Assembly (NCBI RefSeq): GCF_044704955.1 | Contig: NC_091980.1 | Coordinates: 86,180,001 to 86,244,000 of the forward strand | DNA: 64,000 bases | Source: Pristiophorus japonicus | Taxonomy: Eukaryota | Direction: 5' to 3' | Shown: positions 1 through 64,000 of the stretch, piece after piece | Layout: every line of letters starts with the position of its first letter | Position numbering within the stretch: the first letter of the stretch is position 1 | Translations under genes and position numbers: made by a program | The notes under the pieces: model-generated | Told to the model about the DNA's origin: nothing | The model's input: only the letters and a program-made list of their open reading frames with translations | Databases searched by the model: none

Positions 1-73
1 CAAGCACAAGTGAGAGCGACACAGACATGGATACCAGCATGGATCCTGGAGCCAAAGTTCCCATCAGAGACCT

Positions 74-364
74 ATACAACGTGTAAATTACCAGTCTGCA
101 ATTCACAAGCGATATCTTGAGAACATGCCAGAAATCCCATCTCCAAAGGACCATGGGTGGAAACTTGAAGATGATGTACTTGTCACAGACTGGATGACAC
201 TTCCTCCAGCACCAGCCAGTGTAGTGGAGCTTGCACATTGTTCATGCAAAAAGACCCAGTGTGCACAGGGAAGGTGCTCTTGTCTTCTCAACAAGCTACC
301 TTGCACCGACATCTGCTCGTGTGTAGCTTGTGAAAATGTTGGTATCTTTGCCCGAGACTTCTAG
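74..364 (+). pseudogene. C-terminal fragment of an Academ-type transposase with CXC/Cys-rich zinc finger
   Basis: Reads IQRVNYQSAIHKRYLENMPEIPSPKDHGWKL...DWMTLPPAPASVVELAHCSCKKTQCAQGRCSCLLNKLPCTDICSCVACEN. The RxNYQ / PxPxxxGW / WxxxPPAP / multi-Cys pattern is typical of these proteins. Confidence 0.6.
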
Positions 365-523
365 TGCTGGTAACCAGATACCCTTGATTCTGACGATGAT
401 TCATAGATATATATTCCTTTTCAGCCTCTAACCTTTTTAAAAGATCTATTTTGTTTTTTCAGTACTTCTATCTTTAAAAGAAATCAACACAATTACTTTT
501 GCTGCTATTATAATTATAATTAT

Positions 524-935
524 ATCATCATCATCATCATAGGCAGTCCCTCAAAATCGAGGAAGACTTGCTTCCACTCTAAAAGTGAGTTCTCAGGTGA
601 CTGTACAGTCCAGTACGGGAATTACAGTCTCTGTCACAGGTGGGACAGACAGTCATTGAAGGAAAGGGTGGGTAGGGAGTCTGGTTTTCCACACGCTTCT
701 TCCACTATCTGCGTTTGATTTCTGCATGCTCTCGGCAACGAGACTCGAGGTACTCAGCACCCTTCCGGATGCTCCTCCTCCACTTAGGGCGGTCTTGGGC
801 CAGGGATTCCCAGGTGCCAGTGGGGATGTTGCACTTTATCAAGGAGGCTTTGAGGGTGTCCTTGAAACGTTTCCTCTGCCCACCTGGGGCCTGCTTGCCG
901 TGTAGGAGTTCTGAGTAGAGCGCTTGCTTTGGGAG
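524..935 (-). mobile_element. RTE-clade LINE, 5'-truncated 3' end with (GAT)n tail
   Basis: Minus strand encodes PKQALYSELLHGKQAPGGQRKRFKDTLKASL...CPTCDRDC...SHLRTH; (TCA)n tail at 524-540. Confidence 0.85.
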
Positions 936-1083
936 ACATATATGGTTGACAAATGAGTGTGGGTGTCCGCCTGAAATGTGTATGAAGTAATGGTTGCTAT
1001 GGTAGATTTCTTTGTTAGCAACGGATTTGAAAACAAAATTAGATTTATGTATAACTGCACCATTTGATGTGTCCAGACCGCAG

Positions 1084-1800
1084 GGGGTAGAAATTGCCCC
1101 CCCCCTCCACCCACCTGAAATGGGGTGCTCCCCCCCCCCCCCGTTGCGATGTTTTTTTACCTCAGCTGCGGTTCAGGTCGACTCTTTCGGGAAATTCCGC
1201 TCTTTGTTTTTTTTTGTTTTGATCCAGAAGTCGGTCATAATAGGGGCAGTGACAACAACTGAGGGGTGGAAGTTGGGGGCGGTGTGTATTCACCTCTGCG
1301 ATGACCTCATCACGGCGCTGAATCACCACAGCTTTCCTCTTCACCTAAGAGGGGGTGCCAGGCTGCCTGTTGGTGGCCCGCTGAACTCGGGGGCATAATT
1401 GTTGGGTGGACACGGCAATCGGCCGACAAAAAAAACATGGCAGCAGTGGCAGTGCGCCCGCCCCTTTCAGGGAAGCTGCATCACCGCTGCAAAAGGCCAC
1501 AGCCTCACTGGACCACCGGGGAAAAAGCTGTTTTGGCACCACCAGACGGGCCGAAAATTTTCCAAGGGAATGTCACCGTCAGGGGGGTAGATCGGTGGTG
1601 TGCACGGTGATGGCGTGCTTAACACCGATCGGCAGCAGCGGAGTGATAAGTGGGGGACCGGGGCACCACCGTGAAAACTCGGGAGGGCAACTGGGGCTAC
1701 CAGTGGCCATTCCACCAAAAGTCGGCGGCCACTCCAGTCTGCAGCGTGACCACCGATTTGCGGTGGTAACAGGCCTTAAGAAAAGGGGCAATTTCGGCCC
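1084..1800. mobile_element. Non-autonomous DNA transposon (MITE), Harbinger-like termini
   Basis: Terminal inverted repeats GGGTAGAAATTGCCCC ... GGGGCAATTTCGGCCC (14/16 match); GC-rich non-coding interior. Confidence 0.65.
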
Positions 1801-1904
1801 TGGGATATCCTCAGTAATACTTCTTTTTATCAATTCTTACCCTATCCATGCTTAAAATTTAGCAGTAGCATTGACATGTTACCATTGCTAGGGAAAAGAA
1901 AGTC

Positions 1905-2032
1905 CATGGCGAGAAAGCAGGAATGGGGTACTGAAGTTGCAGGTTCAGCCATGAACCCATTGAATGGCGGTGCAGGCTAGAAGGGCCGAATGGCCTACTC
2001 CTGCACCTATTTCCTATGTTTCTATGTTTCTA
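1905..2032 (+). mobile_element. CR1/HER1 LINE 3' tail fragment
   Basis: Matches the 3' UTR of the LINE at 32850-32974; ends in (TTCTATGT)n. Confidence 0.85.
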
Positions 2033-2721
2033 TAACAACCATTTTTATGTTTTTCTTTGTTTTTGGCCATTTCTCGGTAACACTCAATTTTCAGACTTGG
2101 GAACATTTGGTTTTTGCTTCAGATACATATGTTTAATGTAGTTAGCATGATTCTAGGTACTTCCCACATGGAGACTATGGAACAAAAAATCTAGGCAAGA
2201 AAACAGGCTTCGGCCCACGGTCTAAATGGCCTCTCATTTGGGTGAGATATCAAAGGGCTAACCGATGTCTGTGGAACCACACAGTTTCAGGAAAAAAAGG
2301 CGAAAGAGGGGAAATAAACGAGCATTGCAATATTGGTTTGATTGGGGCAAAGAAAGTAGTGTGTTGAAAGTAGTGCTTTTGTACGAAGGATGTTATAATG
2401 CCAAATGAATAGTTTAGTGACAAAATATTTGATAAATAGGTCCAGTCTTTATCATGTGTTTTTCTTCTGCTCATGTCTATTGTTGTGAGCTGGAATATTT
2501 TCACACTTGAGAGAAAGAAGTAAAGTGGTGGATAGTAGCCAACTGGGCAAGGAGAGAGGGGATGAAATTGGACAGTGCCAACCCTGCTGACACGAATGAG
2601 CACAGGAAATGATCCTTGCACCAGAACGGGCAGCCCAAGGCACACTCAAGCCTCATTTAAATTAGACAAGAGAGCTACAGACACCTGCTGCGTGTCCCCA
2701 GACAGCTGGTCGGCGGAGTGG

Positions 2722-3005
2722 AAAGGGGTAGGGGGCAATCTGGAAGGAGGGGGTGTGATCGAGAGGGAGGGGCAATCTGGAAGGAGGGGGTGTGATCGAG
2801 AGGGAGGGGCAATCTGGAAGGATAGGGTGTGATCGATAGGGAGGGGGCAATTTGGAAGGAGAGGGTGTGATCGAAAGGGAGGGAGTGGGTGATCGGGGGG
2901 GAAGGGGGTGATTTGGGGGGTGTTCTGGAGGGTAGAGGGCGGTTGAGAGGGAGGGAGGCAGTCGGGAGGGTAGGGGGTGGTTAGGAGAGGACCGAGCGGG
3001 GGCTA
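2722..3005 (+). repeat. G-rich degenerate tandem repeat (about 36-40 bp unit)
   Basis: About 4 copies of GGGGCAATCTGGAAGGAGGGGGTGTGATCGAGAGGGA, decaying rightwards. Confidence 0.6.
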
Positions 3006-4611
3006 GTGACGGTCTTCGGTACTTCGGTAGAGGCAGGACTCCTGGCTCTACATTCACGTAAATATATATTTTTTAACTTACCTTTTTGGTGGCGGGCTCC
3101 ACCAGTTAGCTTGAACACAGCTGGCGTTATTTGTAAAATAAATGTGTGTGTAAACCAGACTAGAATAGAATCAAACTTATTTATAATAGCTAAGCAATTA
3201 TGATATCTATCAACATTCAATGTCCAAGCGAAATAACCAAGGACTCATGCAAACTGATTATAGGTGCTAAAAAGTGCATTTTAATGTTGTTCTATCTCCT
3301 GTAAAAAAAACTCAGTGCTCTGCTGAGTATATTCCAAATTCATATCTGCAAATCTGCTCGGCTCTTGTGCTGGTTCCTAGCCAAGGTGGCAGACTGGTAC
3401 ATGAGCAAAATATTAAGCTATTTTCAACCTCCAGCTGTCTTGCTGCCTGGTGCAATTTGTTTTTATTTTGACAGCTATCGCCTGTTGTAATAAATGGCAC
3501 AAACAAAGAAAATCTCTGGATGAGACCAAAATAATGCATTAAAAAAATTAAAGCTAAATGACTATTATATCAACCCAGTATTCTACGTACTTGTTCTTCA
3601 TCAATTTCCTTCTTGCATCATGCATTGTGTAATGAAATTCCCTGGAGGAGGTAGAAATGACAGGAATGGTCTGCGGATGTGACATCCATGTTATTATCCA
3701 GTCCTTGCGATATTCAGCAGAGACGTATCTGTGGAATACACAAGTCAGTGGAATGGAGCATAAAAGACAAATTTTACAGAAATCTACATGGTTCTTGGAA
3801 AATTCAGCGCAAGAGCTTCTGGACTTTTACGATGACGATCTGGGAAAGCCCAGAGAACATTTTTTTTGTGTATTAGTGGCATCAGAAATGTTATAATTTT
3901 GTTTTTTTTATAGAGCTGTTTTCTTCCTGCGAGGCAGACTGTGAGGTATGGTGTATAATAAACACAGATCAGACTTTACATGCTACACTTATTTAAAGTC
4001 AAATAGAAATATCATTGATGAGAGGTCTACAAAGGTAAACAAAAAAATGCATAGATTAAGAAAAGCCTGTAAATGGGTTAATTTCCCTTCATAAGCATTA
4101 TTTCTTGAGAAATGTGAGTCTTTTCCATTTTGAACAGCAAAATCCTGGTTATTGGCAGAGCAAATTCAGTAGTTTTATTTTCAAGTCTCTCTTTCAGTAT
4201 CAGTACACTGTAATAGTCTCACTTAAATAGGGATTTTAAAGATTCTATCTGCTCAAATGTCAGAATTCATCAAGAATATGTGGTTTCAGTGTCTTGTTTT
4301 TGAGCATGCAATTCTCATGAAGTCATGGCTCCTGGATAACTCAACAAACCTACGAATCATCAATGTAAAAGCAACTATTATATAAATTGTTTACATGCAA
4401 AGGCCACAAGCAACAGTTTGAATAAATGCATATGCAAATAAAGCTTGAGTGGATTCACAGATACGATCAGGAGGAAATACATTTGTGTCTGCCAGAATCA
4501 CTCAATAAACAGGTTTTTAGACAATCAGAATGGAGTGCCCAATAGTTCATTCAGGAAACAGAAAATTCTGTCACTTACGTCAATGTAACTATTAGAAATT
4601 TAATTTATTTT

Positions 4612-5350
4612 GCTGGCCTTACGGGCGCATATGAGGTACGCGCGTGCCCATAGGGAGCTGTGCAAATTCTGGGTTTAGGAAGTGCATGTGCTAAAATCCA
4701 GAACTTGCGATGTGTCAAGAATCTTCTTGACAGATCGTACGAATCCCCGGGAGAAGGGCCTCTGCGGGTGGAGAGCTGGGCTATTTGCTCAACTTCTGCT
4801 CAGCGAATGCCCGTGAAATTCTTACACCTGCTAAAAGCAGACCTTTATCAGTGCGAGACTTTTAAAGGACATAAAAATACTTTTTTTTCATTTAAACATT
4901 AAAACACATGTAAAATAGGGTAAGTTTATTTTTAGACCCATTAAAATATGTACATTTATTTTTCAAAAAATAAAACTTTTGTTTTAAATATTGAATCAAA
5001 TGCCATTGTGATTCATTTTAGATATGTGATTTAAAAATATATATATATTTTAAGTGTATGTGTATTTTCGGGGGTATTCCCATTCATACTTATGGGGTTC
5101 CATACATACGGAATCCCCATAAGTATGAATGGGGATCCCCATTTTTCATTGGTTGGGCTGGCCCATGTGATCCCAAGGGCACTTGCGAACCGCATGCACC
5201 CCTGGAATATGTGGGCCTCTATGCAGGTCTACGCATAGACATCCAGGAGCACTATTGTCTGAACCTCCGGGACCATCAGGTAGGTTCGTAGATTTTTTGC
5301 AGGTCGGAGGCATCCGCTCGCCGAATGCCTCCGACGGCAATCTTAGGCAT
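4612..5350. mobile_element. Decayed MITE-like repeat related to the element at 7554-8276
   Basis: Shares motifs (AAATCTT.CACCTG.AAAAGCA, GGTAAGTTTATTTTTA, AT-rich core, internal hairpin). Termini not clean. Confidence 0.45.
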
Positions 5351-6019
5351 ACTGAGTCCCTCTTGATCGAGGAGAGACCCTGATTTTAACTCCAAGTAGG
5401 TTTTGGTCAGATGGGGGTTGAATGGGTCGGAGGTGAATGGGTAGCAGCTGCTGGCCTGTGGAAAATCACCACCCTGCCATCATGCAGGTGGGTATGGGGG
5501 TTTCTAGGAGGGTCTCGCAGGAAGGAAGTTGGGAGTTCAGGACAGAGGAGGCCTAAACTTTCCTTCTGGGATCCAGAGGAGCACTGCGCCAAGAAAAACT
5601 TTACGTCGTGGGAAAGCCATAGTATCCAGAAGCCTGAGATAAAATTGCGGACGGCGGAATTCGGGTGGCTCTGGGTCCGGTAATTAAACCAGGGCATTTT
5701 AACTGACCAATTTCTGCCAGGTGGGTGGGGATAAAATCGTCAGACATGTTTTATATTTTGAACAGCAGTCACCTGGTGGACTTGAACTCAATCCAATATT
5801 TGTAACAAGGACATAAGAACATAAACATTACCACATCCAGTTTAGTCTGTACAACTAGATGTGTCTATAAAAAGACAGATGTCTCTTGAATTTGACCCTG
5901 GTGGTTAATGGCAGCAGAGAAAGACTATCCATGAGTGAGTTCTCATGGTTTCTCATTCCGCAGCAACCCTAGTTCATTGAATCATGGTTAACTCTCCAGA
6001 TAACAGCTTCTCTATTGTC

Positions 6020-6390
6020 CTAGTGGTTCTGTGCCATACAGACCAGAAGATTCCAAGTTCCATCCTCGATACGTGTTCAATTAGCTTATCTCAACCGATA
6101 CAGCTATTGGAGTGCTGCAATTGGCCTCAGTCTAGGGAAAGGAATAGGTCTAGGGAAAGGAAAAATCATCCAATTTTCCCACTCCTATCTAGTGATCCAT
6201 GCTGGAAAATGTGGATGTGTGAAGACTGGGTGAGAACAAGTTTAAGCTAACCTGTGATGCCCTCTAATGGTTATATAGCCTGCCAACACTCACTGTCTGG
6301 ATTCACACATCAAAGACAGCCATTTGGCAAAATACTGGAGGGTTGTTTGACCCTGTGGAAACGTATCCAGCAAGAGACAACTGGAAAACA
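6020..6390 (+). mobile_element. Old SINE-like repeat; related pieces at about 14330-14620 and 23040-23130
   Basis: tRNA-like head remnant (CATACAGACCAGAAG...GTTC.ATCC) and a body similar to 14330-14620. Confidence 0.35.
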
Positions 6391-7344
6391 AAAAGCGCTC
6401 CATCTAATCTTCCACATATGATGGATAGAGTCTCCAGGCAGGGAAAGCAACATGTAGAACTTCACTGCTGTTTTTCAATGCAGCCTTCATGGATTAATAC
6501 AGAATTAGGCGCTGCAGCTGAAGCAGCTGTTGTGTGTTTTTGGCATAAACATAAAACACTGCCGTAAGCGTGAGCAGCTCTTGCAGTGCTGTTCTGATCA
6601 AAATCTAACACAAAACTAACAAGCATCGATATTTCTTAAGTACTGTAGAAGATGAATAATGACAAAGATTAGGCCATCCTCATGCAGTCTGTTAATCTGC
6701 TCTGAGCTGTATCTAGTCCAGGAGCAAGAGCTGAGCTTTATGCAGCCTGGCAAACAGAGTTATAATATTTACTCTTGAGTTAGGTATAGTCTTTGCATGA
6801 TGATAAATTAATGAGACAAAACTTTCTGGAAGATCCCATTCTTCTAGATCTTTCAACGATTTTTCAACCATTTTTAACCATTTCAGCTCATTTGCTCTAG
6901 CATTGCTTACCAAGCCAAGAAGCTGAATGTGTGTAAAAGAGAACTTCAGGCCGAAAATGCAATGATCCATGACTCTGGCTAAAGTCCCAGGATGTGCCCG
7001 CTGGTAACCTCCGCTGCTGCGTCTGCTGGACTTTCCGGGGTAAGGATCTGAATTTTACAGGCATCATTGAGAGCTTGAGAACTATGGAAACATGTTATCA
7101 CATTTTAATGTTCTCCACCCAAAAAAATTGGAATATTATTTGCCAGCAAAATGTGCAGAGCATTTTTTGAGTAGATGTTATAAGATGAAAATTGTACACC
7201 TTTAATAAACTGCAAAGGTATTGGGTGCCAATGGTGTTATACAGCATAAAAACAGAAAATGTCAGAAATACTCAGCAGATATTTGACGAAAGGTCATCAT
7301 TTGATGAAAGGCAACTACTTTCTCAACCTGCCCTGCCACCTTCA

Positions 7345-10300
7345 GCGATTTATACAATGGAGGCAGCGGCAGCAGCATAAAGGGAGCTGAGTAGCGATCC
7401 AAAACAAAAACACAAGGAGTGACGTCACATGATAGCTGCTAACTGATTGGTTGGTAAAGGTCACACCGTTTTTTTTAACTTCAAGTTAGGGGTTGGGGTT
7501 AAATAGCTGGTTAGTAATAAAGAAGAAGCTTAGAAATTAGTAACTGTTAATAATGGCCCTGAAATTCTGGCCTCCCCGGGTCTGTACAGAGTTCCTACGG
7601 ACCCGGGAAGGCATTGGAAATGCCAGTTTCCAGCGCGCAATGCGCATGCGCTGGAAACCGACATTTCCGATCTGTCAAGTCTGTGGCTTGACAGATGGCC
7701 GCATCTTGGGAGTGAGGACACTTGTAAGTGGAAATTTCCGATATTTACACTTACAAATGTCCTCAAAAATCTTGCACCTGAAAAAGCAAGCGCATAGCCT
7801 ACTTTTACAGGCGCAAGTATTTTAAAAAACACAAAAACATATAAAAATAAAGTTATTAAAACATATTTTATCATTAAAAACCCTCCCCATAATGGTAAGT
7901 TTATTTTTAAAAACATTTTAAAAAATCGGGAAATTATTTTTTTTTAGACATTAAGAACTTTAATTTAAATGAATGTAGTGTAATCATTTTCTATTTTTTA
8001 TTAGTGTTTTGGGTGTTTCGGGCTCTATCACAATCATAGTAATAGGAGTTCAGGACCCTGTGGAACTTCTATTACTATGATACTTTACCTGATTGGCTGC
8101 CCAGAGCCATGTGGCTCCAGCTCGAGGCCTGTGCACGCGTCGATGTGCACGCACTGCGAATCGCAGTCAAAGGAGGCCTCAGCATCGGAAAGTCGAACAT
8201 GGGCAGCAACTTAAGGTAGGTGCATATTTTTTCTCTAAAGTGTCTGTGGGAAGGCCAAAATGGAATTTCAGGGCCACCATATTAAATTAGTAATTGTTAA
8301 TATTAAATTATATTAATAACTGTTAATATTATATTAAATTAGTACCTGTAATACTATATTATATTAATAACTTGAATTAGATACATCGTAGTGTTAAGTT
8401 TCTGTAAAGTTAGTTAATAGTCGAATAAATAAAGGCATGGCAGGGCAGCTTGGTCTCGTGGACTGCACATCCTGTGCCACGTGGGAAATCGAGGACGCTT
8501 CCCGTGTCCTGGCCAACCACGTGTGCAGGAAGTGTCGTCAGCTGGAGGAGCTCGAGCTCCTGTTTCAGAGCTTGAACAGCAGCTGGCATCACTGCAGTGC
8601 ATCCGCAACGCTGAGAGCTTCGTGGATAGCACGTTTCAGGAGATGGTCATCCTGCAGATAAGGAGTGTACAAGTAGAGGGAATAGATGACTGACAGACAG
8701 AAATCGAGGACCAGGCAAGTAGTGCAAGAGTCCCCTGAATGCATCTCGCTCTCTGCTCTCAGCTCTCTGCTCGCCCTCTGACTCAATTTTATCTTTCAAA
8801 AGGGAATGCAGGACATTCTGAGGGGGGAGGGTGAATATCTAGAGGTTGTGGTCCATATCAGCATCAATGACATAGGAAGAAAGAGGGATGAGGTCCTGCG
8901 AGGCTGGAGAGTTGGTCAGGATGGAGGGCTTTAAATTCCTGAGGCATTGGGACCATTTCTGGGGGAGATGGAACCTGTACAAGCTGGACGGGTTGCACTT
9001 TAACAGAGCTGGAACTAATATTCTTGCTGGGGGGTTTGCTAGTGTTGTTGGGGAGGATTTAAACTAGCTTAGCAGGGGGATGGGAACCCAAAAGCATTGT
9101 CAGAGAGGAGAGAATCCAAGCTGGAATGGGAGGCAGAATATTAGTAAGCAAGTTTGGAAGGGAGAGGAAACAAAGGCTAGAAAATGGACAACAAGGCAGT
9201 TTGGCAATGCTAGATCATATATACTTTAATGCAAGGAGTCTAGGAAATAAGGCAGATAAGCTAAGGGCATAGAAAGACACGGGATTATGATATTATAGCC
9301 ATTACTGAGACATGGCTGAAAGAAGGGCAGAAATGGCAGCTCAACATTCCTGATTACAGGATTTTCAGGCGAGATAGAGAGGGGGTTAAAAAAGGAGTGG
9401 GGGGGTTTGCAATGTTGATTAATGAAGCAATTACAGCAGTAAGGAGGGATGATATGTTAGAAAGATCATCAGATGAAGCTATATTGGTGGAACTAAAGAA
9501 CAAAAAGGGGCAATCACACTGCTGGGAATGTATTATAGACCACCAAACAGTCCAAGGGAGATAGAAAAGCAAATTTGTAGGCAAATTACTGACAAGTGCA
9601 AAAACAATAGGGCAGTAATAGTGGGGGATTTTAATTACCTTGATATTACCTGGGAAACTATCAGTGTAAAAGGTATAGAGGGCACAGAATTCCTAAATTG
9701 CATTCAGGAGAACTTTCTTAGCCAATATGTAGCAAGCCCAAGAAGAGGGGAGGCAGTTCTGGATTTAGTGTTCAGGAATGAAGCTGGGCAGGTGGAAGGA
9801 GTAGCAGTGGGAGAGGATTTTTGTGATCATAATTCAGTTAGTTTTAGCATAATTATGGATAAGGACAATGAAAAAATGGGAGTAAGGGTTCTAAATTGGG
9901 GGAAGGCCAATTTTACTAGGCTGAGAAGTGATTTCGCAAAAGTGGACTGGAAACAGTTACTTGAAGGTAAATCAATGCCAGAGCAATGGGAGGCATTCGA
10001 GAGGGAGGTACATAGAGTTCAGGGTAAACATGTTCCCACAAAGTAAAATGGTAGAATTGCCAAAGATAGAACCCCCTGGATGACAAGATGCATACAGGGT
10101 AAGATAAGCAAAAAAGGGAAGCCTATATCCGATATCGAGAGCTCAAAACTGCAGAAAGCCTAGAAGAGTATAGAAAGTGCAGGGGTGAAATTAAGAAGGA
10201 ACTTAGGAAAGCAAAAAGAGGGCATGAAAAAATAATAGTAAGTAGAATCAAAGAAAACCCAAAGATGTTTTATAATTACATAAAGAGCAAGAGGATAACT

Positions 10301-12041
10301 AAGGAAAGAGAAGGGCCTATTAGGGAACAAAATGGTGATCTATGTGTGGCGGCGGAGAATGTGGGTAAGGTACTTAATGAATACTTGGCATCTATCTTCA
10401 CAAAAGAGGGGGATGATGCCGACGTTGAAGTTCAAGAGGAAGTAGTGAAATATTGGACGGGATAAACATAGCAAGGATCCTTGAAAGTAGATAAATTGCC
10501 TGGACTGGATGAAATATATCCAAGGCTACTAAAAGAAGCAAGGGAGGAAATTGCGAAGGCTCTGACCATCATTTTTCAATCCTCCCTGGCTACAGGAGTT
10601 GTGCCAGAGGATTAGAGAACTGCTAATGTTGTACCATAGTTTAAAAAGGGAGGAAGGGATAAACCGGGCAATTACAGACTAGTTTGTTTAACCTCGGTGG
10701 CAGGCAAATTATTCTAATAAATTCTGAGGGACAGTATAAAGCGTCATTTAGAAAGATACAGATTAATCAAGGTCAGTCAACATGGATTTGTTAAGGGAAG
10801 GTCGTGTCTGACTAACTTGATTGCATTCTTTGAGGAGGTAACAAGGAGAGTCGATGAGGGCAATGCATTTGATGTTGTTTACATGGATTTTAGCAAGGCT
10901 TTTGACAAAGTCCCACATGGTATGCTGATCAAAAAAGTATAAGTCCATGAGATCCAAGGGAGAGTGGCAAATTGGATCCAAAATTGGCTCAGTGGCAGGA
11001 AGCAAATGGTAATGTTTGAGGGGAGCTTTTGTGACTGGAAGGCTGTTTCTAGTTCCACAGAACTCAGTACTCGGTCCCTTAGTTTTTGTAATATATAGTA
11101 ATGATTTAAATTTAAATGTAGGGGACATGATAAAGAAATTTGCAGATGATACAAAAATTGGCCATGTGGTTGACAGTGAGGAGGAAAGCTCCAGATGAAC
11201 TGGTCAGTTGGGCAGAAAAGTGGCAAATGGAATTCAATCTGGAAAAGTGTGAGGTAATGCATTTGGGGAGGGGCAACAAGGCAAGGAAATGCACAATAAA
11301 TGGGAGGATACTAAGAGGTGTGGAGGAGCAGAGGAACCTTGGAGTATATGTCCACAGATCCTTAAAGTAGCAGGACAGGTCAATAAGGTAGTTAAAAAGG
11401 CATACGGAATGCTTTCCTTTATTCGTCGAGGCATAGAATACAAGAGTAGGGAAGTTATGTTAGAACTGTATACAACACTAGTTAGGCCACAGCTTGAGTA
11501 CTGCATGCAATTCTGGTCACCACATTATAGGAAGAATGCGATTGCACTAGAAAGGGGGCAGAGGAGATTTACGAGGATGTTACCAGGACTGGAAAACTTT
11601 AGCTATGAGGAATGATTGGATAGGCTGGGTTGTTTTCCTTGGAACAAAGGAGGCTGAGGGGAGATTTAATTGAGGTGTATAAAATTCTGAGGGGCCTAGA
11701 TAGAATAGATAGGAAGGATCTATTTCTCTTAGCAGAGGGGTTAATAACTAGGGGGCATAGATTTAAAGTAGTTGGTGGAAGGATTAGAGGGGAGATGAGG
11801 AAACATTTCTCCACCCAGAGGGTGTTGGGAGTCTGGAACTCACTGCCTGAAAGGGTGGTAGAGGCAGAAACCCTCATCACATTTAAAAGGTACTTGGATG
11901 TGCATTTAAAGAGCAATAGCCGACAGGGCCATGGACCTAGTACTGGAAGGTGGGATTAAGCTAGGTAACTCTTTATCAACCGGCACAGACACAATGGGCC
12001 AAATGGCCTCCTTCTGTGTCATGATTTTCTATGATCCTATG
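7345..12041 (+). mobile_element. Near full-length CR1-clade LINE (decayed ORF1 zinc finger/esterase, ORF2 APE endonuclease-RT)
   Basis: ORF1 from 8437 (MAGQLGLVDCTSC...CRKC; later DGLH). ORF2 motifs YRPPNS, VGDFNY, QHGF, DFSKAFDKVPH, KFADDTK, RPQLEYC. TTCTATGA tail. Many stops and frameshifts. Confidence 0.9.
7554..8276. mobile_element. MITE with Harbinger-like TIRs inserted in the LINE 5' UTR
   Basis: Perfect 14-bp TIR: TGGCCCTGAAATTC (7554-7567) / GAATTTCAGGGCCA (8263-8276). Confidence 0.75.
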
Positions 12042-12180
12042 AGTTGGATAAGTATCTGAAGGAAAAAAAATTGCAAGGCCACAGGGAAAGGGCAGGGAAG
12101 TGAGACTGGCTGAGAGTCAGCATGGGCTCGACGGGCCAAATGGCTTTCTTCCATGCTGTGACCATTCTATTTTTCTATGA
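12042..12180 (+). mobile_element. Second CR1-type 3' tail fragment
   Basis: GGGCCAAATGGC...TTCTATGA 3' end of a different CR1 subfamily. Confidence 0.6.
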
Positions 12181-12295
12181 CCTGAAATGTTAACTCTGTT
12201 TCTCTCGCCACATATGCTGCCTGACCTGCTGAGTATTTTCAGTTTTTTCTGTTTTTATTTCAGATTTCCAGCATCCGCAGTATTTTGCTTTTATT
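12179..12295. mobile_element. Penelope-like inverted-repeat element fragment; partner half at about 7245-7300
   Basis: GCTGAGTATTTTCAGTTTTTTCTGTTTTTA is an imperfect inverted copy of TAAAAACAGAAAATGTCAGAAATACTCAGC at 7247. Family assignment is from recall. Confidence 0.45.
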
Positions 12296-13348
12296 AAATG
12301 GCATTTCTTCCCCTTAATGCCGATGACTGTCAGATATTTTTTGTGTAAGAATGCCTTGTGATAACTGGAAGTGCTTCACAAACAAATTAATACCAGAGGG
12401 ACTTGCTGAAAGATTCTGAAGCAAAAGACTGATAAAGAAACCAAATCCCTGATTGAACCAGGTTGCACAAGAGGTACAAAACACTGATTGTTTTTGCAGC
12501 TGTACTGATATAAAGGTTAGCAGCGAAACTCAGGGCTGAGATTCAGCTAAACCCCTGAGTGAAAGATACAACAATAAAAATGCAGAATCGTGCCAAGACA
12601 CAGCAGTAGCTTCAGTTTGTCATTAAAGTTAAGACTTTAAATTTAAACAATGTATTATGTGAGAATTATTTTGTATGTGTGCACTGCCACTTATGGCAGA
12701 TCATTATTGGTCACTTATGACAATGAGTGCACAGTGGAGGAATTCTAAATTCATCCAATATTTCATGCCAGTTACCAATGCAGGGGTGTTAACTTTTGTA
12801 CCTTACCAAGGAATTCCAACATCCATTCTTCATCATTTAACTGTTACAAACCAAGAGCAACTATGTTAATTCCACCTTACTGGAGAAGGTCGACATTCTA
12901 GGCTTTTGAGTTATGGCAAAAATCCACGAATCTCTCAATGTGAAGAGTGGAAATTAACTACTTTGGTTACTACTTGTACTTCATCAGATAGTTTTTCTTT
13001 TCTTCCTTCAATAAATGTGTTTTCTTGTTAAACCGAGTTTAGTTAGTTGTGGAGAATAAAGAGATTTCAAATTCCTCAATTCTGTGTGGTCAGCAGTATA
13101 TGTGATAATTTCCATCCATAACCAATTCTTCAGTGCATGTGCAGTGTTCCCCATACATAGAATGATATGGAACATATACATCTGCAGTAGTTGACATTTC
13201 CCCCCATTGTCTGTGAAAAGCAGGCTGGGGTGGGAGGGGTTCCATTTCAAATATTTTCTTCAAATTCTCCCATATTTTCTTTTAATGAGTAAACCATTTG
13301 GAAACAGGATCCTCCAGTGACCTTGTGGTTTAGTAGTAAGCTGTATAT

Positions 13349-13430
13349 AGAAACATAGAACATAGAAAATAGGTGCAGGAGCAGGCCATTCGGCCCTTCG
13401 AGCATGCACCACCATTCAATAAGATCATGG
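13349..13430 (-). mobile_element. CR1/HER1 3' tail fragment
   Basis: TAGAAACATAGAACATAGAAAATAGGTGCAGGAG... is the reverse complement of the HER1 tail. Confidence 0.85.
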
Positions 13431-13857
13431 CATTGATCACGTTCAATCAGCTCCGATGGACAGGCCACATTGTCCGCATGCCTGATACAAGACTCCAGAA
13501 GCAAGCACTCTACTCTGAGCTCTGCCACAGCAAGCGAGCCCCAAGAGGGCAGAGAAAACGCTTCAAAGACACCCTCAAAGCCTCCTTGAAAAAATGGAAC
13601 ATCCCCACCAACTCTTGGGAATCCTGGCCCAAGACCGCTCAAAGTGGGGGAGAAGCATCCGAGAACACGCCGAATACTTCAAGTCTCTTCGTCGGGAGCA
13701 TGCCGAAGCCAAGTACAAACAGCCGAACGAGCGTACGACAAACCAAGCACCCCACCCACCCCCACACCCCTTCAACCACCACCTGCCCACCTGTGACATC
13801 TGTCACCTTAGAACCTATATTAGTGTGGAAGCAAGTCATCCTAAGAAGAAGAGGATG
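13431..13857 (+). mobile_element. RTE-clade LINE 3' fragment with (GAA)n tail
   Basis: QLRWTGHIVRMPDTRLQKQALYSEL...RKRFKDTLKASL. Confidence 0.85.
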
Positions 13858-14138
13858 TAAAAGATCCCACGGCATTATTGGAAGAAGAGCAGGGGAGTTC
13901 TGCCTGGTGCCCTGGCTAATATTTATCTCTCAACCAACATCACTAAAAAAAAAAAAATTGTTTGGTCACTATCACAATGCTGTTTGTGAGAGCTTGCTCT
14001 GCACAAATTGGTTGCTGCGTTTCCTACATTACAACAGTGACTACACTTTTTTAAAAAAAGTACTTAATTGGCTGCGAAATGCTACGGGACATCCTGAGGA
14101 CGTGAAAGGCGCAATATAAATGCAAGTCTTTCTTTCTT
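13858..14138 (+). mobile_element. Deu-domain SINE (SacSINE1/AmnSINE-like) 3' part
   Basis: AAAAGATCCCACGGCA...GCTTGCT.TGCACAAATTGG.TGC.GCGTTTCCTACATTACAACAGTGACTACACTT core and ATAAATGCAAGTCTTTCTTT tail. Confidence 0.75.
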
Positions 14139-15132
14139 AAAAGATATCAGTGACCAATCTGCCCCTTGAGAGTGGATTGGTCACCACACTCTCTCTTCCC
14201 CCTCCCCCGACCGGTTTCCATTAAAAGTTGTGGACATGGGCGGGTTGGGGTCGGATTTGAAAGTTTTAAAATTTATACTTCTCATCTGACCCAAACCCAA
14301 ACGTTCTTGAGGGTTAAAATTACCTCCATGGTCTCTGCTGATGCAGCGGGTCTTGGGTGTAGAAGTAGGAATACTGCACAGGAGGGTAAAATTCAAGCAC
14401 GGTTCCACTCCTAACTACTATCTAATGATCCTTCCTGGACAGTTTACATGTGTAACTAATTAGAAGAGCAGAATTGCTCTCAGCTGTGACCCTCCGTGGT
14501 GAAATCGCCTGCTGATTCTCACTGTCTAGGCTCACAGAAAGATTGGAAATGAGCTGGATAAAGGTGGGCTGTTGGCACCCATGAGCCATGCATCAGTAAG
14601 GGTCAGTACTGAGGCTGATTTGCCTCTTCTGGTGCAAACACATCTAAACTGCGAAGGAGTAGTACTAATCCCAGCTGAATCTATTGTAAAAACCCAACTG
14701 GCTCATTAATGGGTAAAACAACAGAAGATCAGTGGGAGATGTTTAACAAAGAATTTAATGTGATACAGAACCAATTTATACCTCTGAGGGGCAAGAGCTC
14801 TACATGTCAAAAAAAACAGCCATGGATAACTAAAGAGGTAAGGGACAGCATAAAATTAAAGGTAAGGGCATACAAAAATGCAAAAAAATAGCACAGATCC
14901 TGTCAAATGGGAAAGATGCAAAGAACAGCAAAGGATCACAAAACAGATAGTAAAAGCTATAAAAAGGGAGTATGAAAAGAAACTTGCAAGTGATACCAAA
15001 ATCAATGTGAAGAATTTTTACAATTATATTAGGAAAAGAGGGTGGTCAAGAGCAATGTTGGCCCTTAAAAACTGAAAGTGGTGATATTGTCAATGACAAT
15101 GGGGAAATGGCAGACATGTTGAATAATTACTT

Positions 15133-15222
15133 TAGAAACATAGAAACATAGAAAATAGGTGCAGGAGTAGGCCATTCGGCCCTTTGAGCCTGCACCACCA
15201 TTCAATAAGATCATGGCTGATC
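15133..15222 (-). mobile_element. CR1/HER1 3' tail fragment
   Basis: (TAGAAACA)2 TAGAAAATAGGTGCAGGAG...GATCATGGCTGATC. Confidence 0.85.
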
Positions 15223-16616
15223 TTTTATTTGCTGTATTTGCTGTGGAGGAAGAGGATATCATGCTGGAAACCCATGGAAACTAATATCAAACCGGGTAAG
15301 GGACTCAATAAAATTAACATAAGTAAATTAACTGTAATGAAGAAAATAATGGCACTATAGAGTGACAAATCCCCAGGGCCAGATGGTTTCTATTCCAGAG
15401 TTTTAAAGGAAGTAGGTGAGCACATTGCCGATGCCCTAGCTATAATCTTCCAAAGTTCTCTCGATTCAGGAACCATCCCTTTAGATTGGAAAATTGTGCA
15501 TGTCAATCTGCTTTTTAAGAATGGTGAGAGAGGGAAACCAGGGAATTATAGACCAGTTAGCCTAACAGCTGTTGTCAGGAAATTGCTAGAGTCTATAATT
15601 AAGGATAAGGTGACTGAACACCTCAAAACTGTTCAGTTGATCAGAGAGAGCCAGCATGGATTTATGAAAGCTAGCTCATACTTGACAAACCCGATTGAAT
15701 TTTTTGAAGAGGTGACTAAAGCGGTGGACAGAATAATGACTATGGATGTTATTTATCGGGACTTCCAGAAGGCATTTGATACAGTCCCATATAAGAGACT
15801 GTTATCTCAGGTAGAAGCCAAGGAATCAAGGGAAAATTATTGAACTGGTCAGGAAATTGGTTGAGCAGCAGGAGACAGTGAGTAGGAATAACTGGTAGGT
15901 ACTCAAATTGGCAGGAGCTGACTAGTGGTGTCCGCAGGGATCTGTGTTGAGGCTACAACTATTCACAATATTCATTAATGATTTAGATGATGGCATAGAA
16001 AGTCATATACCCAAATTTGCCGATGATGCAAAGATAGGCGGCATTGTAGGCAGAGTAGATGAAAGCATAAAATTACAAAGGGATATTGATAGATTAAGTG
16101 AATGGGCAAAACTGTGGCAAATGGATTTAGTGTAAGCACATGTGAGGTCATCCACTTTGGACTTAAAAAGGATAGAACAGGGTACTTTCTAAATGGTAAA
16201 AAGCTAAAAACAGTGGATGACCAAAGGGACTTGGGGGTCCAGGTACATAGGTCATTAAAATGTCATGAACAGGTACAGAAAATAATCAAAAAAGCTAATG
16301 GAATGCTGACCTTTATATCTAGAGGACTAGAATACAAGGGGGTAGAAGTTATGCTGCAGCTATACAAAATCCGGGTTAGACCACATCTGGAGTACTTGTG
16401 AGCAGTTCTGGGCACCACACCTTAGGAAGGATATATTGGCTTTGGAAGGAGTGCAGCATAGGTTTACCAGAATGATACCCAGAATTCAAGGGTTAAGTTA
16501 TGAGGAGAGATTACACAAATTAGAGTTGTATTCCCTAGAATTTAGAAGGTTAAGGGGTGATCTGATTGAAGTTTTCAGGATATTAAGGGGAACAGATATG
16601 GAAGATAGAGAGAAAC

Positions 16617-19600
16617 TGTTATGTATGTAAACCTCACCAATGTGTAAGACTTGCCACCAGGAGGCACACCTGTGGGAGACCTAAGGGTCACCTGTGCACC
16701 CTGGGCAGGCAGGTATAAAAGGTAATCTACCATGCTGCTTCCTCATTCTGGGGTCACAATAAAGAGACCAAGGTCACAACAGTTTGAGCTGAAGATGTAC
16801 AGTCTTACGGAGTTATTCTAACAATTGCCGATGAGTAACAGATCACAAACTTTCACGCAGTTATGGCTGCTGTTGGTATTCTTGAGAGATTTGTTGAGGG
16901 TAATGATTGGGAAGCCTTCATTGAGCATCTTGACCAGTACTTCGTGGCCAACGAGCTGGAAAAGGAAGAAACCGTGGTCAAGCGCAGGGTGATTCTCCTC
17001 ACCGTTTGCATGTTCACAATATATGGCCTCATCAAAAGTCTGCTAGCACCGACGAAACCAACGGATAAGACAATGAAGAGCTGTGCACGCTAGTTCGGGA
17101 ACATCTCAAGCCGAAGGAGAGCATGTTGATGGTCAGGTATCGCTTTTATACGCACCACCGCTCCGAGGGCCAGGACGTGGCGAGCTATGTCGCCGACCTA
17201 AGACACCTTGCGGGACTGTGCGTATTTGCTGGATTTTTGGGGAAGTGTTGCGGGACTTTTTTGTGCTTGGAATCGGCCACGAGGTCATTCTTCTCAAACT
17301 GCTGTCTGCTGAATCCCTAGATCTGAGCAAGGCCATCGCGATAGCCCAGACTTTTATGTCCACGAACGATAACCCTAAACAGATATTGCAGCATCAGAAC
17401 TCACCGTCAAGTACTGTGCATAAAATAATGCTTTCAGCAGGCAGAACTGGACATGGCAGGGCCTACACGTCTGCAGAGGCCAGACCTAGGATGACTCAGA
17501 GCCCACCGTGGGGCGTGAATGCGAATCCATTAGCACCATGTTGCCGCTGCGGGAGTAATCATCGAGCCCATCAATGTCGATTCAAGCACAACGTGTGCAA
17601 GGGCTGTGGAACAATGGGGCACCTCCAGCGAATGTGCAAACGTGCTGCGATTCACCACGTGGCAAAGTCGGGAGAAGGTGACCGATCCAGCAGGGATCAC
17701 GCTGAACGAGCAGGAGAGGCAACTCCACCTGAGGATGAAGAGGAAGTGTATGGGATACACACCTTCGCCACCAAAAGCCTCCGATAATGTTAAATGTTAA
17801 ACTTAATGGCACTCCAGTCTCCATGGAATGGGGCACGGGGGCGAGTCAATCAATTATGAGACAGAAGGCATTTGAGAGGCTGTGGGGCGACAGAGCACAA
17901 CAACCCAAGCTGATCCCGATTCAGGCAAAGCTGCGCACCTACACTAAGGAACTGATACCAGTTATTGGTAGTGCAGACATAAGAGTATCCCATGAGGGAG
18001 CAGTGCACGATTTACCACTGTGGATTGTTTCAGGTGATGGGCCAACACTGCTTGGTAGAAGGTGGGTGGGGAAGATTCGATGGAACTGGGAAGACATCTG
18101 TGTACCTTCTCCGGCGAACGACGTCTCCCTTGCTCAAAGGCTGAGCAAGCCCCCACCTTTAGCTGAACCAGGCATCGAAGTGCAGATCTATTTGCAGATC
18201 CCTGTGGTACAGGCCGCTCATCACGACCACGAGGAGGTAAAGATCAACCAAGCAGCGGTACAGGCGCGGTACCCACCACCCGAAGCCGACGACCTCTTTG
18301 CAATGATGGAAGAGGCTCCAGATCAAATAAGCAGAGTGGGACTCCGGCCGAAACAATCCGAATGCGTCTTCCCGACGCCAGAGGTAAAATCCCTGGGGAG
18401 GAACATCGTGGCAGTCGGCATCACGGACACGGACGAGAGTGCGTCCAGACCACGGGACGAAAGTGTGTCCAGACCATGGGACGAGAGTGCGTCCAGACCA
18501 CGGGATGTCGCCGCAACGAAACAGAGGCATATGTTGTCCAGCAAGGAAGATGACTGAGCTTGGGGCAAAGATAAAGGAGCGGCCGCTGAGAAGGCCAGGA
18601 ACCCACTACGTTCCAATAAGTTGTTTGCACTGTGTAACCCATGTGAGCGCCCATTGGTGGCAAGCGATGTGTTATCACACGGGGTCGGGCATGTTGTACA
18701 GCAAGCCAAAATAGCTGGTGAACCCCAACCAGTTGTATATGTATCGAATAAAGTACTTGTAACAAGTGATGTGTTTTCACACAGGGTCGGACGTGTTATA
18801 CAGCAGGCCAAAGTAGCGGGCGAACCCCAACCGGTTGCACATGTATCCAATAAGTTAACCAAGACAGTAGCCTGCATTCACGGGACAAAAGAGACGCGCC
18901 AAAGAGTGTCCCAATATTTGCTCAAGTCAGACAAGCTGCCAATCTCACAGTTTTTGGAGAACAGAGGCACCAGTATCAATGCTTTGTCTCGAATAGATCT
19001 AACACTGTGTGTGCACTATAACGTGATCCGCCACAGGCCTTGCACTGAGAACGGCGCTAATGCCCTCAGTTGGCTACCGTTGCCGACCACGGGGTGGAAA
19101 CGGCGCAGCCCGCAGACCTGCTCATTATCATGGAAGTGCTAGACAGTGAGGGGTCAACTGCAACGGCTCCCCAGACTAGGACCTGGACCAGCCAGGATCT
19201 CATGTTATCACCTGCTAATGGCGAACCGCTAGACGGGGTGTTGCAGCTTATCCGTCGCAAGGATGTAATGCTCATCCCATCAGATTGGCCCCTATGGGGC
19301 AACCTTGCAACGTTGCAAAGAAAGGCAGGGAGGCTACACACAGTTGGTGGTCCTGGACCTCCATACCATGGCCCAGGATCCACGGGGACCAGGCGGCCTA
19401 CCGCCACTACTGAAAGTCTCAAGGCCATATCTGTCATCCTTAACTTGCCGGACCTTAGGATCAACGACAATAGTCCGGAGCGGGCAGCCCAAATCATAAA
19501 GCCGAACACCACACGTGTCACGGTAGTCTCCCTACTGACCCAACTATCCCGGGTGCTACGTAGTCACCAGACTGAATCACTTAGAACCGGACCTTCCGTA

Positions 19601-20285
19601 TGCTATCAGCAGAGAATGCACCATGATCGTACGGCTCCTCCACGCGACATCAGAATAAATGATGTAGACCATGATCATGGCCCCAGATGGGTTGCTAGCA
19701 CTGCATTAGCCAAAGAGGGGAATGGAGTGTTTGTGATGAAAATGCAGTGTTTGTTGTGAAACCATGTAATAGGCAAACGCAGAAAGCATGTGGACCAGAC
19801 TAAACTGCGAACTAATGATAACCAGGAATTACTTTGATAGGACCTGGCCCCCAGCGACTGACCAACACAATCGACCTCGCTGTCAACCACGAGGATGAAC
19901 TCACCTTGCTCGACAGTCCGATCAGACCAGCCGTGCGGCCATGCAGCAATGATCCGACCAACTCACCCATGCCAGGACTTCAACTCAGGCAATCGATCCG
20001 GGAACGCAGAGCGCCAGATCACCTCAATTTGTAAACAACTTGTACATAATTCTTTTGGGGTGGGAGTGATGTTATGTATGTAAACCTCACCAATGTGTAA
20101 GACTTGCCACTGGGGGGGGCACACCTGTGGGAGACCTAAGGGTCACCTGTGCATCCTGAGCAAGCAGGTATAAAAGGTAATTTACCATGCTGCTTCCTCA
20201 CTCTGGAGTCACAATAAAGAGACCAAGGTCACAATAGTTTGAGCTGAAGATGTACAGTCTTGTGGAGTTATTCTAAATGTAACCA
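16617..20285 (+). mobile_element. Gypsy LTR retrotransposon 1 (non-autonomous; RT core missing)
   Basis: LTRs 16617-16823 and 20070-20285, PBS-like TTGCCGATGAG, PPT GGGGTGGGAGTGA, AAAC target duplication. gag with two CCHC knuckles, protease remnant (GTGAS), rearranged RNaseH/IN remnants. Confidence 0.9.
18431..18504 (+). repeat. 3 x 24-bp in-frame tandem repeat inside Gypsy 1
   Basis: GGACGAGAGTGCGTCCAGACCACG x3, giving DESASRPR / DESVSRPW / DESASRPR. Confidence 0.9.
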
Positions 20286-21000
20286 AAACTATTTCAGCTG
20301 GTTGGGGATTCTAGGACTAGTGGGTATAGTCTAAAAATTAGAGACAGGCCTTTCAGGAGTGAAATTAGGAAACACTTCTACACACAAGGGTGGTAGAAGT
20401 TTAGAACTCTCTTCTGCAAATGCCAATTGATGTTAGATCAATTGTTAATTTTAAATCAGAGATTGATAGCTTTTTGTTAACCAAAGGCATTAAGGGGTAC
20501 AGGCCAAAGAAGTATATATGGAGTTGGATCACAGATCAGCCATGACCTCATTGAATGGTGGAACAGGTTTGAGGGGCTGAATGGTCTATTCCTGTTTCTA
20601 TGTTCCTAATGTCCTTCAAGGAAAGGAACCTGCTACCCCGAGCCAGTCTGGCCTACATGTAGTTCCAGTCCCACACTATGTGGTTGATTCTTAATTGCCT
20701 CAGGGCAACTAGGGATGGACAATAAATGTTCTGAAATTTGAGGGAATTCGAATCAGCAAAATTGAGTCCGGTGCTTTCAGAAGGGATGGGGTTGGGGCTA
20801 GAAATATGGTTGAACAATTCATTTGAGTGATACTGTCTTCTTTGGTTAAGACAATGCAGTCTATAGATACCAACTTGAGATATTCTGCCTTTAGCTGACT
20901 AGGAAAGCTGTGATCCTATTTTGTTAGTTTCACCTTTGTAATTTCACTCCAGTCTTGTGGATAGGGATCTACAGGACATTTAGATAACAAAAACGGTAAA

Positions 21001-22940
21001 TAGAAATATGGAAACATAGAAAATAGGTGCAGGAGTAGGCCATTCGGCCCTTCAACCTGCACTACCATTCAATAAGATCATGGCTGATCATTCCCTCAGT
21101 ACCCCTTTCCTGCTTTCTCTCCATACCCCTTGATCCCCTTAACCGTAAGTACCATATCTAACTCCCTCTTGAATATATCCAACGAACTGGCATCAACAAA
21201 TCTCTGCGGCAGAGAATTCCACAGGTTAACAACTCTCTGAGTGAAGAAGCTTCTCCTCATCTCAGTCCTAAATGGCCTACCCCTTATCCTAAGACCGTGT
21301 CCCCTGGTTCTGGACTTCCCCAACATCGGGAATATTCTACACGCATCTAACCTGTCCGGTCCCGTCAGAATCTTATATGTTTCTATGAGATCCCCTCTGA
21401 TCCTTCTAAACTCCAATGTATAAAGGCCAGTTGATCCAGTCTCTCTTCATATGTCAGTCCAGCCATCCCGGGAATCTGTCTGTTGAACCTTCGCTGCATT
21501 CCTTCAATAACAAGAACATCCTTCCTCAGATTGGGGGACCAAAACTGAACACAATATTCCAGGTGAGGCCTCACTAAGGCCCTGTACAATAGCAGTAAGA
21601 CCTCTCTGCTCCTATACTCAAATCCCCTAGCTATGAAGGCCAACATATCATTTGCCTTCTTCACCACCTGCTGTACCTGCATGCCAACCTTCAATGACTG
21701 ATGAACCATGACACCCAAGTCTCGTTGTACCTCCTCTTTTCCTAATCTGCCACCATTCAGATAATATTCTGTCTTCGCGCTTTTGCCACCAAAGTGGATA
21801 ACCTCACATTTATCCACATTATACTGCATCTACCATGCATTTGCCCACTCACCTAACCTGTCCAAGTCACCCTGCAGCCTCCTAGCGTCCCCCTCACAGC
21901 TCACACCGCCACCCAGTTGAGTGTCATCTGCAAACTTGGAGATATTACACTCAATTTCTTCATCCAAATCATTGATGTATATTGTAAAGAGCTGGGGTCC
22001 CAGCACTGAACCCTGCGGCACTCCACTAGTTACTGCCTGCCATTCTGAAAAGGACCCGTTTATCCTGACTCTCTGCTTCCTGTCTGCCAATCAGTTCTCT
22101 ATCCACGTCAGTATATTACCCCCAATACCATGTGCTTTGATTTTACACACCAATCTCTTGTGTGGGACCTTGGCAAAAGCCTTTTGAAAGTCCAAATACA
22201 CCACATTCACTGGTTCTCCCTTGTCCACTCTACTAGTTACATCCTCAAAAAATTTCAGAAGATTTGTCAAGCATGATTTCCCCTTCATAAATCCATGCTT
22301 ACTTGGACCGATCCTGTCACTGCTTTCCAAATGCGCTGCTATTTCATCCTTAATAATTGATTCCAACATTTTCCCCACTACTGATGTCAGGCTAACCAGT
22401 CCATAATTGCCCGCTTTCTCCCTCCCTTCCTTTTTAAAAAATGGTGTTACATTAGCTACCCTCCAGTCCATAGGAACTGATCCAGATAGACTGTTGAAAA
22501 TGATCCTCAATGCATCCACTATTTCTCGGGCCACTTCCTTAAGTACTCTGGGATGCAGACTATCAGGCTCCGGGGATTTATCGGCCTTCAATCCCATCAA
22601 TTTCCCTAATACAATTTCCCGACTAATAAGGATTTCCTTCAGTTCCTCCTTCTCACTAGACCCTCTGTCCCCTAGTACTTCCGGAAGGTTATTTGTGTCT
22701 TCCTTCATGAAGATAGAACCAAAGTATTTGTTCAATTGGTCTGCCATTTCTTTGCTTCCCATTACAAATTTGCCTGAATCCGACTGCAAGGGACCTACGT
22801 TTGTCTTCACTAATCTTTTTCTCTTCATATATCTATAGAAACTTTTGCAGTCAGTTTTTATGTTCCCGGCAAGCTTCGTCTCGTACTCTATTTTCCCCCT
22901 CCTAATTAAACCCTTTGTTCTTCTCTGCTGAATTCTAAAT
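21001..22940 (-). mobile_element. CR1/HER1 LINE, 5'-truncated RT half
   Basis: Minus-strand ORF pieces with DFQKAF, GVPQGSVLGP, KFADDT, RPHLEYC; HER1 tail at 21001-21090. Confidence 0.92.
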
Positions 22941-25461
22941 AGCTAATGGTTGAAAATAATAATGCTGAAGTTAGAAAATGGAGTGCAGCTGCGAATGCTT
23001 ACATGCTTAAGGTTTAAAAAAGGCTTGAATTTCCTCGATGGCTCTTGGGTACATGCACTACGTAATGTGGAACTAAGTCATAACAGACCCGGAAGGTTCA
23101 ATCCCTGATCTCAGCTGGTCGGTATGGCCCAGCTCCACATTGGATCATGCATTTTCCAACTGAGCAACCAAAATAGTTTAATTATACTTCTGTAGATAGG
23201 ATATCAGCTGGGGAACACTTTGATATTCGACTTATGAGGCTGACTTGTACATTTTACTCATAACCCTGTCACTCGTCAGCATGAGGTCAGTCTTTCTCTT
23301 GTAATAATACTCTTGTTTTCCAGGCAGTCTTACTATGTTTTTGTGGGGGTCAATGAAAGGCCAATTTATAATTGTTAATTGTATCTATAAAAAATTTAGG
23401 AAATTTGTAAAAATGGATTATCATTTTGGAATTCTGTGTTGATTTGTTTTATATTATGTCAGTTAATGTAACGTACTGACTACGTTGCTAGACTTGGATA
23501 TTCAGTGCACACATACAAGGATAAAGAATTAGCAGTATATCATAAGACTATTACTGAATGCTTGTAGTATTCAACAACTTTATAAAAGGATGTTTTGTAG
23601 AAGTAAATTCAGCCTCAGGATATATTGTGGGGGAGGGAATGAGGAGGGGTCACAGATCCTGTGAATAAGGTTAAATTATTGGCAGGAGGCAAGAGAGCAT
23701 AATCTCAGCCAGAGTTTCATTAACACAGCTTAATGCGATAGTTTTAATTGAGAAAATGTGAGTAATTGCCTGGATCTCCTGCTGTGTGGGCTGTTGAAAT
23801 CAAGTTGTCAAGGCATGATTGAAGTCTTCATCAGCCATTGCATTTCCACACCCAAAAAAACAAGTCAAAAGTTATTTTGCTCTCCCTCTTTGATAATCAG
23901 TAATTTCCACGCTCTACTGCTCTGGCAAAGCCACTGCTTCGAATGTTGAGTAATGTCGCAGTGGCAGCGGGAGGTTCCTGTGGCTAGGATGGAAACAATG
24001 CCAATTTATGCTGCTTTAGCACAGCTCCTCTCGAAGACCAAACATTTGCACATAGTGTACCTGGAGTGGGACTTGAGAGAAATTAAAAAGCCTAAACCAC
24101 CCAAATGGAACTTATTCATTGCTGTCTGATTTAAAATGGTCATGGTGGGAGGGTTGTCTTTTAGCAACGTAAACTCAGTGAGAATATCGTAGCCGGATTC
24201 CAGGTAAGTTTGACAGCCATGAGTTCCACTTGGGTGGATGCCTCAAACCTGGGGTACTGGTGTGCCAGCTCCAATGAAACACATGGACCTAACATAGAAT
24301 AGTAGGTGAAGCAGATACCCAGCCAGAGTAGTAAATGCTGTGTTGAATAATTCCTTTAGAAAACAATTGATAAATGCCTGGTCAGGAATGGAATTGAAGG
24401 TTATGGGGATAATTCTAGGTATAGATAACCAAATACGCTAAAGGATATGATAGGATGATTTTTTTGTTCCAGGCACTAAAACAGCACAACTGGAGTACAG
24501 CAAGCTTTACGTTCCCTGTTTTGCCACATGTCAACTTCACTGAATTTCCTCTGGTTGCCTTGCTTCATTTATGCAGTTGGGCCCTCAAACCATACTGAGG
24601 TTCACACCCGGAGTTTGTAGGAGAGGGAGTGTGGCGCAGCAAATCACATTGTGGGAAAATTAAATGGAAAAGATAAATGGCAGATTATGTGGGAACATAA
24701 ATTGGAAAACCCTTTTTATCTTTCTGCCCCAGACATCGGGAAAATCTTTATAAAGACTGTATGGGTAATAAAAACAAGTGGCTGTCAAAATATATATGGA
24801 GGCAGGTAATGGAGTCTCTGGGCACGTTTTAGAGAAGTCCAGCAGCTGACCTCTAGCTTGATGGCTGGTTAGGTGGATTAGCTGCTGCATGGCGGAGACA
24901 TAACAAAGCTCTGGTTGCTTTTCCAGGACAGTATTGTAAAATGGATGGCAGGAGGTGATGCCTAGGCTCAAGTTTGTATGCACAACGCACAAGACCAGGA
25001 AACAGAAGCAGAAGAAGATGGGAAGACCTTAGGTAAGCCTACCCAACACTCCTGGATACCAGGCTCAAGTATGCACAGTAAAGGGGGCTGCAGGCAACCT
25101 GGTGCACATTTATTGCCCTTTTTTTATACTTCGAGAAATGCAGAAGTAAAATGACTGATATCCAGGCCCCCACCCCAAACAGGCAGCAGTCAATGAATCA
25201 CGCTGGCTGCATACCTGACTCATGATAATAAGTAGGCAGCACAAACATTACTTGTTGCCTGGGACAACACTAAGAGGTGCGTGATATACATGCCCCTCTC
25301 CCTGCGTGCATGTTTTGGGGTTCAATCAAATGTCTAGGCCATGGTTTCAATTCTCTTTTGTTATGTTAATAATGACAAACATGGACAATGAATGAAATAT
25401 CACAGGAAAGGCAATCATTTTCCAAAAGGCATAATTTGAATACCTTTCTTCTCCTATCATA

Positions 25462-25860
25462 GAAATCATAAAATTCTGGCACTCAAAGAGGCCATTCAGC
25501 TGATTGTGCCCGTGCTGATGATAGCTCTTCACCGCGAACTGTCTGCTCTAATCCCTTTTCACTTCCTTTTCCCCATATCTTTTATTTTCTTCCTTTTCAA
25601 ATATTTATCTACATCCCTTTTAAATTATATTATAGCCTCTGCCCGAATAACCACATCTGCTAAAGTATTCCATGTTCCACTAAACGTCTGTGAAAAAATT
25701 CTTTTAACTTCTCCCTTCCTTCCAATGATAATCCTGAGTCTATGGCTCCTTGTTACTTAGTCACCAACCAGTGGAAAGAATCTTTCAATATTTACCTTCT
25801 CAAAACCTTTCATAATTTTGAAAACCTCTATTAGATCCTCCTGCAATATCCTCCTTTCAG
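25462..25860 (-). mobile_element. Old CR1 3' fragment
   Basis: ATCATAGAAATCATA tail, GGCCATTCAGC stem and degenerate RT C-terminus. Confidence 0.55.
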
Positions 25861-26291
25861 ATTTATTTCTGGCATGAATCAACAAATCACAACTTGTGGA
25901 AGGCTGGTTCAAATTATTTGAAAGGATATTGAAAAGTTAAATAAATGTTACTATTTCCCAGCTTCCACTGAGTTTCGGACTGTCTCTAGTGAATTATCTA
26001 CGGTGGTTTGAGTGGAGCTCTTCCATTTGTACAGCCATCTCTCAGCAGTACATTTCCACAACTGTCAATTTTATTTACTATTTTTGCACATGCACCTATA
26101 GAGCAAAGGTGCTATCTATACACCAAAGGTGTGTGCATGTAAAAATAAAAATTAATATGTCATTCATTTAGTATACACAATGGAAAATGGAGTAGATCTA
26201 ATGTGGCAGATGTGATGGTGAATCTATTGGCAACACCAGTGTCTATTTTTATTGGTGTTATTTCCTCATTACATGAAACCTAACCTGGCGC

Positions 26292-26652
26292 AAGAAAGAC
26301 TTGCATTTATATAGCACCTTTCACGACCAACAGACATGCCAAAGTGCTTTACAGCCAATTAAGTACTTTTTGAAGTGTAGTCACTGTTGTAATGTAGGAA
26401 ACGCGGCAACCAATTTGCACACAGCAAGCTTCCACAAACAGCAATGTGATAATGAGCAGATAATCTGTTTTTGTTATGTTGATTGAGGGACAAATATTGG
26501 CGAGGACCCCAGGGATAATTCCCCAGCCCTTCTTCGAAATAGTGCCATGGGATCTTTTACATCCACCTGAGAGAGCAGACAGGGCTTCAGTTTAACTTCT
26601 CATCCAAAAGACGCACCTCCAGCAGTGCAGCACTCCCTCAGCACTGCACTGC
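26292..26652 (-). mobile_element. Deu-domain SINE
   Basis: Reverse complement of the family at 13858-14138, with more 5' sequence. Confidence 0.75.
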
Positions 26653-29472
26653 AGGGTTTTTCTTTTGCTGGAAATGGTTTGGTAATCATCATCATCTTAG
26701 GCGATCCCTCGAATGAGGATGACTTGCTTCCACTTGAGTTTACAGATGTTTCTATCATGTATGTAACCTCTATGTAACACCACTGCAATATTGTATATAC
26801 TTAAGCAATGCACACCTTGACCTCAGGGGGTGAACTTGTGGGAGATACTCCTTACCTGGTCATCCAGGTATATAAAGGGAGGTCCCATGCAGGGTCATCA
26901 CTTCTTGGTCCTGTGAATAAAGGTTCAGATCATAGAGTGACTTTGTCCAAAGAATGTACCTCATGTGGGTTTTGTGCCTTTGAGGAAAGATATTACAGTG
27001 GCGATGAGAAACGGGAATCAACGACCCACGAGAATGGCCACCGGAAGCACAGAGGAACGGTACTGTGTTGGTGAGGACTGGGACAATTTCATTGAGAGGC
27101 TCCAGCAAAGCTTTGTCATGAAAGAATGGCTGGGAGATGCAGCGGCCGACAAGCGAAGAGCCCATCCGCTGACCAGCTGCGGACCTAAGACGTACGCGCT
27201 CATGAGGGACCTACTAGCACCCGAAAAGCCGGCGGACAAAACCTTTGAAGAGCTCAGCAAACTAATCGGTGAGCACCTCAAACCAGCGAGCAGCATACAC
27301 ATGGCCCGACACAGATTCTACCCACCGACATCGTGAAGGACAAAGCATACCGGACTTCGTTGCGGATCTCCGGCGTTTGGCCAGCCTCTGTAAGTTCACA
27401 GATGCCTGCAGGGGGGAGATGTTAAGGGATTTCTTTATTGAGGGCATCGGTCATGCCGGGATTTTCCGAAAGTTAATTGAGACCAAGGACTTGACTTTGG
27501 AAGTGGCGGCGTTGATGGCTCAGACTTTCATGGCGGGGGAGGAAGAAACCAAAATAATATACGCGCGCAATTCTGCCTCCAACTCGGTGGAGGATCAGGG
27601 ATTCAATATCATAAACGTGACACACAGCCCCGCAGGCAGGCAAGGGCAGTTCGACACACCTCAGGCAGCAATAGACCCAAGAGTAGGTTTTCAACAGAGA
27701 CAATGGCAGGCTGAATGGACATTTACGCCATCACAGTGGACAATGCGGTCCGGGATGGAGCCATTGACACCCACTAACAGGGTACTCAAGAGCAGTCAAA
27801 GGGACAATCAGTGAGGAATGCCAGGTCACAGCTCCTTTGTTCACAACAATGGGAATCTCAGCTCATGCTGGAGGTGTGGGGGCAAACATTCTGCCAGGAC
27901 TTGCAGGTTTCAACAATTTGTCTGCAGAAATGCAACCTCAGTGGCCATTTAGCTCGAATGTGCAGGAAGCCTGTAACCAGGCTAATTTACGAGGCGGATG
28001 GACCAGAAGAGGGGTCTGTGAGGCAGGATGACTCTTAGGGCAAATCAATGGACGTTGAAGCTCAGCGGATTCATATGGCAAGCATTCACAGCTCATATAC
28101 CAAAACGCCACCAATGATGATGAAGGTTTTATTAAACGGCATCCCTGTATGCATGGAGCTGAACACGGGGGCCAGCCAGTCACTCATGAGCATTCAACAA
28201 TTCGAAAAGCAATGGCCACTCAAAGCCAGTAGACCCAAACTAGAATGCATTGAGACACAACTACGGACGTATACCAAAGAAATCATTCCAATACTAGGCA
28301 GTGCAATGTTGGCGGTCACACACAATGGATCAGTGAACCGGCTGCCGCTCTGGATTGTCCCGGGCAATGGTCCCGCACTGTTGGGGAGGAGCTGGATAGC
28401 TTAGATGAACTGGAAATGGGGGGGATGTGCACGCAATGTCATCTGTGGAGCGAAGTTCGTGCTCACAAGTCCTACAACAATTTGAGTCACTATTCCAACC
28501 TGGCGTCGGGATGTTCAAAGGTACCAAAGTAGTGATACGCATCACCCCGGACGCCAGACCAGTGCACCACAAAGCCAGAGTGGTGCCGTATGTGATGCGG
28601 GAGAAAATTGAGAGCGAATTGGACCGTTTGCTGAGAGAGGGCATCATCTCGCCCGTTGAATTCAGTGACTGGGCGAGCCCCATCGTTCCCATCCTAAAAG
28701 CGGATGGTTCTGTCAGGATCTGTGGCGACGACAAGGCCACTATCAATCAGGTGTCCCTACAAGACCAATACCCGCTCCCGAGAGCGGAGGATCTTTTCGC
28801 CACGCTGGCAGGCGGCAAGCTGTTTACCAACTTGTATCTCACTTCAGCCTACATGACCCAAGAACTGGCCGACGAATCTAAACTACTGACCACCATCACT
28901 ACACACAAGGGACTGTTTGTTTACAACAGGTGCCCGTTTAGCATTCGCTCAGCGACCGCAATTTTTCAAAGTAACATGGAAAGCCTGCTCAAATCCATTC
29001 CTGGAATAATCGTATTTCAGGACGACATCCTCATCATGGGTCGTGACACCGAGAAACACCTCCACAACCTGGAGGTGCTACGCCGACTTGGACCAGGTAG
29101 GCCTGCGACTCAAGAAGTTTAAATGTGTGTTTTTGGCTCCTGAGGTTGAGTTCCTGGACAGGAGGGTTGCTGCAGATGGGATTCGGCCCACCGAATCCAA
29201 AACAGAGGCGATTTGACGAGTGCCCAGGCCCGGCAACACATCGGAGTTGGGTTCATTTCTGGGACTCTTGAACTATTTCGGGAACTTTCTGCCGAACTTA
29301 AGCACGTTGTTGGAGCCACTTCACATGCTCCTGCGTAAGGGTTGTGATTGGTTTTGGGGGACTGTAAAGAACGGGCTTTCAATCGGGCGCGGAACCTACT
29401 TTGTTCAAATAAGTTATTGACCCTGTACGACCCCTGCTGACATGTGATGCATCGTCCTATGGGATTGGGCGC

Positions 29473-32400
29473 GTGTTGCAGCAGCGTAATGCTGAGGGCC
29501 AACTACAACCTGTGGCTTATGCTTCCAGGTCACTCTCTCAAGCAGAATGGGGATATGGGATGGTCAAGAAGGAGGCACTTGCATGTGTCTATGGTGTAAA
29601 AAAAATGCATCAGTACCTTTTTGGCAGGAGGTTCGAATTAGAAATGGACAACAAGCCGTTAACATCCCTGTTGTCAGACAGCAAGGCTATCAATGCCAAC
29701 GCGTCAGCCTGCATACAGCGATGTGCTCTCAAGCTGGCTGCATATGACAACTCCATCCGGCACTGGCCTGGCACCGAAAATTGCGCTGACGCGCTCAGCA
29801 GGCTTCCACTGGCCACCACCGAGGGGGCAGCGGAACAAGCGCTGAGATGGTCATGGCTGTTGAAGCCTTTGACAGCGCAGGCTCCCCCATCACAGCCCGC
29901 CAGATCAAAATCTGGACAAACAGATCCTCTCCTATCTCTCATTAAGCAATGTGTCCTGACTGGGGATTGGGCGCCCGCACACAGAGCATGCCCTGAGGAG
30001 GTCAGACCGTTTCACAGGTGGATGGATGAGCTCTCCATCCAAGCTGACTGCCTACTATGGGGCAGCCGGGTAGTCATGCCCCAGAAGGGCAAGGAGGCAT
30101 TCATCTGGGAACTCCACAGCGAGCATCCAGGCATCGTGATGATGAAGGTCATTGCCCGGTCACATATTTGGTGGCCGGGGATTGATTCAGACATGGAACA
30201 CTGTGTTCGCAGGTGCATGACATTGAGGAAGGATAGAATAAAAGGAAAAGGAGGTGGGGTAGCATTGCTGGTTAAAGAGGAGATTAATGCAATAGTTAGG
30301 AAAGACATTAGCTTGGATGATGTGGAATCTATATGGGTAGAGCTGCAGAACACTAAAGGGCAAAAAACGTTAGTGGGAGTTGTGTACAGACCTCCAAACA
30401 GTAGTAGTGATGTTGGGGAGGGCATCAAACAGGAAATTAGGAGTGCATGCAATAAAGGTGCAGCAGTTATAATGAGTGACTTTAATATGCACATAGATTG
30501 GGCTAGCCAAACTGGAAGCAATACAGTGGAGGAGGATTTCCTGGAGTGCATAAGGGATGGTTTTCTAGACCAATATGTCGAGGAACCAACGAGGGGGGAG
30601 GCCATCTTAGACTGGGTGTTGTGTAATGAGAGAGGATTAATTAGCAATCTCATTGTGCGAGGCCCCTTGGGGAAGAGTGACCATAATATGGTGGAATTCT
30701 GCATTAGGATGGAGAATGAAACAGTTAATTCAGAGACCATGATCCAGAACTTAAAGATGGGTAACTTTGAAGGTATGAGGCGTGAATTGGCTAAGATAGA
30801 TTGGCGAATGATACTTAAGGGGTTGACTGTGGATGGGCAATGGCAGACATTTAGAGACCGCATGGATGAATTACAACAATTGTACATTCCTGTCTGGCGT
30901 AAAAATAAAAAAGGGAAGGTGGCTCAACCGTGGCTATCAAGGGAAATCAGGGATAGTATTAAAGCCAAGGAAGTGGCATACAAATTGGCCAGAAATAGCA
31001 GCGAACCTGGGGACTGGGAGAAATTTAGAACGCAGCAGAGGAGGACAAAGGGTTTGATTAGGGCAGGGAAAATGGAGTACGAGAAGAAGCTTGCAGGGAA
31101 CATTAAGGCGGATTGCAAAAGTTTCTATAGGTATATAAAGAGAAAAAGGTTAGTAAAGACAAACGTAGGTCCCCTGCAGTCAGAATCAGGGGAAGTCATA
31201 ACGGGGAACAAAGAAATGGCACACCAATTGAACAAGTACTTTGGTTCAGTATTCACTAAGGAGGACACAAACAACCTTCCGGATATAAAAGGGGTCAGAG
31301 GGTCTAGTAAGGAGGAGGAACTGAGGGAAATCTTTATTAGTCGGGAAATTGTGTTGGGGAAATTGATGGGATTGAAGGCCGATAAATCCCCAGGGCCTGA
31401 TGGACTGCATCCCAGAGTACTTAAGGAGGTGGCCTTGGGAATAGCGGATGCATTGACAGTCATTTTCCAACATTCCATTGACTCTGGATCAGTTCCTATC
31501 GAGTGGAGGGTAGCCAATGTAACCCCACTTTTTAAAAAAGGAGGGAGAGAGAAAACAGGGAATTATAGGCCGGTCAGCCTGACCTCAGTAGTGGGTAAAA
31601 TGATGGAATCAATTATTAAGGATGTCATAGCAGCGCATTTGGAAAATGGTGACATGATAGGTCCAAGTCAGCATGGATTTGTGAAAGGGAGATCATGCTT
31701 GACAAATCTTCTGGAATTTTTTGAGGATGTTTCCAGTAAAGTGGACAAAGGAGAACCAGTTGATGTGATATATTTCGACTTTCAGAAGGCTTTCGACAAG
31801 GTCCCACACAGGAGATTAATGTGCAAAGTTAAAGCACATGGGATTGGGGGTAGTGTGCTGACGTGGATTGAGAACTGGTTGTCAGACAGGAAGCAAAGAG
31901 TAGGAGTAAATGGGTACTTTTCAGAATGGCAGGCAGTGACTAGTGGGGTACCGCAAGGTTCTGTGCTGGGGCCCCAGCTGTTTACATTATACATTAATGA
32001 TTTAGAAGAGGGGATTAAATGTAGTATCTCCAAATTTGCGGATGACACTAAGTTGGGTGGCAGTGTGAGCTGCGAGGAGGATGCTATGAGGCTGCAGAGT
32101 GACTTGGATAGGTTAGGTGAGTGGGCAAATGCGTGGCAGATGAAGTATAATGTGGATAAATGTGAGGTTATCCACTTTGGTGGTAAAAACAGAGAGACAG
32201 ACTATTATCTGAATGGTGACAGATTAGGAAAAGGGAAGGTGCAACGAGACCTAGGTGTCATGGTACATCAGTCATTGAAGGTTGACATGCAGGTACAGCA
32301 AGCGGTTAAGAAAGCAAATGGCATGTTGGCCTTCATAGCGAGGGGATTTGAGTACAGGGGCAGGGAGGTGTTGCTACAGTTGTACAGGGCATTGGTGAGG

Positions 32401-32874
32401 CCACACCTGGAGTATTGTGTACAGTTTTGGTCTCCTAACTTGAGGAAGGACATTCTTGCTATTGAGGGAGTGCAGCGAAGATTCACCAGACTGATTCCTG
32501 GGATGGTGGGACTGACCTATCAAGAAAGACTGGATCAACTGGGCTTGTATTCACTGGCGTTCAGAAGAGTGAGAGGGGACCTCATAGAAACGTTTAAAAT
32601 TCTGACGGGTTTGGACAGGTTGGATGCAGGAAGAATGTTCCCAATGTTGGGGAAGTCCAGAACCAGGGGTCACAGTCTAAGGATAAGGGGTAAGCCATTT
32701 AGGACCGAGATGAGGAGAAACTTCTTCACCCAGAGAGTGGTGAACCTGTGGAATTCTCTGCCACAGAAAGTAGTTGAGGCCAATTCACTAAATATATTCA
32801 AAAGGGAGTTAGATGAAGTCCTTACTACTCGGGGGATCAAGGGGTATGGCGTGAAAGCAGGAAGAGGGTACTGA
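29473..32874 (+). CDS. Chimeric open frame: Gypsy RNaseH/IN N-terminus fused in frame to an uninterrupted CR1 ORF2 (partial APE endonuclease + RT)
   Basis: 1133-aa ORF with junction ...WWPGIDSDMEHCVRRCMT | LRKDRIKGKGGGVALLVKEE...; RT motifs QHGF, DFQKAFDKVPH, GVPQGSVLGP, FADD are intact. Expression unknown. Confidence 0.6.
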   Translation: MLQQRNAEGQLQPVAYASRSLSQAEWGYGMVKKEALACVYGVKKMHQYLFGRRFELEMDNKPLTSLLSDSKAINANASACIQRCALKLAAYDNSIRHWPGTENCADALSRLPLATTEGAAEQALRWSWLLKPLTAQAPPSQPARSKSGQTDPLLSLIKQCVLTGDWAPAHRACPEEVRPFHRWMDELSIQADCLLWGSRVVMPQKGKEAFIWELHSEHPGIVMMKVIARSHIWWPGIDSDMEHCVRRCMTLRKDRIKGKGGGVALLVKEEINAIVRKDISLDDVESIWVELQNTKGQKTLVGVVYRPPNSSSDVGEGIKQEIRSACNKGAAVIMSDFNMHIDWASQTGSNTVEEDFLECIRDGFLDQYVEEPTRGEAILDWVLCNERGLISNLIVRGPLGKSDHNMVEFCIRMENETVNSETMIQNLKMGNFEGMRRELAKIDWRMILKGLTVDGQWQTFRDRMDELQQLYIPVWRKNKKGKVAQPWLSREIRDSIKAKEVAYKLARNSSEPGDWEKFRTQQRRTKGLIRAGKMEYEKKLAGNIKADCKSFYRYIKRKRLVKTNVGPLQSESGEVITGNKEMAHQLNKYFGSVFTKEDTNNLPDIKGVRGSSKEEELREIFISREIVLGKLMGLKADKSPGPDGLHPRVLKEVALGIADALTVIFQHSIDSGSVPIEWRVANVTPLFKKGGREKTGNYRPVSLTSVVGKMMESIIKDVIAAHLENGDMIGPSQHGFVKGRSCLTNLLEFFEDVSSKVDKGEPVDVIYFDFQKAFDKVPHRRLMCKVKAHGIGGSVLTWIENWLSDRKQRVGVNGYFSEWQAVTSGVPQGSVLGPQLFTLYINDLEEGIKCSISKFADDTKLGGSVSCEEDAMRLQSDLDRLGEWANAWQMKYNVDKCEVIHFGGKNRETDYYLNGDRLGKGKVQRDLGVMVHQSLKVDMQVQQAVKKANGMLAFIARGFEYRGREVLLQLYRALVRPHLEYCVQFWSPNLRKDILAIEGVQRRFTRLIPGMVGLTYQERLDQLGLYSLAFRRVRGDLIETFKILTGLDRLDAGRMFPMLGKSRTRGHSLRIRGKPFRTEMRRNFFTQRVVNLWNSLPQKVVEANSLNIFKRELDEVLTTRGIKGYGVKAGRGY

Positions 32875-32974
32875 AGTTTCATGTTCAGCCATGAACTCAT
32901 TGAATGGCGGTGCAGGCTAGAAGGGCTGAATGGCCTGCTCCTGCACCTATTTGCTATGTTTCTATGTTTCTATG
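30222..32974 (+). mobile_element. Young CR1/HER1 LINE, 5'-truncated within the endonuclease
   Basis: Begins ATTGAGGAAGGATAG, ends in (TTCTATGT)n; ATGAC is duplicated at 30217-30221 and 32972-32976. Confidence 0.95.
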
Positions 32975-34980
32975 ACGTGTGCCCAGCTGGGTAATGCTCC
33001 CAGGGAGGCCCCGCTCAACCCGTGGCCCTGGCCCACCAGGCCATGGTCACATATTCATGTAGACTACGCGGGCCCGTTCATGGGAAAAATTTTTCTCATT
33101 GTGGTAGATGCGTACTCGAAATGGATCGAGTGCATCATTTTGAATTCGTGCACGACATCCACCACTGTGGAGAGTCTACGTGCGGTCTTTGCAACCCACG
33201 GCTTGCCGGACATCCTTGTTAGCGATAATGGCCCATGTTTCACAAGCTATGAATTCCGGGAGTTCATGTTGGGCAATGGCATCAACCATGTCAGGACAGC
33301 ACCGTTCAAGCCGGCCTCCAATGGCCAGGCGGAACGTGCGGTCCAAATCATTAAACAAAGCATGCTCAGGATTCAAGGACCCTCCCTTCAATGCCGCCTA
33401 TCACGCCTCCTGCTGGCCTATAGATCCCGATCGCATTCGCTCACGGGGGTCCCGCCCACTGAGCTACTTATGAAACGAACACTCAAAACTCGGTTGTCCC
33501 TCATTCACCCTGTCTTGACCAACATAGTTGAGGGCAAGCGCCAGTCCCAAAATGAGTACCATGACTGAAATTCAAGGGGGAATTGTATAGAAATAAATTA
33601 CCCCATATTTGTCCTCAGTCACGCCGTGGTGCCCAAATGGCTTGAGGGTACTGTAATAGACAAAGAGGGGAACAGGGTCATCGTGGTTAAACTTAACAAT
33701 GGGCCGATATGCCGTAAGCATCTGGATCAAGTAAAAAAAAGGTTCAGCATGGACACTGAGGAACCCGAGGAAGATCATGAGATGTTGCTCACACCACCGC
33801 CAGTGAACGAGCAACAAGAAAATTCAGCAGCATGCACAGTCCCGGCGGTCAGCCCGGACAGGCCAGAATCACCACAGGTGACAGACACTCACGCCAAGGC
33901 TCAACAATCAGAGCCCCAACTGCGGCGCTCCACGAGGGAGCGTAGACCACCTGAAAGACTTAACCTATGATCCCAATAAGATGTTGAGGGGGAGGTGATG
34001 TCATGTATGTAACCTTAATGTAACAACACTGCAATACTGTATATACGTAAGAAATGCACACCTTGACCCAGGGGGTTAACTTGTGGGAGACACTCCTCAC
34101 CTGGTCATCCAGGTATATAAAAGGAGGTCCCACGCAGGGTCATCACTTCTTGGTCCTGTGAATAAAGGTTCAGGTCATAGAGTGTCCTTGTCCATAGAAT
34201 GTGCCTTGTGTGGGTTTTGTGCCATTCAGTAAGAATATTACAGTTTCAATGAAGGACCCGATGTTCCAGTCCTGAACTCCAATTGAAGGGGTGGCAGATG
34301 CCTGTGCGTGGATTGTTTTAAATTGTGGTGACCATTGCACATCAGCCACCACACGGGCCTTTATTCAGTGGCAAGGGTTAACCAGGTTGATTGGAGACCT
34401 GCTCTGCTGCATGGACCTAGTGCGCACCCATATGCAGTCTGGGCTAGCCTGTGCTGTCCCTGGGCCCTTGACTCTTCTGGGCCCCATATCCTCATTTGTC
34501 GCATCTCCGCCACGATCTCACGCCACTCCTCTGACACAAACATTCGCAGCACCTCTGCCACGATCTCTCAGCGCTCCTCTGCCAGAAAACATTTGCCGTA
34601 TCTCTGCCTCGATCACTCACCGCAACCTCCACCACGTCCTTCCCGCTCCTCTGCTTTACCAGGGCCCCATCGATGCTCCTGCCCATGCTCCAAACAGCGA
34701 CCTGGGTCCTGATGACATCACCCAATCACCCACCTTGAAGCTGTCGCACACTTGGAGCAGCTCACGCTGGAAGTTGTAGTGGTATGCTGCTCCAGCTCTT
34801 ATACTTCCCGACTTGCAGAGGTGTTCTCTCGCAAGTCGGGGAGCCAGTTTGGTAGTAAATGTGTATCAACAACATATATTGTAACATATGACAATTTACT
34901 GCCACAGATAAATTAAAACAACAAATCAGATCATGGTTTTAATAATTGATTTTACAAGCCAGAATGAGGCAGTTCCCTCC

Positions 34981-35910
34981 TATAAGAAAATAAGAACATA
35001 AGAAATAGGAGCAGGAGCAGGCCATAAGGCCTCTCGAACCTGTTCCGCCATTCAATAAGATCATGGCTGATCTGATCATGCATTCAGCTGCACTTCCCCG
35101 CCCGCTCCCCATAACCCCTTATCATTTAAGAAACTGTCTATTTCTGTCTTAAATTTATTCAATGTCCCAGCTTCCACAGCTCTCTGAGGCAGCGAATTTC
35201 ACAGATTTACAACCCTCTGAGAGAAGAAATTTCTACTCATCTCAGTTTTAAATGGGCGGCCCCTTATTCAAAGATTATGCCCTCTAGTTCTAGTCTTCCC
35301 CATCAGTGGAAACATCCTCTCTGCATCCACCTTGTCAAGCCCCCTCATAATCTTATACGTTTCGATAAGATCACCTCTCATTCTTCTGAATTCCAATGAG
35401 TAGAGGCCCAACCTGCTCAACCTTTCCTCATAAGTCAACCCCTTCATCTCCGGAATCAACCTGGTGAATCTTCTCTGAACTGCCTCCAAAGCAAGCATAT
35501 CCTTTCGTAAATATGGAAACCAAAACTGCATGCAGTATTCCAGTTATGGCCTCACCAATACCCTGTATAGCTGTAGCAAGACTTACCTGCTTTTATACTC
35601 CATCCCCTTTGCAATAAAGGCCAACATTTCATTGGCCTTCCTGATCCCTTGCTGTACCTGCATACTATCCTTATGTGTTTCATGCACAAGTACCTCCAGG
35701 TTCCGCTGTACTGCAGCACTTTGCAATCTTTCTCCATTTAAATAATAACTTGCTCTTTGATTTTTTTTCTGCCAAAGTGCATGACCTCACACTTTCCAAC
35801 ATTATACTCCATCTGCCAAATGTTTGGGCACTCACTTAGCCTGTCTATGTCGTTTTGAAGATTTTTTGTGTCCTCCTCACACATTGCTTTTCCTCCCATC
35901 TTTATATCGT
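34981..35910 (-). mobile_element. CR1 LINE 3' end, (TTCTTATG)n-tail subfamily
   Basis: TAAGAACATAAGAAATAGGAGCAGG tail; RRFTRLIP, RGDLIETYK. Confidence 0.9.
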
Positions 35911-35924
35911 CATGCGCCAACATA

Positions 35925-37297
35925 TCATGATCACTGGAAACATTCAGAAAAGGAAATCAAGATTTATCAGAATGTAGGTAGATCTTACTGTAAATGAGAT
36001 GTTTAAGAGCACATCGAGGAAATCTGGCAGTCCCCTCAATTCCAGCAAAGCAATGCATTGGATGAGATTACTGAAGGTTTTGTAAGTCTGCAGATCTGCT
36101 GCAAGGAAAGATAAGCTATTTTTCGGATGGATACTGAATTGATTGTATTCATGTAAGCAGTGTGGTAGCAGTGTGGGATCCAGTTCCTAGTTGAGTCCCA
36201 CAGGGATCCATGTTAGGACCATTGCTTTTCACCATCTTTATCAATTCTTAAATTTTCTGATCTTCTTCTTCTTCTTCCTTTTTAGGCAGTCCCCCGGAGT
36301 CGAGGATGACTTGTTTCCACACTAAAATGAGTTCTAAGGTGACTGATGAGACCAATGCGGGATCTACAGTCTCTGTCACAGGTGAGGCAGATGGTGTTGG
36401 AGGGATGGGTGGGTGGGGTGATTGATTTGTCGTACGCTCCTTCTGCTGTTTGTATTTGGCTTCTATGTGCATCCGGCGAAGAGACTCGAATTGTTCGGCG
36501 CCTTGTCGGATACTTCTCCTCCACTTTGAGTGGTCTTGGGCCAGGGATTCCCAAGAGTCGGTGGGGATGTTACATTTTTTCAAAGAGGCTTTGAGGCTGG
36601 CCTTGAAGCATTTTCTCTGCCCTCCTGGGGCTTGTCTACTGTGACGTAGCTCCAGGTGGAGTGCTTGTTTCGGGAGTCTAGTATCGGGCATGCGGATAAT
36701 GTGGCTTTCCATCGGAGCTGATTGAGCATGGTCAATGCCTCGATGCTGGGGATGTTGGCCTGAGAAAGAAGTCTGACGTTTGTGTGCCTATCCTGCCAAT
36801 GAATTTGCAGGATTTTGCGGAGGCAGCGTTGGTGGTACTTCTCTAGTGCTTTGAGGTGCCTACTGTACATAGTCCATTTGCTGATAATACAAAGATATGT
36901 GGACAATTAGGACTTTAGATTAAATCAATACAATGCAGGCTAATACATTAGGGGTATGGACCCATATTTGGCATATAACCTACAATGTGGATAAATGCAG
37001 CATAAAACATTCTGAGCTGGGATAATAATAAAATGCAGAGTTGCCTGTCGGAGAGGGACCTGAGGGTCATAGTTCATGAAACATTGAAGGTCCAAAACGA
37101 GTGTAGTGAGGCTGTAGAGAATACAAATGGGGTATTGTAGTTTAGAGCTAGAACAATTAAATATAAAACTAGAAGAAATATACTTAACATACACACGGCC
37201 ACATCTAGAATACTGTGGCTAGTTCTGCACCCTTCAAATGGTGCAGGATATAGAGGCCTGAGAGAAGGTCCAGAGGAGACCTACCAAAATGATACCA
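35925..37297 (+). mobile_element. Old, highly decayed CR1 RT fragment interrupted by an RTE
   Basis: VPQGSMLGPLLFTIFIN, FADNTK and RPHLEYC remnants. Confidence 0.6.
36261..36877 (-). mobile_element. RTE-clade LINE 3' fragment with (GAA)n tail
   Basis: LEKYHQRCLRKILQIHWQDR...RMPDTRLPKQAL...CLTCDRDC...SHLRTH. Confidence 0.9.
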
Positions 37298-37298
37298 A

Positions 37299-38531
37299 GG
37301 GGTAGAAATTGGTATGCATTCAACCATTTTTCAGGTATAAAACAGGCACAAAGCATTTCAATTTAGCAGTAGAACTGACTGTGCCCACTCTGCGCAGGCA
37401 TTGGTCCAACTGCTAAATTTGTGGTGCCCTTTTTATAGGCGCCCCAGGTAGATGCCTAACAAGCATTAGGCCCCTTTAATATGTTAAATGAGATAGCCTT
37501 ACTCCTGTTGAAGGGCCCTTGCTGAAATTAGTCACTGATGAGCGGGGCAGGCATTGGGCCTGTCCCACTTAAGATTCATCAATGGTCGCTGAAGGCAGGG
37601 GAGCAGGGGTGATTTCCGACTCCAAAGAAGTGTGATCAGCCCCCCTTTGTAGCCCACTGTAATGCCCTCTCCCGGGACTTACCTGAAGACTGCCGCTAAA
37701 GAGGCCGGCAGCCCAACGTTGATCTCTTTGCTCGGGCGAGCTTCCTGTGGCCTTCAGTGCCCTTAGACCAGGAAGGACAAATATCTGCCAGGGTTCCTCT
37801 GCTAATTGCTAATCAGTTACACCTGCTGCAGATTATGTGTTTGTGGATGTCAGCTGAGCAAAGGTTTGAACTTGTCTGCAGGGCCCTCCATGTTCAAATA
37901 GTTTGTCTGGCCAGGTTCGCACGAGACGAGTAGTCACTTGCACTGAAGGTCTATCTGAACCTATGGAACCTTTCTCCAGCAAGAATTAGTGGGGTGGACT
38001 TTCCCCCAGGGTGGATCGCACAATCTGGCTGCTCAGTAGTCTTGCCCGGAAGCCATTCTGAGGAACGGGCTTCATTTGCATTGGGCCGGAGGGTTGTGGC
38101 CGAAAACCAAGCATCCTGAGGGAGGTAGATTCCTGGAGCACAGGGGTTGCTGAGAGCGGGAGTGATGGTGGTTCAGCCTGGTTTATTGGAGCCTGAAGCA
38201 TTACTGTTCCTCCCTGGCCTCACAAAAATGAAAAGGAACTCGCCTTCCGGGTCCTCTTTGGCCCAGCTGCCAGCTGATTCCGGCTAGAAGGTGCAAGGCG
38301 TAAACTCTGCCAATTCAGCCCAGAAATGGCATCGGGTTCCTATTGATGCATAGAATCCTGACTTTACTATTTCAGGCAGAGAGGTGCCCTCTTTGGGTGC
38401 CTACTTTAAGGACCCTAGCAACATGCTGACAGTCACCGCGATGGCTGCAATGGAGCAGTACATTTTTACACTCTATTTTCAGGTCACCACTGTCCTGTTT
38501 CCGCCAGACAGTTGCCGTAAAAATTCAGCCC
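37299..38531. mobile_element. Cluster of old MITE-like repeats with Harbinger-like ends
   Basis: Left end GGGGTAGAAATTGG (as at 1084); AATTCAGCCC ends at about 38321 and 38531. Confidence 0.35.
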
Positions 38532-38763
38532 AGTGGCTTCCAAGACAGGAGGGGGAGATCAAAGACAGGTATTTTAAGAAACTTCTGATAAAAATTGAAT
38601 TTTACTGTGGCAGAAGACAACCAAAAAGAAAAATCGCTATGGATGGTATTTTGTTCTGTATCTGCACTGGGTGAATTACCTACATACAGATTTAGTTAAG
38701 AAAATAAGGAATGTTCAGAATCTACAGGTCAATAGAGAGAGAGATGTTCAGTTAATAACTTAT

Positions 38764-39196
38764 TGAAGTAGGACAAGCCATCCTTCAGCAATTAAAGGGT
38801 TAACATTGCACCTTACATACTACGGACTTCCACTTAATTAATTCTTAGAAATATAATGAGGACTCACACACACCAGTTCAGAGTGACAAACAACACATGA
38901 CCCGCATCACAGCCAAAAAACAATGGATGTGATCAGACATGATTACACTTAAATTGATTACACTTAAAAACTGCTGAATGTTGTTAACCGTAACTGTCAC
39001 CCGCACCTGGTGTGTATTTTAAGTTGATCAAGTAAATGTATAAATATGTTGATAAAATGTTGTTCAGAGAGAGTGGGTGTTGGACTGAGTTGGGAACTCA
39101 GGCGTGAACTGCTCTCCCTTGCAAGTAAAAATAAACGGCTTTTAATTTGTACCAAATGGGCTTGTGTGTCAAGTGTTGCATAAACATTCCACTTCA
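38764..39196 (+). promoter_or_regulatory. Putative 5' LTR of the ERV
   Basis: Inverted ends TGAAGTAG...CCACTTCA, TATAAA at about 39039, AATAAA at about 39130, directly followed by the PBS. The second LTR is not in the window. Confidence 0.7.
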
Positions 39197-39199
39197 ATT

Positions 39200-39220
39200 T
39201 GGCATAGTCGGCAGGATTCG
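39200..39220 (+). promoter_or_regulatory. Primer-binding site for tRNA-Ser
   Basis: TGGCATAGTCGGCAGGATTCG is complementary to the vertebrate tRNA-Ser 3' end (CGAATCCTGCCGACTACGCCA) with one CpG-type mismatch. Confidence 0.9.
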
Positions 39221-40529
39221 CCCAGAGGAAAGACCACTGACTGTGACAGACCATCACTGAGTGAATATATTATTATACCACTCGCAAAATCCGATGCAAT
39301 CTGATGCGTTACGTGTCAGTCAACCGGGGAATTTGAGCAAGGTAAAAAGTCAGTGGGAAAAAAAAGTTGTTATAAGGTAAGAGAGTGGGACTATAGTTAT
39401 TATAGGCTAGTGAGTGGGCAAAAATTTGGCAGACGGAGTATTATGTGGGAAAATGTGAGATTATCCACTTTGGCAGAAATAATAGAAAAGCAAATTATAA
39501 TTTAAATGGAGAAAAATTGCTAAGTGCTGCAGTACAGAGGGACCGGGGGGGGTCTTTGTGCATGAAACACAAAATGTTAGTATGCAGGTACAGCAGGTAG
39601 TCAGGAAGGCAAACGGAATGTTGGCCTTTATTGCAAGGGGATAGAGTATAAAAGCATAGAAGTCCTGCTACAACTGTACAGGGTATTGGTGAGGCCACAT
39701 CCCCTGGAGTACTGCGTACAGTTTTGGTTTCCGTATTTAAGGAGGAATATACTTGCATTGATGGCTGTTCAGTGAAGGTTCACTAGGTTGATTCCGGAGA
39801 TGAGCGGGGTTGACTTATGAGGATAGTTTGAGTAGGTAGGGCCTATACACATTGGAGTTCTGAAGAATGTGAGGTGATCTTATTGAAACATAAGATAATG
39901 AGGGGGCTCGACAAGGTGGATGCAGAGAGGATATTTCTACTCATAGGGGAAACTAAAACGAGGGGACATGGGACTAGAGTTTCCTCATTTTTTGCATGCT
40001 TAACGCCCACTTAACATCCAATTTACTGCTGAAATGATGTATAGCATCCATATATCGGCCATTTAGCCACAAAATGGAAACTGACGGACATTTTTCGGAA
40101 ACTTATCGCCGAGCGTTACTTTCCCCATGTGCGTAAAGCTGGGAAAACATAATACCGCCCGCCCATTATTTTTAATCATAAATAGCACATTTGGCGAAAA
40201 TAATGCCCAGTATATCGCCCACCGTCACTTTCACCACTTCGCACACATATCGCCCACAATATAGCGCGCCCAAAAAACTGCCCAGAAAATGTGGAACTGT
40301 TCTGAACTAAAGCCAGCGGTGTGGCCGCTATTTCTAAAATCGCAGTTTGCTTCATTCAAAAGGCTGCTTCAACTTCGGGGGAGTTTAAATTGCTTCTGGA
40401 GTTCTTCTCAGGTGAAGTGACCATCTCAACAGACATATTTTCAGACTCTGGACTAGTGGGGGCTTAGTTTAGGTGTATTTTAGTGAGCAAATTATTGCTT
40501 CTGATCAATTGTTATTATACTTTCATTGC

Positions 40530-41912
40530 AATGGGACCAGCCATTTCTCATCCTGCATCGATTAATACGCAGATGCTGCAGAGTGCAAATGTGTGATGCA
40601 CATAATTGTGTCTCCAATTTATGCAAGAATGAGGAGGAGGGCCAGACCATACACACCCCGCAGGAACAGGGAAAAGAGGTGTCCGCCCACACCTGCCTTT
40701 GCAGACTGTGCTTCCACAAGGTGGTGATCAGTGAAATATGTGAGCTCATCAGGCCACATATGCAGCCTGCCATCAGGACATCAGTGTCAGTCGAGGTCAA
40801 GGTCACCTCGGCACTGTTTTTCTACGCATCCGATTCCTTTCGGGCCTCCGCGGTCGAGATTTTCCCTCTGTCTCACCATGCAACCCATCGCTGCATTAGA
40901 CAGGTCACGGAGGCCATGTACGCGAGAAGGATGGACTTCATTAGCTTCCCCATGATCACGGAGGCTCAGACTGACGCATTATACCCCATTCCTAAGTTTT
41001 CCAGGGTGCAGAGAGCTATACACTGCACTCACATTGCCATGTGGCCACCTTCTCAGGACCCGGAGCGTTTTCGTAAGAGAAAAGAATTTCACTCCCTGAA
41101 GGTCCAACTAGTTGTCGACCACAACCAGATCATCATGGCAGTGAATGCCAAATGTCCAGGCACCTTCGACGAGGCTCACATCCTGCGTGAGAGTGCTGTC
41201 TCTGACATCTTTAAGAGTCAGCCACAAGGACTGTTGTGTTTCTGTAAAGCATGCACTCCCATGTTCCGCCACCAGGGTGCACATCCCCTGAAGTCCCAAG
41301 GGATCCCAGCATCCCTTGGGAGCACTGTATATAAGCCGGCCCATAAAGCCTGTTCCTCACTCTGGAGTGTCTTAATAAAGACTGAGGTCACTGTTACTTT
41401 AACCTCCCTGTGTGCAATCTCATCTGTGTTAGGAACACAATAAGGACAATGCTGGATGCTTGGTGATAACCGATATAGCCTAGCCACCTGGCTGATGATT
41501 CCCCTGCGTGACACCCACACCGAGACCGAAAAGCGATACAACCAGAGCCACAGAGACACAGGCAATGTGGTCCAGAAAACAATAACTGTGCTTTAGCAGC
41601 ACTTTAGATATCTGGATCACTCAGGAGGGGAGCTACAACCCTGAACAAGTAGGTAAATTTGTGGTCATGTGCTCCATGCTGCACAACCTGGCTATCAGGA
41701 GGGGCCAAGAATTGCCAGAAGGGACTGATGCGCCACCTCAGGAAAGAGAGGAAGAGGACGACGAGGGGCTGGATGCTGACTTAGGGCCAGACAATCAGGC
41801 TGGCTATGCAACCATGCCCACGACCCCCTCCAGACTGCAGGAAAGGGCCCGTGGTGGCTACATAGCTGCAAGACTCTTATGTGAGGAGCTGATATCTGAA
41901 CGATTTGCCTAA
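40530..41912 (+). pseudogene. Harbinger DDE transposase (HARBI1-like), interrupted by a solo LTR
   Basis: VEVKVTSALFFYAS, AIHCTHIA (from GAIDCTH), RKEFHSLKVQLVVD, PGTFDEAHILRES, WMLGDNRY, CSMLHNLAIRRG, acidic tail. Confidence 0.88.
41232..41442 (+). mobile_element. Solo Gypsy LTR
   Basis: 211 bp, TGTTG...CAATA, 5-bp TSD AGGAC, TATA box and AATAAA; same family as the LTR at 56044-56254. Confidence 0.93.
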
Positions 41913-44900
41913 AAGAACATTGCTGTGAGTGACAACGCTGACACACTGCTGTGTGTGTGCAGCTCAGGCATCAATGGTGCCCATTACCTTGGTGCCAGTT
42001 AAAGTTTACGTTGATTGAAGTTAAATTTTATTTAATCCTTTCATGTTAAGGAATCACCAGTGTGTAACGGTCCAGCTATCTGAGACAATGCGCAACAAGG
42101 TTATGTTCAATAACAAAAAATTTATACCAACATTGGTCTGAAATCATAAGTATCACAGGCAAAAACACCCAAACTCCGCTCACACCCCACTTTTTCCACC
42201 ATTGACATCAATCAAATGTTCAACATGTCCAGCAACACAGAATACAAGGCAAAGCAGGAGTGTGGTGCCCAGCCCCCATACATTACAACAAATTGCATAC
42301 ACCCAGATGGAGATATAACACAGCCATCACCTACGGACATGCACCTCACTGTCCTTCCCCCTCCCCTTCTTCTCCCCACCTCTACCCCTTCTCCTCCTCA
42401 CTCCATGGCGCCTGGCCAAGGGGCTCCTCAGCCGGTGCCTCATTGTGGGGGAGATGAAGGCAGAGGCGGTGGTTGCACGGGTACTGGAGCAGGGGGTGCC
42501 GAGGGGACAACATTCCCTGATGCAGAAGCGGAACTTGGTCCTTGCTCTCATCTGTCGTTCGCAGTGGTGGTGCGGAACCTAAGGGTGGAGTGCCGTGCTC
42601 AGGGACCACTGGGAGGCCTGTGCCAGCAGTGTTCCTGGCTATCGCATCCAGGACCTCTGCCATCCGCGGAATGTACTCAGTCATGGTGGCCTGCTGTCGG
42701 GATATGCCCCCCAATGCTTCGATGAGCTGGTCACCAATGTCTACAGCCCTCTTGGACAACTGTACCATCTCTCCGCTCTCCTGCTGCGCTTGTGGACTAG
42801 ACCTGCCACGTCCACGAGGTCTCCGCAGGGTTGGCGCCATCCTGGGGACAAATGGGGTGCCCTGTGGCGAGGTGCTTGGGGCCGGTATCTCCAGAGTGGA
42901 GGCGGGAATGACCGGAGGACCACTAGATGGCCTTGGGGTGGAATGGCTTCTGGAGCATGGTGATGCAGGTTCCTCGAAGTCCGTGCAATCATCCATCAAG
43001 AACAGACCAAGTGGATTGACAGGTGAGAATCGGAGCTCCTCAGCACCAGATGTAGGATCCTCCGGAGAGTCGGGTCCCACGCCCCCACCTTCTGGCCTCT
43101 GTGGTCTTGCCTGGGGCCGCACTGAGCTGCAAAACACAAATGAGGTTATTATTAGAGGAGAAGAGGAGTGCTAGGGTCATAAGGTGAGTCCAGCGCTACA
43201 CACAGCATATGCACGACAAAGGCACCACCGCTATCAAAATCATCGCAGACATCACATTTCATGACCATCAACACATTTGCATTGCAATGATTTTCAATAG
43301 GCCAGCATTATCTCTAGGACAATTTTACAAATCATCTATCATATATTATTGCTCGGATATGAGTGGGTGTGCCATCTATTGATTTACATCACGCAATGGT
43401 GTAAACTTTACTCACGTTGCTTCACTTCAGGGTCTGCAGATGCTTCCATGGCTGTCCGGGTGTGCTTCCCCACAAGTGCGAGCACCCGCTCCTCCATCTC
43501 AGTGATGTCGCTGGGGACTGGTAGCCCCCCACCCATTCACCTCTGCACAGACTTCATCGGCGATAGCTTCTTCTGTAAAAGGTGACAGGATGACATGGCA
43601 TGAGATCATTGCATGATATCATTGCTAGGTACTGTCACAGAGACTGATACAACACATAACCTGTTATTTAACCCCTTGTAACCTTGTAACCTGCATCACA
43701 CATATCCATCACAGCACCCACCCAGGCATCGTGATGATGAAAGCCATAGCCAGATCCCATGTGTGGTGGCCAGGCATCGACCCAGAGAGGCACCGCTAAG
43801 TTTATGGTCCTGGCCATCCAAATCGTGGTCAAGGATACATGAGGACTATGCAGACCTATTCCTAGGCAAAATGTTTTTGGTTGTCGTGGATGCTTATTCA
43901 AAGAAGATTGAGTGTGCAATAATGTCTGGAAGCATGTCCACGGCCACCATTGAAAGTCTAAGAGCCATGTTTGCCATACACGGCCTGCCCGATGTCCTAG
44001 TCAGTAACAATGGACCGTGCTTCACAAGTGCCGAATTCAAAGAGTTCATGACCCGCAATGGGATCAAACATTTCACATCTGTGCCATTCAAGCCCACATC
44101 CAACGGCCAGGCAGAACGGGCAGTCCAGACCATCAAGCAAAGCTTGAAACGGGTGTCGGAAGGCTCCCTGCAGACCCAGTTGTCCCGAGTACTGCTCAGC
44201 TACCGCACCAGACCCCACACACTCACAGGGATCCCCCCATACGAGCTGCTCATGGAAAGGGCGCTTAAAACAAGGCTCTCTCTGGTCCACCCTGATCTAC
44301 ATGATCACGTGGAGGACAAGCTACATCAACTGAGTGTGTACCATGACCGCGCAAACTTGTCACGCGATATTGAAATCAATGATCCTGTGTTTGTGCTCAG
44401 TTATGGACATGGTCCCAATGGCTCGCTGGCACGGTCACAGCCAAAGAGGGGAGTAGGGTGTTTCAGGTCAAACTGACCAATGGACAAATGCACAGAAAAC
44501 ACTTGGACCAAATTAAACTGTGGTTCACCATCAGCTACACACAACCTGAAGAGGGCACCACCAACTTTGACCTTCCAACATACACAATTGGCAACTGACA
44601 TCACAGTTGACCACGAAACAGAACTCATCATCCCCAGCAGCCCGGCAAGGCCGGCTGCCCAACCGCCCAATGAAGCACTGACCAACCCAACCACACCAAC
44701 ATTTGTCCCGAGACGATCGACAAGGGAGCGCAACGCCCCAGATCATCTCATCTTGTAAATAAGTGTACTGTTGACTTCACGGGGGAATGATGTTATGTAT
44801 TTAACCCCTTGTAACCTTGTAACCTGCATCACACCTGTCCACCAGAGGGCCTCCCAGCATCCCTTGGGAGTAGAGTATATAAGCAGGCCACCCACAAGGT

Positions 44901-47083
44901 ACCTGCACTCTGGAACTACAATAAAGGAGCTAAGGTCACACTTGCTCATTACATACAGTACTCGGTCTGACCATTTATTTTGAGTATAACAATTGGCGAC
45001 GAGGTAACAAACCGCGCAAAAATGCAAAGAACATTCGGCATCCTGGAGAAATTCTCGGAGGGGGACGATTGGGAGGCCTTCGTGGAGAGACTCGACCAAT
45101 ACTTCGTAGCCAACGAGCTGGAAGGGGACGATATCGCCGACCAAACAAAGGGCGATCTTCCTAACTGTCTGTGGGGCCACTACCTATAACCTCATGAAGA
45201 ATCTCCTGGCCCCGGCTAAACCAACAGAGAAATCCTATGGAGAACTTTGTACGCTGGTCCGGGAGCACCTTATTCCTAATGGTGAGAAATCGGTGCTACA
45301 CATGTCAACGATCGGAGGGCCAGGAAGTGGCGAGCTACGTCGCCGAATTAAGGTGCCTTGCAGGACATTGTGAGTTTGAGGGATTCCTAGAACAAATGGT
45401 CAGAGACTTTTTTGTCCTGGGCATCGGACATGAGACAATCCTTTGCTAACTGTTGACTGTAGAAACTCCGAATCTGAGTAAAGCCATAACAATAGCCCAA
45501 GCATTTATGTCCACCAGCGTCAACACCAAGTAGATTTCGCAGAACAAAGATGTTTCGGCCAGTACTGTGCATAAAGTAACGTTGGTTTTGAGCAGAAATG
45601 TACAGGGCAGAAAGTACACGCCGGCTGCTGTGACCCGACCTCACTTGATCAAGAGTCCGGCATCATCTGTTAATACGAGGCAGTTAACACCCTGTTGGCG
45701 CTGCGGGGGTGATCATCGGCCCCATCAATGCTGCTTTAAGCACTATATGTGCAATGGCTGCAGATAAATGGGACACCTCCAACGAATGTGCAAGCAAGCT
45801 GCAAACCCTGCAAACCACCACGTTGCAGAGGAAGATCCACAGTGGATCAGACGGAATTGGAAACTTGTACGGAGGAGACTGAGGGTGTACGGGGTGCACA
45901 CGTTCACAACGAAATGCCCACCAATAATCTTGAAAGTTGAAGTGAACGGTATTCCAGTGTCTATGGAGCTGGACATGGGGCAAGGGGAAAAAATCACACA
46001 GGCCCAAGCTCAGCCCCCTTCACACGAAGCTAAGGACTTATACAAAAGGAACTAATCCCGGTAATTGGCAATGCTGAAGTCAAAGTCTCCTATGATGGAG
46101 CAGTACACGTACTCCCGCTGTGGATTGTGCCAGGGGATGGCCCCACATTATTTGGCAGAAGCTGGCTGGCGAAAATCCGCTGGAACTGGGACGACATCCA
46201 AGCGCTTTCGTCAGTTGACGATACCGCATGCACCCAGGTTCTAAGCAAGTTCCCATCATTATTCAAGTCAGGCATTGGAAGTTTCTTAGGGGCAAAAGTG
46301 CAGATCCATTTGGTTCCCGGTACATGCCCCATCTACTACAAGGCTCGGGCAGTACCATACATGATGCGTGAAAAACTGGAAATCAAGCTAGACAGGCTGC
46401 AACGTGAAGGCATCATCGCGCCGGTGGAGTTCAGCGACTGGGCCAGGCCGATTGTTCCGGGACTCAAGGAGGACGGCACGGTTAGAATTTTCGGTGACTA
46501 TAAAGTAACAATTTACCGTTTTTCACTGCAGGATCAGTACCTACTACCCAAGGCAGAGGACGTATTTGCAACCCTGGCTGGATTGACGTTGACCAAGCTG
46601 GATCTGACCTTGGCCTACATGACGCAGGAGCTGAAGGAGTCTTCGAAAGGCCTCACCTACATCAACACGCACAAAGGTCCGTTCGGAATTCGGTCGGCTG
46701 CAGCGATCTTCCAGCGAAATATGGAAAGCCTGCTAAAGTCGGTCCCTTGTACAGTGGTCTTCCAGGACGACATATATGTTACAGGTCGGGACATCATGGA
46801 GCACTTGAAGAACCTGGAGGAGGTTTTTAGTTGGTTGGATCACGTAGGGCTCAGGTTGAAACGCTTGAAGTGTGTTTCCCTGGCACAGGACGTCGAATTC
46901 TTAGGAAGGAGAATCGCCGCAGATGGCATCAGACCCACCAACGCCAAGACGGAGGCCATCAAGAACACGCCACGACCACGGAATGTGACGGAGCTGCGGT
47001 CGTTTCTGGGACTCCTTAACTACTTTGGTAATTTCCTACCTGGGTTAAGCACCCTGCTAGAACCCCTACATGTGTTACTGCGC

Positions 47084-47256
47084 GTGGTCGGTGAGATGAG
47101 TGTCCGGGTCGGAGGCCTATAAATGCCGCATGAGGCAGCGGGTGTTCGTGGTCGGTGAGGCGAGAGTCCGGGTCGGAGGCCAATAAAGGCAGCGAGAGGC
47201 AGCGGGTGTTCGTTGTCGGTGAGGCGAGAGTCCGGGTCGGAGGCCTATAAAGGCCA
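47084..47256 (+). repeat. About 2.7 x 64-bp tandem monomers at the LINE 5' end
   Basis: GTGGTCGGTGAG...CCGGGTCGGAGGCCTATAAA units start at 47084, 47148 and 47212. Confidence 0.85.
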
Positions 47257-50200
47257 ACTGGTGCAGCTGCAGGGAGAAGGCAAAAAAGAAGTAGAAAGAA
47301 AGCGAAAGATGACGTCACAGCCAAGGGGGTAAGTGATTGGTTGGTGATTGATAAGTAGTTTTTCGTTCTCTTTTCTTTATCAGTAAGTAACCTTTAGCAT
47401 TGTTGTTGCCAAATTAAGTTTATCTAAGGGTAAGTCATGGCAGGACAGCTCGGACACATGTTATGCTCCTTCTGTGCTATGTGGGAACTCAAGGACGCTT
47501 CCGGTGTCCCTGACGACCACATGTGCGGGAGGTGTATCCACCTGCAGATCCTGACAGACCGCATTGCGGCACTGGAGCTGATGGGTGGATTCACTCTGGA
47601 GCATGCACGATGCTGAGAATGACATAAATAGCACATTTAGCGAGTTGGTCTTACCGCAGGTAAAGGGTACACAGCCAGGTAGGGATTGGGTGAACAAAAG
47701 AAAGAGCAGTGCAAGGAAGGTAGTGCAGGGGTCCCCTGCCGTCATCCCCCTGCAAAACAGATACAGCGCTTTGGGTACTGTTGAGCGAGATGACTCATCA
47801 GGGAAGGGCAGCAGCAGCCAAGTTCATGGCACCGTGGGTGGCTCGGCAGCACAGGAGGGCAGGAAAAAGAGTGGGACAGTTATAGTGATAGGGGATTTGA
47901 TTGCAAGGGGAATAGATAGGCATTTCTGTGGCTGCAACCGAGACTCCAGGATGGTATGTTGCCTCCCTTGTGCAAAGATCAAGGGTGTCTCGGAGCGGGT
48001 GCAGGACATTCTGAAAAGGGAGGGTGAACAGCCAGTTGTCGTGGTGCACATAGCTACCAACAATACAGGTAAAAAATGGGATGAGGTCCTACGAGACGAA
48101 TTTAGGGAGCTAGGAGCTAAATTAAAAAGTAGGACCTCAAAAGTAGTTATCACAGGATTGCAACCAGTGCTACTTGCAAATCAGAATAGGAATCGCAGGA
48201 TAGCTCAGATGAATACGTAGCTTGAGGAGTGGTGCAGAAGGGAGGGATTCAAATTCCTGGGGCATTGGAACCGGTTCTGGGGGAGGTGGGACCAGTACAA
48301 ACCGGACGGTCTGCACCTGGGTAGGACCGGAACCAATGTCCTGGGGGGAGTGTTTGCTAGTGCTGTTGGGGAGGATTTAAACTAATATGGCAGGGGGATG
48401 GGAACCAATGCAGGGAGGCAGAGGGAAATAAAAGGGAGACAGAGGCAAAAGATAGAAAGGAGAATAGTAAAAGTGGAGGGCAGGGAATCCCAAGGCAAAA
48501 AACAAAAAGGGCCACATTACAGCAAAATTCTAAAGGGGCAAAGTGTGTTAAAAAGACAAGCCTGAAGGCTCTGTGCCTCAATGCGAGGAGTATTTGGAAT
48601 AAGGTGGACGAATTAATGGCGCAGATAGCAGTTAATGGATATGATGTAATTGGCATCACAGAGACATGGCTCCAGGGTGACCAAGGCTGGGAACTCAACA
48701 TCCAGGGGTATTCAACATTTAGGAAGGATAGACAGAGAGGAAAAGGAGGTGGGGTGGTGTTGCTGGTTAAAGAGGAAGTTAATGTAATAGTAAGGAAGGA
48801 CCTTGGCTTGGATGATGTGGAATCGGTATGGGTGGAGCTGCGGAATACCAAAGGGCAGAAAATGCTGGTGGGAATTGTGTGCAGACCACTAAACAGTAGT
48901 AGTGAGGTTGGGGACAGCATCACACAAGAAATAAGGGATGTGTACAATAAAGGTACAGCAGTTATCATGGGTGACTTTAATTTAAATATAGATTGGGCTA
49001 AACAAACTGGTAAACTGGTAGCAATGCGGTAGAGGAGGATTTCCTGGAGTGCATTAGGGATGGTTTTCTTGACCATTATGTCGAGGAACCAACTCGCGAG
49101 CTGGCCATCCTAGACTGGGTGATGTATAATGAGAAGGGACTAATTAGCAATCTTGTTGTGCGAGGCCCCTTGGGGAAGAGTGACAAAAATATGGTAGAAT
49201 TCTTTATTAAGATGGAGAGTGACACAGTAAATTTAGAAACTAGAGTCCTAAACTTAAGGAAAGCTAACTTCGACGGCATGAGGCGTGAATAAGCCAGAAT
49301 AGACTGGCAAATGATACTTAAAGAGTTGACGGTGGATAGGCAATGGCAAACATTTATAGATCACATGGATGAACTTCAACAGTTGTACATCCCTGTCTGG
49401 AGTTAAAAATAAAACAGTGAAGGTGGCTCAACCATGGCTAACAAGGGAAATTAAGGATAGTGTTAGATCCAAGGAAGAGGCATATAAATTGGCCAGAAAA
49501 AATGGAAACCTGAGGACTGGGAGAAATTTAGAATTCAGCAGAGGAGGAAAAAGGGTTTAATTAGGAGGGAGAAAATAGAGTACGAGAGGAAGCTTGCCGG
49601 GAACATAAAAACTGACTGCAAAAGTTTCTATAGATATGTGAAGAGAAAAAGATTAGTGAAGACAAACGTAGGTCCCTTGCAGTCAGACTCAGGTGAATTA
49701 ATAATGGGGAACAAAGAAATGGCAGACCAATTGAACAAATTTTATTCTGTCTTCACGAAGCAAGACACAAATGACCTTCCGGATATACTAGAGGACCGAG
49801 GGTCTAGTGAGAAGGAGGAACTGAAGGATATCCTTATTAGGCAGGAAATTGTGTTGGGGAAATTGATGGGATTGAAGGCCAACAAATCCCCAGGGCCTGA
49901 TTGTCTGCATCCCAGAGTACTTAAGGGGGTGGCCCTAGAAATAGTGGATGCATTGGAGATCATTTTCCAACAGTCTATCGACTCTGGATCAGTTCCTATG
50001 GACTGGAGGGCAGCTAATGTAACAGCACTTTTTAAAAAAGGAGGGAAAAAAGAAAACGGGAAATTATAGACCGGTTAGCCTGACATCAGTAGGGGGGAAA
50101 ATGTTGGAATCAATCATTAAGGATGAAAGAGCAGCGCATTTGGAAAGCAGTGACAGGATCGGTCCAAGTCAGCATGGATTTGTGAAAGGGAAATCATGCT

Positions 50201-51460
50201 TGACAAATCTTCTGGAATTTTTTGAGGATGTAACTAGTAGAGTGGACAAGGGAGAACCAGTGGATGTGGTGTATTTGGACTTTCAAAAGGCCTTTGACAA
50301 GGTCCCACATAAGAGATTGGTGTGCAAAATCAAAGCACATGGTATTGGGGGTAATGTACTGGCATGGAGAAAATTGGTTGGCAGACAGGAAGCAGAGAGT
50401 CGGGATTAACAGGTCCTTTTCGAAATGGGAGGCAGTGACTAGTGGAGTGCCGCAGGGTTCAGTGCTAGGACCCCAGCTATTTACAATATATATTAATGAT
50501 TTGGATGAAGGAATTGAGTGTAATATCTCCAAATTTGCAGATGACACTAAACTGGGTGGCGGTGTGAGCTGTGAGGAGGATGCTAAGAGGCTGCAGGGTG
50601 ACTTGGACAGGTTAGCTAAGTGGGCAAATGCATGGCAGATGCAGTATAATGTGGATAAATGTGAGGTTATCCACTTTGGTGGCAAAAACACGAAGGCAGA
50701 ATATTATCTGAATGGTGGCAGATTAGGAAAAGGGGAGGTGCAACGAGACCTGGGTGTCATGGTTCATCGGTCATTGAAAGTTGGCATGCAGGTACAGCAG
50801 GCAGTGAAGATGGCAAATGGCATTTGGCCTTCATAGCTAGGGGATTTTAGTAGGAGCAGGGAGGTCGTACTGCAATTGTACAGGGCCTTGGTGAGGCCTC
50901 ACCTGGAATTTTGTGTTCAGTTTTGGTCTCCCAATCTGAGGAAGGATGTTCTTGTTATTGAGGGAGTGCAGCGAAGGTTCACCAGACTGATTCCCGGGAT
51001 GGCTGGACTGACATACGAGGAGAGACTGGATCAACTGGCCTTTATACACTGGAGTTTAGAAGGATGAGAGGGGATCTCATAGAAACATATAAGATTCTGA
51101 CGGGATGGGACAGGTTCGATGCGGGAAGAATGTTCCCGATGTTGGGGAAGTCCAGAACCAGGGGACACAGTCTTAGGATAAGGGGTAAGCCATTTAGGAC
51201 TGAGATGAGGAGAAACTTCTTCACTCAGAGAGTTGTTAACCTGTGGAATTCCCTGCCGCAAAGAGTCGTTGATGCTAGTTCATTGGATATATTCAAGAGG
51301 GAGTTAGATATGGCCCTTACGGCTAAAGGGATCAAGGGGTATGCAGAGAAAGCGGGAAAGGGGTACTGAGGAGAATGATCAGCCATGATCATATTGAATG
51401 GTGGTGCAGGCTCGAAGGGCCGAATGGCCTACTCCTGCACCTATTTTCTATGTTTCTATG
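47084..51460 (+). mobile_element. Full-length CR1/HER1 LINE inserted in Gypsy 3 pol
   Basis: 5' monomers; ORF1 from 47437 (CxxC...CxxC, VIGD...VHIATNN...DGLHL SGNH esterase); ORF2 EN-RT to 51369 with frameshifts; HER1 tail. Confidence 0.93.
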
Positions 51461-54400
51461 AGACGACTGGGTATGGGGGAACTCACAAGTGGATGCCTTT
51501 AAGAAAGCCAGAAATTTACTGTGTTCTAACAAACTGCCTGTCCTGTATAACCCATGTAAACGACTAGTATTAGTTTGCGATGCGTCGTCATATGGGGTCG
51601 TGTGTGTGTTACAACAGGCTAATGAATTGGGAATTTTGCAACCAGTTGCATTATGCATTCAGGAGTTTGTCCAAGGCCGAAAGGGCCGACAGCATGGTTG
51701 AAAAAGAGGCTCTGGCATGCGTTTATGGGGTAAAAAAAATGCACCAGTACTTTTTTGGTCTCAAGTTCGAGCTTGAAACAGACCACAAGCTATTCTCGGA
51801 GAGCAAAGGGATCAATACCAATGCCTCTGCCCGCCTCCAAAGATGGGCGCTCACGCTGTCAGCATACAACTATGTAATTTGCCACAGACCGGGCACAGAG
51901 AACTGCGCAGATGCTCTCAGTCGGCTACCATTGCCTTCTATAGGGGTGTAAATGGCACAGCCAGCGGACTTGCTTATGGTCATGGAGGCATTTGAGAATG
52001 AGAAATCCCGCCATACGGCCCGCCAGATCAGGACCTGGATCAGCCAGGATCCTTTACTGTCCCTGGTAAAAAAACTATGTCCTCCATGGGAGCTGGTCCA
52101 GAGTCCCAGTGGAGATGCAGGAAGCGATTAAGCCATTCCACAGACGCAAAGATGAGCTGTCCCTGCAGGCCGGCTGTCTCTTGTGGGGCAATCATATGGT
52201 CTTGCCCAAGAAAGGCAGAGACACATTTATTGAGGAACTACACAGCATCCACCCAGGCATCCTGATGATGAAAGCCATAGCCAGATTCCACGTGTGGTGG
52301 CCAGGCATCAACTCAGATTTAGAGTCATGAGTACGTCAGTGCAACGCTTGCTCTCAGTTGAGCAATGCACCCAGAGAGGCACCGCTAAGTTTAGGGTCCT
52401 GGCCATCCAAAACGTGGTCAAGGATCCATGTAGACTATGCAGGCCCATTCCGAGGCAAAATGTTTTTGGTTGTCGTGGATGCTTACTCAAAGTGGATTGA
52501 GTGTGCAATAATGTCTGGAAGCACGTCCACAGCCACCATTGAAAGTCTAAGAGCCATGTTTGCCACGCACGGCCTGCCCGATATCCTAGTCAGCGACAAT
52601 GGACCGTGCTTCACAAGTGCCGAATTCAAAGAGTTCATGACCCGCTACGGGATCAAACAAGTCATAACTGCGCTGTTCAAGCCCACATCCAACAGCCAGG
52701 CAGAACGGGCAGTCCAGACCATCAAGCAAAGCTTGAAACGTGTGTCGGAAGGCTCCCTGCAGATCCAGTTGTCCCGAGTACTACTCAGCTACCACACCAG
52801 ACCCCACACACTCACAGGGATTCCCCCAGCTGAGCTGCTCATGAAAAGAGCGCTTAAAACAAGGCTCTCTCTGGTCCACCCTGATCTACATGATCACGTA
52901 GAGGACAAGCGGCATCAACAGAGTGTGTACCATGACCGCGTAAACTTGTCACGCGATATTGAAATCAATGATCCTGTGTTTGTGCTCAGTTATGGACATG
53001 GTCCCAAATGGTTCGCTGGCACGGTCACAGGCAAAGAGGGGAGTAGGGTGTTTCAGGTCAAACCGACCAATGGACAACTGCACAGAAAACACTTGGACCA
53101 AATTAAACTGCGGTTCACCAACAGCTACGCTTAACCTGAAGAGGGCACCACCAACTTTGATCTTCCAACACACACGCAATTAGCAACTGACATCACAGTT
53201 GACCACGAAACAGAACTCATCATCCCCAGCCGCCCGGCAAGGCCGGCTGTCCAACAGCCCAATGAAGAACTGACCAACCAAACCACACCAACATTTGTAC
53301 TGAGACGATCGACAAGGAAGCGCAAAGCCCCAGATCGTCTCATCTTGTAAATAACTGTATTGTTGACTTCACAGGGAAGTGATGTTATGTATTTAACCCC
53401 ATGTAACCTTGTAACCTGCATCACACCTATCCACCAGAGGGCCTACCTGTTGGAGTCCTAAGGGATCCCAGCATCCCTTGGGAGTAGAATATATAAGCAG
53501 GCCACCCACGAGGTACCTGCACTCTGGAACTACAATAAAGGAGCTAATGTCACACTTGCTCATTACACACAGTACTCGGTCTGACCATTTATTATGAGTG
53601 TAACATAACCGACAGATGTAATCATGATTATTATGATAATTATCACTCTTTACCTAAAGACGTGTACCGTGACCTCAGGCTTTGAGTAAAACATTTCCGG
53701 TAAAAGTGAAAGACCTCACATCTGCTGATAGTCACTCATGACTGTTACAAATCAAATTATATAAATACATAAATACATGTAAATAAATGTAATACTCTTG
53801 CGGATCCCACAAGGTCGTTCCATCGTTTGCGGCACTGGTTGCCCTCACGCACATCGTAGGTCACCGACAAGACCACCTCTGCTATCTTGGTCCATATCTT
53901 CTGGTCAGCCTTTGGGGTGGGCTTCCCACGCCCTCCCTGTGTCAAATCACCCCAGCGTATCTCGACCTCCTGCAGGAGGGAGGCATATGCCTTGTCGGAG
54001 AACCTCCTCACTTGTTTGCGCCCTCTAATGTGCTCCTCTCCCACCTCACTGCGCTCAGCTGCATCAGTCTCCACAGCGTGCTGTGATGTCTCCTCCTCTC
54101 CCTCCATTATAGGCCAAATTCGGGCAAATATGTGGCTGGTAACAGCTAATTTTTGTTTCCCTATTTGCTGTAAAGCTCTAAACTCTCCCTCCTTCCTCCC
54201 AAAGCAGCCACACCACACCCACACACGCCTTCACTCCCTCTCAGCTCCCTCTCTCTCTCTGTCTCCTCTTCTGCATATGTCATGATGCACCTTGACCTCC
54301 TGAATTGCGGGAATCGAGCGTTGCCATGCCGCTGTTAAGGACAGCGACATTTTACGGCAAAAGGTCAATGAGATTTAATGCTACCGCCCATTTCATATCG

Positions 54401-54856
54401 CTCACGGTAACGCTCAATTTCAAAAATGGAGACTAGCTGCTTTGAGAATGGGCAACAAGCCAGCGATCTGAAAACCCATTTTTACTGCCTACACCGGAAA
54501 CAACGCACATTTTTGGGCGATAAGCACAAAAGTGTAAAATCTAGCCCATTGTCTGAGGATAAGAGGCCGCCCATTTAAAACTGAGATGAGGAGAAATTTC
54601 TTCTCTCAAAGGGTTGTAAATCTGTGGAATTCTCTGCCCCAGAGAACTGTGGAGGTTGGGTCATTGAATATATTTAAGGCAGAGATAGACAGATTTTTGA
54701 GCGATAAGGGAGTAAAAGGTTATGGGGAGCGGGCAGGGAAGTGGAGCTGAGTCAATGTTCAGATCAGCCATGATTTAATTAAATGGCGGAGCAGGCTCAA
54801 GGGGCCAAATGGCATACACCTGCTCCTATTTCTTATGTTCTTATGTTCTTATTATT

Positions 54857-55681
54857 AGGTAAGACATAGTGGGACTATAGTTGTTATAAGGTAAGACGTA
54901 GTAGGACTATAGTTGTTATAAGGTAAGACGTAGTAGGACTATAGTTGTTATCAGGTAAGACATAGTGGGACTATAGTTGTTATAAGGTAAGACGTAGTAG
55001 GACTATGGTTGTTATAAGGTAAGACGTAGTAGGACTATGGTTGTTATAAGGTAAGACGTAGTAGGACTATAGTTGTTATAAGGTAAGATATAGTGGGACT
55101 ATAGTTGTTATAAGGTAAGACGTAGTAGGACTATAGTTGTTATAAGGTAAGACATAGTGGGACTATAGTTGTTATAAGGTAAGACGTAGTAGGACTATAG
55201 TTGTTATAAGGTAAGACGTAGTAGGACTATAGTTGTTATAAGGTAAGACGTAGTAGGACTATAGTTGTTATAAGGTAAGACGTAGTAGGACTATGGTTGT
55301 TATAAGGTAAGACGTAGTAGGACTATAGTTGTTATAAGGTAAGACGTAGTACGACTATGGTTGTTATAAGGTAAGACGTAGTAGGACTATAGTTGTTATA
55401 AGGTAAGACGTAGTAGGACTATGGTTGTTATAAGGTAAGACGTAGTAGGACTATAGTTGTTATAAGGTAAGACGTAGCAGGACTATGGTTGTTATAAGGT
55501 AAGACGTAGTGGGACTATAGTTGTTATAAGGTAAGACGTAGTAGGACTATGGTTGTTATAAGGTAAGACGTAGTAGGACTATAGTTGTTATAAGGTAAGA
55601 TGTAGTAGGACTATGGTTGTTATAAGGTAAGACGTAGTGGGACTATAGTTGTTATAAGGTAAGACGTAGTAGGACTATGGT
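54857..55681 (+). repeat. Tandem array of about 26 x 32-bp units in the ERV leader
   Basis: AGGTAAGAC(G/A)TAGT(A/G)GGACTAT(A/G)GTTGTTATA with exact 32-bp period and no spacers. Degenerate copies also at 39339-39404. Confidence 0.97.
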
Positions 55682-56043
55682 GAACTCCGGGAAATGATTG
55701 GTCACTGACCAAATTTTTTGCAGATAAACATAAGAAATTAATTCTCAAAATGAAAGAAGATGGGTGGGACCCATCAGTCGAACCTGTCAAACAAAGGGTT
55801 TGGTGCGAAAAGCAAACTAAAGAGGAAATAAAGCTGGTGTTCTAATTATCTGGTAGTGTCTGAGATTTAGTGAAAGATGAAACCTAAATTAGAAGAGTTG
55901 ACCAGTCTAAGACAGACAAAGAGACAGGCGACTATGTTTGGACCGATTGACGATCCAACAGATAAAGGACAGGGTGAGTTAGGGGACGGCCCACCGCCCT
56001 ATGCCACAGCGAGCGCCCTAGACTTAGAAGGAGAAGTGATTCC
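55677..56043 (+). pseudogene. gag: ERV gag N-terminal remnant with PPPY late domain
   Basis: MVNSGK*...KHKKLILKMKEDGWDP...WCEKQ...ELGDGPPPYATASAL; truncated by Gypsy 4. Confidence 0.65.
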
Positions 56044-59000
56044 TATTGTGTTCCTAACACAGATGAGACTGCACACAGGGAGGTTAAAGTAACAGTGATC
56101 TCAGTCTTTATTAAGAGACTCCAGAGTGAGGAACAGGCCTTAGAGACCGGCTTAAATACTGTGCTCCCAAGGGATGCTGTGATCCCTTGGGACTTCAGGG
56201 GATGCGCTCCCTGGTGGTGGAATATGGGAGTGCATGCGTTACAGATACACAACATCACTCCCCCCAAAAGTCAAGGTGAAAACTATTTACAAGGCATTTC
56301 TTTCCCTGGTGGACCGCCTCGGTACAAATGTCTGTTCTGGTGTGTTAGCTGTGCCCTCGCTGGGCTGGCGTATTGTTGGCCCTGCAGGGCTGCTGGGTGA
56401 GCCTGGCCTTGCTGAGCTGTTGGGCATGATGGGTTTGATTTCCTGGTCCAGGGTGGTGTCGTTGATCCTTTGGGTGTGTGTTGTGGGCTCGAAAAAGGTG
56501 GTGTCTGCTGTAGGTTGTTCAGGGCAGTCTGTGAACCGCAGCCTCGTTTGGTCCAGGTGCTTTCTGCAAATTTGTCCATTGTCTAGTTTGACTACAAACA
56601 CCCTACTCCCTTCTTTAGCTATCACAATGCCCGCGATCCACTTGGGACCATGTCCATAGTTTAGCACATACACAGGGTCATTCAGATCAATTTCCCGTGA
56701 CACAGTGGAGCGACCATCATTTACATTTTGTTGCTGCCGCCTGCTCTCTACCTGATCATGCAGGTTGGGGTGAACCAGTGAGAGTCTGGTTTTAAGTGTC
56801 CTTTTCATGAGTAGCTCAGCCGGGGGCACACCTGTGAGCGAGTGGGGTCTCGTGCGGTAGCTGAGCAGTACTCGGGACAGGCGGGTTTGGAGTGAGCCTT
56901 CTGTGACTCTTTTCAGGCTCTGTTTGATGGTTTGTACTGCCCGCTCTGCCTGCCCATTGAAGGTTGGTTTAAACGGGGCCGAGGTGACATGCTTGATCCC
57001 ATTGCGGGTCATGAATTCTTTAAATTCGGCACTGGTGAAACCTGGCCCGTTGTCACTGACCAGTATGTCAGGCAGACCGTGGGTGGCAAACATGGCCCTC
57101 AGGCTTTCAATGGTGGCGGTGGCGGTGCTTCCTGACATTATTTCACATTCAATCCATTTTGAAAAAGCACCACCACCACTAGGAACATTTTACCGAGTAA
57201 CGGGCCTGTATAGTCGACATGGATCCTCGACCATGATCTGGAGGGCCTGGACCACAAACTTAGTGGTGCCTCTCTGGGCGCGTTGCTCATCTGAGCACAC
57301 ACGCTGCATTGCCGTACACAGGACTCTAAGTCAGAGTCGATACCGGACCACCACACGTGGGATCTGGCTATTGCTTTCATCATTACTATACCCAGGTGTG
57401 TGCTGTGGAGATCCGAGATGACGTCTCCCTGCCCTTTTTGGGTAGCACTACGCGGTTACCCCACAACAGGAAGTCTGCCTGAATGGACAGCTCATCCTTT
57501 CGCCGCTGGAACGGCTTGATTAGCTCTTGCATTTCAGCGGGGATGCTGGCCCAGCTCCCATGCAGTACAGTTTTTTTACTAGGGACAGCAGAGGATCTTG
57601 GCTCGTCCAAGTCCTAATCTGGTGGGCCGTGACAGGTGATTTATCATTTTCAAAAGCTTCCATGACCATCAACAAGTCTGAGGGCTGCGCCACCATCAAC
57701 AAGTTTGCAGGCTGCACCATTTCCACCCCCGTGGTGGGAATGGTAGCCGACTGAGAGCATCCGCACAGTTCTTGGTGCCTGGCCTGTGACGGATGGTATA
57801 GTTATACGCTGATAGTGCGAATGCCCACCTTTGTATGTGGGCTGAGGCATTAGTATTTATCCCCTTGTTTTCAGCGAACAGGGATGTGAGGGGCTTGTGA
57901 TCGGTTTCCAGCTCAATTTTGCGGCCAAACAGGTACTGATGCATTTTTTTTACCCTGAACACACATGCTAATGCCTCTTTCTCAATCATGCTGTAGGTCC
58001 TCTCGGCCTTAGACAAGCTCCTGGAGGCATAGGCTACAGGTTGCAACTTTCCCGCAATGTTAGCTTGTTGTAATACACAACCGACTCCGTACGACGACGC
58101 ATCACATGCTAGCACAAGTCTTTTACACGGGTTATACAATACAAGCAGCTTGTTGGAGCATAAAATGTTTCTGGCTTTCTCAAAAGCAATGACTTGGTTT
58201 TTTCCCCAAACCCAGTTCTCACCTTTACACAATAACACATGTAGGGGCTCTAAGAGGGTGCTTAACCCCGGTAGGAAGTTACCAAAATAGTTGAGGAGTC
58301 CCAGGAACGACCGCAGCTCCGTGATGTTCTGTGGCCTGGGCGCATTCCTGATATCCTCTGTCTTGGCGTATGTGGGCCGAATGCCGTCCGCCGTGATCTT
58401 TCTCCCCAAAAACTCCACTTCTGTTGCCATGAAGACGCATTTCGACCTCTTCAGCTGCAGCCCTTCACGATCCATTCGCTGGAGGACCTCCTCCAGGTTT
58501 TGTAGGTGCTCGACGGTGTCCCGACCCATGATCAATATGTCGTCCTGAAAAACCACCGTGCATGGTACCGACTTGAGTCGGCTCTCCATGTTCTCTGGAA
58601 GTTCGCTGCAGCCGACCGAATTCCAAACGGGCATCTGTTGTAGATGAACAGTCCCTTGTGCGTGTTGATGCAGGTGAGGCCCTTCGAAGACTCCTCCAGC
58701 TCCTGCGTCAAGTAGGCTGAAGTCATGTTGAGCTTGGTAAACGTCTTGCCTCCTGCCAGTGTCGCAAATAGGTCGTCTGCCTTAGGTAGCAGGTATCGGT
58801 CCTGTAGTGAGAAACGATTAATAGTTACTTTATAATCACTGCAAATCCTGACCGTGCCATCACTTTTGAGTACTGGAACAATCGGGCTGGCCCACTCGCT
58901 GAATTCCACTGGGGAGATGATGCCCTCGCGTTGTAGCCTGCCCAGCTCGATTTCCACTCTCTCCCTTATCATGTGAGGTCCCACTCACGCCTTGTGGTGA

Positions 59001-59053
59001 ATGGGTCGTGCCTCTGGGACCAAGTGGATCCGCACCTTCACCCCAGAAAAGTC
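56044..59053 (-). mobile_element. Gypsy 4: 3' half only (RT-RNaseH-IN, PPT, 3' LTR 56044-56254)
   Basis: SPIVPVLK, FQDD, CDASSYGVG, TDHKPL, VSDNG, GQAER on the minus strand; 5' half missing. Confidence 0.92.
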
Positions 59054-59594
59054 ATAAAAACAATGGCCACTGAATGAAGCCATAGGCCCCCCATGAGGAC
59101 TGACAATGATCCCAAAATTCACGTCACTGTGTTGTTAGGGGGCCGGCAGTGTGACATGTTAGATGACACGGGAGCGTCAGTCTTGATAACAGATATACCT
59201 CTGCCAACTATTAGGCGATCACTATTGATACAGGGAGTAGGTGAAACCACGACCCGGGTACTACAAAGTGAAGTGATGGTCCCAGAGGTGGCAGGGATAT
59301 TAATCCCAGCCCAGTTCTAGGTGTGTAATAATCCTGAAGGAACTATTTTAGGAATCAACCTATTAGACCAACTGAGGGCACTAATAGACCCCAGGGAAAG
59401 AAAGATAACGTGGAAAGATTGTTCGGGTGGAGAAAGGATGACCTTGTGGGGCTGTAACAAGCTAGAGAATCATGCTCACGTTGGCAGCATACAGTCCTTC
59501 ACCTGGGACTGGTCTAAAGAAAGGAGATGGGAATGATTTGCTCATATCTCGGGGAGGTATGGGCAACATCAAAACAGGACTGTGGACTCGTGGA

Positions 59595-59695
59595 CCCTTG
59601 TGCGTGTTGATGTAGGTGAGGTCCTTCGAAGACTCCTCCAGCTCCTGCGTCAAGTAGGCTGAAGTCAGATTGAGCTTGGTAAACGTCTTGCCTCC
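59595..59695 (-). mobile_element. 101-bp copy of Gypsy 4 RT sequence inside ERV pol
   Basis: Near-identical to 58653-58753. Confidence 0.85.
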
Positions 59696-62239
59696 AGAAC
59701 AAAAGGTGCATAAACCGTATCCCATATGACCCAAGGCCCGCGAGGTGGTTGCCCGGATCATCCGGGACCTGGTGGCCGACGGAGTACTAAGGGAAACGGT
59801 GGTCACAACTAACTCGCCAGTGTGGCCCATCAAGAAGCCAGACAGATCAGACCGACTGACTATTGACTACACTGCGCTGAATAAGATCACGTCACGGGAA
59901 CACCCCATAGTAGCCGGTCCAACGACCATTTTTAATGGTCTAAAACCCGAACATAAAATCTTTACCGTATTAGACATAGCCAATGGATTCTAGTTAGTAG
60001 CCCTTTCCCGAGAATCAGAAAATAAGTTTGCCTTCACCTTAGGAGAACAGCAGTACACGTGGACCAGGGTACCACAGCGATTCCATAACAGACCGGCCAT
60101 ATTCCACTGGACTGTGAGCCGATGTTGGAGAATGTAGACCTGACTCCCTGCAAGAGTACTGTCCTACAATATGTAGATGACTTATTGATAGCCTCCGAAA
60201 GCACAAAAGGACACACCGGGGCACTCGTAGAAGTCCCAGAGGTGCTCCGGAGATCCGGGTTTAAAGTGAACCCAAAGAAAGTCCTCATGTCCGCCCCGGT
60301 TCTAGGACTGCCCAACATGGAGCTACCATTCCATATTTACTGTGATTACCAGGGAAGTTTCTGTGGAGCCATGGTCACCTAAGCCCACGGTGACCGGCAA
60401 AGACCCGTCACCTACTATTCAGCCCAAGAGTCGTTGGTGGCGGTGGGACTGTCCAGATGTGTAGCAGCACTAAATTGCGCAACATGGGCAGTGAAAGTTA
60501 GTGCACCCGTAGTAATGACCAGAGATATCGTGTTACATATGAAACACATTCTAGTAGAAATGTTAAACACGGGAAAACTCCGAGCCGTCTCCAACGTCCG
60601 GAGGGCGAAATGGGAAGCCGTTCTGTTATCCCGGGATGACTCGGTAAAGATAGTGAGGGACACCGGTTAGAACTCAGCAGAAAGAATTCTGGCCACGGGG
60701 GAACCACATGGGTGCCATCCACTCGACTGGGAAGATACCCCGGGGAACATAGGTGAGGTACCCTTAGACGATCCCGATCTGGTGTTGTATGTAGACAGGT
60801 CCTGAAAATATATAGATGGAGTCCCCCATACCTGATGGGCTGTAGTAAATCAGAGCCTAGAGGCCATATTGAATGGAGCTTTAGAGGGAGGACTATTGGC
60901 ACAGGTGGCAGAATTGACCGCACTGACCGAAGCCCTCAAACAAGCCGAGGGAAAACGGGTCAATATCTATTTGGATAGCCGCTACGCCTTTGGCATGGTA
61001 CATGACTACATGACCGCCTGGGGAAGATGAGGGTTCGTCACCTCAGGGGGCGAGGCCATCAAGCAATGGAGCCGTATTTAGGCTGCTATTAGATGCTGCT
61101 AGTAAACCTGCCCAAGCGGCAGTGATAAAGGTGAAGGTTCACCAACAAATAGTGGATGAGATACAAAAAGGAAATGAGGCAGTGGACCACGCAGCCCGAC
61201 GGGCCGCAGAGTCCAAAGCCCTCGACCCAGAACCCATAAGCACCCTGGCACTTGGGGAAGACGGTTATAGATGTAACGAAACTACAGGAAGATACAAGTG
61301 AAAAAGAGGAGTGGAAGGACACGGGCAGGGCCCGTGGTTCAGACTCCATATGGAGGCGAGATGGTTGCAAGATTGCACCTGAATGCATTTGACATATGTT
61401 GATGGAACTGCATCACGAGATCAATCACCACGGATGTAATGCTGTAACTATTAGTATTGATCGGGATTGGTGGTGGCCGGCCATGGCCAATGGGTAGCCA
61501 AATACTGTCAACAATGTATTACATGCGCCCAACACAACCCTGGAAAGGCTGTAAAGATCTGGATGGCCCATCAGCCCCGCCCTCAGGGACCATGGGAAAA
61601 TCTGCAAATTGCTTTTACAGGGCCACTACCAAACTCTCGAGGAAGGAAATATTTTCTAGTAATAATAGATCAATTCACACGGTGGGTGGAAGCATTCACA
61701 GTTCGCAACTGTACTGCGACCACAGTCATGCCAATACTGGCTGAGGAGGTGATTCCGCGTTGAGGAATACCCGCACAGATTGACTCAGACCAGGGAACTC
61801 ATTTCACCGGGAAAGTAATAAAGGTAGTCTGTAAGACTCTGGGCATTAAACAAAAGTTCCACATTCTGAGCCAGCCCTAAAGTTTAGGGATGGTAGAGAG
61901 AATGAATCGGACTCTTAAAACTTTACTGGCCAAGGCCATACAGGAAACCAGGCAATCCTGACTGGAATTGTTACCCACAATATTAATTAGATTGCACGCA
62001 ACCCCAAATTGGACTACAGGGCTAACACCCTACGAGCTGATGACAGGACGTGCCATGAAAATACCTGAGGGTATAATTTCGGGAGGACCGGATCTGGGAC
62101 TATTATGGGACCGAATCAGACAGTACGTAATGGAATTAAGCAAATAATTAAAAGATATGAGACAGGAAGTCAGGGAGCAAGAGGAATGTAGGGATCATGA
62201 TGAGGACTTTGAATCCCCGGCAGACGTGCAGCAAGTCGG

Positions 62240-62476
62240 AGAACAGGCACACCAACATCAGTCCCTGGGAGGACAGGCGCACCAACATCAGTGTCCTCGA
62301 CCAGGCTAACATCCCCAGTATTGAAGCACTGACCACACTCGATCAGCTTCGCGGGGCAGGCCACATAATTCGCATGTCAGACACGAGACTCCCTAAGCAA
62401 ATGCCTTATGCAGAGCTCCTTCATGGTCAACAAGCCAAAGGAGGACAGCGGAAACGTTATAAGGACACCCTCAAAG
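62240..62476 (+). mobile_element. Internal RTE fragment (no tail) inside the ERV integrase C-terminus
   Basis: PWEDRRTNISVLDQANIPSIEAL...RMSDTRLPKQ...RKRYKDTLK. Confidence 0.85.
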
Positions 62477-62778
62477 TTCTTTGATGTTCAGCCATCAAAG
62501 AACTCACTTTGGGAGTGAAAGCAGGTCTTCCTCGTTTCCGAGGGACTGCCTGTAATGATGAGGAGAAAAGGTAATGGCCAAGGGACTACCAGGACGAACA
62601 GGGTTCACTCCTCGGTGGATCGGGCCATACCAAATCTTGAAAGTGATGAAACCTGCGCATGCGTGGATATGGGAGGATAAGGGCATTGGAAACATTGGTC
62701 CCAGCTGAAACCAACTGATCTGTAGTGGACAGCCTCAGGGCATACACCCTTTGTCTTTACAAGATGGCGTAATAGAAA

Positions 62779-64000
62779 CTCTTTTGGAGTTTATCTGCAA
62801 AAACAAAAGACATTAAACCGTGCCACCCTACCTGGGTGACACACCAGACATTTACAAGGCCCTTTTTTTTCCTTTTTTTTTGTGTTTTTCTTTTTTTTTT
62901 TGGTTTTTTTTTGGGCACTAAAATCACAATTTTTCCCCAGTGCCCCCTATAAAAGGGAAGGGGGACACTAAAAGCACCGACAATTAAAAAATTAAACTTT
63001 AAAACGTAAAATCAAATTAAAATTTGGTTGCCGGGCGTGATGATGCACTCCAGTCCCTCCGGTGCCCACCTCTCGCGGAAGGCCGCGAGCGTACCGGTGG
63101 ACACCGCGTGCTCCATCTCCAAGGACACCCTGGACCGGATGTAAGAGCGGAAGAGAGACAGGCAGTCAGGTTGAACGACCACCTCGACCGCCCACTGCCT
63201 GGACCGGCTAATGGCACCCTTGGCCGTGCCCAGGAGCAGTCCTACGAGGAGGCCTTCGGACCTACCTGCTCCCCTCCGCACAGAGTGCCCAAAGATCAGG
63301 AGAGTGGGACTGAAGTGCAGCCAGAATTTCAGGAGCAGCCCCTTCAAATAATGGAACAGGGGCTGCAACCTCGTGCACTCAATAAAAACATGGAACACGG
63401 ACTCCTCCAGACCGCAGAAATTGCAGGCGGCCTGGGAGTCCGTGAACCGGCTTAAAAATTTGTTGCACGGCACTGCTCCGTGCACCACCCTCCAGGCCAA
63501 GTCCCCGATGAATAGTGGGAGGACCCCTGCGTAGAGGGCCCTCCATCGGGGACCCCCGCCTCCTCCGGACGGCAAGATGGTACGCCATGGCGTGTCCGGA
63601 CGGTAGGCGAGGATGGCAAAGTTGAGAGTGTGCAGGAGCAGCCCGTACAAGAAACCCCTCCGCGCGGAACTGAAAGGCACGGAGGGGATTTCCCCGAGGC
63701 GGCTCAAGTTGTGAGGCGCCGGCCCCCGAGGGAGGTTCCGGGGTTTGGCGCCGATGAGGAATTCCGTCCGGACGGGGGTCAGTTCGGACGGGATCTCCCC
63801 ACGTGCTTGAGCCTCCTCGATGCACCTAACGGAGTCAGGGCCCAGAGCTGTTTTTAGCGACTCGATGGCATCGGCTGCGTGGCGGACGTTGGCAGAATTT
63901 AGGCGCCGCGCCAGCGTGTCTGGCGCCATCCAGCCCGCTCCTCCGCCATCGAGCAGGTCCCTGACCCTGGTCACCTCACCTGCCACAGCCCTCTCTTCCG
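62779..64000 (-). mobile_element. Tx1-clade (L1 group) non-LTR retrotransposon, 3' end
   Basis: GC-rich ORF2 C-terminus plus A-rich 3' UTR; continues beyond the window. Confidence 0.8.
63012..64000 (-). CDS. Tx1-like ORF2 C-terminus with RT-associated zinc finger (partial)
   Basis: Open for more than 324 aa: GDLAWRVVHGAVPCN...CNFCGLEESVFHVFIECTRL...LLLGTAKGAI...FRERW. Confidence 0.8.
   Translation of the reverse strand, partial: EERAVAGEVTRVRDLLDGGGAGWMAPDTLARRLNSANVRHAADAIESLKTALGPDSVRCIEEAQARGEIPSELTPVRTEFLIGAKPRNLPRGPAPHNLSRLGEIPSVPFSSARRGFLYGLLLHTLNFAILAYRPDTPWRTILPSGGGGGPRWRALYAGVLPLFIGDLAWRVVHGAVPCNKFLSRFTDSQAACNFCGLEESVFHVFIECTRLQPLFHYLKGLLLKFWLHFSPTLLIFGHSVRRGAGRSEGLLVGLLLGTAKGAISRSRQWAVEVVVQPDCLSLFRSYIRSRVSLEMEHAVSTGTLAAFRERWAPEGLECIITPGNQILI

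What the first reader, a model, noticed from the sequence alone, without database searches (positions are those of the whole stretch)
38764..62778. Hidden endogenous retrovirus spread over 24 kb
Seen: removing the nested elements joins LTR (38764-39196), tRNA-Ser PBS (39200), leader repeats (39339-39404 and 54857-55681), gag with PPPY (55677-56043) and pro-pol (59075-62725), all on + and in retroviral order. Known: a tether domain followed by a second RNase H, a PPPY late domain and a GPY-type IN tail mark true retroviruses rather than Gypsy elements. The ORF track shows only scraps, so automatic annotation would probably miss it.
Basis: partly seen in the sequence, partly recalled or inferred. 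Interest (0 to 1): 0.75.

Follow-up and report, generated by a model that had tools for sequence, protein, structure and literature searches.

The report
Fossil shark retrovirus split by insertions
A dead retrovirus lies in pieces across 24 kb of a genome that is likely a shark's, because other mobile elements jumped into it; the pieces likely come from one provirus of an already catalogued fish-turtle-shark lineage, so it is an ordinary viral fossil in an unusually cluttered state.

Summary
Confirmed in substance. An LTR (38764-39196), a tRNA-Ser primer site, a leader split by a CR1-type insert with a 7-bp target duplication, a gag stub with PPPY and a decayed pro-pol (protease, RT, tether, RNase H, integrase) lie on + in retroviral order. 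The gag-pol link crosses a deletion, so the window alone cannot show it. New evidence supports it: the gag stub matches only one of 298 proteins, a horn-shark Gag-RT model whose RT groups with this pol. The pol is closest to shark Pol proteins (59-72%) and resembles whale-shark Rh_ty_ERV4 of Xu et al. 2018, placed in the snakehead-related clade Huo by label order. Corrections: the insert in the integrase runs 62247-62561; about 92 RT codons and most of gag are deleted; Ser primer site, GPY/F and double RNase H are not exclusive to retroviruses. env, 3' LTR and target duplication lie outside the window and were not testable. Verdict: a new, defective member of a known lineage. Its oddest feature is a much younger 26-copy leader minisatellite that repeats a splice-donor-like motif.

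The parts
38764..39196 (+). 5' LTR, 433 bp
   Evidence: TG..CA with 6-bp inverted ends, TATAAA 39039, AATAAA 39130, primer site 3 nt behind; no partner LTR in the window
39200..39217 (+). primer-binding site, tRNA-Ser
   Evidence: 17 of 18 to the tRNA-Ser 3' end printed in PMC3299991; single match in window
39218..39403 (+). 5' part of the leader with two worn copies of the leader unit; splice-donor-like motifs at 39340 and 39375
   Evidence: donor function inferred from the consensus
39404..54848 (+). insert, level 1: 5'-truncated CR1-type LINE (family name recalled), itself split
   Evidence: 7-bp duplication; both halves (39404-39969, 54559-54852) are adjacent in another copy at 35842-34982
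39970..54558 (.). insert, level 2: Harbinger-type DNA transposon (ends approximate)
   Evidence: Pfam DDE_Tnp_4 E 4e-8 at 40505-41230; short imperfect terminal repeats; no clear duplication
41232..41442 (+). insert, level 3: solo Gypsy LTR
   Evidence: 92% to 56044-56254, flanking duplication
43662..53605 (+). insert, level 3: tandem Gypsy (partial unit plus full unit)
   Evidence: RVT_1 and rve hits; flanking duplication; LTR pair K2P 0.041
47083..51460 (+). insert, level 4: long CR1-type LINE inside the Gypsy pol
   Evidence: Exo_endo_phos E 3e-9; Gypsy homology resumes on both sides; no duplication found
54852..55678 (+). leader minisatellite, 26 x 32 bp, each unit with a splice-donor-like motif
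   Evidence: TRF 25.8 copies, 94% matches; 3 private changes in 768 nt of 24 full units
55684..56043 (+). gag stub: matrix-like start and PPPY late-domain motif (55991-56002); stops and a frameshift; capsid and nucleocapsid absent
   Evidence: 40% over 53 aa to the N-terminus of P0189; only hit among 298 proteins; 0 of 500 shuffles reach the score
56044..59052 (-). insert: Gypsy element cut by a deletion that also took the rest of gag
   Evidence: RT, RNase H, rve hits; other copies run on past 59052 (table 7); no duplication
59054..59594 (+). short remnant before an in-frame stop (59075), protease, start of RT
   Evidence: RVP E 0.0013; 32-35% to P0011 and P0013
59595..59695 (-). 101-bp Gypsy-derived patch
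   Evidence: 96% to 58653-58753, K2P 0.041; no duplication
59696..62246 (+). RT (YVDD at 60170; about 92 codons missing near 60280), tether, RNase H, integrase zinc finger and core
62247..62561 (+). insert: 3' end of an RTE-type LINE (family name recalled)
   Evidence: 9-bp duplication with one mismatch; matches at 36580-36798, 528-607, 838-935; depth near 10^6
62562..62725 (+). integrase tail with GPY motif; pol stop at 62723
   Evidence: matches P0185 residues 906-957, E 3e-5; relatives carry MLVIN_C
   Evidence: zf-RVT E 2e-5, under its cut-off; high depth

Best explanation
This is a defective endogenous retrovirus, likely one provirus in a cartilaginous fish, likely of the fish-turtle-shark branch that holds whale-shark Rh_ty_ERV4 (snakehead-related clade Huo), broken up after integration by at least nine foreign insertions and two large deletions. 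Shown: LTR, Ser primer site, leader, gag stub and pro-pol in order on one strand; stops and frameshifts throughout; inserts nested four deep in the leader. Inferred for the ancestral virus, from how simple retroviruses work: transcription from the LTR, reverse transcription primed by tRNA-Ser, a splice donor in the leader, Gag budding through its PPPY late domain, Pol made by read-through of a stop before the protease, and probably an env behind pol. Inferred history: germ-line integration as one of roughly ten copies; neutral decay; a CR1-type LINE landed in the short leader repeat and then collected a Harbinger, Gypsy elements and a second LINE; a Gypsy landed in gag and one deletion took its 5' half with capsid and nucleocapsid; much later the leader unit on the 3' side of the LINE expanded as a minisatellite. 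The locus cannot make Gag or Pol today.
For: Domain order. Tether plus RNase H colinear with MLV RT. Closest proteins are a cluster with Mustelus asterias XP_078069418: 65% in the RT N-half, 60% in tether-RNase H, 72% in the integrase core. RT tree of 56 rows: outside Gypsy (99), outside the class I set (97) and apart from two loki-type rows (100); inside a 14-row set (95) with shark and minnow Pol. LTR-to-gag continuity by the 7-bp duplication and the shared unit. Gag-pol link: the stub hits only P0189 (Heterodontus francisci Gag-RT model) among 298 proteins, at least 12 of which carry Gag_p30 (E 3.7e-8; listings); score 118 against a shuffle maximum of 52 and a best other window tile of 48 of 700; P0189 is 47-50% identical to this pol and in the same RT subtree (89). 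Weak support: summed contig depth of the gag bin (171) is like 7 of 11 pol-only bins (135-306) in run X3, against 1.4-2.7 million for the Gypsy. 20 of 32 listed contig pieces are sister copies 10-15% different. Rh_ty_ERV4 shares 21 of 25 residues at the protease start and about 55% of the RT N-half, counted by eye; the nearest integrases come from cyprinids, an eel and a sea turtle, the same hosts that surround Rh_ty_ERV4 in S2 Fig.
Against: No sequence was seen that carries LTR, gag and pol together: no genome is held, no listed contig spans the stretch, and no related locus was found. P0189 is a predicted gene model and may be spliced. The remnant before the protease shows no match to the end of P0189 Gag (scores 15-18), so read-through is not shown. 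4 of 11 pol bins have depth 1176-1764, and the tool warns that depth is no copy number. Clade Huo is read from the order of labels in a figure whose branches I could not see; no named reference virus was in my trees. Best solved-structure hits disagree: foamy virus for RT N-half and integrase, MLV for tether-RNase H. env, PPT, 3' LTR and target duplication were not seen.
Confidence: 0.85

Rival explanations
1. Two different proviruses of the same broad lineage were brought together by the deletion at 59053: LTR, leader and gag from one, pol from the other.
For: The junction has no target duplication and the Gypsy has lost one end; the size of the deletion is unknown; no contig links gag to pol.
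Against: Same strand, right order and the same lineage for both halves; the family looks low in copies, so two neighbours by chance are unlikely; pol resumes just before the protease, as one deletion inside gag would leave it.
Confidence: 0.1
2. It is one element, but of an env-less, intracellular family that spread by retrotransposition, as ERV-L does (a rival on mechanism; compatible with the rest).
For: No env is seen in the window; Xu-type class III relatives include env-less ERV-L (PMC8278194).
Against: A non-LTR element takes over about 50 bp after the pol stop and the window ends inside it, so absence is not informative; PPPY and leader donor motifs fit budding and a spliced env (inference); a sister contig in run X5 runs on 227 letters past 62751, letters not shown.
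Confidence: 0.2
3. The LTR and primer site belong to a Gypsy (or other) LTR retrotransposon and merely lie upstream of the retroviral gag-pol.
For: The same Ser primer site precedes Gypsy-type pol in 10 of 11 retroelement loci among 29.
Against: The leader runs without a break from the primer site into the unit that continues, across a 7-bp duplication, into the array and straight into the retroviral matrix-like sequence; the window's Gypsy LTRs are about 200-220 bp and have another primer site.
Confidence: 0.04
4. The pol is a lokiretrovirus or a class I (epsilon-like) retrovirus.
For: Double RNase H fits both; tether-RNase H hit MLV best; the integrase tree holds it in a 30-row set with class I rows (96); relatives carry MLVIN_C.
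Against: Loki RTs have a CPFG motif; the nearest relatives have LPQG and the two loki-type rows form their own clade (100); the 22-row class I set (97) excludes the window's RT.
Confidence: 0.05

Closest known systems
Rh_ty_ERV4 (whale shark) and neighbours Ch_my_ERV5, Si_gr_ERV1, Cy_ca_ERV7, An_ro_ERV5, An_ja_ERV1, Le_oc_ERV2 of Xu et al. 2018 (PMC6001957), clade Huo
   Same: 21 of 25 residues at the protease start and about 55% of the RT N-half by eye; same host mix among the nearest integrases; P0186 and P0211, which read like An_ja_ERV1 and Le_oc_ERV2 by eye, are 48% identical to the RT N-half.
   Different: A different family at that distance. I saw only the cut heads of the published entries, so LTR, primer site, leader and gag could not be compared.
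Mustelus asterias XP_078069418 cluster (P0001, P0011, P0013) and Heterodontus francisci model P0189
   Same: Nearest Pol (59-72%) and the only Gag match.
   Different: Those Pol frames are open over 800-1050 residues; this copy is decayed. Annotated only as uncharacterized proteins.
Snakehead retrovirus and CmiERV lineage I (Han 2015, PMC4422223)
   Same: Same major clade by inference; SnRV shares the gag-pol read-through layout (PMC1224870); SnRV-related ERVs are known from a cartilaginous fish.
   Different: SnRV has one zinc finger, the related Gag P0189 has two CCHC motifs. No direct comparison was possible.
XtERV-S of Xenopus (PMC8278194)
   Same: Class III pol, tRNA-Ser primer, in-frame stop between gag and pol.
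   Different: YIDD, dUTPase, PSAP and no Cys-His box there; YVDD, PPPY and no dUTPase hit here.
Lokiretroviruses (PMC7947760)
   Same: Tether plus second RNase H; fish hosts.
   Different: RT motif and tree position differ.

Membership tests
Retroviridae (ERV) | LTR - PBS - gag - pro - RT - RNase H - IN order on one strand | tested here: met
Retroviridae (ERV) | Tether plus second RNase H | tested here: met
   RT_RNaseH and RNase_H hits in one frame; colinear with MLV RT 329-594
Retroviridae (ERV) | RT groups with retroviruses, not Ty3/Gypsy | tested here: met
   5 Gypsy rows split off with SH-aLRT 99; PDB E 2e-21 foamy, 3e-18 MLV, 5e-8 Ty3
Retroviridae (ERV) | Retroviral Gag (MA-CA-NC) | tested here: inconclusive
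   Only an N-terminal stub remains, with no Pfam hit; its relative P0189 resembles retroviral Gag clusters by features (0.92) and has two CCHC motifs
Retroviridae (ERV) | env, polypurine tract, 3' LTR, target-site duplication | not testable with these tools
   beyond the window end; no genome held
Clade Huo, Rh_ty_ERV4 branch (Xu et al. 2018) | Pol phylogeny with the published members | tested here: inconclusive
   similarity by eye and host mix agree; the published sequences were not in my trees, and the clade was read from label order
Class I (gamma/epsilon) | RT inside the gamma-epsilon clade | tested here: not met
   22-row class I set (97) excludes it; FastTree agrees; the integrase tree does not separate them
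Lokiretrovirus | RT clade and motif (CPFG) | tested here: not met
Spumaretrovirinae | Gag without zinc fingers; A9 protease | tested here: not met
   related Gag P0189 has two CCHC motifs where spumaviruses have none; protease hits RVP, not Spuma_A9PTase; tested on the relative for Gag. RT and integrase do score best on foamy structures
Ty3/Gypsy | Single RNase H and RT in the Gypsy clade | tested here: not met

The most novel reading that the evidence does not exclude
The locus ties a 5' anatomy (433-bp LTR, tRNA-Ser primer, a leader built of repeated splice-donor units, a matrix with no Pfam family, PPPY) to a deep retroviral branch known in print mainly from Pol. That branch has a foamy-scoring RT and integrase, an MLV-scoring RNase H and a two-knuckle Gag, has open Pol frames in other sharks, and may deserve genus rank between class I and spumaviruses. 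Its leader donor unit has also become a live minisatellite long after the provirus died.
Probability: 0.3. Interest if true: 0.5.

Novelty: new member of a known kind. Interest (0 to 1): 0.3.

Why it matters
As it stands it is one more decayed class III-type provirus in a host group where such elements are common. It has modest value as a record of the LTR, primer and leader of a little-described branch, as a four-level nest that orders CR1, Harbinger and Gypsy activity in time, and as a case that LTR-pair or ORF-based annotation would miss. It opens no long-standing question by itself.

Tried and rejected
No genome held. The search for related loci with P0013 found nothing in metagenome or viral contigs. 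A search for Gag-only relatives of P0189 residues 1-455 found none among 3664 candidates. AlphaFold of P0189 without an alignment gave mean pLDDT 35.7; discarded, no fold search run. Primer-site scans gave 29 loci: none with this lineage's pol, and window pieces matched them only at the primer site itself. No RNA holder listed. No tRNA gene and no Rfam hit in 38000-64000. No earlier findings in three look-ups. The exact contigs across 59023-59474 come from what may be the source sample and have 30 letters on the Gypsy side, one short of the tool's bar, so they are not counted as independent proof of the junction. Dating by the nested Gypsy LTR pair is rough: the unit is a tandem, and 0.041 gives about 90 Myr at Han's assumed 2.2e-10 per year but about 9 Myr at the mammalian rate. 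A 15-nt match between the gag stub and the downstream element was set aside as chance. Literature searches for this branch's anatomy and for a splice-donor leader minisatellite listed nothing that describes them; I read only the listings, and the library lacks most subscription journals.
Full report
What is there. 38764-39196 has LTR ends (TGAAGT...ACTTCA), a TATA box and a poly(A) signal, and no partner in the window. Three bases later stands an 18-nt site matching the tRNA-Ser 3' end in 17 of 18 letters (PMC3299991, one passage). The leader then shows two worn copies of a unit that returns 15.4 kb later as a 26-copy, 32-bp array. The DNA between is a CR1-type LINE with a 7-bp target duplication, whose two halves are adjacent in another copy in the window. 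It holds a Harbinger-type transposon, which holds a solo LTR and a tandem Gypsy, which holds a second LINE.

The array runs straight into a gag stub. Its first 53 residues are 40% identical to the N-terminus of P0189, a Heterodontus francisci gene model with Gag, RT and tether. It was the only hit among 298 fetched proteins (E 3.7e-8); 0 of 500 shuffles reached its score and the best other tile of the window scored 48 against 118. PPPY follows at 55991. A minus-strand Gypsy starts at 56044 and breaks off at 59052 with no second end and no duplication, so a deletion took its 5' half and the capsid-nucleocapsid part of gag.

pro-pol follows with protease, RT, tether, RNase H and integrase. It has 13 stops in 1002 codons read, several frameshifts, a 101-bp Gypsy patch, a gap of about 92 codons in RT and a LINE end at 62247-62561 with a 9-bp duplication. 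After the pol stop at 62723 a minus-strand non-LTR element fills the rest of the window, so env, the 3' LTR and the target duplication cannot be seen; no genome is held.

Do the pieces belong together? LTR to gag: yes, by direct continuity across one duplicated site. Gag to pol: likely. P0189 carries both the Gag that matches the stub and an RT-tether 47-50% identical to this pol, and lies in the same RT subtree. Contigs of four runs (at most two samples) laid on 55680-62850 gave similar low depth on the gag bin and on 7 of 11 pol-only bins, four orders below the Gypsy; 4 conserved bins were higher, and the tool warns that depth is no copy number. Of 32 listed pieces, 6 were exact, 20 were sisters 10-15% different and 6 were Gypsy. 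Pieces from the second sample stop matching at 59595 and start matching at 62561 while the contigs run on, which fits the patch and the LINE end being private to this copy. No piece links gag to pol, so two fused proviruses keep about 10%.

What it is. The nearest proteins are a shark Pol cluster with Mustelus asterias XP_078069418. In a quick IQ-TREE of the RT N-half (56 rows, no named reference virus) it lies outside Gypsy (99), outside class I (97) and apart from loki-type rows (100), in a set of 14 (95) with shark and minnow Pol. The integrase tree pairs it with P0013 (89) beside turtle, cyprinid and eel proteins (92) and does not separate the branch from class I. Xu et al. 2018 list whale-shark Rh_ty_ERV4, which shares 21 of 25 residues at the protease start and about 55% of the RT N-half by eye. 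In their S2 Fig its label stands among turtle, cyprinid and eel ERVs after snakehead retrovirus and before the foamy viruses; their text says clade Tu has no reptile members, which points to clade Huo. That placement is inferred, since branches were not visible.

How it worked. Inferred from simple retroviruses: LTR-driven transcription, tRNA-Ser priming, a leader splice donor, budding through PPPY, and Pol by read-through of the in-frame stop at 59075, as described for SnRV and XtERV-S. The last step is not shown here, because only a few codons remain before that stop and they do not match P0189. The copy is now inert as a coding unit. The nested Gypsy LTR pair differs by 0.041, which gives about 90 Myr at the rate Han assumed for sharks or about 9 Myr at a mammalian rate; the provirus is older than that insert. 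A measured shark rate is 7e-10 per generation (abstract).

None is exclusive. Double RNase H occurs in lokiretroviruses and Tat elements, GPY/F in errantiviruses, and the Ser primer site before Gypsy-type pol in 10 of 11 retroelement loci among 29 fetched; the eleventh was too weak to tell. The conclusion stands on the tree and the homologies.

Novelty. A new defective member of a known lineage, in a host group with many clade III ERVs. The one odd trait is the leader array, whose units each carry a donor-like motif and are far more uniform (0.4% private changes) than the age of the provirus allows. My searches for a description of it or of this branch's 5' anatomy listed none, which is weak evidence. 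Interest 0.3.

Papers and what I saw: PMC4422223 part 1 of 2; PMC6001957 passages, section 7, supplement passages with long lines cut, and S2 Fig labels; PMC4977317 parts 1-2 of 4; PMC10699275 passages; PMC7947760 parts 1-2 of 4 and passages of a supplement cut in storage; PMC11089739, PMC3299991, PMC8278194 and PMC1224870 passages; PMC10587355 abstract; PMC9040795 search listing only. The uncut supplements of Xu 2018 and Han 2015 may already hold the LTR and primer site of this branch.

Noticed in passing
window 54852-55678: Every 32-bp unit carries a splice-donor-like AG|GTAAG; only 3 private changes in 768 nt (0.4%), against 4% for the nested Gypsy LTR pair and 10-15% between provirus and sisters, so the array expanded or was homogenised long after the provirus decayed, and only on the 3' side of the LINE.
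   Followed up: partly
window 59595-59695: A 101-bp Gypsy RT patch without target duplication, 96% identical to 58653-58753 about 940 bp upstream and in the same orientation; looks like a templated repair patch. The donor cannot be fixed because the Gypsy family is very abundant.
   Followed up: partly
window 43662-53605: Gypsy in tandem form (partial LTR, integrase, LTR, full internal region, LTR) inside one target duplication; the two integrase-LTR stretches differ by 0.068.
   Followed up: partly
window 39404-54848: Inserts nested four deep within the leader: LINE, Harbinger, Gypsy, LINE.
   Followed up: yes
window 62750-62770: A pyrimidine-rich run followed by AG and ATG about 35 bp after the pol stop; could be an env splice acceptor or the end of the downstream element.
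   Followed up: no
window 29413-32874: A 1153-codon open frame that spans Gypsy-like and CR1-like sequence by self-comparison; not examined.
   Followed up: no
P0017, P0018: Relatives from a neighbouring branch in which protease and integrase lie close together with no RT hit: possibly RT-less non-autonomous elements.
   Followed up: no
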